A model generated the notes under the pieces. It searched no databases, had not been told where the DNA came from, and saw only the letters and a program-made list of their open reading frames with translations. A program made the position numbers and the translations under genes. From NCBI GenBank assembly GCA_038087875.1, contig CM075995.1, positions 7,814,001 to 7,878,000 on the forward strand: a DNA stretch of 64,000 nucleotides, written 5' to 3'. Below, in pieces: positions 1 through 64,000 of this stretch. This stretch comes from Malacoraja senta. Lineage: Eukaryota. The stretch's first letter is position 1, and each line of letters starts with the position of its first letter.

Positions 1-1
1 T

Positions 2-322
2 GGGCGGCAAAGTGGCGCAGCGGTAGAGTTGCTGCCTTACAGCGCCAGAGTCCCGGGTTTGATCCAGACTACGGGTGCTGTCTGTACGGAGGTTGTACGT
101 TCTCCCCGTGACCGCGTGAGTTTTCTCCGAGATCTTCGGTTTCCTCCCGCACTCCAAAGACGTACAGGTTAGTAGGTTAATTGGCTTGGTATAAATGTAA
201 TTTGTCCCATAGTGTGTGTGTGTGTGTGTGTGTAGGGTAGTGTTAATGTTTGGGGATCGCTGGTCGGTGTGGACTCGATTGGCCGAAGGGCCTGTTCCCA
301 CACTGTATCTCTAAACTAAAAA
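2..322 (+). mobile_element. tRNA-derived V-SINE (HE1-like elasmobranch SINE)
   Basis: A-box TGGCGCAGCGG, B-box-like GGTTTGATCC, V-domain-type 'gtacgttctccccgtg...ggtttcctccc', tail 'ggccgaagggcctgtt...tatctctaaactaaa' shared with CR1 3' ends. Many near-identical copies in the window. Confidence 0.85.
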
Positions 323-406
323 CAAGAAATAAATTAGTTTTGAGAAATAATTTAGGACTAATTGTTGAATGATAAACTGTGATTTTTTTTTAATCATTTG
401 TGAAAT

Positions 407-469
407 GAACTACAAAATTGTAATAGTGAAAAGCAGAGGAACTACAAAATTGTGATAGTGAAAAGCAGA
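407..469 (+). repeat. Tandem duplication of a 32-bp unit
   Basis: gaactacaaaattgt(a/g)atagtgaaaagcaga occurs at 407 and 439. Confidence 0.9.
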
Positions 470-1181
470 CAACAAGGCATCATAATCCTAAATTCATCAC
501 GAACATTGGAACAATGTCAAAAAAATAATCCAAGATGGCGTCCAATGAAGAAGCAGATCAACAATCAGATTACAATCGCTCCACCCATTACACTGTAAAT
601 GGCTCGATTGTAATCACGTATTGTCTTTCTGCCGACTCTATAGCACGCAACAAAAAGCTTTTCACTGTACACCTGACTAAACTGAAAGAGGCAACTTTGC
701 AGCAGGTTTGACCGAATAAACTGTACTTCTCACCCTCCTATTCATGTTTCAAACCAACTTTAAGAAACTGCAAAGGCAGGAACTTTGTAAATTGGGCAGA
801 GCAAAAGTCACAGTGTTATAGACATTAAATTCATCCTCCAACACATATAGCAAAGCTCATCGTGAACCTGTGCTTAATACCAATATATCCCTTTCTACCT
901 GAATGCAAGTTTACATGTCCTTTTGCAAACCGCACTGCATCCATGTAAAGTGGCTGTAAATAAACACAATAACATTTTTGGCTTTAAGCAGGATTTCGAG
1001 TTAAACCTTTGTATTTAGATTCATCTTGATCTCGAGCTTCCAGCCACAATGAATCATGACCAGTATGGCACAAGAAGCATCCCCTAAAGCAAAATGCCAT
1101 GAACTATTTGATTGTCTTCCAGTAAAGATGAGTCCATGTATTTGTACCCTATGACCAAGGTGGACATTCATGTCAAAACTA

Positions 1182-1365
1182 AAGATAGACACAAAATGCC
1201 GCAGTAACTCAGCTGGACGGGCAGCATCTCTGGAGAGAAGGAATGAGCGGGTGACGTCTCGAGTCGAGACCCTTCTTCAGAGTGGAGAACGGAGCAGTGT
1301 CTCGACCTGAAATGTCACCCATTCCTTCTAGTTACTCCAGCATTGTGTGTCCATCTTCGGTGTAC
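1182..1365. mobile_element. Short Penelope-terminus-derived repeat, partial foldback
   Basis: aagatagacacaaaatg...gcagcatctctggagagaagg...gagacccttcttcag followed by a partial reverse-complement copy; same sequence as the end of the GIY-YIG-bearing element at 62492-62902. Confidence 0.7.
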
Positions 1366-1469
1366 AACTTCACCAATGGAGTCTGGACAAAGTTTACACA
1401 ATAATCTACAGTATCACTGTCAAAGTCATTCATTTTCAGGATTTGGAAGGATGGACAGTTATATTCCAA

Positions 1470-1672
1470 AGATAGACACAAAATGCTGGAGTAAGTCAGC
1501 GGGACAGGCAGCATCTCTGGAGAGAAGGGATGGATGAAGTTTCGGGTCAAGACCCTTCTTCAAAAACATCACCCATTCTTTCTCTCCAGAGATGCTGCCT
1601 GTCCCGCTGAGTTACGCCAGCATTTTGTGTCTTACCTTCAGTGTAAACGAGCATAGGCAGTTCCCTCCTACG
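1470..1672. mobile_element. Short Penelope-terminus-derived repeat forming an inverted repeat in the adnp2 3' UTR
   Basis: Arms 1474-1537 and 1569-1632 are reverse complements with few mismatches. Confidence 0.8.
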
Positions 1673-1682
1673 CACGCCATAA

Positions 1683-4373
1683 CTAACTTCTATTCGACTT
1701 TCTGCTTGTTCCCCCAAAATCAAATCTGAGCCCGTGCTTTACTTTCTTCAGTTCCGACATGTTGAATCCCAAAAGCACAAAAGGTTTGTCCTTCATTGCT
1801 TTCAAGCACGACCCCTGTTTTGTGTCAAAGACGAGGGCAACGTCGTTCTTCTTCAGGGACAGGACTGAAGATAACACCTCGATCTCCTTATTGCTCGGGT
1901 AAGGTTGCTTGTGAAAGTAGTCGTTGAGGAACAGCTTTCGTTCTTTGTTGGGGCGATGGCCAAATCCTTTCGGGACTAGCGCCAGCACAGTAGATGGATC
2001 CGATGAGGGCAAGGAGTGTGAAGCATTCGCCGTGTTACTCCGTGCTAAAGGAGAGACTTTAGAATAGGCAGCGGCTACATCAGTCTTTAATCGTTTTGAA
2101 GCCGGTGGCGCTAAATTTTTCCCGTCGCCATTTGAAACCAGTTCAGTCCCCAATTCGCCAATTTCTGAAATCGCACGCTTTGACAGTCCAGTGTCTTTTG
2201 GCAAAGTAACACTTTGCATTTTATTAAGGCCCCTGCAGCGAAATAGATGGAGAGAGATTGTTGATGCCGCCATGTGGTCTGTGTACACGCCGTGACAGTA
2301 AATGCACTTAAACGAGGGTATCTTCAGTAGCGGATGAAGAATAGGTGCCACGTGATGTTTCTCGTGCAAATGCTTTTCGTATTTCGAACCCCGAAAGTGA
2401 TTCCAACAGAAAGGACACTCTGAGCTTGGTGGCCCCGGGGTTACAGCCTCTGCAATGATGGCTCCCTCCTCTGCCTTGTGCCTGCACACCTCAATTACGA
2501 AAGGCGCGTGAGGAGAGGACATTTTGCTTGGAATGAGGGTCAGGTGGATGTCGTTGGGACCCATTTCATCTTCTGGCAACGTGATAGTCAAGTTAAAGCC
2601 GCCTTCGTTGATTTGTTTGGAGGCCGAGGCTCCGTCTTTGCCGTTTTCCACCACTTCGAACCTGAGCCCGGCGTGCGAGGACTTTGTGTGCGCGGAAAAC
2701 TTGGCCAGGTCGTGGAAGGTCTGCGAGCAGAACAAGCAGGTCAGGCCGTGCATGAGCAGATGGCAAAACAGGAGGTTTTCGTGCACGTAGCACTCACAGA
2801 ACAGACACTTGCAGATGTGGGCGCCGGCCCTCTGTAGGTAGTTGGCGCAGGCCACGATCTTGTCAGGCTTGTTGTTGCTGTTGGCCCTGTGCGCGGTGGC
2901 GATGTGGTTGTCGTAGGCGCTGAGCGGCAACAGCGAGCTGCAGAGGGAGCAGCTCTTCCACTGTTGGGCTCTGGGGACGGGGGGCGCCGGCGGCAGATTT
3001 AGAGCAACCGCGAGCATCGACTGCGCCGGTTCCCGCTCCACGGCGGCAACTGCGATCGCCGACGGCTCTTCGCGTGGTTGTCGGGGAACAGACGGCGCTT
3101 TACAATTCGCCCGGTCGATATGAAGTGGCACTTGCATGGCGGAGAGCACGCCCGGCTTGTTGTTGCTGGTCGCAGTGGAAGCAACAGGCAAGGAGAACTG
3201 AACTGGAGTTAGGGTGTAGGCAGGTAAGCCGTTGACGTCTTTCCTGCTCTGAATTAGATGCTTGACCGTCGGCAAATTGGCTGAAGGGCCATTCCCTGGA
3301 ATACTGGGCCTCGCCGCCCGGTCAATGGTCAATCCCTGCGACATGAGGAACGCCCGAGGGAGCACCGGACCCCCCCCTCTGATAGCAAGGTTGCTCTGGC
3401 CCATCTGGAAGGTGGCAGGCACCAGGTTAACCTGGCCTGGCTTTGGGAGTCCGCCAGAGCTGGTCACTGGGATCAGACTGCTCGGCAGAGCCTGGAAAGC
3501 GTTCAACGCCGGAGTCATTGAGCCCAAAGACACCGGACTGAAATTCGGAGGGAGCGCCAACACTTTCAGCGACCGCTGTGCAGGCACCGGTGCCGCGCTG
3601 GAGATCACCGGGAGAGACGGCGTGGTGTTCGCCGTTGAGGCGGCCTGCTTCACGCACGCGAGCACCGGGCCTTTCAGTCTGATGCTAAGAGCCGACCCGG
3701 CGGCCCGAGGTCCGGAGAGCATTTGCCCAGCTAGCCTGATGCTGCACGGCGACAGCGCGGAGGTCTTGCTTGTCTGGGGCTTGGGAGCGATGTGGGGCCT
3801 GGGTTTCAGCTCCGATACGTGTCCAACCATTGCCTTGACTGGCCCGTCCACTTCTTTGTGCTTTTCCAGAACGTGATAGAGCAAAGCATCGTGGGTGGCC
3901 ATTTTCACGTGGCATCCTTTGCAAAAATAGTTGTACACCAAGAGATCTACCTGGTCCACGATCTGACCGGTGTAGTTGTTGACGAAGCTGCCAAAATGGG
4001 ACAGAAAGACATGTTTCTTTATGCCGTACACAGAGACATCTTTGTAGGAACATACCCTGCAATAGTAAACTGGCTTGACTAGATTTGACATTTTGCCCTG
4101 GTACGTCTTGGTTTGTGTCTGCCGCCCTACTTGATCGGCATTGTCGTGGTTGGCAGCGCCGTGCGCTCTCCGACTATCAGCATGGAATATTCTGCCGTGC
4201 TTCTTCACCAGCTTGGGGTGTGCGGTAAATGTGCAGTTAGGGCAGCCGACCAACATCTCCATATCCATCTCATCTTCGTGATAACAGCGCATGTGACTCT
4301 TATAAGCGTTAATAAACTTTGTAGAGAAGTCACACAGGCTACAGCAAAATGGTTTCGTTCGGTAGGGGTGGAC
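1683..4373 (-). CDS. adnp2: ADNP homeobox protein 2, last coding exon (897 codons including TAG)
   Basis: Acceptor ttttggttgcag|GTC at 4375-4374, phase 0. Encodes YRTKPFCCSLCDFSTK...HEDEMDMEMLVGCPNC, further C2H2 fingers (e.g. FKCIYCHGVY...ISLHLFRCR), homeodomain KERKLFLNDYFHKQPYPSNKEIE and PFVLLGFNMSELKKVKH, then ends. The short C-terminus and HEDE..E..CPNC fit ADNP2 rather than ADNP. Confidence 0.93.
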   Translation of the reverse strand, partial: VHPYRTKPFCCSLCDFSTKFINAYKSHMRCYHEDEMDMEMLVGCPNCTFTAHPKLVKKHGRIFHADSRRAHGAANHDNADQVGRQTQTKTYQGKMSNLVKPVYYCRVCSYKDVSVYGIKKHVFLSHFGSFVNNYTGQIVDQVDLLVYNYFCKGCHVKMATHDALLYHVLEKHKEVDGPVKAMVGHVSELKPRPHIAPKPQTSKTSALSPCSIRLAGQMLSGPRAAGSALSIRLKGPVLACVKQAASTANTTPSLPVISSAAPVPAQRSLKVLALPPNFSPVSLGSMTPALNAFQALPSSLIPVTSSGGLPKPGQVNLVPATFQMGQSNLAIRGGGPVLPRAFLMSQGLTIDRAARPSIPGNGPSANLPTVKHLIQSRKDVNGLPAYTLTPVQFSLPVASTATSNNKPGVLSAMQVPLHIDRANCKAPSVPRQPREEPSAIAVAAVEREPAQSMLAVALNLPPAPPVPRAQQWKSCSLCSSLLPLSAYDNHIATAHRANSNNKPDKIVACANYLQRAGAHICKCLFCECYVHENLLFCHLLMHGLTCLFCSQTFHDLAKFSAHTKSSHAGLRFEVVENGKDGASASKQINEGGFNLTITLPEDEMGPNDIHLTLIPSKMSSPHAPFVIEVCRHKAEEGAIIAEAVTPGPPSSECPFCWNHFRGSKYEKHLHEKHHVAPILHPLLKIPSFKCIYCHGVYTDHMAASTISLHLFRCRGLNKMQSVTLPKDTGLSKRAISEIGELGTELVSNGDGKNLAPPASKRLKTDVAAAYSKVSPLARSNTANASHSLPSSDPSTVLALVPKGFGHRPNKERKLFLNDYFHKQPYPSNKEIEVLSSVLSLKKNDVALVFDTKQGSCLKAMKDKPFVLLGFNMSELKKVKHGLRFDFGGTSRKSNRS

Positions 4374-4469
4374 CTGCAACCAAAATAAAATGCAACAGAA
4401 TAGTTTTACATGGAGCACATTTCGTGAGCTTCTCCCCATCAGCCATCAGGCTATTAAACACTACAACCT

Positions 4470-4907
4470 ATGGTGAGAGTTTGTCAGCACTGGGCCTGTA
4501 CTCGCTGGAGTTTAGAAGGATGAGAGCGAGACCTCATTGAAACGTACAGAATAGTGAAAGGCTTGGATAGAGTGGATGTGGAGAGGATGTTTCCACTGGT
4601 GGGAGAGTCTACGACCAGAGGTTACAGCCTCAGAATTAACGGACGTTCCTTTAGGAAGGAGATGAAGGGGAATTTCTTTAGACAGAGGGTGGTGAATCTG
4701 CGGAATACATTGCCACAGAAGGCTGTGGAAGCCGTCAATGGATATTTTTAAGGCAGAGATAGATAGATTCTTGATTAGTACGGGTGGCAGGGGTTATGGG
4801 AAGGCAGGAGAATGGGGTTGAGAGGGAAAGATAGATCAGCCATGATTGAATGGCAGAGTAGACTTGATGGGCCGAATGGCAAAATTCATCTCCTGTCACT
4901 TATGACT
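4470..4907 (+). mobile_element. CR1 LINE 3' fragment
   Basis: LGLYSLEFRRMR...RVVNL motif and typical 3' UTR ending 'cacttatgac'. Confidence 0.85.
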
Positions 4908-4967
4908 TCAAATAAGCACTGTACTACATAGACTATTAGTTATTATTGCACTATTACTGTTTGTTTT

Positions 4968-4987
4968 ATATATGTGTGTGTGTGTGA

Positions 4988-5020
<33 letters not shown>

Positions 5021-5050
5021 GGTGTGTGTATATGTGTGTGCGCGCGTCTA

Positions 5051-5084
<34 letters not shown>

Positions 5085-5092
5085 CACACACA

Positions 5093-5131
<39 letters not shown>

Positions 5132-5133
5132 GC
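4968..5133. repeat. Compound (TG)n/(TA)n microsatellite
   Basis: Alternating TG and TA runs are visible. Confidence 0.95.
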
Positions 5134-5164
5134 ATACTAAACTTTTTTTCACATTTATTACTTG

Positions 5165-6535
5165 TCTAATTGTTTCTTAAACATTACAATAGTCCCTGCC
5201 TCAAATACCTCCTCCGGAGGCTCGTTCCATTCACCCACCACACTCTGTGCGAAAAAGTGACCCCTCAGATTACTATCAAATCTGTCCCCCCCTTACCTTA
5301 CCTTAAAGCCTATGTCTTCTGGTTCTTGATTCCCCCACTCTGGGCAAGAGACTGTGTGCGTTTACCCAATCTATTCCCCTCATGCTTTTATACACCTCTG
5401 TAAGACATGTTTGAAGTGAAGCATTTTGGGAGGTCAAATTGAAGAGGAATAGGTTTAGAGGGGATTCGGACAGGCTTGGGATAGGACAGGTTTAGGTGGA
5501 CAGGGGTCAAACACAGGCAGGTGGGGCTAATGTAGATGGTTTGCGTGGGCAAGTTGGGCCGAAGGGCCTGTTTCCATGCTGTATGAATTTCGGAAAGTAC
5601 ACAGTAAATGGCAGGATTCTTCAGAACACTGTTGTACAAGGACTTGGAGCGCAAGTCCACAGCTCTCTGAAAGCAGTATCACAAGTGGGTCGAGTGGTAA
5701 CAGTGGTACATGGCATGCTTACTTTCATCAGTCAAACCATTGGGTATAAAAATCGGCAAGTCATGTTGCAGCTGTATAAAAGTTTGGTTAGGCCACATTT
5801 GGAGTGTTGTGTGTAGTGTTGGTCACCATACAACAAGGAAGGGTAAGGAGGCTTTAAAGAGGTGCAGAAGGGATTCACCAAGACATTGCCTGTATTGGAG
5901 TGTATCAGCAATAGTTTCTGTTCATAAATAATAGGTGCAGAATTAGCCCATTCAGCCCATCAAGTCCACCGCCATTCAATCATGGCTGATCCATCTTCCC
6001 CTCTAAACCCCATTCTCCCCATAACCCCTGAAACCCGCACTAATCAAGAATCTGTCAAGCTCCGCCTTAAAAATATCCGTTGACTTGGCCTCCACAGCCG
6101 TCTATGGCAATGAATTCCACAGATTCACCACCCACTGACTCAAGTCATTGCTCCTCGTCTCCTTCAGGACAGGTTGGTCGAAAGATTGTTTTCTCTCGCA
6201 TGCCATGGGCTGAGAAGTATATACTTGTGAGAGACAGAGCAGGCAGTGTCTCTATATCAGCGTGGAAATTTTAAGACACTGGAGGGCATATGTTTAAGGT
6301 GAGAAGTGGAATGTTGAAAAGTAGACATGCGAGGCAAGTTTATTTAGGGGTAGATGTCTGAACCTCTCTGCCGGGGAGAAGGTGGGAACAGATACGACAG
6401 TAGCATTTCAGGGGCATTTGGACTGACACAGGATGGAGGGAGCACCATGTGCAGGCAGATGGGATTAGTTAGATTGGAATCATGGTTTGCACAGGCACAG
6501 TCAGCCATGGGCCCTGTTCCTGTGCTGTACTGTTA
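5165..6535. mobile_element. Cluster of degraded CR1 fragments on both strands
   Basis: LYKSLVRPHLECCV motif (5760-5815, +) and CR1 3' UTR pieces in both orientations. Confidence 0.7.
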
Positions 6536-6565
6536 ACAGAGCAATTGTTCACATCACGCAATGAA

Positions 6566-6870
6566 TCGGGATGGCACTGCGGTAGAGTTGCTGCCTTACA
6601 GCACCAGAGACCAGAGTTCGATCCCGACTACGGATGCTGTCTGTACGGAGTTGGTACGTTCTCTCTGTGTCTGCGTGGGTTTTCTACGAGATCTTCAGTT
6701 TCCTCCCACGCTCCAAAGGCGTACAGGTTTGTGGGTTAATCGGCTTGGTATCAATGTAAATTGTCCCGAGTGTGCATAGGATAGTGTTAACGTGCAGGGG
6801 TCGCTGGTCGGTACGGACTCAGTGGGCCGCAGGGCCTGTTTCCGTGCTGCATCTCCAAAAGTAAAATTAA
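6566..6870 (+). mobile_element. HE1-like V-SINE
   Basis: Same head, V-domain and tail as the copy at 2-322; B-box AGTTCGATCC. Confidence 0.85.
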
Positions 6871-6947
6871 GAATACTCTACCACAGGTCTCCCATTTATT
6901 TCTCTGGACGTGAATTATTCATAAATAGTAACTTTGAGAAGCATGGA

Positions 6948-9077
6948 ATTTAGTTTAGTTTAGCAATACAGTGCGGAAACAGGCACTTCAGCCGACTGAG
7001 TCCGCACTGATCAGCGATCCCCGCACATTTACCCTACCCTACACATACTAGGCACAATTTACACATACACCAAGCCAATTAACCTACAAACCTGTACGTC
7101 TTTGGAGTACGGGATAAAACCCAAAATCTTGGAGAAAACCCACGTAGGTCACATAGAAAATAGGTGCAGGAGGAGGCCATTCGGCCTTTCGAGCCAGCAC
7201 CGCCATTCATTGTGATCATCCCTCATCGTCCCCAATCAATAACCCGTGCCTGCCTTCTCCCCATATCCCTTGACTCCACTAGCCCCTAGAGCTCTATCTA
7301 ACTCTCTCTTAAATCCATCCAGTGATTTGGCCTGCACTGCCCTCTGTGGCAGGGAATTCCACAAATTCACAACTCTGGGTGAAAAAGGTTTTTCTCACCC
7401 CAGTCATAAATGGCCTCCCCTTTATTCTAAGACTGTGGCCCCTGGTTCTGGACTCTCCCAACATTGGGAACGTTTTTCCTCCATCTAGCTTGTCCAGCCC
7501 TTTTATAATTTTATATGTTTCTATAAGATCCCCCTCATCCTTCTAAACTCCAGTGAATACAAGCCTAGTCTTTTCAATCTTTCCTCATATGACAGTCCCG
7601 CCATCCCAGGGATCAATCTCGTGAACCTACACTGCACTGCCTCAATCACAAGGATGTCCTTCCTCAAATTAGGAGACCAAAACTGTACACAATACTCCAG
7701 ATGTGGTCTTACCAGAGCCCGATACAACTGCAGAAGAACCTCTTTACTCCTATACTGAAATGCTTTTGTTATGAAGGCCAACATTCCATTAGCTTTCTTC
7801 ACTGCCTGCTGTACCTGCACGCTAACTTTCAGTGACTGGTGTACAAGGACACCCAGGTCTCGCTGTACCTCCCCCTTACCTAACCTAACCTAACCCCATT
7901 GAGATAATAATCTGCCCCCTTGTTTTTGCCACCAAAGTGGATAACCTCATATTTATCTATATTATACTGCATCTGCCACGCATCTGCCCACTCACTCAAC
8001 CTGTCCAGGTCACCCTGCAACCTCCTAACATCCTCTTCACAGCTCACACTGCCACCCAGCTTTGTGTCATCCGCAAACTTGCTAGTGTTGCTCCTAATTC
8101 CCTCTTCCAAATCATTAATATATATGGTAAACAGTTGCGGCCCCAACACCGAGCCTTACGGCACTCCATTCGCCACTGCCTGTCATTATGAAAAGGACCC
8201 GTTCACTCCTACTCTTTGCTTCCTGTCTGCAAACAAATTTTCTATCCACGTCAACACCCTACCCCCAATACCATGTGCTCAAATTTTAGTCACCAGTCTC
8301 CCGTGCGGGACCTTATCAAAGGCTTTCTGAAAGTCTAGATACACTACATCCACTGGCTCCCCTTCATCCATTTTACTTGTCACATCCTCAAAATATTCCA
8401 GAAGATTAGTCAAGCATGATTTTCCTTTCATAAATCCATGCTGACTTGGACTAATCATTTTACTGCTATCCATGTGCCCCATTATTACCTCTTTAATAAT
8501 TGACTCCAGCATCTTTCCCACCGAAGTCAGGCTAACTGGTCTGTAATTCCCCGTTTTCTCTCTCGCTCCTTTCTTGAAAAGTGGGATAACATTAGCTATC
8601 CTCCAGTCCACAGGAACTGATCCTGAATCTATTGAACGTTGGAAAATGATCACCAATGCATCCACTATTTCTAGAGCTACCTCCCTGATGACCCTGGGAT
8701 GCAGACCATCAGGCCCAGGGGATTTATCATCATTCAGTCCCAATCGCCTACCCAATACTATTTCTCGACTAATGACAATTTCTTTCAGTTCCTCTACCCC
8801 CTTAGATCCTCTGTCCTCCAGTACTTCTGGGAGATTGTTTGTATCTTCCTTAGTGAAGACATATCCGAAGTACCTGTTCAACTCTTCTGCCATTTCCTTG
8901 TTCCCCATAATAATTTCACCTGTGTCTGCCTTCAAGGGACCCACATTTGACTTTGCTATTCTTTTTCCACTGGGAGAACGTACAAACGCCGTACAGATAG
9001 CACCCATGGTTGGGATTGAACCCGGGTCTCTGGCGCTGTAAGGCAGCAACTCTACCGCTGCGCCACCACGCCGCCCT
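6948..9077 (-). mobile_element. HE1-like SINE (6948-7152 + 8971-9077) split by a ~1.8-kb 5'-truncated CR1 (7153-8970)
   Basis: SINE sequence resumes on the far side of the CR1. CR1 RT motifs KSPGPDGLHP, NYRPVSLTS, YLDFQKAFD and FADDTKL appear in broken frames. Confidence 0.88.
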
Positions 9078-9869
9078 AATTGGCTTGGTAGAAATGTAAA
9101 TTGTCCCTAGCGTGTGTAGGATAGTGTTAATGTGCAAGGATCGTTAGTCGATGCGGACTCGGTGGGCCGAAGGACCCGTTTTCCCGCTGTATCTCTAAAC
9201 TAAAACTAAAAATACTCTACCATTTCTCTGCACAGGATTTTTTCGTAAATAGCAACGTTGAGAAGCTTTCTACGCCATGGAGTTTTTTTTGAGTTATTGA
9301 GAACTATTTTCACAGAGTTTAAGCTGCAGTGTTAAAATTTTAAAAGATGGCGTATCCTACAATTAGTCTGTCATGATAAGTACTATTTACAGGTGTATCA
9401 GCCAAGAGAAATTACTTTAGTGACTGACTATTTACAAAGTTTAACTTTTCAAAGCAGCTTACAACTTGTATTATATACACACACACACACACAATGTAGC
9501 ACAAAGTGCTTTAATCCACAAAGCGCACAAATTGGATGCGCAGAAGATATTTCTAGGACTAGAGGACTATCGCCTCAGAATTAAAGGATGACCTTTAGGA
9601 AGGAGATGAGGAGGAATTTCTTTAGTCAGAGGGTGGTGAATCTGTGGAACTCTTTGCCACAGAAGGCTGTGGCCAAGTCAATGGCAGAGATAGTAAGGGT
9701 GTCAGGGGTTATGGGGAGGAGGCAGGAGAATGGGATTAGGAGAGAGACTATGATTGAATGGCAGAGGACACTTGATGGGACAAATGGCCTTATTCTGCTC
9801 CTATCTCTTATAACATGACTAATCCAGCACCCATCGTATGCATAAATGTAATTTTAAGCATCAAGTTAC

Positions 9870-9959
9870 CTTAGACTTTTTGTTTGAGTGCCACTTTGAA
9901 AGGTCAGACCATGTTGTGTTTTTCACGTAGTAATCTCCTGGACTATAACTTTTAAATTC
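9870..9959 (-). CDS. adnp2: adnp2 second coding exon (90 nt, EFKSYSPGDYYVKNTTWSDLSKWHSNKKSK)
   Basis: Acceptor tttctactttcag| (9961-9960), donor AAG|gtaact, phase 0/0. Matches the ADNP-family F..F.P.D.Y.KNTTW.D segment. Not in the ORF track. Confidence 0.92.
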
Positions 9960-10261
9960 CTGAAAGTAGAAAAGCATTTTTACTATATATGTTATATATA
10001 GAAGGCAGATTAGTAATCAGCAGTTATGAACATTATGAAGAGAATCTTCAAACAGTACATCAAACTGATGAGGCTACAAAATGTTGCTAACTCAGCAGGT
10101 CAGGCAGCATCTATGGAGCAACAAAGAACTGCAGATGCAGGTCTATACCAAAGATGGACACAACGTTCTGGAGTACCTCAGGCAGTATCTCTGGAGAAAA
10201 AGGATAGGTGATGTTTCAGGTCCAGACCCTTCTTCAGACAGCTTTAAATAAAAATAAAGGC

Positions 10262-10494
10262 CAGATGAATTTGGCTGCCTGCCCCTTTTCCGGGGTTACG
10301 TCCGCGCCCGGGTGGTACGAGAGAGGAACTACGCGCTGTCCACGGGCACCCTGGGGGATTTCTGGGACCGCTGGGCACCACGGGGGAGGTGGAATGTATC
10401 CTTAATAAGTATGCGGAAAATAGTTCTTTAAGGAAAATTTGTTTTACTTATATTGTGGTGGTGGGCTTGTTTTGAATAATTTTGTAATGCAAAT
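10262..10494 (+). mobile_element. Tx1-clade LINE 3' end
   Basis: From 10276 translates CLPLFRGYVRARVVRERNYALSTGTLGDFWDRWAPRG/VECILNK, which resembles Tx1-type ORF2 C-termini as I recall them, followed by a T-rich 3' UTR. Confidence 0.65.
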
Positions 10495-12027
10495 AGAAAC
10501 ATAGAAAATAGATGCAGGAGTAGGCCATTCGGCCCTTCAAGCCAGCACCGCCAATCAATATGATCATGGCTAATCATCCAAAATCAGTACCCCATTCCTG
10601 CTTACTCCCCATATCACATGATTAAGAGCCAAATCTCTCTCTTGAAAACATCCAGTGAATTGATGATAATAAAATGGGTGGTTTTGCAGATAGTGAAGAT
10701 GGTTGTGAAAGATTGCAGTCGGATCTGGATCGATTGGCCAGGTGCGCTGAGGAATAGGTGATGGAATTTAGTACAGCAAAGTTTGAGACGTTGCATTTTG
10801 GGATGTCGTACAAGGGTAGGACCTACAAAGTGAATGGTAGACCGCTGGGGAGTGTGGTGGAGCAGAGGGATCTAGGAGTACAAGTGCATGGTTCCTTGAA
10901 GGTCGAGTCGCTGGTAGATAAGGTGGTCAAAAAGGCTTTTGGCACTTTGGCCTTCATCAGTCAGAGTATAGAGTAAGGGTTCAGAGACGATTTACGAGGA
11001 AGTTGCCAGGACTAGAGGGTGTGAGCAATAGGAGAGGTTGAGTAGGCTGGGTCTCTATGCCTTGGAGCACAGGAGGATGAGGGGTGATCTTATAGAGGTG
11101 TACAAAATTATGAGAGGAATAGATCGGATAGATGCAGAGTCTCTCGCCAAGATTAGAGGAATCAAGGACCAGAGGACATAGGTTCAAGGTGATGGGGAAA
11201 AGATTTAATAGGAATCTGAGGGATAATATTTTCACACAGAGGTTGGTGGGTGTGTGGAAAAAGCTGCCAGAGAAGGTAGTTGAGGCAGGGACTATCCCAA
11301 CGTTTAAGAAACAGTTAGACAGTTACATGGATAGGACTGGTTTGGAGGGATATGGACCAAGCGCAGGCAGGTGGGACTAGTGTAGCTGGGACATGTTAGC
11401 CGGTGTGGGCAAGTTGGGCTGAAGGGCCTGTTTCCACACTGTATCACTCTATGACTATTTCACTCTAATTGGTATTCACTGCCTTCTGTGGCAGAGAATT
11501 CCAGATTCACAACTCTCTGGGTGAAATAGTTTTTTCTCAACTCAGTCTAAATGGTCTACCCCTTATTCTTAAACTGTGACCCCTGGTTCTGGACTCCCCC
11601 AACATTGGAAACATTTTTCCTACATCTAGTCTGTCCAAACCAATATGTTTGAAACATATAAGATTGTTAAGGGCTTGGACACGCTAGAGGCAGGAAACAT
11701 GTTCCCGATGTTGGGGAAGTCCAGAACCAGGGGCCACAGTTTAAGAATAAGGAGTAAGCCATTTAGAACGGAGACGAGGAAACACTTTTTCTCACAGAGA
11801 GTGGTGAGTCTGTGGAATTCTCTGCCTCAGAGGGCGGTGGAGGCAGGTTCTCCGGATGCTTTCAATCGAGAGCTAGATAGGGCTCTTTAAAATAGCGGAG
11901 TCAGGGGATATGGGGAGAAGGCAGGAACGGGGTACTGATTGGGGATGATCAGCCATGATCACATTGAATGGCGGTGCTGGCTTGAAGGGCCGAATGGCCT
12001 ACTCCTGCATTTATTTTCTATGTTTCT
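10495..12027. mobile_element. Four CR1 fragments: 10495-10660 (-), 10660-11455 (+), 11460-11640 (-), 11645-12027 (+)
   Basis: CR1 ORF2 C-terminal motifs (RDLGVQVH, RTRGH, RVVSLWNSLP) and tails (ttctatg)n and (ctatgact). Confidence 0.85.
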
Positions 12028-12133
12028 ATTTGCATTACGAAATTATTCAAAACAAACCCACCACCACAATATAAGTAAAACAAATATTCCTTAAAGAACT
12101 ATTTTCCGCATCCTTATTAAGGATGCATTCCAC
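12028..12133 (-). mobile_element. Second, inverted copy of the Tx1-like 3' end
   Basis: Reverse complement of 10389-10494, with 5 mismatches in 106 nt by eye. Confidence 0.8.
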
Positions 12134-12308
12134 TGATAGGACGCGCTCAGCCACCTCACTCCCCCTTCCTCTCACCTGCTGCTGCCGCTGCTTCCTGTGG
12201 CCCGTTGCTTTTCCACTCCCCCGTTTGACCAGCGCCTCCTCCTCCTCTCGTCGTTCGGTCCACTCGGCCTCTCTCCCACCCGCCCCCCAGAACACAGTGG
12301 CGCAGCAG

Positions 12309-14322
12309 AAGTCAAGTCAAGTCAATTTTATTTCTATAGCACATTTAAAAACAACTCTCGTTGACCAAAGTGCTTTACATCAGTGCAGGTACTAACGTGC
12401 TACATACAGTGGTACATAGACCTAACAATACATACATAAATACATACATACAGCGCTCCCTCAGAGGACCTCAAGAAACGCTTGTGAGTATAAATAAGTT
12501 TTAAGTCTAGACTTAAAGGAGTCGATGGAGGGGGCAGTTCTGATGGGAAGAGGGATGCTGTTCCAGTCTAGGAGCTGCAACCGCAAAGGCGCGGTCGCCC
12601 CTGAGCTTATGCTTAGACCGCAGGATGGTCAGTAACCCCAAGTCGGCCGACCTGAGGGACCTGGAGGTGGAGTGGTGGGTTAGTAGATTTTTGATGTAGG
12701 TGGGGGCAAGCCCGTTAAGGGCTTTGTAAACATAAAGGAGGAGCTTGAAATTGATTCTGAACCGCACTGGGAGCCAGTGGAGAGAGGCCAGAATCGGGGT
12801 GATGTGGTCCCTTTTTCGGGTGCCCATCAGAAGTCTCGCTGTGGCGTTTTGGACCAATTGCAGGCGGGACAGGAATGATTGGCTGATGCCAGTATAAAGG
12901 GAGTTGCAGTAATCAAGGCGGGAGGAGATAAATGCGTGGATGATCTTTTCGAGGTCGACGAATTGGAGGAATGGTTTGATTTTAGCTATCGTCCGAAGCT
13001 GGAAGAAGCTAGCTTTTACCACAGCATTGACTTGTTTGTCAAACTTCAATGCGGAGTCAAATATCACGTCAAGGTTTTTGACGCGAGGTTTGAGTAAGGG
13101 GATAAGGCTTCTAAGGCTGCCTGCTATCATTTTGATGGAGTCCGAGGGGCCGAGTAGGATGACCTCAGACTTGCTCTCGTTTAGTTGGAGGAAGTTCTGG
13201 GCCATCCAACACTTTATATCCTCGAGGCAGTGCATAAGGCTGAGTAGATTTGATCGGTTGTTGGGTTTCAGGGGGAGGTAGAGCTGTGTATCATCAGCAT
13301 AGCAGTGGAAGGAAATGCCGTGCCTTTGAATGACTTGGCCTAAGGGAAGCATATACAGGGAGAAGAGAATGGGGCCTAGGATGGAGCCTTGTGGAACCCC
13401 GCAGCAAAGGCTAGCTAGGGAAGAGAGAGTTGCTTATGTTTGTAGAGGAACTCCTATCTTTGAGGTAGGAGACGAACCAGCTCAGGGCAGTGCCATCAAT
13501 ACCAACCCCGTACCAGAGACAGTCAATTCGGATAATGTGGTCCACTGTATCAAATGCGTTGAGGTCGAGAAGGAGCAGGATTGCACAGTCGCTGGAGTCA
13601 ATGGCGAGAAGCAGGTCGTTATGTACCTTCAACAAGGCAGACTCTGTGCTGTGGTGGGCCCTGAAACCTGATTGGAAACTTTCCAGGATGGTATTTTGGT
13701 GTAGGTAAGGCATCAGTTGATTTAAAATTACCTTTTCAAGAAGTTTTGAAAGGAAAGGCAGTTTGGAAATAGGTCTGTAGTTGCTAGGCAAGGTGGGGTC
13801 TAGGTTAGGTTTTTTCAGGAGGGGCTGGACCACCACGTGCTTGAACCAGGTTGGAACAGTGCCAGTGGCCAGAGAACTGTTGATGATAGCGAGGATGCTG
13901 GGACCGGCTATTGTAATGACATCCTTCAGAAGGACAGTGGGGACAACGTCGAGGGGGCAGGTAGCAGGTTTCATAGTGGAGACCAGCTTTACAAGGGTTT
14001 GGAAACAGTCTAATTTAGAAGAACAGACCAATGAGACAGCTAGGTCACGGATGGGAGGGGAAATATTCGTTCTGATGTTCTTACCTTTGCTGGTGAAAAA
14101 TGTAGTAAATTCTTCGCACTTAGCAGGGGACCCAGCTAAGCTGGTACTTGGGCAGGACATATGACAGAGGTAATGGTACTAAATAGGACCTTGGAGTTAT
14201 GGCCGTTTTTGGAAATAAGGTCGGAAAAGTATTGTGTTCTCACAGACTTTACTGCTTCCTAGTATTTGAAAAGATTGTTTCTCAGAAGTTCAAAGGAAAT
14301 TTGAAGCTTATCAGATTTATAC
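12309..14322 (-). mobile_element. L2-clade LINE, 5'-truncated, frameshifted RT; inserted into an HE1-like SINE
   Basis: ORFs 13411-14160 (NYRPISKLPF, QSGFRAHHSTE) and 12513-13352 ([24 protein letters not shown]); tail (gactt)n. SINE head 'cagtggcgcagcag' ends at 12308 and resumes as 'tagagttgc' at 14323. Confidence 0.9.
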
Positions 14323-14575
14323 TAGAGTTGCTGTCTTGTAGCGCCAAGGACCCAGGTTCGATCCTGACCACGGGTGCTGTCTGTGTGGAGTTTGCACGTT
14401 CTCCCCGTTTTTCTCCGGTTTCCTCCAACATTCCAAAGATGTGCAGGTTTTCTGGTTAATTGGCTTCTGTAAAAATGGTCTCTAATGTGTAGGATAGAAC
14501 TAGTGTACGGGTGATCGTAGTGTAGTGGCGAGGAATTGGTGGGCCGCTGTATCTCTAAAGCATAAAACTAAAAAG
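14323..14575 (+). mobile_element. HE1-like SINE body immediately inside the adnp2 intron donor region
   Basis: B-box GGTTCGATCC, V-domain and tail tatctctaaa. Confidence 0.8.
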
Positions 14576-14589
14576 ACTACACTACTTAC

Positions 14590-14697
14590 CTCCAACAGTT
14601 CTTTACAGCATTGTAGACCAATATCAGACAAGATCCTCTTCACCTTTTTCCTGGATTTTCTGAGAATTTCCAGATTGGTTACAGGAAGCTGATACAT
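14590..14697 (-). CDS. adnp2: adnp2 first coding exon (108 nt, [36 protein letters not shown])
   Basis: ATG at 14697-14695 preceded by AAC; donor GAG|gtaagt; matches the ADNP/ADNP2 N-terminus M.Q.PV.NL..RK.RK.VK.IL.DIGL..CKE. Confidence 0.95.
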
Positions 14698-14924
14698 GTT
14701 TTTTTACTGTATCTGAATAAACAAAGATAACAAAAGTGATAATTGCATGTACAGGTTAAGAACCACCTGCATTTTCCATGTAGGAACCCAAGTCCAGCGT
14801 TTTGCTAATGACAAATATTTTCAACTGCACTTGCGACAAGCCTGGGCGTACAATACAAGTTCATAAGTCATAGGAGCGGAATTAGGCCATTCGGCCCATC
14901 AAGTTTTACCGCCATTCAATCACA

Positions 14925-17900
14925 ATCACGACAGGTGGGGGACCAGCATTCTGGCAGGCAGGTTTGCCACTGCTACGGGTGGTTTTAAACTAAATAAGGG
15001 GGGTGGGGTGTCAAATGGGATAGTCGAGGATGGAGTTAAAGGGAAAGGGTTTCTTAAATGTGTGAGCAGAGAGGTGTAAAATGAGGGTAGAAGCAATAGG
15101 TAGCAAGGTGAAAAGTAAAAGTGGCAGGCAGACAAATCCAGGGCAAAAATCAAAAAGGGCCACTTTTCAACATAATTGTATAAGGGGTAAGAGTGTTGTA
15201 AAAACAAGCCTGAAGGCTTTGTGTCTCAATGCAAGGAGCATTCGTAATAAGGTGGATGAGTTGAATGTGCAGATAGCTATTAATGACTATGATATAGTTG
15301 GGTTCACGGAGACATGGCTACAGGGTGACCAAGGCTGGGAGCTGAACATCCAGGGATATTCAATATTCAGGAGGGATAGACAGAAAGGAAAAGGAGGTGG
15401 GGTAGCGTTGCTGGTTAGAGAGGAGATTAACGCAATAGAAAGGAAGGACATTAGCTTGGAGGATGTGGAATCTGTGGTACGGTGGAGTCTGTACTCACGT
15501 ACTATTTAAATACGTGGTACTCCACCTGCAACTGCTCGGACAGGAAGGCTCTGCAGAGGGTAGTGAGGGGAGCAGAGAAGATCATTGGCGGCTCCCCACT
15601 CTCGGTACAAGAACTGTTCCTGGGCCGCTGTCGGAAAAAAGCTCAGAGAATTGCTAAGGACAAACTGCACCCCCTCCACATACACCTGGATCTCCTGCCA
15701 TCAGGCAAGAGATATCGCAGCATCAAAGCCCGGACTACAAGACTGCTAAACAGCTTCCTGCCATATGTTGTGAGGCTGCTAAACAGCCACTCTGTACTCA
15801 CAGTCACCTGATTCTGCGGCTTGGCACGGACACTATAATAACTGGCACTGGCCACTCAAATCAGCCACCCCGGACATGTTTATGATTGGTCTTACTGTAT
15901 TTTAACGTTGTTTTTATCTATTTTAACTTTATACTGATCCATCAGGGACTGGATTGTTTTTGTTTTTAGTGTTATTATGTGTGAAATGTTTTAAACTTCA
16001 TGTGCGATGCTCCGGTATTCCCTGGGAAACGTCTTTTCGTTTTGCACTGTACAACTGTTGCTTGCAAGATGACAATAAAGGAATTGAATTGAATTGAATC
16101 GATATGGGTAGAGCTGCGAAACACTAAGGGGCAGAAAACGCTAGTGGGAGTTGTGTACAGGCCACCTAACAGTAGTAGTGTAGTTGGGGATGGCATCAAA
16201 CAGGAAATTAGAAATGCGTGTAACAAAGGTAAAACAGTTATAATGGGTGACTTCAATCTACATATAGATTGGGTGAATCAAATTGGCAGGGGTGCTGAGG
16301 AAGAGGATTTCTGGGAATGTATGCGGGATAGTTATCTAAACCAACATGTAGAGGAACCAACGAGAGCAGGCTATTCTAGACTGGGTATTGAGTAATGAGG
16401 AAGGGTTAGTTAGCAGTCTTGTTGCGCGTGGCCCCTTGGGCAAGAGTAACCATAATATGGTTGAGTTCTTCATTAGGATGGAGTGACATAATTAATTCAG
16501 AAACAAGGGTTCTGAACAAATAAAGGTAACTTTGAGGGTATGAGACGTGAATTGGCCAAGATAGACTGGCAATTGATTCTTAAAGGGTTGACGGTGGATA
16601 TGAAATGGAAGGCATTTAAAGGCTGCATGGTTGAACTACAACAATTGTTCATCCCAGTTTGGCAAAAGAATAAATCAGGGAAGGTAGTGCATCCGTGGAT
16701 AACAAGGGAAATCAGGGATAGTATCAAAACAAAAGATGAAGCATACAAATTAGCCAGAAAAAGCAACCTACCAGAGGACTGGGAGAAATTCAGAGTCCAG
16801 CAGAGGAGGACAAAGGGCTTAATTAGGAAAGGGAAAACAGATTATGAAAGAAAACTGGCAGGGAACATAAAAACTGACTGCAAAAGTTTTTATACATATG
16901 TGAAGAGAAAAAGATTAGTTAAAACAAATGTAGGTCTCTTGCAGTGAACAGGTGAATTGATCATGGGGAACATGGACATGGCAGACCAATTGAATAACTA
17001 CTTTGGTTCTGTCCTCACTGAGGAAGACATAAATAATCTGCCGGAAATAGCAGGGGACCGGGGGTCAAATGAGATGGAGGAACTGAGTGAAATCCAGGTT
17101 AGCCGGGAAGTGGTGTTAGGTAAATTGAATGGATTAAAAGCCGATAAATCCCCAGGGCCAGATAGGCTGCATCCCAGAGTACTTAAGGAAGTAGCCCCAG
17201 AAATAGTGGATGCATTAGTGATAATTTTTCAAAACTCTTTAGATTCTGGAGTAGTTCTTGAGGATTGGAGGGTAGCTAATGTAACCCCACTTTTTAAAAA
17301 GGGAGGAAGAGAGAAAACAGGGAATTACAGACCAGTTAGTCTAACATCGGTAGTGGGGAAACTGCTAGAGTCAGTTATTAATGATGGGATAGCAGCACAT
17401 TTGGAAAGTGGTGAAATCATTGGACAAAGTCAGCATGGATTTATGAAAGGTAAATCATGTCTGACGAATCTTATAGAATTTTTCGAGGATGTAACTAGTA
17501 GAGTGGATAAGGGAGAACCAGTGGATGTGTTATATCTGGACTTTCAGAAGGCTTTCAACAAGGTCCCACATAAGAGATTAGTATACAAACTTAAAGCACA
17601 CGGTATTGGGGGTTCAGTATTGATGTGGATAGATAACTGGCTGGCAGACTGGAAGCAGAGTAGGAGTAAACGGGTCCTTTTCAGAATGGCAGGCAGTGAC
17701 TAGTGGGGTACCGCAAGGCTCAGTGTTGGGACCACAGCTATTTACAATATATATTAATGATTTGGACGAGGGAATTGAATGCAACATCTCAAAATTTGCG
17801 GATGACACGAAGCTAGGGGGCAGTGTTAGCTGTGAGGAGGATGCTAGGAGGCTGCAAGGTGACTTGGATAGGCTGGGTGAGTGGGCAAATGCATGGCAGA

Positions 17901-18712
17901 TGCAGTATAATGTGGATAAATGTGAGGTTATCCACTTTGGTGGCAAAAACAGGAAGTAGACTATTATCTGAATGGTGTCCGATTAGGAAAAGGGGAGATG
18001 CAACGAGACCTGGGTGTCATGGTACACCAGTCATTGAAAGTAGGCATGCAGGTGCAGCAGGCAGTGAAGAAAGCGAATGGTATGTTAGCATTCATAGCAA
18101 AAGGATTTGAGTATAGGAGCAGGGAGGTTCTACTGCAGTTTTACAGGGTCTTGGTGAGACCACACCTGGAGTATTGTGTACAGTTTTGGTCTCCTAATCT
18201 GAGGAAAGACATTCTTGCCATAGAGGGAGTACAGGGAAGGTTCACCAGACTGATTCCTGGGATGTCAGGACTTTCATATGAAGAAAGACTGGATAGACTT
18301 GGCTTGTACTCGCTAGAATTTAGAAGATTGAGGGGGGATCTTATAGAAACTTACAAAATTCTTAAGGGGTTGGACAGGCTAGATGCAGGAAGATTGTTCC
18401 CGATGTTGGGGAAGTCCAGAACAAGGGGTCACAGTTTAAGGATAAGGGGGAAATCTTTTTGATGAGAAAAACATTTTTCACACAGAGTGGTGAATCTCTG
18501 GAATTCTCTGCCACAGAAGGTAGTTGAGGCAAGTTCATTGGCTATATTTAAGAGGGAGTTAGATGTGGCCCTTGTGGCTAAAGGTATCAGGTGGTATGGA
18601 GAGAAGGCAAGTACAGGATACGGAGTTGGATGATCAGCCATGATCATATTGACTGGCGGTGCAGGCTCGAAGGGCCGAATGGCCTACTCCTGCACCTATT
18701 TTCTATGTTTCC
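14925..18712 (+). mobile_element. Near full-length CR1 LINE (end of ORF1, APE endonuclease + RT ORF2, 3' UTR), disrupted
   Basis: CLNARSIRNK, YDIVGFTETWL, VYRPP, MGDFN (APE); [31 protein letters not shown] (RT); tail ttctatgttt. Several frameshifts. Confidence 0.93.
15473..16095 (+). mobile_element. Rex1/Babar-type LINE 3' fragment nested in CR1
   Basis: ESVLTY...WY...RKALQRVVRGAEKIIG...LLPSGKRYRS...NSFLP; (gaatt)n tail; GAATC on both sides (15468-15472, 16096-16100) and the host CR1 frame resumes. Confidence 0.85.
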
Positions 18713-19075
18713 CTCTCAACCCCATTCTCCTGCCTTCTCCCCATAACCCCTGACGCCCGTACTAATCAAGAATCTGTCAATCTCCACTTTAAAAATGTCC
18801 AATGACTTAGCCTCCACAGCCATCTCTGACAATGAATTCCACAGATTCACCACCCTCCGACTAAAGAAATTCCTCCACACCTCCTTCCAAAAGGAACGTC
18901 CTTTTATTCTGAGTCTGTGGCCTCTGGTCCTAGACTCTCCCACTGGTGGAAACATCCTCTCCACATCCACTCTATCCGGGCCTGTCGATGAGGTCACCCC
19001 TCACCCTTCTAAACTTTATCATGTACATGTCCGGTGTTGTGAAACGCTCATCATATGGTAACCCAATCATCCCCA
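18713..19075 (-). mobile_element. CR1 3' fragment
   Basis: RVDVERMFP...RTRGH...RVVNLWNSL. Confidence 0.85.
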
Positions 19076-19141
19076 GTGTGTATAAGAAATACACGCCAGG
19101 AGTTCTTAAATTGGCAACAATACTCTTCACCAGGATGAACA

Positions 19142-19948
19142 TCTCGCTATACATAACTAAAGCTCTGATCGTGTGCTCTTCCGGTTTGCGTGGTTTTTCT
19201 ATCTGCGCAAAAAAGGTACACGATAGCGCTACGATTTTTCGCCACCTTACTCATCATTCTCATGTGTTGCAAGTGCAACAAGTTTTGTTCTGATCTATGG
19301 TATATTTTAAAAGTTATTATGGTTTAAAAATCTTAAAAACCATGCATGTGCAGATTGGTCTCCTCTCCTGTCATTCAGCGCCACGCAGATTGGTCTCCTC
19401 TCCTGTCAGTCAATGCCACGGCTGGGACGGCGACGCCCCTTCCTGCACCGCACCCTCTCCTGCCTCACTCACAAACTCCTCTCTCCCCACCTCACAGTAA
19501 CTTGTCTACCGTCTATCCCACCACCGGCGGCAGTCACGAGGAGGGGGGTGGGGTTCAGTGGAGGCCCTGGTCCCGTTTCTCTCTCCCTCACTCACCCCCG
19601 CCCGCCTTCTGCGGCAATGGCGGTCTACCCGTCCCCCCAGGTGAATGGCTGGGGGATAGAGGGATAGGAGGGGAGAGGAGTTATGGAGGGAGAGATGGTG
19701 TGACTGAGGGTAGGGGAAAGGAGAGGGAGGGAGAGGTGATGGAGGGATTGGGGAAGGGGAGGAGGAGAGGGTAACGAAGAGGGAGGGTGAAGAGGAGGGG
19801 GAGGGAGTGCTGAGGGATATGGGGAAATAAGCCGCGCCTGTGCAGTTGGGGGCTATGCATGAGTGGTGGAATATTGCGTTGGGGGAAACAGGTGAGTGGT
19901 GGAATATTCCGTTGGGAGAGCTGACCAACGGGTCTGCACTTAGTCTAG
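19142..19948 (+). mobile_element. Non-autonomous Helitron-like element
   Basis: Begins TC after A (19141), ends CTAG before T (19949), degenerate subterminal hairpin (gctgacc-aac-gggtctgc) ~7 nt before CTAG, no TSD, internal short duplications. Confidence 0.6.
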
Positions 19949-20004
19949 TAAAGTCATACAACTATGGGCGGCCATGGTGGCGTAGCAGTAGAGTTGCTGC
20001 CTTA

Positions 20005-20312
20005 AGGGCCTGTCCCACTGTACGAGGTAATTCAAGAGCTCTCCCGAGTTTAAAAAAAAAATCAAACTCGTGGTAAGCACGTAGAATGTACGTAGCGGGT
20101 ACGTCGGAGCTCGGGACGTCTCTCAGCGGCTCGTAACGCTAACGGCAGGTACTCAGGAAACGCAGTAAGCTCGTGAAGATTTTTCAACATGTTGAAAAAT
20201 GTCCACGAGAGCCCCGAGTACCTACGAGCGGCTATTACCATAATTCTCCGAGTTCGAATCAGGGGAAACTTGGGAGAACTCTTGAATTAGCTCATACAGT
20301 GGGACAGGCCCT
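20005..20312. mobile_element. PIF/Harbinger-type MITE inside an HE1-like SINE (19966-20582)
   Basis: TIRs agggcctgtcccactgta / tacagtgggacaggccct; TTA duplicated at 20002-20004 and 20313-20315; the SINE resumes. Confidence 0.88.
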
Positions 20313-20661
20313 TTACAGCGCCGGAGAGCCTGGTTCAATCCCGACTATGGGTGCTGTCTGTATGGAGCTTGTACGTTCTCCCCGTGACCGCGTGGGTTTT
20401 CTCCAAGATCTTCAGTTTCCTCCCACACTCCCAAGACGTACAGGTATGTAGGTTAATTGGCTTGATGTGTGGGTAAATTGGCCCTAATGTGTGTAGGGTA
20501 GTGTTAATGTGTGGGGATCGCTGTTCGGTACGGACTCGGTGGGCCGAAGGGCCAGTTTCTGCGCTGCATCTCTAAACTAAACGATCAAATAATCCCACCA
20601 CCCTCCAATGAAGCATCCCTCAACCTCGCCTATTTTGATATTAGTTTTGTTTATGTCTTTC

Positions 20662-21030
20662 TTTAGTTTAGTTTAGAGAGACAGTGCGGAAACAGGCCCT
20701 TCGGCCCACCGAGCCCGCTCCGACCAGCGATCCCCGCACATTAACACCACCCTACACACACTGGGGACACTTTACACATACACCAAGCCAATTAACGTAC
20801 AAACCTGCACGCCTTTGGAGTGCGGGAGGAAACCGCTGACCTGCGGGGTTTTCTCCAAGATCTCAGGTTTCCTCTCACACTCCAAAGACGTACAGGTTTG
20901 TAGGCTATTTGGCTTGGTAAAATTGTAAATTGTCCCTAGTGTGTGTAGCCTTAGTGTGCGGGGATCGCTGGTTGGCACGGACGTTGTTGGCCTAAGGGCC
21001 TATTTCTGCGCTGTATCTCCAAACTAAATT
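20662..21030. mobile_element. Two HE1-like SINE 3' halves fused in inverted orientation
   Basis: Minus copy 20662-20837 abuts plus copy 20838-21030. Confidence 0.8.
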
Positions 21031-22439
21031 AAGAAGCAGATTAATCCCAACCAAAGGCTATTCTACTGTCACAATAGGCCACTTGTATATTTTGCAGCGT
21101 ACAGAAATTCTTTTGGGAGCATTTCCTCAGATTACAGAGCAGTATTTTCCCCCCAGCCACTATAAAATTCAGTTAGCCTTCAATTTCTTGGAGTAATTGA
21201 TTGGAGCTCAAGTGTGAATAGAAGATCAACTAAAATAAGAGAGAGCGGGTAAAAGTGGTGAATGATGGGGGGTTTTGGTCGCAGCACATTTAATCAAAAG
21301 CTTCCTTTGCCAATAAGCCTAAGTGCAATTACACTCCCAACCCTGATTTTCTCAAATAACTCTTTATCAAATGGCACTTCCCATTTAACAAAGCCGCGCT
21401 TGTCCCCATTAATTATATAGCCATTTTTCCCAGCATCAATTAATTTTAGTCCCGGATTATAAATCCACACACTCTCCATTTATAGACTGATTGCTGGATC
21501 CATCCTTCTTCTCCACTGGCACCAATACAAGCTTGGAAAATTGAGTCTTTGCAATTTCATTCCTCACTTTCCTCAGCATTCTAAGATGGATTCATTCAGG
21601 CCCAAGTGACTTCTCTTTTGCAAATTCGGACAATCTTTCAAGTGCATCCTCTGTTATTCTATACAATTGAATCTCTAGGTATTCCATTATAACTTTAGCA
21701 GGATCTACTTTTATCTTTGTTGAAAAAGACCCTTTTTGTCTGTTGAAAAAGCTCCTTAGGCACTTCAGGCAAACACTTACTTTAGCTGGATTAATTTTTT
21801 AGTCTACACGGTTCCAACCAAAGAATAAGAACAAGGAACTGCTGAGTTACTCCAGCTTTTCGTGTCAACCTACAATACTGTATGCCTTTGGATTATCTTC
21901 TATACCTGCCACTGACTACGACCAAATACATTTAATCAAAACAGATTATGTACAGGGTACAACATTGCTACTCATAAAGTCAAATGCAGAACAGTGAAGC
22001 ACAGGGACAGGCCCTTCAGCCCTCAATGTCCGTGTCGAACATGATGCCGTTAACTCATCTCCTCTATCTACATGTAATCCATATCCCCTACACTGCCTGA
22101 AAAATCTTGTGCAAATCGTATACAAATCTCGCCAAAACTAAACGCCACATTACAAAAGTCACTGGATTTCAAATATAACCAATTTTAGTTGATTTTTTTT
22201 TTAGCAACAATGGGGATAGAGTACAGGTCTAGTGGAGATCAAATAAAGAATGGTGGTGCCTGATTATAACAAAAGGAGTCACAAAGTGTAAAACATTTAG
22301 GTTTAGAAAGTGTTTGTGTTTCCATAAATAATGTCAGGTTATTTAGTTTCAAACCTGATTTAATGACTGTTGAGGATGCAACGTTACAGATATCGCAGCA
22401 GTCTCCAAAACCCCCGTTATCATCAGCACGCCCTGGCTG

Positions 22440-22670
22440 ACCCCCGCATGCGCAGCACAACCTCCTCCAGGTACGGCATCTGCAATAGCTCAACATAGAC
22501 TGTCCACACAGCGACTGATCTACATCCCCTTTCCTCAGCTCCTGCTCCATATGACAAAATACTACAATTGGCACTCGTGTCTACTGTGGCGCCATCTGGT
22601 GGTCGGGCCTCTGGTTAATCGAAAGCTCATTCATCATGTGATAAGAGGCACGTGACTGAGGGGCGGGGGT
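22440..22670. promoter_or_regulatory. Promoter/insulator-like motif cluster
   Basis: NRF1-like CGCATGCGCA 22445-22454; CTCF-type CCACCAGATGGCGC (minus, 22589-22602); E-box CACGTGAC 22649-22656; GC box GGGGCGGGG 22660-22668, all in non-repeat sequence. Confidence 0.55.
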
Positions 22671-22805
22671 TAGAAAGGAAGTAGAGGGTGTGCCCTCACG
22701 GCCGACACACGCAGTTACTCTGGGCCCAGCAACACTGCTCTTGTTTTTGATTTCTTTTTTGTTTAATAAAGTTTGTCCTCGAGTTCACAAAGTCTGACTC
22801 CTTAA

Positions 22806-23640
22806 AGGGGCTGTCCCACTGCGGCAACCTAATCTGCGAGTTTAGAAGAGTTTGCCCTCGACTCAAACTCGCAGCATGGTAGACACGTGGTCCTAGGAGG
22901 TCACTGGAACGCTCCATTATGCTCGAGGGAAGTTCCCGCATACTCGCTAGGTCGCAGAAAATTCTTCAGCATTTTGAAAAAATGTCAGCGAGTGAAATTT
23001 GGTCGGCATGGTTCTTTTTGACTCGTAGTACAGTGGAGGGGGTTGCTATTTAGTTACAAGCAGTCGAGGGCAGCCATAGGCAATCTCCTTCGCTGACCGG
23101 GCATTTTAATTGGCTCATTGGAGTTTTCAGGACCAGGGAAAACCGACCAGTAGGTAAAATGCCCGCTAAACTTTATACTTCTTAAAAGTGTCTCCACTCC
23201 TTCTCCCCCCCTTCTCTCTCCCTCTCCGCGCTCTCTAAAGGACTTACCGTACACTGTGGCAGCCGTCTTTTAAGTAAGTAATTAAGTTTATTGGCCAAGT
23301 ATTCACATACAAGGAATTTGCCTTGGTGCTCCGCCCACAAGTAACAACATGACATAGTGACAGTTACGAATGACTCAGAAAACATTAACAATAATAAAAC
23401 ATTAATGATAAAACACCATTGATCAAGCATGATGAAGCTACCTTCCTCTTCATCGTGGGTGTGAATTTCAGACAACCCCTGCTCCCCCGCTTTCCCTGGC
23501 CCCCGCCTTTGCGATGTTTTTGTGTGTGTGCGCGGTCGGTCGATCCAGCTCGAGGTTTTCCAGGCGAGTGCCCTCGAGCTTGAAGGTCGAAGACACTCTT
23601 CTGAACTCACGGATTAGGTCGCCGCAGTGGGACAGCCCCT
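22806..23640. mobile_element. PIF/Harbinger-type MITE with a nested LINE 3' tail (about 23270-23430, minus)
   Basis: TIRs aggggctgtcccactgcggc / gccgcagtgggacagcccct; flanks TAA / TCA. The nested piece is the reverse complement of the tail of the Rex1-type fragment ending near 51990. Confidence 0.82.
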
Positions 23641-25609
23641 TCATCGCACTTTACAACCTTCATTTCAACTGGAATGCCATTAACTTGCACGGTGACCAAA
23701 GCTTCATCATTTTTTTAATCTGTGCATCAGTGGAATCAGCAGTCATTTGCAGTGTTACCATGTTAGGAGGGAAAGATAGATCAGACATGTTTGTATAGTG
23801 GAGTAGACTTGAAGGGCAGAATGGCCTAATTCTGCTCCTATCACTTATGAATAACAAATTTCTAGTCTACTGGAAGATGTCAACAAACTGATTAGCTTTT
23901 CACAAATGTGCCAAATTAAATTCAATGAGTGAGAACAGATGCATTTGGGAAGGTCAAACAAGACAAAGGAGTACAATTCATAGAATATTCACAAATTAAT
24001 GTTCTAGGAGCAGAATTAGGCCTTTTGGCCCATCGTATCTACTCCATTATCCAATCATGGCTGATCTATCTTTTCCTCTCAACTCCATTCTCCTGCCTTC
24101 TCCCCATAACCCTTGACACCCGTACTAATCAAGAATCTGTCAATCCTCGCCTTAAAAATATTAAAGAAACTTTGAGGAGGAGATCTTTGAATGCATGTTT
24201 GTAGATCCTCAAGTGATAATGCAGGTTGATATGGAAGTTTTGGCTTATGGGACGCTTGTCTTTATTGGCCAAGGCATAGAGGGCAAGAACACAGTGGTGA
24301 TCCAGTCTGTAGGAAATATTAGTCGACCATAGCGCTTATAGTCAGAGTGATAGTGTGCAAGAAGGCCCTTCAGCCCAACTTGCCCACATGTGTTTACAAC
24401 ATAGGAAGCCATTTCAACCTCTTGAGTCTATGACAGACTACAAATCAATTCCATTCTCGCACTAACCTATTCTTCACCAATTACCCCAGATTCTGCATCC
24501 ACCAACACACCCAAGGGCAATTTACAACAGACAACCTGCATGTCTTTGGGATGTGGGAGGAAACCAAAGGAATCCCAAGTAGTCACATGAGAAGAATAGA
24601 TTGGGCAGATGCAGTGTCTCTTCAAGAACCAGAGGATATAGCTTTAAAATGAGGGGAGGGGGGGGGAAGATTTCATAGGAACCCGATGGGTAACCTTTTC
24701 ACGCGAAGGGTGGCAGGTAAATGGCAGGAACTGCCGGAGAAGGTAGTTGGGGCAGGACCTATTGCAACGTTTAAGAAATATCTAGACAGGACAGTGGATA
24801 AGACAGGTTTATGGACCAAATGCAGGCAGGTGTGACTAGTGTGGATGGGACATGTTGGCCGGTGTGGGCAAGTTGGGCCGAAGGGCCTGTTTCCACACTG
24901 TAAGAGAGGAGGTCATGATTGAAGCAGCATCGTTGGAGCAGTGATGCAGCAACTGTATTAGCTGCACCACTGAGCTGGCTCTACAGTTTTAGTCCACACA
25001 CCATAAGAGGGACTACAAAGGATGTATCTAGCCAGGTCTTGTGAATGTACAGTTGTGAAGTAAGACATTGTAGGGTGTTGTTATTTTTCTCTGAAACCAA
25101 GGAGATTTCATTGCGGTGAAAAAATCAATGAGTAGCCTGAATAAATAGGGTGCCGTTATCCATGTTTTTCCCTTTATCATGTATCTAAACACTGTGGATG
25201 GCTCGAATTTTAATCATGTGTTGTCTTTCCGCCGACTGGATAGCATGCAACAAAAGCGTTTCACTGTACCTCTGTGCACGTGACAATAAAATAAACTATG
25301 TTCAGTCTGAAGAAGGGTCCCGAACTGAAACATCACTTATGCATGATCTTCCAGAGATGCTGTCTGACCCGCTGAGTTACTCCAGCATTTTGTGTCTATC
25401 TTCCAGCATCTGCAGTTCCTTCCTACATTCTCCTGATGGTTTGACAGCTCTGACTTGCATTTCACAGATTTAATGTATCTTTGATTTCTCTCCCCATTGA
25501 TACTGCCCAATCTTTTGCCTATTTGCACTTTATTTTCCACCCCAGGATTTCAGCTTCAGCAAAATGATGCTTTTGGGACAAGTTGACTCATAAAGAATAA
25601 ATACTGGCA

Positions 25610-25900
25610 GGGTGAGCAGCGGTAGAGCTGCTGCCCTACAGCGCCAGAGACCGGGGTTCGATCGTGACTACGGGTGCTGTCTGTACGGAGTTTGTACGTT
25701 CTCCCTGTGACTGCGTGGTTTTTCTCCGGATGCTTCAGATTCCCCCTACAATCCAAAGACATGCAGGTTTGTAGGTTAATTGACTTCTGTAAATTACTCC
25801 TAGTGAATAAGATGCAAAAATGGGATAGCATAGGACCAGTATGAATGGGTCGGCGTGGGCACAGTGGGCCAAAGGGCCCGTTTCCGTGCTCTATTTCTAA
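25610..25900 (+). mobile_element. HE1-like V-SINE
   Basis: Head, V-domain and tail as in other copies. Confidence 0.8.
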
Positions 25901-26754
25901 TATCCAAGCACTAGTGACGACCAAAGATAGACACAAAGTGCTGCAGTAACTCAGCGGGTCAGACAGCATCTTTGGAGAAATAGGATGGGTGAGGTTTTGG
26001 GCCAGGACCCTTCTTCAGATTGAAGTCTGAATATTATGGTGGAGATTAATAGGTTCTCGATTAGTCCGGGTGTCAGGGGTGATGTTGAGATGGCAGGAGA
26101 ATGGGGTTGAGAGGGAAAGATAGATAGCAGAGTGGACCTGATGGGACGAATGGCTTAATTCTGCTCCTATAGCTTATGAAGGATCCCGACGTGAAACATT
26201 ACACCAGCTCTTTACGTTTATCTTCGGTACAAACCAGCATCTAAAGAAGAGTCTCGACCCAAAACGTCATCTATTCCTTCTCTCCAGTGATGCTGACTGT
26301 CCCGCTGAGTTACTCCAGCATTGTGTGTCTATCTTCGATGTAGACCAGCATCTGCAGTTCCTTCCTACACATTTCATCTGCAGTTCCTTGTTTCTGCTAG
26401 TGGTGACCAGTTGCCCCAATTGGCCTGTCTGCAGTGAATGCAATTGCATTCCTTGTAATACTATTCATCACGTTCACATGATTGCAAGCCCATAAGTTGC
26501 AGCATCTAACTGACCTATGACAAATGGATTATCAAATCACACCACTCATTACAATAAGCTCCTGTTACCACGGAGATACATGGTGATGCTGGATCAGCAG
26601 TGGAGCACAAGCAGAGAACAAGTACCGAAGACAGACACACAAGTCTCTCTTCGGTGTAAACCAGCATCTGCAGTTCCTTCCTACACAGAGAATAAATACC
26701 GTCCGATCGCTTGGATAACAATAGGCTGCAATGCTGGAATGAAACATGAAATCT

Positions 26755-27450
26755 TCCACCGGGTGGCGCCAGCAATGGCTGCCTCGCCAACAAGTCTGTC
26801 TGTCCTTTCTTTCTTTTGTGTTTAATAGTATGTGTTAAATGTATGTTTTTAGTGTTCTTCAGCTTGTTTTATGTGGGGGGTGGGGGAAACATTTTCTAAT
26901 CTCTTACCACGACGGAGATTAGATTTCTTTCCGTACCGTATCTCCGTCCGCACTGCAGCCTAACATGGAGGAGTTGGTGGCCTTTGTTGGAGACCCACTT
27001 TTGAGAGCTCCACTGCGGGTGCCTATGGAAATTTAACATCACGGAGCCCGCGATCCCTTTGCCAGGGATCGACCTCGGAGCTCCAACCGCGGGGTGCTTG
27101 CAGATTTAACATCACGGAGCCTGCAGTCTCTGGTTAGAGACTGACTTCAGGAACTCTAAGCCATAGGAGCTTCGACCGCCCCGACGCGGGGGCTTCCATC
27201 GCCGGCTGCGGGAGCTTCGATCGCCCCGACCGATGGTTCCACTGGCCCAACCGCAGGAGAATAAAGAGGAAAAAGATTGGACTTTTTAGCCTTCCATTAC
27301 AGGGAGGAATGTGGGGAATCCACTGTGGTGGATGTTTATGTTAGCTTTTATGTAGTTGTGTGTCTTGTTGCTTTTTTTTTCATATGGCACCATGGTAAAT
27401 CCATATCACCGTACCTTAATTGGTACATGTGACAATAAAAGACCTTTGAA
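26755..27450 (+). mobile_element. Unclassified non-coding retroelement with LINE-type 3' tail
   Basis: CpG-rich body with internal repeats (tttaacatcacggagcc twice; gcttcga...cgccccgac twice) ending 'gtaccttaattggtacatgtgacaataaa', resembling the other Rex/L2-type tails in the window. Confidence 0.5.
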
Positions 27451-27612
27451 AAACCTTTTAAATGCAGACAGATATAGGTGCTTTATTATGCTGAACTGTA
27501 TAAATTAGGCACAATATTGCTTGAGTACCAAGGAGGTCAGGTTTGGATTAATACAAGATTCAATGTTTTTTTTTTTTTTTAATCAGCATCTGATATATAG
27601 CCTGGGACTGGA

Positions 27613-28370
27613 TGTCAAGTATCCCGACAGGCTTTGGGAGGATGCTACTAGGTAGAGACAGACAGAGCAAAATGCTGGAGCCAGGAGAACAAAGCACAGT
27701 GAAAATGGTCACGTGATGGACATCTGGTGAGAACAGAGCTGCAAGTGACTTCATGGCTAGGCAGTATGGCCATGAGAAGATAAGGTGTAAGGGAATGGCC
27801 ATTTTCCAAAGGAACTGTATGATGAGAATGAAAATATGAACAGGCAACATAATTAAGGATTCCCTAGCCTGATAAGGAACGAAGATGCGTTTTGTTTATT
27901 CAGCACTTGGATGAGTGACAACTCAAAATGATTGACTTTAGAATTGTGAGAGCCTTGGGTTAGAACAAAGGCTTCCTTTAGGAAATTGAAGGAAAATTAG
28001 TATAAAAGGGCGGTCCGAGACATCGGCAGCGACATCCCGGGAACAACCATCGCAAGAAGGAGGGACCCGAGCTCGAAGCTCAGAGAAGACTACCCCCCAC
28101 CAACAGAGTGAATCTGACCAATTCATTCATACGGGTAATAGCTGACTCCAAGTCATGAGTTTTGTGATTTAGTTTAAGAAGTGAGAAGTTGAAATAGTAA
28201 AGTAAATGAGAAGTTATTAGAAGTCAATTGTTTGCGTGCATGGTTAAAGTTACTCAAGTGTTAATAAAGATTAAGTTGTACTAAACTAAACTAAAGCTTG
28301 GTGTAGAGTCTTTTGTTCGACACGTCAGTTGATATCCTATAGAAGTAATAGGGTCAACAGATACTTGTAA
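27613..28370 (+). mobile_element. Putative solo LTR (boundaries uncertain)
   Basis: TATAAAAGGG at 28001, CpG-rich R-like segment, AATAAA at 28263; candidate ends TGTCAAGTATC (27613) and GATACTTG (28360) or ...TCAACA (28359). No clean TSD found. Confidence 0.45.
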
Positions 28371-29306
28371 CTAATCTGCTTCCACCTAATGCTGAGATGA
28401 GTTTTGACTGGATATTAACAGTCGGTTTACACTTCTGACTCCCTTTTCTCCAGAGAAGGTGCCGGACCCACCGAGTTACTCCAGCACTTTGTTTCTATGT
28501 TACACTTCTGACTTGTTGCTCATTTAACCTATATCTGTTTTCTATTCATCTGTATACATAAAAATTCAAAAGTCAAATAGAGAATACCATAGAAGATAGA
28601 CACAAAAAGCTGGAGTAACGCAGCGGATTAGGCAGTATCTCAGGTGAAAAGGAACAGGTGACATTTCGGATCGAGACCCTTCTTCCGACCAGAAACATCA
28701 CCTATACCTTTTCTCCTGCTGCCTGTCCCACTGAGTTACTCCAGCTTTTTGTGTCTATCTTCAGTTTAATCCAGCATCTGCAGTTCCTCCCTACAGAGAT
28801 TACCATCGCCAATTACAAGCTTCTGCAAGTTTTATTGTAATTGTGAAATGTTTTCTCGGTTCGAATTTCTTCCTTAATTCTTTCAAACTTTGTATTAACC
28901 ACCAGTGCAAATCAAAAACGTCAACATTTGCAATGAAAGCACATTAATCCACGACAAACTGAAAAATAAAGTACACGCAAAATGCAGGAGTAACTCAGCG
29001 GGGGCAGGCAGTGTGAATATGCAGGGATTTGGGTAATTTGGGAAATGGCAGGTGTCTGTGAAAGATTGGTGTAGATTGTGTTCTGGTGCTCCTGGCCACA
29101 CACTCATCACCCCGCTACCTTCAGGTAGAAGGTACAGGAGCCTGAAGACTGCAACGACCAGTTTCAGGAATAGCTACTTCCCCACAGCCATCAGGTTATT
29201 AAACTTGGCTCGGACAAAACTCTGAACATTAATAACCCATTATCTGTTATTTGCACTTTATCAGTTTATTTATTCATGTGTGTATATATTCATACAATGG
29301 TATATG

Positions 29307-29968
29307 TAGGTATGTTACAAAACTTACCTTCAGTCGCGCTGTAATTCTGCCACTGGCCGTGTGCGTGATTTTGGCGCCTTTAAGGGGGGGCGGGGTTAAA
29401 ACGCGGGTTTCTCCTCCCTTGTCCTGGTTAATATTTTGTTGGAGTACAAGCCTTGGCTGACAAATCGTTCCTACCGGCATTTTGTGAAGTTTTTTTTAAA
29501 AATTAAATCGTCAATGTCAGCGCTAGAGTAATTTTAAAAGCAGCTCCTGAAGCGTCAACGCCGATAACGGGGACGGATTTCGCACACGGGACAGGTAAAC
29601 GAAAGTGGTTTCTTTAAATGTATAAAAGTGCTTCTTAAGAAGCCTTTAATTCACATTTTTTTCATGCGACACGGTGATTTTATTCCCCGAATTAACGGCA
29701 GTATTTTTCATGCCAATACGGGGTTAAATTCACCGCAAATGAACGTTCCAAAAGATAACTGTCCTCGATCACAGCTTTTGTGTTAAGTCAATGGAAAAGC
29801 AATAGGGGACTAGATGCTAATTTCTGAGTATGATAATGGCCATAACTTTTTTAATACTGAAGATATGAAAGTGAATTAAGTGTCAAATTAAACTTCTTTT
29901 TATGCTTTATCTGATGGGATAAATTGCAGACTTTATTTTTAAAATCTCAAAATTTTGTAACATTGCTA
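29307..29968. mobile_element. Non-autonomous TIR DNA transposon (TAG...CTA termini) inside a Rex1-type LINE tail
   Basis: Imperfect TIRs taggtatgttacaaaa / ttttgtaacattgcta; GTATATG at 29300-29306 and 29969-29975. Confidence 0.75.
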
Positions 29969-30317
29969 GTATATGGACACACTGATCTGTTCTGTAGTCA
30001 TGCCTACTATGTTCTGTTGTGCTGAAGCAAAGCAAGAATTTCATTGTCCTATCAGGGACACATGACAATAAACTCTCTTGAACTTGAACTTGATTGGCTA
30101 TTTCATACCAGCCAATTTAATGTGTTGTGTCTTGATGTGTGTTCGAGTCAACTCATTACAATTGGGCTTCACTGATAGTGACAATACATTGCAAGATGCT
30201 GGAGATCCATGTGACCTAGCTGGCATCAGTAAGTCTGGACCTCTGAAGAAGCTCCAGGAAGCTTCTGCCCATGTGACCCACCTGTCGCAACTAAGTCTGG
30301 CTTCCTAAAGAGGTTTC

Positions 30318-30757
30318 TGTTATGTTTTAATACACTGACGCTTGTTCCATGTCTGTGATTGGTTCGAGGAGTTTTATGTCTCTACTTTGTTTCTGTGTCT
30401 TCCCGCCGGTATCTGTCATTGGTCGAGGGGTTACCTCACCGAATATGTTTTAACTTTATTTCTGTATAATGAATAGGTGCCGTGATTGGCTTGAAGGGGT
30501 TTGCCTCACCCTGTACTTCCGCGCCGTTAGTTTTCCCGCCACTGTATAGGGGTATAAAAGGGCGATCGATTCGTTGGGGCGTGTCGGTTGTCTTTCCTTC
30601 TGTTCTGTTTACGCGAGGCTGCTGAGAGCTTGAGTGAGTGGATCCGAGGCCGGCCCCGCGGTGTTGTATACGAATAAAGAAGGGTTTGTACTCCAGTGTT
30701 TGACTCGGTGGTTTACGGAACCAGACTAGGGAGAGAGTATTAGATCCGGAATCAACA
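30318..30757 (+). mobile_element. Putative solo LTR
   Basis: TGTT...AACA ends, three ATTGG (reverse CCAAT) boxes near 30358, 30418 and 30486, TATAAAAG at 30554, AATAAA near 30674. TSD not evident; the 5' edge may lie further upstream. Confidence 0.6.
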
Positions 30758-31188
30758 TTAGCATCTCTGGATAGAAGGAATCTGACGATTTGGGTACAGA
30801 CCCTTCTTCACCCAATCCTTCTATCCAGAGATGCTGCCTGTCCCGCTGAATTACTTCAGCATTTTGTGTCTATATTTGGTGTAAACTAGCATCTGCGCAT
30901 CCTTTCTTACAAATAAAGTACACATCCATTTCCCCCAGATTTTATGTAACAGATGTTTTTGGTTCCAAAATAGAGTTCCCTACCAACTTCTACAGATGCA
31001 CCATAGGAAGCATTATCTCAGGATGTATCGCAGCTTGGTTTGTGAACAGCTCCATCCAAGACCGCTAGTAATTGCAGCGAATTGTGGACGCAGCTAAGAC
31101 CATCATACAAACCATCCTCCCTTCCATTGACCCCATTTATACCTCACGCTACCTTGGCAAGGCCAGCAGCATAATCAAGGACGAGTGG

Positions 31189-32231
31189 CAGGCCAAGGAA
31201 GACCTCCACAGCAGATGACAGAAGAATTCTCTCTATAACAAAGAAAAAAAAACAAACACCTGTCCGACAAATCAGAAACACGCTTCAGGAGTGGATTTGT
31301 CAATGACCACTGTCCGCAGTAGGCTTCATGAACAGTAATACAGAGGCTACACTGCAAGATGCAAACTACTGGTTAGCCGCAAAAATAGGATGGACATGTT
31401 ACAATTTGCTAAGAAGTACTTAAAAGAGCAACCACAGTTCTGGAGGAGAGAAGGAACGGCCCAAGATCCAAAACAGATTCACCTCATCTGTGAAATACGG
31501 TGGTGGGGGTGTTATGGCCTGGGCATGTATGGCTGCTGAAGGTACTGGCTCACTTATCTTCATTGATGATACAACTGCTGATCGTAGTAGCATAATGAAT
31601 TCTGAAGTGTATAGACACATCCTCTCTGCTCAAGTTCAAACAAATGTCTCAAAACTCATTGGCCGGCGGTTCATTCTACAGCAAGACAATGATCCCAAAC
31701 ATACTACTAAAGCAACAAAGGAGTTTTTCAAAGCTAAAAAATGGTCAATTCTGAGTGTGGTCCATCACCTGATCTGAAACCAATTGAGCATGCCTTATAT
31801 AGGCTGAAGAGAAAACTGAAGGGACTAGGCCCCAAAACAAACATGCTAAAGGTGGCTGTAACACAGGCCTGGCAGAGCATCACCAGAGAAGACATCCAGT
31901 AACTGGTGATGTCCATGAATCGCAGATTTCAAACAGTCATTGCATGCAAAGGATATGCAACAAAATGCTAAACATGACTACTTTCATTTACATTATATTG
32001 CTGTGTCATAAATATTATGGTGCCATGAAAGGGGGGGGGGGGGGGGGGGGGGGACCTATGTATAAACACTGCTGTAACTTCTACATGTATAAAAATGGCC
32101 TTTATTAAAATCTGACAACGTGCACTTTAACCACATGAGATTTTTGTTTCTCTTACAAATCTCAAATTGTAGAGTACAAAGGCAAATAAATAAATGATGG
32201 GTCTTTGTCCCAAACATTATGGAGGGCACTG
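31189..32231 (+). mobile_element. Tc1/mariner transposon remnant (5'-truncated, right IR/DR end intact)
   Basis: RPRKTSTADDRRI, VKYGGGGVMAWACM, FILQQDNDPKH and SPDLKPIEH in broken frames; ends ...ggagggcactg|TA; direct repeat tgtc(at/cc)aaa(t/c)attatgg at 32004 and 32206. Confidence 0.9.
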
Positions 32232-32499
32232 TATCGGTACATTATGAATGGCTCGATTGTGGTCATGTATTGTTTTTCCCCTGACTGGGTAGCACGCAAC
32301 AAAAGCTTTTCACTATCCCTCGGTACACGTGGCAGACAATAAACTAAACTCAAACTGAACTGAGACATCATCACAGCTTGGTTTAGGAACAGCTCCATAA
32401 AAGACCGCAAGAAAGACCTTGAAATATCTACAGAGACTGGTGAATATTGAATTCACTTTTTTTTTTTTAAAAGACAATCATCAAGTGCTGGATTCTCCT

Positions 32500-33075
32500 C
32501 CCAGTGCAAAAGGTCACGTCCGGAGTTTGGTTTGCCAGGGAATCTGGAGCTTTGCGCCTTTGAACCGGCCGCGGGCAGTGTTGGGATGCAGAGGGAGGGA
32601 ACGCCCGTGGGTGCAGAGAGAGGGAGGACCGTGGGTGCAGAGGAAGGGCTCATGGGTGAAGAGGGAGGGAGCACCCAAGGGTGCACAGGGAGTGCCCGGT
32701 TACAGAGTGAGCGGCGCGCGTGTACAGGGAGAGACTAGAGCACGCCCCAGGTAGCGACAGCGGTGCCCGGGCTCCGCTCACCTTTGAGGCCAACGCCCGC
32801 AAAACATCCCCCTCCCTCCCAGAGCTGCCGGCCGGGGATACACGGCGCTGGCACTGATGGGCGGGCAGGGAGAGAGATTGGAATGGCCAGGACTGCAAGT
32901 GGTGCCAGGCATCTGCAGACCACCTCTGGCAGCTGGTTCCCGCGGTCGGGGGGTGGAGAGGGAGCGCTGCAGAGCCGCTACTCAACGCCAGGTAGGGTAG
33001 AGAAAGGGAACTCTTACCCCTCCCCTCCCTCTCTATCCCCCCTCCCCCATCCTCTCTCTGCCCCACCCTCACCCC
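32500..33075 (-). promoter_or_regulatory. CpG island; candidate adnp2 promoter / non-coding first exon
   Basis: High GC and CpG non-repeat segment; strong minus-strand donor AAG|gtgagc with exon edge at 32782. The adnp2 ATG exon starts with an acceptor, so an upstream exon is required. Confidence 0.55.
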
Positions 33076-33077
33076 AC

Positions 33078-34338
33078 ATTAGCGAATTTGCAGATGACAC
33101 AAAGCTGGGTGGCAGTGTGAACTGTGAGGAAGATGCTATGAGGATGCAGGGTGACAGGTTGGGGGAGTGGGCAGATGCATGGCAGATGCAGTTTAATGTG
33201 GATAAATGTGGGGTTATCCACTTTGGTGGCAAAAACAGGAAGTCAGATTATTATCTAAATGGTGTCAAATTGGGAAAAGGGAAGTACAACAGGGTCTGGG
33301 GGTCCTTGTTCGTCAGTCACTGAAAGTAAGCATGCAGGTACAGCAGGCAGCGAAGAAAGCTAATGGCATGTTGGCCTTCATAACAAAAGAAGTTGAGTAT
33401 AGGAGCAAAGAGGTCCTTCTGCAGTTGGACAGAGCCCTAGTGAGACCACACCTGGAGTATTGTGTGCAGTTTTGGTCTCCAAATTTGCGGAAGGACATTC
33501 TGGCTATTGAGTGAGTGCAGTGTAGGTTCACGAGGTTAATTCCCGGGATGGCGGGACTGTCATATGTTGATTGGATTGGATTCAATTTATTGTCATTGTC
33601 TCATAAGAGACAACGAAATGGATTTTCCTTACAGTCATAAAAAAAAAAATTTAAAGCACAAACACAGAAGTCTACGACACAATAGAATGGAGCGGCCAGG
33701 CTTGTATACTCTGGAATTTAGGAAGAGAGGGGATCTTATTGAAACATACAAGATTATTAAGGGTTTGGACACGCTAGAGTAGGGGTCGGCAACCTACGGC
33801 CCCCGGGCCGAATCCGGCCTGTAACCCGTAATCATCCAGCCCGCAGGCGTATTTTTTTCTCTCAATCATCCGGCTCCCAGACTTCCGTCATCCCCGGTAC
33901 CTGGATGGTGATTTTCAGACCAAGGGTCGGGTGAAATACTGAAAAAGTGCTGCCCATCACCCTGCAATGGCGGAGTGCCAAGCTCTGGCTGTACCGCATC
34001 CTGCGCTAAGCTACCGGCACGGCCGCGCACCTTCTGTGTCTGGGCTTCACTGTCGGGATCGGAGTTGTCAGTAGGCCCGGGACGAGTGAGTGTGATATTT
34101 GAGCTCAGTGCGTCCTCGAAGGGGCGGGATCTATGTGAACACGTGATTTGATGCCTGCATTCCGGGGCGGGATCATGTGTACACGTGATAGATGAGGCCC
34201 GCCATCCGCTCACAGATAAGTGTCCTGGCACCCTTGGCAGAAAAGGTTGCCGACCCCCTGCGCTAGAGGCGGGAAACATGTTCCCGATGTTGGGGGAGCC
34301 CAGAACCAGGGGGCCACAGTTTAAAAAAGGAGTAAGCC
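33078..34338 (+). mobile_element. CR1 RT/3' fragment with nested insertions, truncated by the gap
   Basis: [33 protein letters not shown]. Confidence 0.88.
33780..34260. mobile_element. hAT (Charlie-like) MITE
   Basis: TIRs taggggtcggcaacct / aggttgccgaccccctg; exact 8-bp TSD CGCTAGAG at 33772-33779 and 34261-34268. Confidence 0.92.
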
Positions 34339-34538
34339 NNNNNNNNNNNNNNNNNNNNNNNNNNNNNNNNNNNNNNNNNNNNNNNNNNNNNNNNNNNNNN
34401 NNNNNNNNNNNNNNNNNNNNNNNNNNNNNNNNNNNNNNNNNNNNNNNNNNNNNNNNNNNNNNNNNNNNNNNNNNNNNNNNNNNNNNNNNNNNNNNNNNNN
34501 NNNNNNNNNNNNNNNNNNNNNNNNNNNNNNNNNNNNNN
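34339..34538. other. Assembly gap (200 N)
   Basis: Run of N. Confidence 1.
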
Positions 34539-35150
34539 CCCAGCGGTAGAGTTGCTGCCTCACAGCGCTAGAGACCCAGGGTACGATCCCATCTATGGGC
34601 GCTGTCTGTATGGAGTTTGCACGTTCTCCCCGTGACCTGCGCGGGTTTTCTCCGGGTGCTCCGATTTCCCTCCATACTCCAAAGACGTACAGGTTTGTAG
34701 GTTAATTGGCTTCGATAAAGATTGTAAATTGTCTCTGGTGTGTAAAATAGTGCTAGTGTGCCGGTAGCCACTGGTCGGCGCGGACTCGGTGGGCCAAAGG
34801 GCCTGTTTCCGCGCTGTTTCTCTAAACTAAACTAAATCTAAACATGCCTGTACATTCATAGAAAATAGGTGCAGGAGGAGGCCATTCGGCCCTTCAAGCC
34901 AGCACCGCCATTCATTGTGATCATGGCTGATCGTCGCCAATCAATAACCCGTGCCTGGCTTCTCCCCATATCCCTTGACTCCACTAGCTTCTAGAGCTCT
35001 ATCTAACTCTCTCTTAAATCCATCCAGTGAATTGGCCTCCACTGCCCTCTGTGGCAGGGAATTCCACAAATTCACAACTCTCTGGGTGAAAAAGTTTGTT
35101 CTCACCTCAGACCTGCCCTTTATTCTAAGACTGTGGCCCCTGGTTCTGGA
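34539..35150. mobile_element. HE1-like SINE (+, to ~34840) followed by CR1 3' fragment (-)
   Basis: Family motifs as above. Confidence 0.82.
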
Positions 35151-35853
35151 ATTCAAATCAATGGCTCCCAATTTCTATGTTTTAGCTGGTTCACCTTCAA
35201 CATTATTGATTTCATTATTTCTCTTGATCATAATTAAAACCAAAATTCCTTCACTTGAGAAATAATGCTGTTGTTAACTCTCTTGGTGGGGTAAAAAACT
35301 GAGATGGCAGAAAAGTTGATTCACTTGAATCCATGTTTAGTTTAGTTTAGAGCTGCAGCAAGTTATAATGATGTACTGTATTGTGGTTCTGCTGACTGGT
35401 TAGCATTCAACAAAAGCTTTCCCCTACACGTGACAATAAACTGAACTGAAACTATTCAGGAAAGATCTGAAGAAGGGTCTCGACCCAAAACGTAATGCAT
35501 TCCTTCTCTCCAGAGATGTTGCCTGTCCCGCTGAGTTACTCCAGCATTTTGTGTCTATCTTCGTTATGGACTACTGAATGTTGGAACAGAAATAGATTAA
35601 ACAGTCTTCGGGCAAATTACAGAAATATGGAGATGTAACCTCCTTAATATATAAATTCCTTAATTAAGTAGATTGCAACTGGGAAATGAATAATGCAAGA
35701 AAAGGTCTGCTTTTTGCATTTGGCTGAAAGCCAACTTCTATGAAAGTACAATGATGTGGCAAATACGCAACCAGTTTTAAAAATGCACAATTTTCTCCAT
35801 TCTCTTAAGATCAAAGTCAATGATATGTTGCTGAAATGCCGATGATACACTAA

Positions 35854-36354
35854 AGAGCCTGTCCCACTTGGGCGACCTAGTTCTTTAGAGTTTGCCCTCG
35901 ACTCATACTCGCAGCATGGTCGACACGAGGTCGTAGGAGGTGTTTGTAACTCTCCTTCATGCTCGAGAGTGGTCCCCGCGTACTCGAGGCCTCAGCCAGG
36001 TCGCGGCGTATTTTTCAACATGTTGAAAAATGCCCGCGAGTAAAAAAAGGTCGCCATGGAAAAAATTGATACTTTTTTTACTCGTAGGTTTAGTCGTAGT
36101 TGATCGGCATGTTAGTCGTAGGTAATCGAGGGTAATCGAAGGTAGTCGTAGATAGTCTTCATCATAGTCGAAGGGAGGTCGAAGGAGGTCGTCTTCACTC
36201 TCCACTATTCGGTGTCCAATTTTCCCGAAGTTAGTCGTTAGTCTTCAACATAGTTGAAGGAGGTCTTTTACATGGTCGAAGGAGGTCTTCAACATGTCAT
36301 TCTTTCAAACTCTCCTAAACTCTCCAATTAGGTCGCCCAAGTGGGACAGCCCCT
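35854..36354. mobile_element. PIF/Harbinger-type MITE
   Basis: TIRs agagcctgtcccacttgggcgacct / aggtcgcccaagtgggacagcccct; TAA at 35851-35853 and 36355-36357. Confidence 0.88.
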
Positions 36355-36974
36355 TAACACCAGTTCTATGTCTCTCTATCAGTGTGTTTTCAGAATAAGA
36401 AGAGGAATCCAAAAATTAAGTGTAATCATTGTAGTACAGGTAAGTGTACCCTTCGAACCAGCACCGCCATTCAATATGATCATGGATGATCATCCAAAAT
36501 CAGTATCCCGTTCTTGCTTTCTCCCCATATCCCTTGATTCCTTTAGCCCTAAGAGCTAAATCTAAATCTCTCTTGAATACATCCAGTGAATTGGCCTCCA
36601 CTGCCTTCTGTGGCGGAGAATTCCACAGATTCACAACTCTGGGTGAGCAGGTTTTTCCTCATCTCAGTCCTAAATGGCCTACCCCTTATTCTTAAACTGT
36701 GACGTAAACTGGTTCTGGACTCCCCCAACGTCGGGAACATTTTTCCTGCATCTAGCCTGTCCAATCACTTAAGAATTTTACATGTTTTATATGTTTCTAT
36801 AAGATCCAATATATAAGTGACAATAATAAACCTAACTGTATTATAACCCCTATCAAGATCAGTGGTCTCATGCACTAGTCCCTAATTCACCTTTACATTT
36901 CCTGTTATTCTCTATCCATATGGTGTTCTGAAGAATAGGTTCGACTAATTCTCCAATTGCCACATTCAATATAA

Positions 36975-38135
36975 ATGAGCAGTCAAATGCAGAGACACCT
37001 CTGCTCAGTCTGCATAAACCTACCTGATATCCCGGTTGCTAAACACTAACTCCCCCTCCCATTCCCACCCTGACCTTTCTGGCCTGGGCCTCCTCCGTTG
37101 TCAGAGTGAAGCCCAGTGTAAATTGGAGGAACACCTCATATTTCGCTTGGGCAGCTTATGTTGGCCAGCGGTGTGAATGTTGAAGGTAGACACAAAATGC
37201 TGGAGTAACTCAGCGGGACAGGCAGCATCTCTGGAGAGAAGGAATGGGTGACTTTTCGGGTCGAGACCCCCAACTTCAAACTGGTTCGGGATAAGGGAAA
37301 CGAGAGATATAGACGATGAGGTGGAGAAATAAAGAACAATTAATAAAATATATACAAACAAGCAACGATAATAAAGGAAACAAGCCATTGTTAATGTTTG
37401 TAGGGTGAAAAGGAGAAGCTAGTGCTTTGGTGGGGAGGGATAGAGAGTATGAATATTGACTTCTCTGTCTTCCCTCTCTCTCCATCCCTCCGGCCTTCCC
37501 AGTTCTCGGACTAATCTGACTGTCCTCGTTTACATTGTATCTGTTTGCTTTGTTGTTACCTTCTCCGAGCTAACACTGATCCTACATTTTCCTTGAACTT
37601 AGAAACATAGAAAAATAGGTGGAGCAGGCCATTCGGCCCTTCGAGCCAGCACCGCCATTCAATATGATCATGGCTGATCATCTAAAATCAGTACCGCGTT
37701 CCTGTTTTTTCACCATATCCCTAAGAGCAAAATCTAACTCTCTCTTGAAAACATTCAGTGAATTGGTCTCCACTACCTTCTGTGGCTGAGAATTCCTCAG
37801 ATTCACAACTCTCTGGGTGTAGTTATTTTTCCTCATCTCAGTCCTAAATGGCCCAACTCTTATTCTTAAACTGTGACCCCCTGGTTCTGGACTCCCCCAA
37901 CATCTGGAACATTTTTCCTGCATCTAGCTTGTCCAAACCTTTAAGAATTTTATATGTTTCGATAAGCTCCCCTCTCATCCAACTTCATCCCCTTTGTCTC
38001 GTTTTCACACCTCACACGTCCTTATCTCTGTATCTCCCCCGACTCAGTCTGAAGAAGGGTCTTGATCCTAAACGTCACCCATTCCTTCTATTCAGTGATG
38101 CTGCCAGTTACTCCAGCTTTTTGTGTCTATCGGCA
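36975..38135. mobile_element. Penelope-like element fragments in both orientations, interrupted by a CR1 tail (37600-37985, -)
   Basis: GIY-YIG C-terminal remnant (PDIPVAKH/NSPSHSHPDLSGLGLL...KLEE/HLIFRLGSL) plus the terminal repeat with ctgaagaagggtc at 38049. Confidence 0.75.
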
Positions 38136-38494
38136 GTCTTTCCAAATCTGGATTGGTATACTCCAGTTGAATTTCCTGTATAAATATTTATAGATCTCAA
38201 GTAGATGCATTTACTAATGTTACTTTTATTCCAAATTACATTATGAAAACATGAACATCTCAGAACATTTTATAATCCCAAACATGGAAAAAAGGTTCAA
38301 GGAACCCGTCAGAATGACGAAGCTCGTGAATTCATCAGCGACCTTCCGTGATTGTCCTTCATGACTAAAAGGTCAAGTTTTCAACCGATGCTGAAACATT
38401 TTTTCCCAAAAAAAACATACAAAAAGTTGGCATTCTAACCCGCTGGTGAAGCGCTGATAATGCCTCCGTTTCTTGGATTGCTGAACAGACTGCA

Positions 38495-39080
38495 GAGTGT
38501 AGAAGTTGGGAGGTCACGTTGCAGTTGTATAAGACGTTGGTGAGGCCGCATTTAGAGTATCGTGTTCAGTTCTGGGCATCGCGTTACAGGAAAGATGTCA
38601 AGCTGGAAAGGGTACAGGGAAGATTTATGAGGATGTTGCCAGGACTGAGCTATAGGGAGAGGTTGAGTAGGCTGGGACTCTATTCCTTGGAGTGCAGGAG
38701 GATGAGGGGTGATCTTATAGAGATGTATAAGATCATGAGTGGAATAGATTGTGTAGAGTCTGTTGCCCAGAATAAGTGAATCGAGGACTAGAGGACACAG
38801 GTTTAAGGTGAATGGGGAAACGATTTAATAGGAATCTGAGGGGTAACCTTTTCACACAAAGGGTGGTGGATGTATAGAACAAGCTGCCAGAGGAGGTAGT
38901 TGAGGCAGGGACTATGCCAACGTTTTAGAAACAGTTAGACAAGCACATGGATAAGGCAGGTTTGGAGGGATATGGACAAAATGCGTGTAGGTGGGACTAG
39001 TGTAGATGGGACATGTTGGCCGGAGTGGGTTAGTTGGGCCGAAGGGCCTGTTTAAACACTGTATCACTCGATGACTCAAT
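38495..39080 (+). mobile_element. CR1 3' fragment just downstream of the nutf2-like stop
   Basis: LYKTLVRPHLEY...LGLYSLE...RGDLIE and 3' UTR. Confidence 0.87.
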
Positions 39081-39239
39081 GAGATTGAAAAATTTCAGAG
39101 CCGAACACTGTAATAAATTGATTTACTTAATGACATTGGTCCCCCACTACAGTAATGTAATTGTCAAAACATCGTTCCACTACAACTTCAGTTGAAACCA
39201 AGTTAAAGTCAACCAAAACGTTAAAAAAAACAATCAACC

Positions 39240-39353
39240 TTAACAAAAGTTATGGAGAGCCAATCTAAACATGTCATTTGTGCAGATCCACTTGTCATTA
39301 TCATTTTTCAGAAGAAATAATTGATGGAAACCAATCACTGGGTCATCGTCCAC
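39240..39353 (-). CDS. nutf2l: Nuclear transport factor 2-like, last coding exon ([37 protein letters not shown])
   Basis: Acceptor tcttccgtag|GTG; TAA at 39242-39240; matches the NTF2 C-terminus GFHQ.FLLKN....[14 protein letters not shown]. Symbol tentative (nutf2 vs nutf2l). Confidence 0.93.
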
Positions 39354-39512
39354 CTACGGAAGACATTGATATTTTAAACAATTCTTAAAAATAAATATAA
39401 AATTTAACTTTAAAGTAATAGGGTGTGGAAAAAGGCCCTTCGGCCCAACTTGCCCACACCGACCAACATGTCGCAACCATACTAGTCCCACCTGCCTGCG
39501 TTTGGCCCGTAT

Positions 39513-39856
39513 TCAACACACTAGGAGCATGGAGAACAGACTTCCCGACCTCCGCAATGCATTGTTGCACCGAACGCCACAGCCCCACCCAGCTCGGACT
39601 TGCCCCGCAAAGAGTGGGTCGCCCTGAGCTGGCTCCGTGCAGGGGTCGGCCGGTTCAACGCCCACATTCATCGCTGGGGGCTACGTTCATCAGCAGCCTG
39701 CGTGTGTGGAGCAGACCAGCGAACAGCGCGTCATTTTCGACTGCGCTGTCCTCCGCCCCCCTGGTGGACGGGTAGACCCTCGACAACAGCCCAGTGAACT
39801 GGCTACAGCGCCTGGGGGGTGTTACATAACCTCTGCTGCCTCAAACGCAAGAAGAA
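39513..39856 (+). mobile_element. Short LINE 3' fragment, Vingi/Ingi-like, nested in a CR1 tail
   Basis: LPRKEWVALSWLRAGVGRF...WGL...CVCGADQ zinc-knuckle-type end; (GAA)n tail; TSD GGCCCGTAT at 39504-39512 and 39857-39865. Confidence 0.65.
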
Positions 39857-40898
39857 GGCCCGTATACCTCCAAACCTGTCCTATCCATTACATATGGCCT
39901 TTGCAGTAGTAAGATGACGTATTCAATGCTACTTTGTCACAGTGAAATTATTTTTGCATGTAATTCAGTAAAAATCATACTTAACTGCAAGAGCGTAGGA
40001 ATAGTAGATTACTGGGACCCAAGAACTAAGTTCCAGGAGCAGAATTAGGCCATTCGGCCCATCAAGTCTACTCCGCCATTCAATCATGGCTGATCTATCT
40101 CTCCCTCCTAACCCCATTCTCCTGCCTTCTCCCCATAACCACTGACACCCACACTAATCAAAAATCTGTCAACCTCTGCCTTAAAAATATCCACTGACTT
40201 GGCCCCCACAGCAATTCTGTGGCAATGGATTCCACAAATTCACCACCCTCTGAATAATGAAATTCCTCCTCATCTCCTTCAGTTTAGTTTAGTTTAGAAA
40301 TACGGCGCGGAAACAGGCCCTTCGAGCTCACCGAGTCCACGCCGACCAGCAATCCCTGCACACTAACACTATCCGACACATGCTAGGGTAAATTTACAAT
40401 TTTACCAAGCCAATTAGCCTACAAACTTGTACGTCTTTGGTGTGGGAGAAATCTGGAGCTCCCAGAGAAATCCCCACGCAGTTCAAGATCTTATGGAGTT
40501 ACGGATCTTATAGACTCAGTGGGTCACACAGAGAGTTGTGAGTCTGTGGAATTCTCTGCCTCAGAGGGCGATGGAGGCCGGTTCTCTGGATACTTTCAAG
40601 AGAGAGCTAGATAGGGCTCTTAAAGATAGCGGAGTCAGGGGATATGGGGAGAAGGCAGAAAACGGGGTACTGATTGTCGATGATCAGCCACGATCACATT
40701 GAATGGCGGTGCTGGCTCGAAGGGCTGAATGGCCTTCTCCTGCACCTATTGTGTATTGTTGAAGGGTCTATTTCCACGCTCTTCCGCTAATCTAAACTAA
40801 GGACAAAATTAAGGTCACGCTTCGGACAAACCCAAGCCACACCAAGGTAAAGGAATAACCAGAGGAATTCCGATCTCTGAAGTGAGTTCCTTGCTCAC

Positions 40899-40997
40899 CT
40901 TCAGCTGTCCTACCACCATGCAAAGAACACAGTTGTCCGGCGCTGGTTGATGGTCCTCGGCTGTAATGTTGTGCTGAATTTTCTGGAACGGTAGACC
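40899..40997 (-). CDS. nutf2l: Nuclear transport factor 2-like, coding exon 3 (GLPFQKIQHNITAEDHQPAPDNCVLCMVVGQLK)
   Basis: cag|GGT acceptor, AAG|gtgagc donor, 99 nt, phase 0/0; NTF2 motifs LPFQKIQH and MVVGQLK. Confidence 0.95.
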
Positions 40998-41774
40998 CTG
41001 CAGTTCGAACAAAACCGGTAAAAAAAAATATTCACTGTGGAGGAAGGAACTGCAGCTGCTGCTTTTAAACCGAAGAAAGACACAAAAAGCTGGAGTAACT
41101 CAGCGGGACAGACAGCATCGCTGGAGAAAAGGAATAGGTGACGTTTCAGGTCTGAAAAAAGGTCTCGACTTTCCTAAGACCAAGAGTCAAGAGTGTTTTA
41201 TTGCCATTGGTCCCGGATGGGACAATGAAATTCTTACCTGCTGCAGCACAACAGAATATGTGAATATGTAAACATCGTACATGATGGGGGAAGAGAAAAA
41301 GAAAAAGTTCAATAAATAACAAATATAATGCAATAATAATATAATCTTTTGCAGTTCAGAGCTCAGAGCTTATTCGTTGTTGTGTTCAATAGCCTGATGG
41401 CTGTTAAAGTGATTAGTGATAGGAGCAGAATTAGGCCATTCAGCCCATCGAGTCTACTCCACCATTCTATCATGGCTGATCTATCTCTTCCTCCTAACCC
41501 CATTCTCCTGCCTTCACCCCATAACCTCTGACACCCGTACTATTCAAGAATCTATCTATCTCTGCCTTAAAAATATCCACTGACTTGGCCTCCACATCTT
41601 TCTGTGGCAAAGGATTCCAAAAATTCACCACCCTCTGACTAAAGAAATTTCTCCTCATTTCCTTCCTACAAGAACATCCTTTTTATTCTGAGGCTGTGAC
41701 CTCGAGTCCCGGACTCTCCCACGAGTGGAAACATTCTCCCCATATCCACTCTGTCCATCTTTAAAACATTCATT

Positions 41775-44700
41775 GTTTTTTTCTCAGCATCAACTGGAGC
41801 AGCAGCTGGATGACCTCAGGACCATTCTGGAAAACGAGAGTGTCTTGAGCAAGACCTACAGTGAGGTTGTCACACCGAGGATACAATAGACAATTGGTGC
41901 ACAAGTAGGCCATTTGGCCCTTCGAGCCAGCACCGCCATTCAATGTGATCATGGCTGATCATCCCCAATCAGTACCCCGTTCCTGCCTTCTCCCCATATC
42001 CACTGACTCCGCTATTTTTAAGAGCCCTATCTAGCTCTCTCTTGAAAGTATCCAGAGAACCCGCCTCCACCACCCTCTGAGGCAGAGAATTCCACAGACT
42101 CACCACTCTCTGTGAGAAAATGTGTTTCCTCGTCTCCGTTCTAAATGGCTTATTCCTTATTCTTAAACTGTGGCCCCTGGTTCTGGACTCCCCCAACATC
42201 GGGAACATGTTTCCTGCCTCTAGCGTGTCCAAACCCTTAACAATCTTATATGTTTCAAAAGAAGGTCAAGGGTGGGTGACAATGAGGAGCAGAAGTAAAC
42301 ATGGAGTGCAGGAGGCCTATTGAAAACAGGTACGCCCACTTGGGAACTGTCGGAGCGGACGACACGACAAGATTGAGTGGCTGTGACTCCAACCCTGGTG
42401 CCGAGGCTCAACGGGGAAGAGTGATGTCAGGCAGAGCTTTAGTGGTGGGAGACTCCATCGTCAGAGGTGCAGACAGGAGATTCTACGGCAGCAGGCGAGA
42501 CTCCAGGATGGGGTGATGCCTCCCTGGTGCCAGGGTCCAGGACGTCTCGGAGCGGCTGCACGGCATCCTCGAGAGTGAGGGGGAGCAGCCAGGAGGTTGT
42601 TGTGCATGTTGGCACGAAGGATATAGGTAGGAAGAAGAAGGAAGTTCCACGACACGAGTTTATGGAATTGGGTAGAAGACTGAAAAGCAGGGCCTGCAGG
42701 GTCGAATGTGGGTAAAACTGAGATTGTAGGTAAAAGGGTCTTCTGGAATGAACGTGACACGTGGTGTCTGGCTCAGCTAAGTGTTGTTTGTTCTTTGCTT
42801 TCTGTCGTGGGATCCTACAACTGGGGACCCCGATGCTACACGCAACCAGTTGTAGGATCGACTGAATCCCACGGCAGAAAGCAAAGAACAAGCGACACTT
42901 AGCTGAGCCAGAAACCTTGTGTCACATTTATTCCAGAGGCCTATTTTACCAACATTCTCAGCAACCCGTGTGAAGATAAGGCCAATTAGTGTGTCTGACC
43001 TTGGAGTTGTTATTGAGCTCTTGTGGCTGGGCCTTCTGGTGAGGCTGCTGGCGGGTCGCCAGCGGTGACGGGCTGTATGCAAAACCATCGTGGGTGTGAA
43101 GGTGCCGCAATAGTGATTTCAGGATTGCTTCCAGTAACTTCCACGTAAGAACAGGAATATAGGGAAAATTAATGTGTGGCTGAGGAGTTGGTGCAGGGGA
43201 CAGGGATTTACATTTCTGGATCATTGGGATCTCTTCTGGGGCAGGGGTGACATGTATAAAAGGGGCAGGTTGCACCTTAACTGGAGGGGGACCAACATCC
43301 TAGCGGGAAGGTTTGCTAATGCTACGCGGGAGGGTTTAAACTAGATTGGCAAGGGGTGGGATCTCGTGCAGGACAGAGGCACGCGAGAGGCTAGAAGTTG
43401 GTATGGAGGGTGGTGTGGGAAAGGTTAGTGGACAGAATAGGCAGGTGAAAGGTGGAGAGTGAGGAAGGAGGGTTGGTTTAAACTGCACGTATTTTAATGC
43501 AAGGAGCCTGACGGGTAAGGCAGATGAGCTTAGGGCATGGATAGGTACGAGCGACTGGGACGTGGTAGCCATGACTGAAACCTGGTTAAGGGAGGGGCAG
43601 GATTGGCAGCTCAATGTCCCGGGGTACAGGAGCTTCAGGAGAGACAGGGGTGAGGGAAAATGAGGAGGGGGGGGGGGGGGGTTGCATTGTTGGTTAAGGA
43701 GGATGTCACGGCTGTGTTCAGAGGTGACATAACGGACGGTTATGTGAGGCTATATGGGTGGAGCTGAGGAACAAAAAATGGATGATCACCTTGTTGGGGG
43801 TGTACTACAGACCCCCGAATAGTCAACGGGAATTAGAAGAACAAATGTACCGGGAGATTGCAGACAGCTGCAGGTCAAATAAGGTTATTGTAGTAGGGGA
43901 TTTTAACTTTCCCAATATAGACTGGAAAAATCATAGCGTGAAGGGTTTAGATGGGGTGCAATTCCTCAAAAGTGTTCAGGAGAGTTTTCTTAAACAGTAT
44001 GTGGATGCCCCCACACGTGAGAGGGCAATGCTGGATCTAGTATTGGAAATTGGGAAGGGCAAGTTAATGAAGTGTTTGTGGAGGAGCCTTTTGGAACCAG
44101 TGACCACAGTTCGATTAGGTTTAAGATAGTTATGGATAGGGCCGACATGTTAAAATGCTCAACTGGGGTAAGACCAACTTTGAGTGGATGAGAGAAGGTC
44201 TCGCTCAAGTTGACTGGAGCAGGTTATTAGAGGGGAAAGGAACATTGGCCAAGTGGGATGTTTTTAGAAGTGTACTGACGAAAGCTCAGGATACGTACGT
44301 CCCTGTTAGAGTGAAGGGCAAAGCAGGCAAACGTAAGGAAGCTTGGCTGACGAGGAAAATTGAGGCATTGGACAAAAACAAGAAGGATGCATGGGACAGG
44401 TATTGGCAGCTGGGATCAAGTACATCCCTGGAGGAGTTTCGGGAACTAAGGAGTAAACTGAAAAAGGAAATCAGAAGGGCAAAAAGGGGCCAGGAGATGG
44501 CTCTGGCGGGTAGCATTAAGGATAATCCCAAAAGATTTTATAAATATATAAGGGGGAAAAAGATAACTAGAGAGAGAGTGGAAACTCTCAGGAATCAAAG
44601 CGGTCACCTCTGTGTGGAGCCACAGGAGATAGGCAAGATCCTAAATGAGTATTTCTCCTCTGTATTTACCAAGGAGAAAGACAGGACGGAGGAAATTGGA

Positions 44701-46325
44701 GCAGTCACTGGAAGTATCTTGAGAGCAGTCAGTGTTACTGTCGAAGAAGTACTGAAGGTACTGTTGTGTTTGAAGGTGGACAAATCTCCAGGGCCAGATC
44801 AGATATATTCGAGGACATTGCGGGAAACTAGAGAGGAAATTGCGGGAACCTTGGTTGAAATTTACGAGTCGTCCTTAGATACAGGAGAGGTGCCGGAAGA
44901 CTGGAGGGTGGCAAATGTTATACCTCTTTTCAAGAAGGGCTGCAGGGAAAATGCTGGGAACTATAGGCCGGTGAGCTGAACATCTGTAGTTGGTAAGTTA
45001 CTAGAGAGTATTCTGAGGGAAAGGTTTTACAGGCATTTGGATGGGCAAGGGCTGATTAGGGACAGTCAGCATGATTTTGTACGAGGGAGGTCGTATCTCA
45101 CAAATCTGAATTATTTTTTTGAAGACGTGACTAAAATGGTCAATGAGGGCAAAGCTGTAGATGTTGTGTACATGGACTTTCGACAAGGTTCCGCATGGTT
45201 GGCTGCTCTGGAAGGTTAGATCGCATGGGATCCAAGAACAGATAGCTAAATGGATAGCAAATTGGCTCCATGGAAGGAAACAGAGGGTGATGGTGGAAGG
45301 TTGCTTCTCAGAATGGAGGCCTGTGATTAGTGGTGGTGCCTCAGGGTTCGGTGTTGGGCCCGTCACTGTTCGTCATCTACATCAATGATTTGGATGAGAA
45401 CACACAGGGCAAGATTAGCAAGTTTGCTGATGATACAATAGTTAGTGGTTTTGCAGATAGTGAAGATGGTTGTGAAAGATTGCAGCAGGATCTGGATCGA
45501 TTGGCCAGGTAGGCGGAGGAATGGTTGATGGAATTTAATACAGAAAAGTGTGAGGTGTTGCATTTTGGGATGTCGAACAAGGGCAGGACCTTCACAGTAA
45601 ATGGTTGGCCTCTAGGTAGTGTTGTAGAGCAGAGGGATCTAGGAGTACAAGTGCATGGTTCCTTGAAGATCGAGTCGCAGGTGGATAGGGTGGTCAAAAA
45701 GGCTTTTGGCACTTTGGCCTTCATCAATCAGAGTATTGTGTATAGAAGTTGGGAGGTCATATTGCAGTTGTATAAGACGTGGTGAGAACCGCATTTAGAA
45801 TATTGTGCTCAGTTCAGGGCACCATGTTATAGGAAAGATATTGTCAAGCTTGAAAGGGTTCAGAAAAGATGTACGAGGAAGTTGCCAGGACTAGAGGGTG
45901 TGAGCTATAGGGACAGGTTGAGTAGGCTGGGTCTCTATTCCATGGAGCGCAGGAGAATGAGGGGTGATCTTATGGAGGTGTACAAAATCATGAGAGGAAT
46001 AGATTAGGGTAGATGCACAGAGTCTCTTGCCTTGAGTAGGAAAATCAAGGACCAGAGGACATAAGTTCAAGGTGAAGGGGAAAAGATTTAATAGGAATCC
46101 GAGGGGTAACTTTTTCACACAGAGGGTGGTGGGTGTACGGAACAAGCTGCCAGAGGAGGTAGTTGAGGCTGGGACTATCCCATCGTTTAAGAAACAGTTA
46201 GATAGGTACATGGATAGTGACAGGTTTGGAGGTATATGGACCAAGCACAGGCAAGTGTAGCTGGTCAGTGTGGGCAAGTTGGGCTGAAGGACTTGTTTCC
46301 ACTCTGCGTCACTCTATGACTCTAA
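41775..46325 (+). mobile_element. Near full-length CR1 LINE (SGNH-esterase ORF1 + APE/RT ORF2), disrupted, with nested insertions at ~41886-42257 and ~42704-43110
   Basis: ALVVGDSIVRG and VVVHVGTKDIG (esterase); [39 protein letters not shown]; tail ctatgact. Confidence 0.92.
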
Positions 46326-46344
46326 TCTAATTATATTCTACCTA

Positions 46345-46815
46345 TCGGTGGTGGCCAGTGCCATCTTCTTCGCTGCCGTGTGCTGGGGCAGCAGGGCGAA
46401 GTCCACGGACGTCAATCGGATTAACAATCTCATCAGGAAGGCTGGCTCCGTCCTGGGGGCAGAGTTGGATTCATGGGAGGTTGGTCTTGGAGGGGAGGAT
46501 GCTCCTCAAACTGCGGAGCATCTTGGACAATACAGCTCACCCCCTCCATGACACACTGGTCAACCTGAGGAGCATCTTCAGCAACAGACTGGTTCCACCA
46601 AGATGCAGCACAGAACATCACAGGAGATCCTTCTTCCCTGTGGCTAACAAACTGTACAACTCATCGCCCTTCTGTCATGGGGTAGAATGAGACTGACTCC
46701 CCTCCCCCCAATCTTTACACATCCCCAAAGCCTTTCCGCTAGTCACTTTAATTTCATATTTCACGTACTTTATGTTTATATGACTGTTGGCAGATCAATT
46801 TCCCTCCTGGGATAT
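46345..46815 (+). mobile_element. Rex1/Babar-type LINE 3' fragment
   Basis: VVASAIFFAAVCWG...LIRKAGSVLG; ILDNTAHPLH...RRSFFPVANKLYN. Confidence 0.75.
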
Positions 46816-46957
46816 TTAAGAATATCAGAATAAGGGGTAGGCCATTTGGAACGGAGATGAGGAAAAACGTTTTCACCCAGAGAGTTGTGAACCTGTGGAA
46901 TTCTCTGCCTCAGAAGGCAGTGAAAGCCGATTCTCTGGTGCTTACAAGAGAGAGTTA

Positions 46958-47175
46958 AGGGCCTGTCCCACTTGGCGATTTTTTCGGCGACTGCCGGCAT
47001 CATTGACTGACGTATCAGGTCACCGAAAAATTTGCGGCGTGACGATGCGCGGTGTTTTTTCAAGTGTCGCAACATTTTTTTGTCGCCGCTGGATTTTGAA
47101 ATGTTCAAAATCTTTTGGCGCCATTGATATGCGCCGGCAGTCGCCGAAAAAAAATCGCCAAGTGGGACAGGTCCT
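46958..47175. mobile_element. PIF/Harbinger-type MITE inside a CR1 3' fragment (46820-47330)
   Basis: TIRs agggcctgtcccacttggcgattt / aaatcgccaagtgggacaggtcct; TTA at 46955-46957 and 47176-47178. Confidence 0.9.
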
Positions 47176-47624
47176 TTAGATAGAGTTCTTAAAGATAGTG
47201 GAGTCATGGGATATGGGGAGAAGGCAGGAACGGGGTACTGATTGTGGAAGATCAGCCATGATCACAGTGAATGGTGGTGCTGGTTCGAAGGGCCGAATGG
47301 CCTACTCCTTCACGTATTGTCTATTGTCTATAAAGTTCTATCGAATCGTATAAGATATCAATGACAAAAAAACAATTATCAATAGTGAAAAACAAAATAA
47401 ATTAAGTGGCGAGTTTCCAAACGGCCAGGGAGATGGTGGGAGGTGGGAGTGGTTTGGCAGGTCATCCCATTCACTTTCTGTATACAACATCATCTGTGGC
47501 CGGCTGCTCAGGGAATTTCAACTGAGCACTTGGAATTTTGTCCGGATTATAGGGGGGGGGGGGGGGGAGGGAAGCGGACCTTGAGTTACCGGAGGGAGAA
47601 AAAAATTGGTGTAGAAAGGAACCG

Positions 47625-48755
47625 TTTGAGACCACACCTGGAGTATTCTGTACAGTTTTGGTCTCCCAATTTGAGGAAGGACATTCTTGCTATTGAGGGA
47701 GTGCAGCATAGGTTCACGAGGTTAATTCCCAAAATGGTGGCACTGTCATATGTTGATAGAATGGAGCCGCTGGGCTTGTATACTCTGGAATTTAGAAGGA
47801 TGAGAGGGGATCTTATTGAAACATATAATAGAAATAGACAATAGGTGCAGGAGTAGGCCATTCGGCCCTTTGAGCCAGCACCGCCATTCAATGTGATCAT
47901 GGCTGATCATTCCCAATCAGTACCCCATTCCTGCCTTCTCCCCATATCCCCTGACTCCGCTATTTTTAAGAGCCCTATCTAGCTCTCTCTTGAAACATCC
48001 AGAGAACCTGCCTCCACCGCCCTCTGAGGCAGAGAATTCCACAGGCTATTCCACAGATTATTAAGTTTGGACCCGCTAGAGGCAGGAAACACGTTCCCGA
48101 TGTTGGGGGAGTCCAGAACCAGGGGCCACAGTTTAAGAATAAAGGGTAAGCCATTTAGAACGGAGATGAGGAAATACTTTTTCACACAGAAAGTGGTGAG
48201 TCTGTGGAATTCTCTGCCTCAGAGAGCGGCGGAGGCAGGTTCTTTGGATGCTTTCAAGTGAGAGTTAGATAGAGCTCTTAAAGATAGCGGAGTCAAGGGA
48301 TATGGGAAGAAGGCAGGAACGGGGTACTGATTGGGGATGATCAGCCATGATCACATTGAATGGCGGTGCTGGCTTGAAGGGCCGAATGGCCTACCTCTGC
48401 ACCTATTGTCTATTGTTTCTGGAGCCCAGCCTCTTGCCCTGATCTTAGTTTAGAGACACAGCGCGGAAACAGGCCCTTCAGCCCACCGAGTCCGTGCCGA
48501 CCAGCGGTCCCCGCACATTAAGACTATCCTACACACACTAGGGACAATGTACAATTATACCAAGCCAATTAACCTACAAACCTGTACATTTTGGAGTGTG
48601 GGAGGAAACCGAAGATCTCGGAGAAAATCCACGCGGTCACAGGGAGAAGGTACGAACTCCGTACAGACAGCACCCGTAGTCGGGTTCGAACCCGGGTCTC
48701 TGGCGCTGCAAGGGCTTTAAGTCAGCAACTCTACAGCTGCGCCACCGTGATGCCC
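47625..48755. mobile_element. CR1 (+) with a nested inverted CR1 tail (~47828-48053), followed by an HE1-like SINE (-, 48445-48755)
   Basis: Host CR1 'gaaacatata|...|agattattaag' resumes after the nested piece. Confidence 0.8.
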
Positions 48756-49355
48756 ACAATCTCTGCATTATTAGAAGATAGACACAAAATGCTGGAGCAA
48801 ACTCAGCGGGACAGGCATCATCTCTGCAGGGAAGGAATGGGTGACCGCTGCCTGTCCCGCTGAGTTACTCCAACATTTTGTGTCCATCTTCGATTTTAAC
48901 CAGCATCTGCAGTTCCTTCCTACACATTTTATCTGCATTATTAGACATAGTTCATAAAGAATTTAAGCTGAACTGTCATCAACATGCAAAAGAAGTTACA
49001 GGAGTTTATGAAATGTGCAGAAAGGAACTGTTGATGCTGGTTTACACTGAAGAGAGACACAGAGTGCTGGAGAAATTCAGCGGGTCAGGCAGCATCTCTG
49101 GAGAGAAGGAATGGGTGACGTTTCTGGTCGGACTTGATCAGTCATTATTGAATGACTCGATAGGCTGAATGGCCTAATTCTACTCCTATAACTTGTGAAC
49201 TTGGAACCCTTCTTCAGACTGAAAGTAAAGGGGGAGAGGGGGGTGGGGTAACTGGAGGTAGGAAAAGGTCAGAACAAATCAGGGCCAGCAACAGATGATC
49301 AAGGATAGGTGGAGCCCATAATGGCCCATTGTTGGCTGTGGAGAGGTGTACTATT

Positions 49356-49700
49356 GGGGGTACAGATGGCGCAATGGGCTAAGTGTTCGGCTGGCAACCG
49401 GAAGGTAGCCGGTTCGAATCCCGCTTGGAGTGCATACTGTCGTTGTGTCCTTGGGCAAGACACTTCACCCACCTTTGCCTGCGTGTGAATGTGTGTGAGT
49501 GATTGGTGGTGGTCGGAGGGGCCGTAGGCGCAGATTAGCAGCCACGCTTCCGTCAGTCTGCCCCAGGGCAGCTGTGGCTACAGAAGTAGCTCACCACCAC
49601 CGAGTGTGACTGAGGAGTGAATGAATAATGCGATGTAAAGCGCCTTGAGTATTAGAAAGGCGCTATATAAATCCCATCCATTATTATTATTATTATTATT
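49356..49700 (+). mobile_element. tRNA-derived SINE of a second family with L2-type tail
   Basis: A-box TGGCGCAATGG, B-box GGTTCGAATCC, CORE-like gtgtccttgggcaagacact, stem-loop agcgcct...aggcgct, (ATT)n tail, ACTAT on both flanks. Confidence 0.85.
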
Positions 49701-51198
49701 ACTATAGGGATCAGTGGGAGAACCCTCGCTGTTATCTCTACTAAAGGTCTGCATATGAATTTAAGTACTATGATTACTATGTTCCCAGATGACATAAAAA
49801 TGGGAGATGGTGTTCATACTGTGGCTTCAGCCACTGATTCATATTGATGAGTTTAGACTTTAGAGATACGGTGTGGAAACAGGCCATTCGCCCCATCAAG
49901 TCCATGCCGACCTGCGATCGATCACCCCTTACATTAACACTATCCTACACACTAGGGACAATTTACAGAAGCCAATTAACCTACAAACCTGTACGTCTTT
50001 GGAATGTGGGAGGAAACCGGAGCACCCGTGTGATCACAGGGAGAACGTACAAACTCCGCACAGACAGCATCCGAAGTCAGGATCGAAGCCGGGTCTCTGG
50101 CGCTGTGGGGCAGCAACTCTACCGCTGTGTGAAACATGACTTCTTAGAATGGAAGGAAGCAGTATCTTCGTTGCCTGAAATTTATACACAGGTATAACTG
50201 CTAATAAATGAGCAGCATACAGCAATTAATGTCATAAAAGGCAGCAACGCTACCGCTGCACCAATGTGCCACTGTTGGTAAAATGGGCACAGCAGTGCAG
50301 ATGGAATTTAATTCTGAAAAAAAGAGTGTGATTCATTTTTCAGAGGATTCATTAGGCTTGCAGAAACACAAAGGACGATACATGTCCAAGGATCTCTTAA
50401 GGCAGTGGCAGGTAGCTAGTATTCCCTTTATCATGTACTGCATCTATACACAGTGGACGAATCATAGATACATAGAAAATAGGCGCAGAAGTAGGCCATT
50501 TGGCCCCTTCGAGCCAGCACTGCCTTTCAATATGATCGTGGCTGATCATCCTGAATCAGTACCCCGTTCCTGCTTTTTCCCCATATCCCTTGTTTCCGAC
50601 AGCCCTAAGAGCTAAATCTAACTCTCTCTTGAAATTATCCAGTGAATCGGGCTCCACTGCCTTCTGTGGCAGAGAATTCCACAGATTCACAACTTTCTGC
50701 GTGAAAATGTTTTCCCTCATCTCAGTCCTAAATGGCCTACCCCTTACTCTTAAATTGTGTGACCCCTGGTTCTGGACTCCCCCAACATCGGGAAATAATT
50801 TCCTGCATGGAGCCTGTTCAATCCCTTAAAAATTTGATATGTTTATATAATATATCCTCTCATCCTTCTAGATTCCAGTGACTACAAGCCTAGTCGATCC
50901 ATTCTTTCATCATATGTACATCTTAGGCTCAATTGTAATCGATTGTAAATGTTGTCTTTCCGTTGACAGGTTAGCACGCGACAAAAGCTTTTCACTGTAC
51001 CTCCGCACACATGTCAATGAAAACTAAACTGAAACTAAATATTATTGAGTTTAGTTTATTGTCACGTGCAGCGATATACGGTGAAAAGCTTTTGTTGCTT
51101 GCTATCCAGTCGGCGGAGAGACAAGGTCACTGCTGCTGTACTGTGGGCAGTTCCAGTCACTACATTCTGAAAATTATTTGATTATACTGGAAGGGCTG

Positions 51199-51415
51199 CA
51201 AAGGAGATTCATCCGAAAATTGTGTAGGAAGGAACTGCAGATGCTGGTTTAAACCGAAGATAGGCACAAAATGCTGGTGTAACTCGGTGGGACAGGCAGC
51301 ATCTCTGGAGCGAAGGAATTCCTTCCCTGAGTTACTCCAGCATTTTGTGCCTATCTTCGGTTTAAACCAGCATCTGCAGTTCCTTCCTGCACAATTTCCG
51401 GATGAATCTCCTTTG
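51199..51415. repeat. Foldback with 87-bp arms (Penelope terminus plus extra flank)
   Basis: 51199-51285 and 51329-51415 are reverse complements with 3 mismatches by eye. Confidence 0.9.
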
Positions 51416-51992
51416 TACTTCCTGCGGCAGCTGAGGAAGCACAATCTCCCACAGGCAATGATGGAGCAATTCTACACGGCCATCGTAGAGTCTGTTCTCA
51501 CCTTCTCCATCATGGTCTGGTATGGCTCAGCCACCAAGCACGACATCCGGAGGCTGCAGCGAATCGGCCGATCAGCTGAGAAGGTTATTGGCTGCAACCT
51601 TCCCTCCATTGATGAACTGTACACTGCAAGGGCCAGGAAGCGAGAGGGCAAGATCATCTCTGACCTCTCTCATCCTGGCCACAAACTCTTTGAATCACTT
51701 CCCTCTGGAAGGCGACTCCGGACTGTCAAAGCTGCCACAGCCAGACATAAAACCAGCTTTTTTCCACGAGTAATAGCTCTACTCAATAACCAAAAATCTG
51801 TAGCCTCCTTTTGCTCTGGTGTTTTATGTAATTCACATGTTTAATCGATAATGTTTTATTATTAATGTTTAATGTTTTATGTGTCATTCCTAACTGTCAC
51901 TGTATGTCATGTTGTCACTTGCGGGCGGAGCACCAAGGCAAATTCCTTGTATGTGAATACTTGGCCAATAAACTTTTTCATTCATTGATTCA
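51413..51992 (+). mobile_element. Rex1/Babar-type LINE 3' fragment
   Basis: LYFLRQLRK...FYTAIVESVLTFSIMVWYG...LPSGRRLR...SFFPRVIALLN, followed by 3' UTR with aataaa and (tcat)n. Confidence 0.85.
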
Positions 51993-52400
51993 TTTTGTGT
52001 CTATCTTCATCAGAAAAATGTCTGGTTGGAGCATTTACAAGGAAAGATTGGATAGGCTGGGTTTGTGTCTCTTGAGGTGAGGTTTAAAAAAAAATGTAGT
52101 GCACATAGATAGGGTAAATAATAATACTTTACCCCCAAGTATATAACCAGGGTGTATAACCAAAGTGCTGGAGTAACTCTGAGAGTCAGGCAGCATCGCT
52201 GGAGAACATGGATAGGTGACGTTTCGGGTTGGGTAGTTCAAGAAAGCCACCAATAGAAATATACTGTGTAGGAAGGAACTGCAGATGCTGGTTTAAACCG
52301 AAGATAGACACAAAATGCTGGAGTAACTCAGCAGGACAGGCAGCGGCTATGGAGAGAAGGAATGGGTGACGTTTTGGGTCGAGACCCTTCTTCTACTCAC

Positions 52401-52472
52401 AGCTATTTTCTCCATTATTGCAGCTTTTCCCTGGAAAGGTTGTCCTTCCCATGTTAAGCACGAACAGTCGCT
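52401..52472 (-). CDS. nutf2l: Nuclear transport factor 2-like, coding exon 2 (SDCSCLTWEGQPFQGKAAIMEKIA)
   Basis: tttttccacttccag| acceptor, GCT|gtgagt donor, 72 nt, phase 0/0; NTF2 motif SCLTWEGQ.FQGKAAI.EK. Confidence 0.95.
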
Positions 52473-52597
52473 CTGGAAGTGGAAAAATTATCGCAAATTT
52501 AAGCGGATGTTTAAAGTCTTCAGACAGAAAAATCACCAGGCACACCAAGTTTGTTGTAACAGCATCTCTTACGCTTTCAAGTGCGAGAAATCGGATA

Positions 52598-53530
52598 GAG
52601 TCATAGGGCGATACCATGGGGAAACAGGCCCTTCGGCCCAACTTGCCCACGCCGATCAACATAGAAACATAGAAAAATAGGTGCAGGAGTAGGTCATTCG
52701 GCCCTTCGAGCCAGCACCGCCATTCAATGTGATCTTGGCTGATCATCCAAAATCACTACCCAGGTCCTACTTTTTCCCCCATATCCCATGATTCCTTTCG
52801 CCTTAAGAGCTAAATCTAACTCTCTCTTGAAAACATCCAGTGAATTGGCCTCCACTGCCTTCTGTGGCAGAGAATTCCACAGATTCACAACTCTCTGGGT
52901 GAAGAAATTTTTCCTAATTTCAGTCCTAAATGGCTTACCCCTTATTCTTAAACTGTGACCCCTGGTTCCGGACTCCCCCAACATCGGGAACATTTTTCCT
53001 GCATCTAGCCTAATAGGAGCAGAATTAGGCCATTCGGCCCATCAAGTCTACTCCGCCATTCAATCGTGGCTGATCTATCTCTCCCTCTTCACCCCAATCT
53101 CCTGCCTTTCCATAACCCCAGACACCCGTACTAATCAAGAATCTATCTCTGCTGTAAAAATATCCATTGACTTGGCCTCCACAGCCTTCTGTGGCAATGA
53201 ATTCCCCAGATTCACCACCCTCTGACCAAAGAAATTCCTCCTCATCCCCTTCCTAACGGAACGTCCTTTAATTCTGAGGCTGTGACCTCTGGTCTTGGCT
53301 TCTCCCACTAGTGGAAACATCCTCTCCACATCCACTCTATCCAGGCCTTTTACAACTCGGTAAGTTTCAATGAGGTTCCCCCTCATCCTTCTAAACTCCA
53401 GCGAGTACAGGCCCAGTGCTGTCAAACGCTCATCATATATGAACCCAACTCATACCTGGGATCATTCTCGGAAACCCCCTCTCCAGCGCCAGCACATCCT
53501 TCCTCAGATATGGGGCCCAAAATTGTTCAC
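52598..53530 (-). mobile_element. Three tandem CR1 3' fragments filling a nutf2-like intron
   Basis: Successive CR1 tails at about 52598, 52660 and 53012. Confidence 0.85.
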
Positions 53531-53568
53531 CGTACACCAGTTACAACTGCAAAACTGTGCAGACTTAC

Positions 53569-53667
53569 ATATAGAGTGCCGAGCTGAGTTCGGTCTCGAT
53601 CAAACTGTTGATAATAGTGCTGCACAAAACCTCTGCCGATCTGGTCCCACAATGGTTGTTGAGCCAT
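53569..53667 (-). CDS. nutf2l: Nuclear transport factor 2-like, first coding exon ([33 protein letters not shown])
   Basis: AAA ATG G Kozak context at 53667; donor TAT|gtaagt; upstream acceptor ttacag| gives exon start 53696 (29 nt of 5' UTR). The four exons total 384 nt = 127 aa, the canonical NTF2 length. Confidence 0.95.
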
Positions 53668-53781
53668 TTTGCTATCCAATAGTGAAAGAAACCGTCCTGT
53701 AACAGAGGTGTTAAAGTATAATTATGTTTTCAACAATTCATTCGGGACATTTCTGCTTCCTCTCCTTCGAGCCAATCAATT

Positions 53782-55897
53782 ATAGAAAACATAGAAAAGT
53801 GGTGCAGGAGTAGGCCATTCGGCCCTTCGAGCCTGCACCGCCTAGGTGTAATTTTCATAAGATCATAAGTGATAGGAGCAGAATTAGGCCATTCGGCCCA
53901 TCATGTCTACTCCGCCATTCAATCATGGCTGATCTATCTTTCCCCATTAACCCCATTCTCCTGCCTTCTCCCCATAACCTCTGACACCCGTACGAATCAG
54001 GAATTGATAAATCTTCCTCCCTTCCACTCCCCTCCCCTCATGGTTCTCGATTCCCCTACTCTGGGTAAGAGACCCTGTGCGTTTACCCGATCTACTCCTG
54101 TCATGTGGTCTTGGGCTATTCAGGCTTGTTGTCATGCAGTCTTCTCCGATGGTCGCCACCTTGTGGCGGAGGAGAAGCTTGCGTGTGTCCTCAAATCTGA
54201 GGGCTGATTAGTCTGGAACAATGAGGCACTGGTCAGGCCGCATTTGGGATATTGCGAGCAATTTTGGGCACCATATCTGAGGAAGGATGTGCTGGCGCTG
54301 GAGAGGGTCCAGAGGAGGCTTACAAGAATTATCCCAGGACAATAGACAATAGGTGCAGGAGTAGGCCATTCGGCCCCTCGAGCCAGCACCGCCATTTAAT
54401 GTGATCATGGCTGATCATCCCCAATCAGTACCCCGTTCCTGCCATCTCCACATATCCCCTGACTCTGCTATCTTTAAGAGCCCTATCTAGCTCTCTCTTG
54501 AAAGTATCCAGGGAACCGGCCTCCACCGCCCTCCGAGGCAGAGAATTCCACAGACTTACAACCCTCTGTGTGAAAAAGGAATGAGTGGGTTAACATATGA
54601 TGAGCATTTGTCGGCACTAGGCCTGTACTTGCTGGAGTTTAGAAGAATGAGGGGGGACCTCATTGAAACGTTCCGAATAGTGAAAAGCTTGGATACAGTG
54701 GATATGGAGAGGATGTTTCCACTAGTAGAAGTGTCTTGGACCAGAGGGCGCAGCCTCGGAATTAAAGGATGTTCTTTTGGGAAGGAGATGAGGAGGAATT
54801 TCTTTCATCAGAGGGTGGTGAATCTGTGGAATTCTTTGCCATAGAAGGCTGTGGAGGCCAAGTCAGTGGATATATTTAAGGCAGAGATAGATTAGTACAG
54901 GTGTCAGAGGTTATGGGGAGAAGGCAGGAGAATGGGGTTTAGTTTAGTTTAGAGAAACAGGCCCCTCGGCCCACCGAGTCCGCACCGACCAGCGATCCCC
55001 GCACATTAACACTACCCTACACACCCTAGGGACATTTTTTAAAATATTTACACCAGGCCAATTAACCTATAAACCTGTACGTCTTTGGAGTGTGGGAGGT
55101 AATCGAAGATCTCTGAGAAAACCCACACAGGTCACGGGTAGAACGTACAAACTCCGCACCCGTAGTCAGGATGGAACCTGGGTCTCTGGCGCTGTAAGGC
55201 AGTAGCTCTGCCGGTTAAGAAGGAAAGATAGATCAACTGCGACTGAATAGCGGGGTAGACTAGATGGGCCGAATGGCCTAATTCTACTCCTAGACCCTAT
55301 GAACATGAGCAGACAGAGGGTGGTGGTTGTGCAGTGGATGGGGCTGCAGCAGGGAGATACTCCTTACCATCATGGAGTCCATGCCACTGGACCTATGTCT
55401 GTCTTGGCCAAAGACCAAGTGGACCAACCTCCTCACGTTAAAATGTCACGTGCAGACGTCCACCTGGAGGGACATACCACCCGCACAACCCGCACATCAA
55501 AGAGCGGTGGTAACCAGCAATTAGTGACGGGAGGAGCATACTGATCGTCTGGCCACTCTCAGCCATGACGTGGGTGCCATGGGCACCGCCAGTCATGGGC
55601 AGCACGGTGGCGCAGCAGTAGAGTTGCTGCCTCACAGCGCCAGAGAGCCGGGTTCAATGCTGACTGCGGGTGCTTGTCTGTTTGTACGTTCTCCCCGTGA
55701 CCTGCGCGGGTTTTCACTGGGGGCTCTGGTTTCCTCCCGCACTCCAAAGACGTACCGGTTTGTTGCTTAATTGGCTTTGGTAAAAATGATAAATTGTCTC
55801 TCGTGTGTAGGATAGTGTTAGTGTACGGGGGTCGCTGGTCAGTGAGGACTCCGTGGGCTGAAGGGCCTGTTTCCGCCTATCTAAACTAATCTAAATC
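53782..55897. mobile_element. Nested cluster of CR1 fragments and HE1-like SINEs (54938-55212 -, 55597-55897 +)
   Basis: Family motifs as above; small unassigned segments at about 54100-54215 and 55305-55590. Confidence 0.75.
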
Positions 55898-55920
55898 TCA
55901 CATCACATTGATCATCATCC

Positions 55921-56926
55921 ACTCAGTATAGATTGTCTTTGGGAAGCTACTGTCATCTGACTGGAAGCTAGCCATTCCCAGAATGAGTTTAGAAGTCCTC
56001 ACCGAGCAATTTATTTCATGTTAGCTGTTGTATGAAAGCAAACTAGGATACTGCCATTAAGAATAACATTGATTTTTTTCTAAAGGAATTCATCGAGTCA
56101 TACGGCGTGGAAACAGGCCCTTCGGCCCAACTTGCCCACACCGACCAACATGTCCCTGCTACACTAGTCCCACCTACTGCATTTGGCCCATATCCCTCTA
56201 AACCTTTCCTATCCATGTACCTGTCTAACTGTTTCTTAAACATTAGGATAGTCCCAGCCTCAACTACCTCCTCCAGCAGCTCTTTCCATACATCCAACAT
56301 CCTTTGTGTAAAAAAGTTACCCCTCAGGCTCCTATTTAATCTGTCCCCCCCCTCGCCTTAAACCTATGTCCTCTGGTTCTCGATTCCCCTCCTCTGGGCA
56401 AGAGACTCTGTGCGTTTACAAAATCTATTCCTCTCGTGATTTTGAACAACTCGAAAAGATCATCCCATCATCCTCCTGTGCTCCAAGGACTAGAGTCCTC
56501 GCCTGCTCAACCTCTCCCTGTAGCTCAGGCCCTCAAGTCCTGGCAACATCCTCGTAAATCTTCTCCGCACCCTTTCCAGTTTGACAACATCTTTCCTATA
56601 ACATGGTGTCCAGAAATGAACACAATATTCTAAATGTCTTGCAATATTCTAAATACCATGCAAAAAGCCTTTTTGACCACCCCTGTGACACCACTTTCAA
56701 GGAACTATGTACCTGCACTCATAGATCCCTCTGCTCTACAACACTTCTCGGAGTCCTACGATTCACTGTGTAGGTCCTGCCCATGTTGGACTTAATTCAG
56801 TAAAGATTATCTCTGGGAAACTATCAGTATCTGTCTGGAAGACAGAACTCCCATAATGAGTTTAGTAGACTTTTACATGGCAATATATTTTGTGCCTGCT
56901 GTTGTAAAAAAGCAAACCGGGACACT
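55921..56926. repeat. Diverged 132-bp direct duplication (55921-56052 and 56795-56926) separated by a CR1 fragment (56090-56792, -)
   Basis: Colinear shared blocks: tcagta.agatt.tct.tgggaa.cta, atctg.ctggaag, tccca.aatgagtttag, gcaat.tattt, gctgttgta..aaagcaaac..gga.act. Confidence 0.85.
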
Positions 56927-57034
56927 TTACTGACTTTATATTGCACTAAACGTTATTCGTGTTATTTTGTGCAGAAGATAGACACAAAGGGCCGAATGGC
57001 CTCCTCCTGTACCTATTTTCTGTTTCTATCTTTC

Positions 57035-57420
57035 TAAAATGCTGGAGTAACCCCAGCGGGACAGACAGCATCTCTGGATAGAAGGAATGGGTGATGTTTT
57101 GGGTCGAGAACCTTCTTTGGACTGAAGTCAGGAGAGCGGGGGATCAGAGATAAGGAAGTGTGAGGTGTGGAAACGAAACAAAGGGGTAGTTCAAGGAAAA
57201 TGTTGAATAGATCGTTGCTAGTTGGGAGAAGGTAACAACAACAAAGCAAAGAGATAAAATGTAATCGGAGACAGTCAGACTGGTCGGAAAACTGGGAAGG
57301 GGTGGGGGGGATGGCGAGAGAGGGATAGCAAGGGGTGCTTGAAGTTAGAGAAGTCAATGTTCATATCGGTGCACAAGCGAAACATGAGGTGCTGTTCTGA
57401 GCACGAGGTGGAGCTGCTGC
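57035..57420 (-). mobile_element. Penelope-like element 3' fragment
   Basis: EQHLMFRL...MNIDFSNFK GIY-YIG end followed by the terminal repeat. Confidence 0.75.
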
Positions 57421-57689
57421 GCAAACACGTGGAGACTTTATGCTGTAAAATGTTACTCCAGCAGCAACTTTCAAACCAACTTTTGCTCCCAGCTGAGTGC
57501 AGCAGGGGGATGGTGCAAGGTTGCAAACTTGCAAGATCGGTGCAAGGGGACGGGTGGGGTCGGCAAGGCCCCCAGAGGGGAATGAGGAGAGGGATTACCC
57601 GGGACAGGTGTGGGGGTGGGGGTGGGGGCTGCTCTACTCCCCAGGCCGATGACTCACACCCACGGTGGGGCGGGTTAGGGGACCATAGC

Positions 57690-57930
57690 TGGCCGCTACC
57701 CCTCATCCACAGCCCACCCCCCGCTGCTGCAACACCGCGCCGCGCCGCGCCGCGCACACCCCTCCAGCACTCACCCGGAGCCCGCGCACAGGAGGCGCGC
57801 ACCCCCCACTGACGCGCGCCCCCGACACACACACACACACACACCCCGGGGAAAGCGCGTCCCCGACACACACACACACCCCGGGGAAAGCGCGCCCCCG
57901 CCCGCCTGCAGGTCCTGCAGCCTCATCGCT
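57690..57930 (-). promoter_or_regulatory. CpG island; candidate nutf2-like promoter and non-coding exon 1
   Basis: Dense CpG/CGCG; minus-strand donor CGG|gtgagt with exon edge at 57775; CRE half-site TGACG at 57810-57814; GC-box-like ccccgcccgcc near 57896-57906. Confidence 0.7.
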
Positions 57931-58589
57931 GGGATCACACACACAGTGTGCAGAATGCACATACTGAGCATCTGGAATAGACAGACATTATATACAGATA
58001 TATATTTAATTCTCCCTCTCTATATATATATATGCACACAAGAGAATATATATAGGTACACAAAAATGCTGGAGAAACTCAGCGGGTGCAGCAGCATCTA
58101 TGGAGCGAAGGAAATAGGTAACGTTTCGGGCCGAAACCCTTCTTCAGAGAAAATATATATATATGCACATATATATAGAGAGAGAGACCAACATGCACAT
58201 ATGCACGCACACACTAATTGACATTAACTGACACTAAGAAATTAATATTGAATTGTTAAACTTGCTATTCTGTTATACTGCTTACAGCTGCAAGAATTGT
58301 AGCAATCAATAAAGGGCTATCGGTCTATTGCGAGTATATGTACAGGGGCATATCTATCCATGCACTGTATACTTGTATTTATATTTATGCATTTTAAATA
58401 TGTATGTTATGTTTTATACTTTGGCAATATAACGATGTATTTTATCATGCCAATAACGTTTTTATTAAATTGAAATTGAAATTGAATTGAGAAAATTATA
58501 TATCTGTATATGAGGTAGACAAAAAATGCTGGAAAAAACTCAGCGGGTGAAGCAGCATCCTTGGAGAGGAGAAATATAATAGTATATAA

Positions 58590-58664
58590 TAGACTAGCTC
58601 CAGATTTTATAATATAAGCAAACATGTTATGTATCTGCATATAATGTCTGTCTAGCTCCAGATT

Positions 58665-58696
<32 letters not shown>

Positions 58697-58960
58697 CAAA
58701 TATATATTTAAAATCTGGAGCAAAATAAATTATATGTACATATATATTCTGAGCAAGGCAGAAATTTTATATATATATATACTTTGCAGCAAAACAGAAA
58801 ATTTGCATATATATATATATATACTCTTGAAGCAAGACAGAAATTATATATTCTGGAACAAGGCAAAAATGGTATTTATATATAATCTGGAGCAAAACAT
58901 TACACATAATATATATATATATATATATATATTTATAATTTGGAGCAATCAGAATTTTGT
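58590..58960. repeat. Degenerate AT-rich minisatellite
   Basis: Motif ~TCTGGAGCAA(G)RCAGAAAT recurs about 7 times on + and twice inverted, separated by (TA)n spacers. Confidence 0.75.
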
Positions 58961-59477
58961 TTTATACATCTATATGTGTAGCATATATATATATATAACT
59001 TGTTTTTGTATATGCATTATTATTCTTTTTTTATTTACTAAACCTCTGTTGATGTTTTCAAGAGAGATATAGCTCTTACAGCTAATGGAATCAAGGGATA
59101 CGGGGAGAAAGCAGGAACGGGGTACTGATTTTGTATTATCAGCCATGATCATATTGAATGGCGCTGCTGGCACGAAGGGCTGAATGGCCTACTCCTGCAT
59201 TATTTTCTATGTTGTTTATTGTACCATATTTACATATCCGCTGTGTTGCTGCAAGTAAGAATTTCATTGTTCCGTTTCGGCACAAAAGACAAGAAAATAC
59301 TCTTTAAAGTTTATTGAGAATAAAAAAACACATACAATCCAAAAACAGTGCAAATAAACTCTTCAGAATTCTCGGTGTCTATACATTGAGTGGTGTCATA
59401 CTCAGTGGTGTTTGTGCCTGTTGTTACACAAAACACACATGTGAAACAAGGCAGAAAGAGTAAGGAGCAAGATAGAG

Positions 59478-59795
59478 AGCTGCACAGTGGCATCGCAATA
59501 GAGGTGCTGCCTTACAGCGCCAGAGACCCAGGCTCGATCCTGACTATGGGTGCTGTCTGTACGGAGTTTGTACATTCTCCCCGTGACCTGCGTGGTTTTT
59601 CTCTGGGATCTTCGGTTTCCTTCCGCACTCCAAAGACGTACAGATTTGTAGGTAAATTGGCTTGGTGTAAATGTAAAATTGTCCCTAGTGTGTGCATGGT
59701 AGTGTTAATGTGCGGGGATCGCTGGTCGGTGCAGACTCGGTGGGCCGAAGGGACTGTTTCCACACTATCTCTAAACTGAACTAAACTAAAACTAA
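59478..59795 (+). mobile_element. HE1-like V-SINE
   Basis: Head, V-domain and (aaact)n tail. Confidence 0.85.
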
Positions 59796-59977
59796 GAAAG
59801 GAATTACTCCAGAACTTTGTCTTTTTTTTAAACCAACATCTGCAGATGCCGCCCAACACAGGCGACTATTTGCGTGCGACCCACAGAAGCAGATCTGCAA
59901 ACTCACATTACAATCGCTCCACACTCTTAAATCTAGTTTCCCACAGCAACACTTCCTACTTTAACTATGATCTTCTT

Positions 59978-62070
59978 AGAAACATAGAAAATAGGTGCTG
60001 GAGGAGGCCATTCGGCCCTTCGAGCCAGCACCACCATTCATTGTGATCATGGCTGATTGTCCCCAATCAATAACCCGTGCCTGCCTTCTCCCCATATCCC
60101 TTGATTCCACCAGCCCCTTGAGCTCTATCTAACTCTCTCTTAAATCCATCCAGTGATTTGGCCTCCACTGCCCTCTGTGGCAGGGAATTCCACAAATTCA
60201 CAACTCTCTGGGTGAAATTTTTTTTCTCACCTCAGTCTTAAATGGCCTCCCCTTTATTCTAAGACTGTGGCCCCTGGTTCTGGACTCGCCCAACATTGGG
60301 AACATTTTTCCTGCATCTAGCTTGTCCAGTCCTTTTATAATTTTAAATGTTTCTATAAGATCCCCCCTCATCCTTCTAAACTCCAGTGAATACAAGCCCA
60401 GTCTTTTCAATCTTTCCTCATATGACAGTCCCGCCATCCCAGGGATCAATCTCGTGAACCTACGCTGCACTGCCTCAATCACAAGGATGTCCTTCCTCAA
60501 ATTAGGAGACCAAAACTGTACACAATACTCCAGATGTGGTCTTACCAGAGCCCTATACAACTGCAGAAGAACCTCTCTACTCCTATACTGAAATCCTCTT
60601 GTTATGAAGGCCTACATTCCATTAGCTTTCTTCACTGCCTGCCGTACCTGCACGCCTTCTTAAACTCCTTTCAGATCTGTCCTTCCCAGCTGTTATCAGA
60701 TAACTGAATTAAAGATAGCGGAGTCAGGGGATATGGTGAGAAGGCAGGAACGGGGGTACTGATTGTGGATGATCAGCCATGATCACATTAAATGGCAGTG
60801 CTGGCTCGAGGGGGCCGAAAGGCCTACTCCCGCACCTATTGTCTATTGAATCATCCTACCGCAACCAGAGAGCAGTGCTGAACTACTATCTACCTCTTTG
60901 ATGTTCCTTTGGCTATCCTTGACCGGACTTTACCTTGCACTAAACGTTATTCCCTTATCATGTATCGGTACAATGTAAATGGATTGATTGTAATCATGTA
61001 TTGTCTTTCAGCTGACTGGTTAGCACGCAACAAAAGCTTTTCACTGTACCTCGGTAAACATGACAATAAACTAAACTGAACTGAACAGTTCATTGTGTTG
61101 ATTTGTGGATGTGGCATGGATGGCACTCAGATTGAACATTCTCCAAAGTCCAACGCGAGCTGTTTCATTATCAAAAGGAAATTATAATCACAACTGGGCC
61201 CAGTGGGCTCATTGGTCGATATCATTACTCTTCACCTCATAGAAACATAGACAATAAGTGCAAGAGTAGGCCATTCAGCCCTTCGAGCCAGCTGAATATG
61301 ATCATGGCTGATCACCCAAAATCAGTTCCCCGTTCCTGCTTTTTCCCCATATCCCACGATTCCGTTAGCCCTAAGAGCTCGATCTAACTCTCTCTTGAAA
61401 ACATCCAGTGAATTGGCCTCCACTGCATTCAGTGGCAGACAATTTCACAGATTCACAACTCTCTGGGTGAAGACGTTTTTCCTCATCTCAGTCCTAAATG
61501 TCCTTATTCTTAAACTCAGCGGGTGAGGCAGCATCTATGGAGAGAAGCTGCCTATTCCTTCTCTCCGTAGATGCTGCCTCACCCGCTGAGTTTCTCCAAC
61601 ATTTTTTGTCTACCCTCGATTTTTTCAACATCTGCAGTTCTCTCTTAAACACCTTACTCTTAAACTGTGTGACCCCTGGTTCTGGACATCCCCAACATGG
61701 GGAACATTTTTTCTGCATCTAGCCTGTCCTATCCTTTAAGAATGTTATGTTTCTATAAGATCCCCTCTCGTCACAAACGCTCATCATAGGTTAATCTACT
61801 AATTCCTGGGATCATTCTTGTAAACCTCCTCTGGACCCTCTCCAGAGCCAGCACAGCCTTCATCCAATATGGTGCCCAAAATTGCTCCAAATATTCCAAA
61901 TGCGGCCTGACCAGCGCCTTATAGAGCATCAGCGTTACATCCGTTTTTGTTCACAAGCCCTCTTGAAATAAATGCTGGCATTGCGTTTGCTTTCTTTACT
62001 ACCGATTCGACTCGCAGATTAACCTTTTGTGAGTCCTCCACCAGCACTCCCAAGTCCCTTTGCACCTCAT
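59978..62070. mobile_element. CR1 fragments (59978-60655 -, 60710-60848 +, 61240-62070 -), the last with a nested Penelope-terminus foldback
   Basis: 59978-60655 is very similar to 7153-7820. The nested foldback is flanked by cctta(t/c)tcttaaact at 61502-61516 and 61652-61666. Confidence 0.83.
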
Positions 62071-62491
62071 GATGGAACCAGTCATTGTCTCACCAGTATC
62101 ATACAGTACTGAGACAAATTAAGTTAAGTCTTAAATTGTTGGAGTCAGGTGGTGCATGATCCTGCTAGAATATTGCCGCTTTCTGCATCTGGATTCTCCT
62201 GAAAGTTCTCAATAACATGAATGAGTTTATGAGCTAGGGATTCCCAAGAATCAGAAAATACATTGCATGCTTTTAAAGAAGCTTTGAGGAAATAGTCTAT
62301 TTCCCTCCGAAACTAGAGGTATGCGTTTTCAAACTTTTATACCTCTTGCCTGATGGGAGAGAGGGGAAGAGGAAGTGACCAGGGTGAGACTGGTCCTTGA
62401 TTATGCTGGTGAAGTGTAGATGGAGTCAATGGAAGGGAGGTTGGTTTGTGTGCGATGAACAGAGCAACATCCACAACCTTAAAAGTAGGAC

Positions 62492-62902
62492 CGGTCGGTC
62501 GGTCCGCAATAACCAACCTGACCTCCCGGTGGCTCAGCACTTCAACTCCCCCTCCCATTCCGTATCTGACCTCTCTGTCCTGGGTCTCCTCCATGGCCAC
62601 AGCGAGCAACACCGGAAATTGGAGGAAATGCACCTCATATTCCGCTTGGGCAGTCTACATCCTGGGGGCATGAACATTGAATTCTCCCAATTCTGCTAGC
62701 CCTTGCTGTCCCCTCCCCTTCATCAGCCCTCTGGTTGTCTCATCCCCTCCCCCAGCCCTCGGGCTCCTCCTCCGCCTTTTTTCCTTTCTTCTCCCCACCC
62801 CCTATCAGTCTGAAGAAGGGTTTCGGCCCGAACCGTTGCCTATTTCCTTCGCTCCATAGATGCTGCTGCACCCGCTGAGTTTCTCCAGCATTTTTGTGTA
62901 CT
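62492..62902 (+). mobile_element. 5'-truncated Penelope-like element (GIY-YIG C-terminus + terminal repeat)
   Basis: PDLPVAQHFNSPSHS...LGLLH...RKLEEMHLIFRLGSLHPGGMNIEF*, then ctgaagaagggtttcggcccgaac; TTAAAAGTAGGAC duplicated at 62479-62491 and 62903-62915. Confidence 0.85.
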
Positions 62903-63004
62903 TTAAAAGTAGGACGGTGTTCAAGTTTTGGAAGCAGTACTTGAAAGGGTACAAAGCTTAATCTAAGGGTCAGAGATGCAAAGGGCAAAAAAAAATTTCT
63001 GCGA

Positions 63005-63480
63005 CTCTGGAGAGGGTCCAGAGGTTTACACGAATGATCCCAGGAATGAGTGGGTTAACATATGATGAGCGTTTGACGGCACTGGGCCTGTACTCACTGG
63101 AGTTTAGAAGGATAAGGGGGAGACCTCAAAGAAATTTACCGAAGACTGAGAGGCTTGGATAGAGTGGATGTGGAGAGGATGTTTCCACTAGTGGGAGAGT
63201 CGAGGACTAGAGGTCATAACCTCAGAATTAAAGGACGTTCCTTTAGGAAGGAGATGAGGAGGAATTTCTTTAGTCAGAGGGTGGTGAATCTGTGGAATTC
63301 TTTGCCACAAAAGACTGGAGTCCAAGTTAATAGATATTTTTAAGGCATAGATAGATTCTTGATTAGTACGGGAGTCAGGGGTTATGGAGAATGGGGTTAG
63401 GTGGGATAGATCAGCCATGATTGAATGGCGGAGAAGACTTGATGGACCGAATGGCCTACTTCTGTTCCTATCACTTATGA
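63005..63480 (+). mobile_element. CR1 3' fragment
   Basis: LERVQR...LGLYSLEFRR...RVVNLWNSLP and tail cacttatga. Confidence 0.87.
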
Positions 63481-64000
63481 AATGAAATTGCAATGGACAG
63501 AGGACTAGTTCCAAATCAATTAAAACGAATTTCAACATCACGGAGAAATCTCGAGCATGATCAATACATATGGTATATCACCTTTCAGAGAAAAACAAAA
63601 TTGGACTAATTTAAAAACTAATCAAGTACTGTAATGGATGCTTTGAGACAGTCAAACACCAGCACAGGCTCATCCTTCCTCAGATATGAGGCCCAAAAGT
63701 GTTCACAATGTCCTTGAAAATCATTTGCAGTGTGCGCTGCTTCGCAATAGATGGCAGTAAATGAAAGACTACCCAAGGAAAATATTCAAAGCCAAGGGAA
63801 AAACTACAACCTCAGTACTGTGTTCAAGAAACATTGAGGTTGTTTTCCTCTTGATAGCTGGTCATGAGGGCATTACATGGTTGACAAACTGTGTTATGTG
63901 ACCGTATAAAGTGGGGATCAGACAGATCTACCAGCAGCACGAAGGTGCAGATATGGTAGAGCTCCTGCCTCACAGTGCCAGTTCAGTTCGAGTCTGATCT

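What the first reader, a model, noticed from the sequence alone, without database searches (positions are those of the whole stretch)
1251..62840. Dispersed family of Penelope-derived mini-elements carrying a hammerhead-ribozyme-like core
Seen: a ~100-150-bp repeat recurs throughout the window, and many copies contain CTGAAGA-A-[GGGT..CCC stem]-GAAAC-GTH. The best preserved is on the minus strand at 58119-58147: CUGAAGA A GGGU-UUCG-GCCC GAAAC GUU. Degenerate copies lie near 1251, 1535, 10208, 25307, 28658, 35467, 38049, 52366 and 62810. At 62492-62902 the repeat is the direct 3' end of a GIY-YIG ORF remnant. Known: CUGANGA...GAAA...NUH is the hammerhead core, and Penelope-like elements carry minimal type I hammerheads whose palindromic stem III (here ACGU) needs dimerisation. 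Inference: these are non-autonomous, ribozyme-terminated mini-retroelements in at least two subfamilies (stem-II loop GGGTCTCGACCC vs GGGTTTCGGCCC), scattered through introns and a UTR of both genes. Stem I looks very short and there is an extra A after CUGAAGA, so catalytic activity is not established.
Basis: partly seen in the sequence, partly recalled or inferred. Interest (0 to 1): 0.7.

Follow-up and report, generated by a model that had tools for sequence, protein, structure and literature searches.

The report
Skate Penelope retroelement ends with hammerhead
The repeat is the very abundant, decayed end piece of a known kind of jumping gene (a Penelope-like element) in a skate-like fish genome; it carries the minimal self-cutting RNA motif already known from such elements, but almost every copy here has lost it, and the cut site is not where the copies begin or end.

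Summary
I curated 35 segments (4.7% of the window), and all ten named positions carry a copy. Three copies run upstream into GIY-YIG endonuclease remnants whose closest named relatives are little-skate proteins; longer relatives have the Neptune/Nematis-type zinc-finger linker. The copies show known Penelope-like element (PLE) signatures: 5' truncation, head-to-head inverted pairs, an optional 35-nt 3' tail and 12-16-bp target duplications. The motif fits the published PLE minimal hammerhead; the extra A is a conserved feature of that class, not a defect. Stem I is only 2 bp, so no copy passes the published descriptor. Only 1 of 11 copies spanning the motif keeps core, stem II and ACGU. The core decays like its flank (14/164 vs 132/1484), and stem II shows no two-sided covariation. 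'Ribozyme-terminated' is wrong: the predicted cut lies 64-103 nt before the 3' ends, and 5' ends do not pile up there. Instead 11 of 30 short segments start within -8..+3 of the core, at an initiator-like/splice-acceptor-like site. This suggests run-off cDNA from uncleaved RNA (inferred). Verdict: a new, abundant member of a known kind; catalysis untested.

The parts
62492..62902 (+). 5'-truncated PLE copy, subfamily B: endonuclease C-terminus (62496-62696), pyrimidine-rich 3' UTR, hammerhead-like motif (C3 at 62810; A15.1 changed to C), tail-less 3' end; target duplication 62479-62491 / 62903-62915
58055..58148 (-). Short subfamily B copy beside a TA microsatellite; the only copy with intact core, stem II and ACGU (58120-58147); starts at position 0, so it has 1 bp of stem I
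37005..38131 (+). 5'-truncated subfamily A1 copy: endonuclease remnant 37005-37182, resumed 37449-37599, interrupted by the opposite-strand copy below and by another repeat (about 37600-37989), then UTR, motif (C3 at 38049) and tail-less end
37182..37448 (-). Copy with a different upstream UTR (A2), inserted in opposite orientation into the endonuclease remnant; probable diverged 13-bp duplication (score not above null)
57036..57403 (-). 5'-truncated subfamily A1 copy: weak endonuclease remnant 57341-57403, UTR, degenerate motif (C3 at 57120), 3' end broken by another repeat
49014..49330 (-). Tailed copy with a third upstream UTR (A3), split inside stem II by another repeat (about 49131-49204); upstream limit approximate
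1184..1365 (.). Inverted (3' ends outward) pair, 1283-1184 (-) and 1299-1365 (+, partial tail), downstream of the ADNP2-like stop; probable 3' UTR
1468..1672 (.). Inverted pair, 1562-1468 (-, no tail) and 1563-1672 (+, tail), about 10 nt downstream of the ADNP2-like stop codon
10076..10239 (-). Tailed copy (core kept, ACGU lost) followed head-to-tail by a second fragment without the motif
21841..21871 (+). 3' fragment
25302..25427 (+). Tailed short copy starting at -4, inserted at the 3' tail of another repeat
25923..26027 (-). Tail-less short copy starting at about -8
26208..26371 (+). 3' end and partial tail of one copy joined to a tailed copy starting at position 0 (26240)
26643..26687 (+). 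Tail-only fragment
28442..28498 (+). 3' fragment
28592..28795 (.). Inverted pair (minus arm tail-less, plus arm tailed) with a 12-bp, 1-mismatch target duplication: one insertion event
28968..29011 (-). 3' fragment
30760..30905 (.). Inverted pair; arms joined at a 3-nt microhomology next to the predicted cut site
35466..35562 (+). Tail-less short copy starting at position 0; G12 lost by CpG decay
41036..41152 (-). Tailed copy, 5'-truncated inside stem II
48774..48926 (.). Inverted pair with a 16-bp, 1-mismatch target duplication
51221..51393 (.). Near-perfect palindrome, both arms tailed, with about 23 nt of flank also duplicated in inverted form
52161..52393 (-). Tailed copy starting at +3 (52393-52265) followed by a second truncated copy (52229-52161)
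58513..58575 (-). B-like 3' fragment
59801..59860 (+). Diverged tailed fragment
61513..61643 (.). B-like inverted pair with a 15-bp, 1-mismatch target duplication
1683..4445 (-). Host context: large last coding exon of an ADNP2-like gene (a further exon lies in 9864-10016)
39243..53721 (-). Host context: span between two exons of an NTF2-domain gene; copies at 41036-52393 are intronic

Best explanation
These are 3' ends (pseudo-LTR pieces) of several subfamilies of an endonuclease-bearing Penelope-like retrotransposon of the Neptune/Nematis type that spread massively in skate-like fish. Shown: some copies continue upstream into the endonuclease gene; 3' ends fall at two sites 35 nt apart; copies form inverted pairs inserted as single events with 12-16-bp target duplications next to AT-rich DNA. 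From established PLE biochemistry (PMC11167929): the element's protein nicks AT-rich DNA and starts reverse transcription at two internal sites downstream of the hammerhead, which gives the tail-less and tailed ends, and it copies uncleaved RNA. Inferred: the short class arises when reverse transcription starts in the pseudo-LTR at the 5' end of the transcript and runs off an RNA end 0-8 nt upstream of the core (about 45%), rather than by ordinary stalling (about 30%) or from self-propagating mini-elements (about 25%). The hammerhead motif is inherited from the master elements. With a 2-bp stem I and a competing hairpin it could cleave, if at all, only as a dimer and with protein help (about 50%). 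In the dispersed copies it decays neutrally and should not cut host transcripts.
For: Endonuclease remnants precede 3 copies. The 67-residue remnant is 85% and 73% identical to little-skate proteins, has 529 relatives at E<=0.001 and is 58% identical to a zebra-shark RT-thumb/GIY-YIG protein. A CX2-5CxxC-like linker lies about 50 residues before the YIG motif in 8 of 8 long relatives checked, one with the last C lost. 3' ends: 13 of 35 at +92..+96, 15 of 35 at +122..+131, 7 elsewhere. Seven abutting inverted pairs; 4 of 23 intervals tested have target duplications scoring 10-14 against a null maximum of 9 in 300 random intervals, plus one inside a TA microsatellite that I discount. 3' flanks are 68% AT vs 54% for the window (25 ends). 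5' ends: 11 of 30 short segments in a 13-nt zone at the 5' edge of the core, p=0.001. Inverted copies, optional 30-40-bp tail and short target duplications are described for PLEs in PMC8557442 and PMC3846280. The motif fits the published consensus. The motif-to-end module is 78-80% identical between subfamilies, while the UTR just upstream is at shuffle level, 50-55% vs null mean 55%. A zebra-shark read-through peptide keeps the motif's reading with K to M, which places a change at the variable N7 (indirect).
Against: No full-length element or PLE reverse transcriptase remnant is in the window, and no genome was available, so clade and master structure rest on relatives. Only 13 of 28 search hits with enough upstream sequence matched the linker pattern. 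No copy passes the published descriptor with stem I of 3 bp or more. Rfam gave no hammerhead match at E<=1. Stem II has no pair changed on both sides. Conservation of the core between subfamilies is not significant (p=0.35). The 5'-end pile-up rests on 30 hand-curated ends, 4 of the 11 being inversion junctions, and unknown upstream subfamilies could mimic some ends. No RNA ends could be seen, because only assembled contigs were offered.
Confidence: 0.75

Rival explanations
1. The short copies are a separate non-autonomous, SINE-like family: an internal promoter starting at the TCAGT site transcribes the 100-135-nt unit, and the PLE protein retroposes it in trans.
For: Defined 5' boundary (11 of 30 ends at -8..+3); 30 of 35 segments are short; very high abundance in related genomes (147,110 and 153,303 contigs laid in two DNA-like runs); non-autonomous PLE derivatives are known (PMC8557442; bioRxiv 10.64898/2026.07.22.740005); pLTR cis-sequences suffice for mobilisation in trans in a rotifer.
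Against: Short and endonuclease-linked copies share the same module: B copies 58148 and 62805 differ at 2 substitutions, and A copies share one majority sequence. No head-to-tail pair with two motifs was seen. A single short copy has no defined terminator.
Confidence: 0.25
2. The motif is vestigial even in the master elements: kept only as part of the sequence the RT recognises, or of the promoter or splice site, with no self-cleavage.
For: Stem I 2 bp. ViennaRNA gives stem II a probability of at most 0.01 in 6 of 6 constructs, and a hairpin pairing G9-U12 with +29..+32 dominates in 5 of 6 (0.57-0.85). The hammerhead dimer scores -1 to -6 kcal/mol against a co-fold minimum of about -30 to -32. 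No 5'-end pile-up at the cut site. In the anole PLE, ribozyme mutants insert normally and no RNA-seq ends map to the cut.
Against: All three A-to-B differences inside the motif fall on tolerated positions (loop 2, U-A to U-G in stem II, C17 to U). Published PLE hammerheads with 2-bp stem I exist (D. virilis, Culex, Oikopleura rows). The anole ribozyme cleaves once its protein is added. Nearest-neighbour folding ignores tertiary contacts, and I ran no known active minimal hammerhead as a control.
Confidence: 0.4
3. Hammerhead cleavage defines the ends of the RNA that is copied (ribozyme-terminated elements or circular retrozyme-like units).
For: Two plus arms of inverted pairs begin at +27..+30. 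Circular or tandem units are proposed for PLE hammerheads.
Against: 2 of 19 is chance level (p=0.35), and one of the two is a 3-nt microhomology junction. 16 of 35 segments reach the 5' edge of the core or run past it, so they were copied across the uncut site. 3' ends lie 64-103 nt downstream of it. No tandem array in the window.
Confidence: 0.05
4. Individual copies have been co-opted by the host, for example as ribozymes or double-stranded hairpins in the ADNP2-like 3' UTR.
For: Two inverted pairs lie just after the stop codon; the only poly(A)-like hexamer downstream is at 394. They fold at -82 and -131 kcal/mol. Contigs of three other organisms bridge their flanks, so the insertions predate those splits.
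Against: Both sense-strand motifs there are broken (C3 missing; GAAA changed) and would be trapped in the hairpins. Core decay across 30 A-type segments equals flank decay (8.5% vs 8.9%, p=1.0; non-CpG only 4.1% vs 8.7%, p=0.058, open to ascertainment bias). Shared presence only dates the insertions.
Confidence: 0.07

Closest known systems
Minimal type I hammerheads in pseudo-LTRs of metazoan PLEs (Cervera and de la Pena 2014, PMC4209133)
   Same: CUGANGA plus one extra nucleotide, G10.1-C11.1 closing pair, GAAA, palindromic 15.2-16.2 pair with no loop 3, NUH; found mostly as dispersed single motifs and opposite-strand pairs from truncated PLEs.
   Different: Stem I is 2 bp (published minimal motifs mostly 3-5 bp; descriptor minimum 3) and stem II 4 bp. 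No chondrichthyan row in the alignment rows I read. Density here is about one segment per 1.8 kb, against 4,000-9,000 motifs per genome reported for coelacanth and frog.
Neptune/Nematis-type EN+ Penelope-like elements (as defined in Craig et al. 2021, PMC8557442)
   Same: C-terminal GIY-YIG endonuclease after RT in relatives, CX2-5CxxC linker, 5' truncation, inverted 5'-truncated copy, optional 30-40-bp tail, some TA-microsatellite targets.
   Different: Only the last 67 endonuclease residues are in the window; Neptune and Nematis were not told apart (no RT tree).
Anole Poseidon element PAc (Frangieh et al. 2024, PMC11167929)
   Same: Hammerhead about 70-100 nt upstream of two 3' end sites that define a tail; AT-rich targets; no sign that the cut site defines insertion ends.
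   Different: Different clade. In PAc the ORF starts in stem II; here no conserved start codon or frame through the module was found.
Non-LTR retrozymes of animals (bioRxiv 10.64898/2026.07.22.740005; PMC7229834 seen as listing only)
   Same: Non-coding, PLE-related, type I hammerhead.
   Different: Retrozymes are tandem units with a complete hammerhead in each unit (363 bp mean in the one chondrichthyan sampled). Here copies are dispersed or inverted and nearly all motifs are broken.

Membership tests
EN+ Penelope-like elements | GIY-YIG endonuclease at the ORF C-terminus directly upstream of the 3' pseudo-LTR | tested here: met
   Remnants at 62496-62696, 37005-37158 and, weakly, 57341-57403; relatives carry RVT_1 then GIY-YIG
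EN+ Penelope-like elements | PLE-type reverse transcriptase in the same ORF | tested here: inconclusive
   None in the window; present in relatives P0063, P0116, P0152, P0154; no RT tree made
EN+ Penelope-like elements | Inverted 5'-truncated copy adjacent to the 5' end | tested here: met
   7 abutting inverted pairs, 3 with target duplications around the whole pair
EN+ Penelope-like elements | Optional 30-40-bp 3' tail, often at one end only | tested here: met
   3' ends at +92..+96 (13 of 35) and +122..+131 (15 of 35); 6 of 7 inverted pairs tailed on one arm only; tail also seen as loose-end consensus in related genomes
EN+ Penelope-like elements | Partial-tandem (pLTR-ORF-pLTR) full-length structure | not testable with these tools
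   No genome held
Neptune/Nematis clades | CX2-5CxxC linker between RT and endonuclease | tested here: inconclusive
   Outside the window's remnant; present in 8 of 8 long relatives, including the 73%-identical skate protein, and in 13 of 28 hits by a cruder pattern
PLE minimal hammerhead (min-HHR) | Core CUGANGA, extra nucleotide, GAAA and NUH | tested here: met
   Majority sequence of both subfamilies; intact in 3 of 11 spanning copies
PLE minimal hammerhead (min-HHR) | Stem II of 3-7 bp closed by G10.1-C11.1 | tested here: met
   4 bp, 94.6% of cells paired in 14 copies, one-sided changes only
PLE minimal hammerhead (min-HHR) | Palindromic 15.2-16.2 pair allowing a dimer | tested here: met
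   ACGU in both subfamilies; kept in 7 of 11 spanning copies, most losses fit CpG decay
PLE minimal hammerhead (min-HHR) | Stem I of at least 3 bp (published descriptor) | tested here: not met
   2 bp; 0 window hits at 3 bp or more, 1 at 2 bp. The same paper accepts 2-bp variants found by hand, so this is best called a 2-bp-stem variant
Hammerhead ribozyme | Self-cleavage after H17 | not testable with these tools
   No raw RNA reads offered; folding predicts a competing hairpin
Rfam hammerhead families | Covariance-model match | tested here: not met
   No hammerhead among 15 matches at E<=1
Non-LTR retrozymes | Two or more consecutive tandem units, each with a complete hammerhead | tested here: not met
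   None among 35 segments; the 3 head-to-tail neighbours have at most one motif

The most novel reading that the evidence does not exclude
The short copies are insertions of run-off ('strong-stop-like') cDNA. The PLE reverse transcriptase starts internally at +96 or +131 in the 5' pseudo-LTR of uncleaved RNA and stops at the RNA's 5' end or splice junction at the TCAGT site just before the core. A skate genome would then hold on the order of 10^5 fossil records of both RT start sites and the transcript 5' end. The 2-bp stem I would follow from that RNA end, with the ribozyme held off by a competing hairpin until splicing or protein binding changes its 5' strand.
Probability: 0.25. Interest if true: 0.6.

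Novelty: new member of a known kind. Interest (0 to 1): 0.3.

Why it matters
As it stands, it adds skates to the animals whose Penelope-like elements carry minimal hammerheads, and it names a repeat that fills nearly 5% of this window, sits in introns and probably in a 3' UTR as long hairpins. If the 5'-end pile-up holds genome-wide, the family's very high copy number would make open questions on PLE replication testable from sequence alone: where the template RNA starts, whether it is cleaved, and how inverted pairs and the one-sided tail form.

Tried and rejected
Rfam scan: no hammerhead family, only low-complexity microRNA-type hits. Pattern scans for relatives: 0 in viral contigs; 11 in metagenomes, all chance matches inside unrelated coding sequence with no similarity beyond the 20-mer. 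No genome held, so no genome-wide consensus or end map. Sequencing-run search: no RNA holder listed on record; the 14 runs guessed to be RNA are contigs, which cannot show RNA ends, strand or level. Covariation: nothing above shuffles; fold z-scores -1.5 to +0.03 for 6 stretches. An open frame through the A-type module was considered as an ORF start and rejected: no ATG in frame, and subfamily B has a 1-nt insertion that breaks it (my estimate of a chance open 44-codon frame among three is about 0.3). A peptide search with that frame gave 3 unnamed ENA proteins, further copies, no named species. Names for the unnamed protein hits could not be looked up. Lunse et al. 2017 on dimeric PLE hammerheads is not held, so its variants and species list were not seen. 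Literature searches for skate or shark PLE hammerheads found no such paper (listings only); Repbase and Dfam could not be searched, and the family is likely annotated there (recalled expectation, not checked). Earlier scan notes: nothing by sequence, place or specific words; a broad look-up listed 8 of 225 findings on other genomes, none on this family. Pfam was run on 277 of 386 candidate non-repeat ORFs for host genes.
Full report
Setting. The window is repeat-rich animal DNA (49% self-repeat) with two host genes on the minus strand: an ADNP2-like gene (last exon 1683-4445, another exon in 9864-10016) and an NTF2-domain gene (exons near 39243-39353 and 53530-53721). The best named protein relatives of the element are from the little skate, so the host is skate-like. 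No genome was available. Positions in the repeat are counted with hammerhead C3 as +1; the predicted cut follows +28.

Observation. All ten named coordinates carry a copy. A 20-nt motif has 14 matches at up to 3 mismatches against 0.01 expected. A profile HMM gave 36 hits and 0 on the reversed window. Dropping one duplicate left 35 curated segments, 2983 bases; the 30 A-type segments average 90% identity to their majority sequence. When the first 1.6 kb around the ADNP2-like stop was laid against four runs, about 147,000 and 153,000 contigs matched in the two large runs, with summed depth about 4 x 10^5 times the unique flank. The tool warns that this is not a copy number; with the local density it suggests on the order of 10^5 copies per genome (inference).

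It is the 3' end of a Penelope-like element. The insertion 62492-62902 holds the last 67 residues of an endonuclease, a pyrimidine-rich UTR, the motif and the 3' end, between 13-bp exact target duplications. The remnant is 85% and 73% identical to skate proteins and 58% to a zebra-shark protein. Longer relatives have RT then GIY-YIG, and 8 of 8 checked have the CX2-5CxxC-like linker (13 of 28 hits by a cruder pattern) that marks Neptune and Nematis in PMC8557442 (passages read). Five segments extend upstream into four UTR types that align no better than shuffles (50-55% vs mean 55%), while the motif-to-end module is 78-80% identical between subfamilies A and B, as high as the endonuclease DNA (77%). 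The module as a whole was therefore constrained in the master elements.

PLE insertion signatures. 3' ends are bimodal: 13 of 35 at +92..+96, 15 at +122..+131, 7 elsewhere (one of the 7, 62805, ends near +93 by its target duplication). The 35-nt difference matches the optional 30-40-bp tail, which in the anole element lies between two internal RT start sites (PMC11167929, parts 1-2 of the text read; supplements searched without hits). Seven pairs are inverted with 3' ends outward; 6 carry the tail on one arm only and 1 on both. Three pairs and the long B copy have 12-16-bp target duplications above the null (4 of 23 intervals; null maximum 9 in 300; a fifth, in a TA microsatellite, discounted), so a pair is one insertion. 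The same arrangement is described for rotifer PLEs (PMC3846280, passages). 3' flanks are AT-rich, 68% vs 54%.

The hammerhead motif. Both subfamilies read CUGAAGA, A, a 4-bp stem II with 4-nt loop, GAAAC, GUH. This fits the consensus of Cervera and de la Pena (PMC4209133; parts 1-2 of the text; supplement file 2 part 2 and passages; supplement file 1 not available). They list the extra nucleotide between 9 and 10.1, the G10.1-C11.1 pair and the palindromic 15.2-16.2 pair as conserved features, so the extra A counts for the identification. Stem I is 2 bp, also in the loose-end consensus from related genomes. My implementation of their descriptor finds 0 hits at 3 bp or more, 1 at 2 bp and 2 with any stem I; 50 Markov controls give 0, 0 and 0.02. 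The paper accepts 2-bp variants found by hand (D. virilis; Culex and Oikopleura rows).

Against present function of the copies: of 11 copies spanning +1..+28, 3 keep the core and 1 keeps core, stem II and ACGU. The core mutates at 14/164 and the flank at 132/1484 (p=1.0); G12 and the ACGU centre are CpG sites and decay fastest. Without CpG sites the core is lower, 6/145 vs 125/1439, p=0.058, which may reflect anchoring on the core. Between subfamilies, 0 of 11 core positions and 11 of 77 others differ (p=0.35); the three differences within the motif are all tolerated ones. Stem II has no two-sided change in 14 copies. Folding gives stem II at most 0.01 probability in 6 of 6 constructs; in 5 of 6 a hairpin pairing G9-U12 with +29..+32 dominates and extends over the core. 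The hammerhead dimer lies about 26-29 kcal/mol above the co-fold minimum (no active-ribozyme control, no tertiary terms). A zebra-shark read-through peptide keeps the motif's reading with a change that maps to N7, indirect support for a conserved core.

Not ribozyme-terminated. The cut site is 64-68 nt from the short ends and about 103 nt from tailed ends. Sixteen of 35 segments reach the 5' edge of the core or beyond, so they were copied from uncut RNA, and only 2 of 19 internal 5' ends lie at +27..+31 (p=0.35). This agrees with the anole element, where unprocessed RNA is the main substrate and cleavage needs the protein.

An unexplained regularity. Eleven of the 30 short segments begin at -8..+3 (p=0.001 against uniform truncation); 4 of these are inversion junctions. 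The upstream DNA of these 11 is unrelated host or other-repeat sequence. The site, TCAGT then CT, fits the initiator consensus YYANWYY (recalled); a similar TCACT initiator is noted in a rotifer pLTR. In long copies it is also preceded by a 73-93% pyrimidine tract ending in CAG, like a splice acceptor; in D. virilis an intron ends at the 5' side of stem I (intron and promoter passages in PMC2377424). The simplest mechanism (inferred) is run-off: internal RT initiation at +96 or +131 in the 5' pseudo-LTR, ending at the RNA's 5' end. A self-propagating short family or an RT barrier would give a similar pattern, and one window cannot separate them.

Host side. The pairs at 1184-1365 and 1468-1672 lie after the ADNP2-like stop, with the only poly(A)-like hexamer at 394, so they are probably in the 3' UTR. 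Contigs of three other organisms bridge their flanks, so they predate those splits. Their sense-strand motifs are broken and would be trapped in hairpins of -82 and -131 kcal/mol.

Novelty. PLE hammerheads, dispersed single motifs and opposite-strand pairs are published (PMC4209133; review passages PMC6765202). A 2026 preprint reports tandem retrozymes in one chondrichthyan (parts 1-2 and passages read; its supplements were not seen and may list this family). My searches found no paper on skate or shark PLE hammerheads, but Lunse et al. 2017 was not available and repeat libraries were not searchable. Verdict: new member of a known kind, a 2-bp-stem-I variant of unproven activity. Interest 0.3; the run-off reading would deserve 0.6 if confirmed (probability 0.25).

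Noticed in passing
window 51198-51416: The palindromic pair has tails on both arms, and about 23 nt of flanking DNA is duplicated in inverted orientation beyond both tails, like an inverted target duplication or a fold-back event.
   Followed up: partly
inverted pairs at 1184, 1468, 28592, 30760, 48774, 61513: In all 6 asymmetric pairs the tailed arm is on the plus strand, antisense to both host genes (p=0.03, post hoc); solo tailed copies are 4 plus and 4 minus. Probably chance.
   Followed up: partly
window 1184-1672: Two long inverted-repeat hairpins in the probable 3' UTR of the ADNP2-like gene, shared with other skate-like organisms; candidates for A-to-I editing, like inverted Alu pairs (analogy recalled).
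   Followed up: partly
window 37005-38131: Nested insertions: one PLE copy inserted in opposite orientation into the endonuclease-coding end of another, which is also split by a different repeat.
   Followed up: yes
window 25250-25301 and 35410-35465: Two short copies sit at the 3' microsatellite-like tail of the same other repeat family, a possible target preference.
   Followed up: no
P0001, P0002, P0003, P0151: Database protein models fuse this endonuclease end or the element's UTR to unrelated domains (a LINE RT, DUF4518, a GPCR) or read through into the hammerhead: probably annotation artefacts or exonisation.
   Followed up: no
window 7139-8740, 12513-14178, 15066-18462, 43728-46100: Several decayed LINE (CR1/L2-like by appearance) fragments with RT and endonuclease-like ORFs, and other high-copy repeats D1-D5, D8-D12.
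   Followed up: no
window 31424-31777 (+): ORF resembling a Tc1/mariner transposase fragment by eye; no Pfam match at E<=0.005.
   Followed up: partly
window about 34340-34540: A 200-base assembly gap (N run).
   Followed up: no
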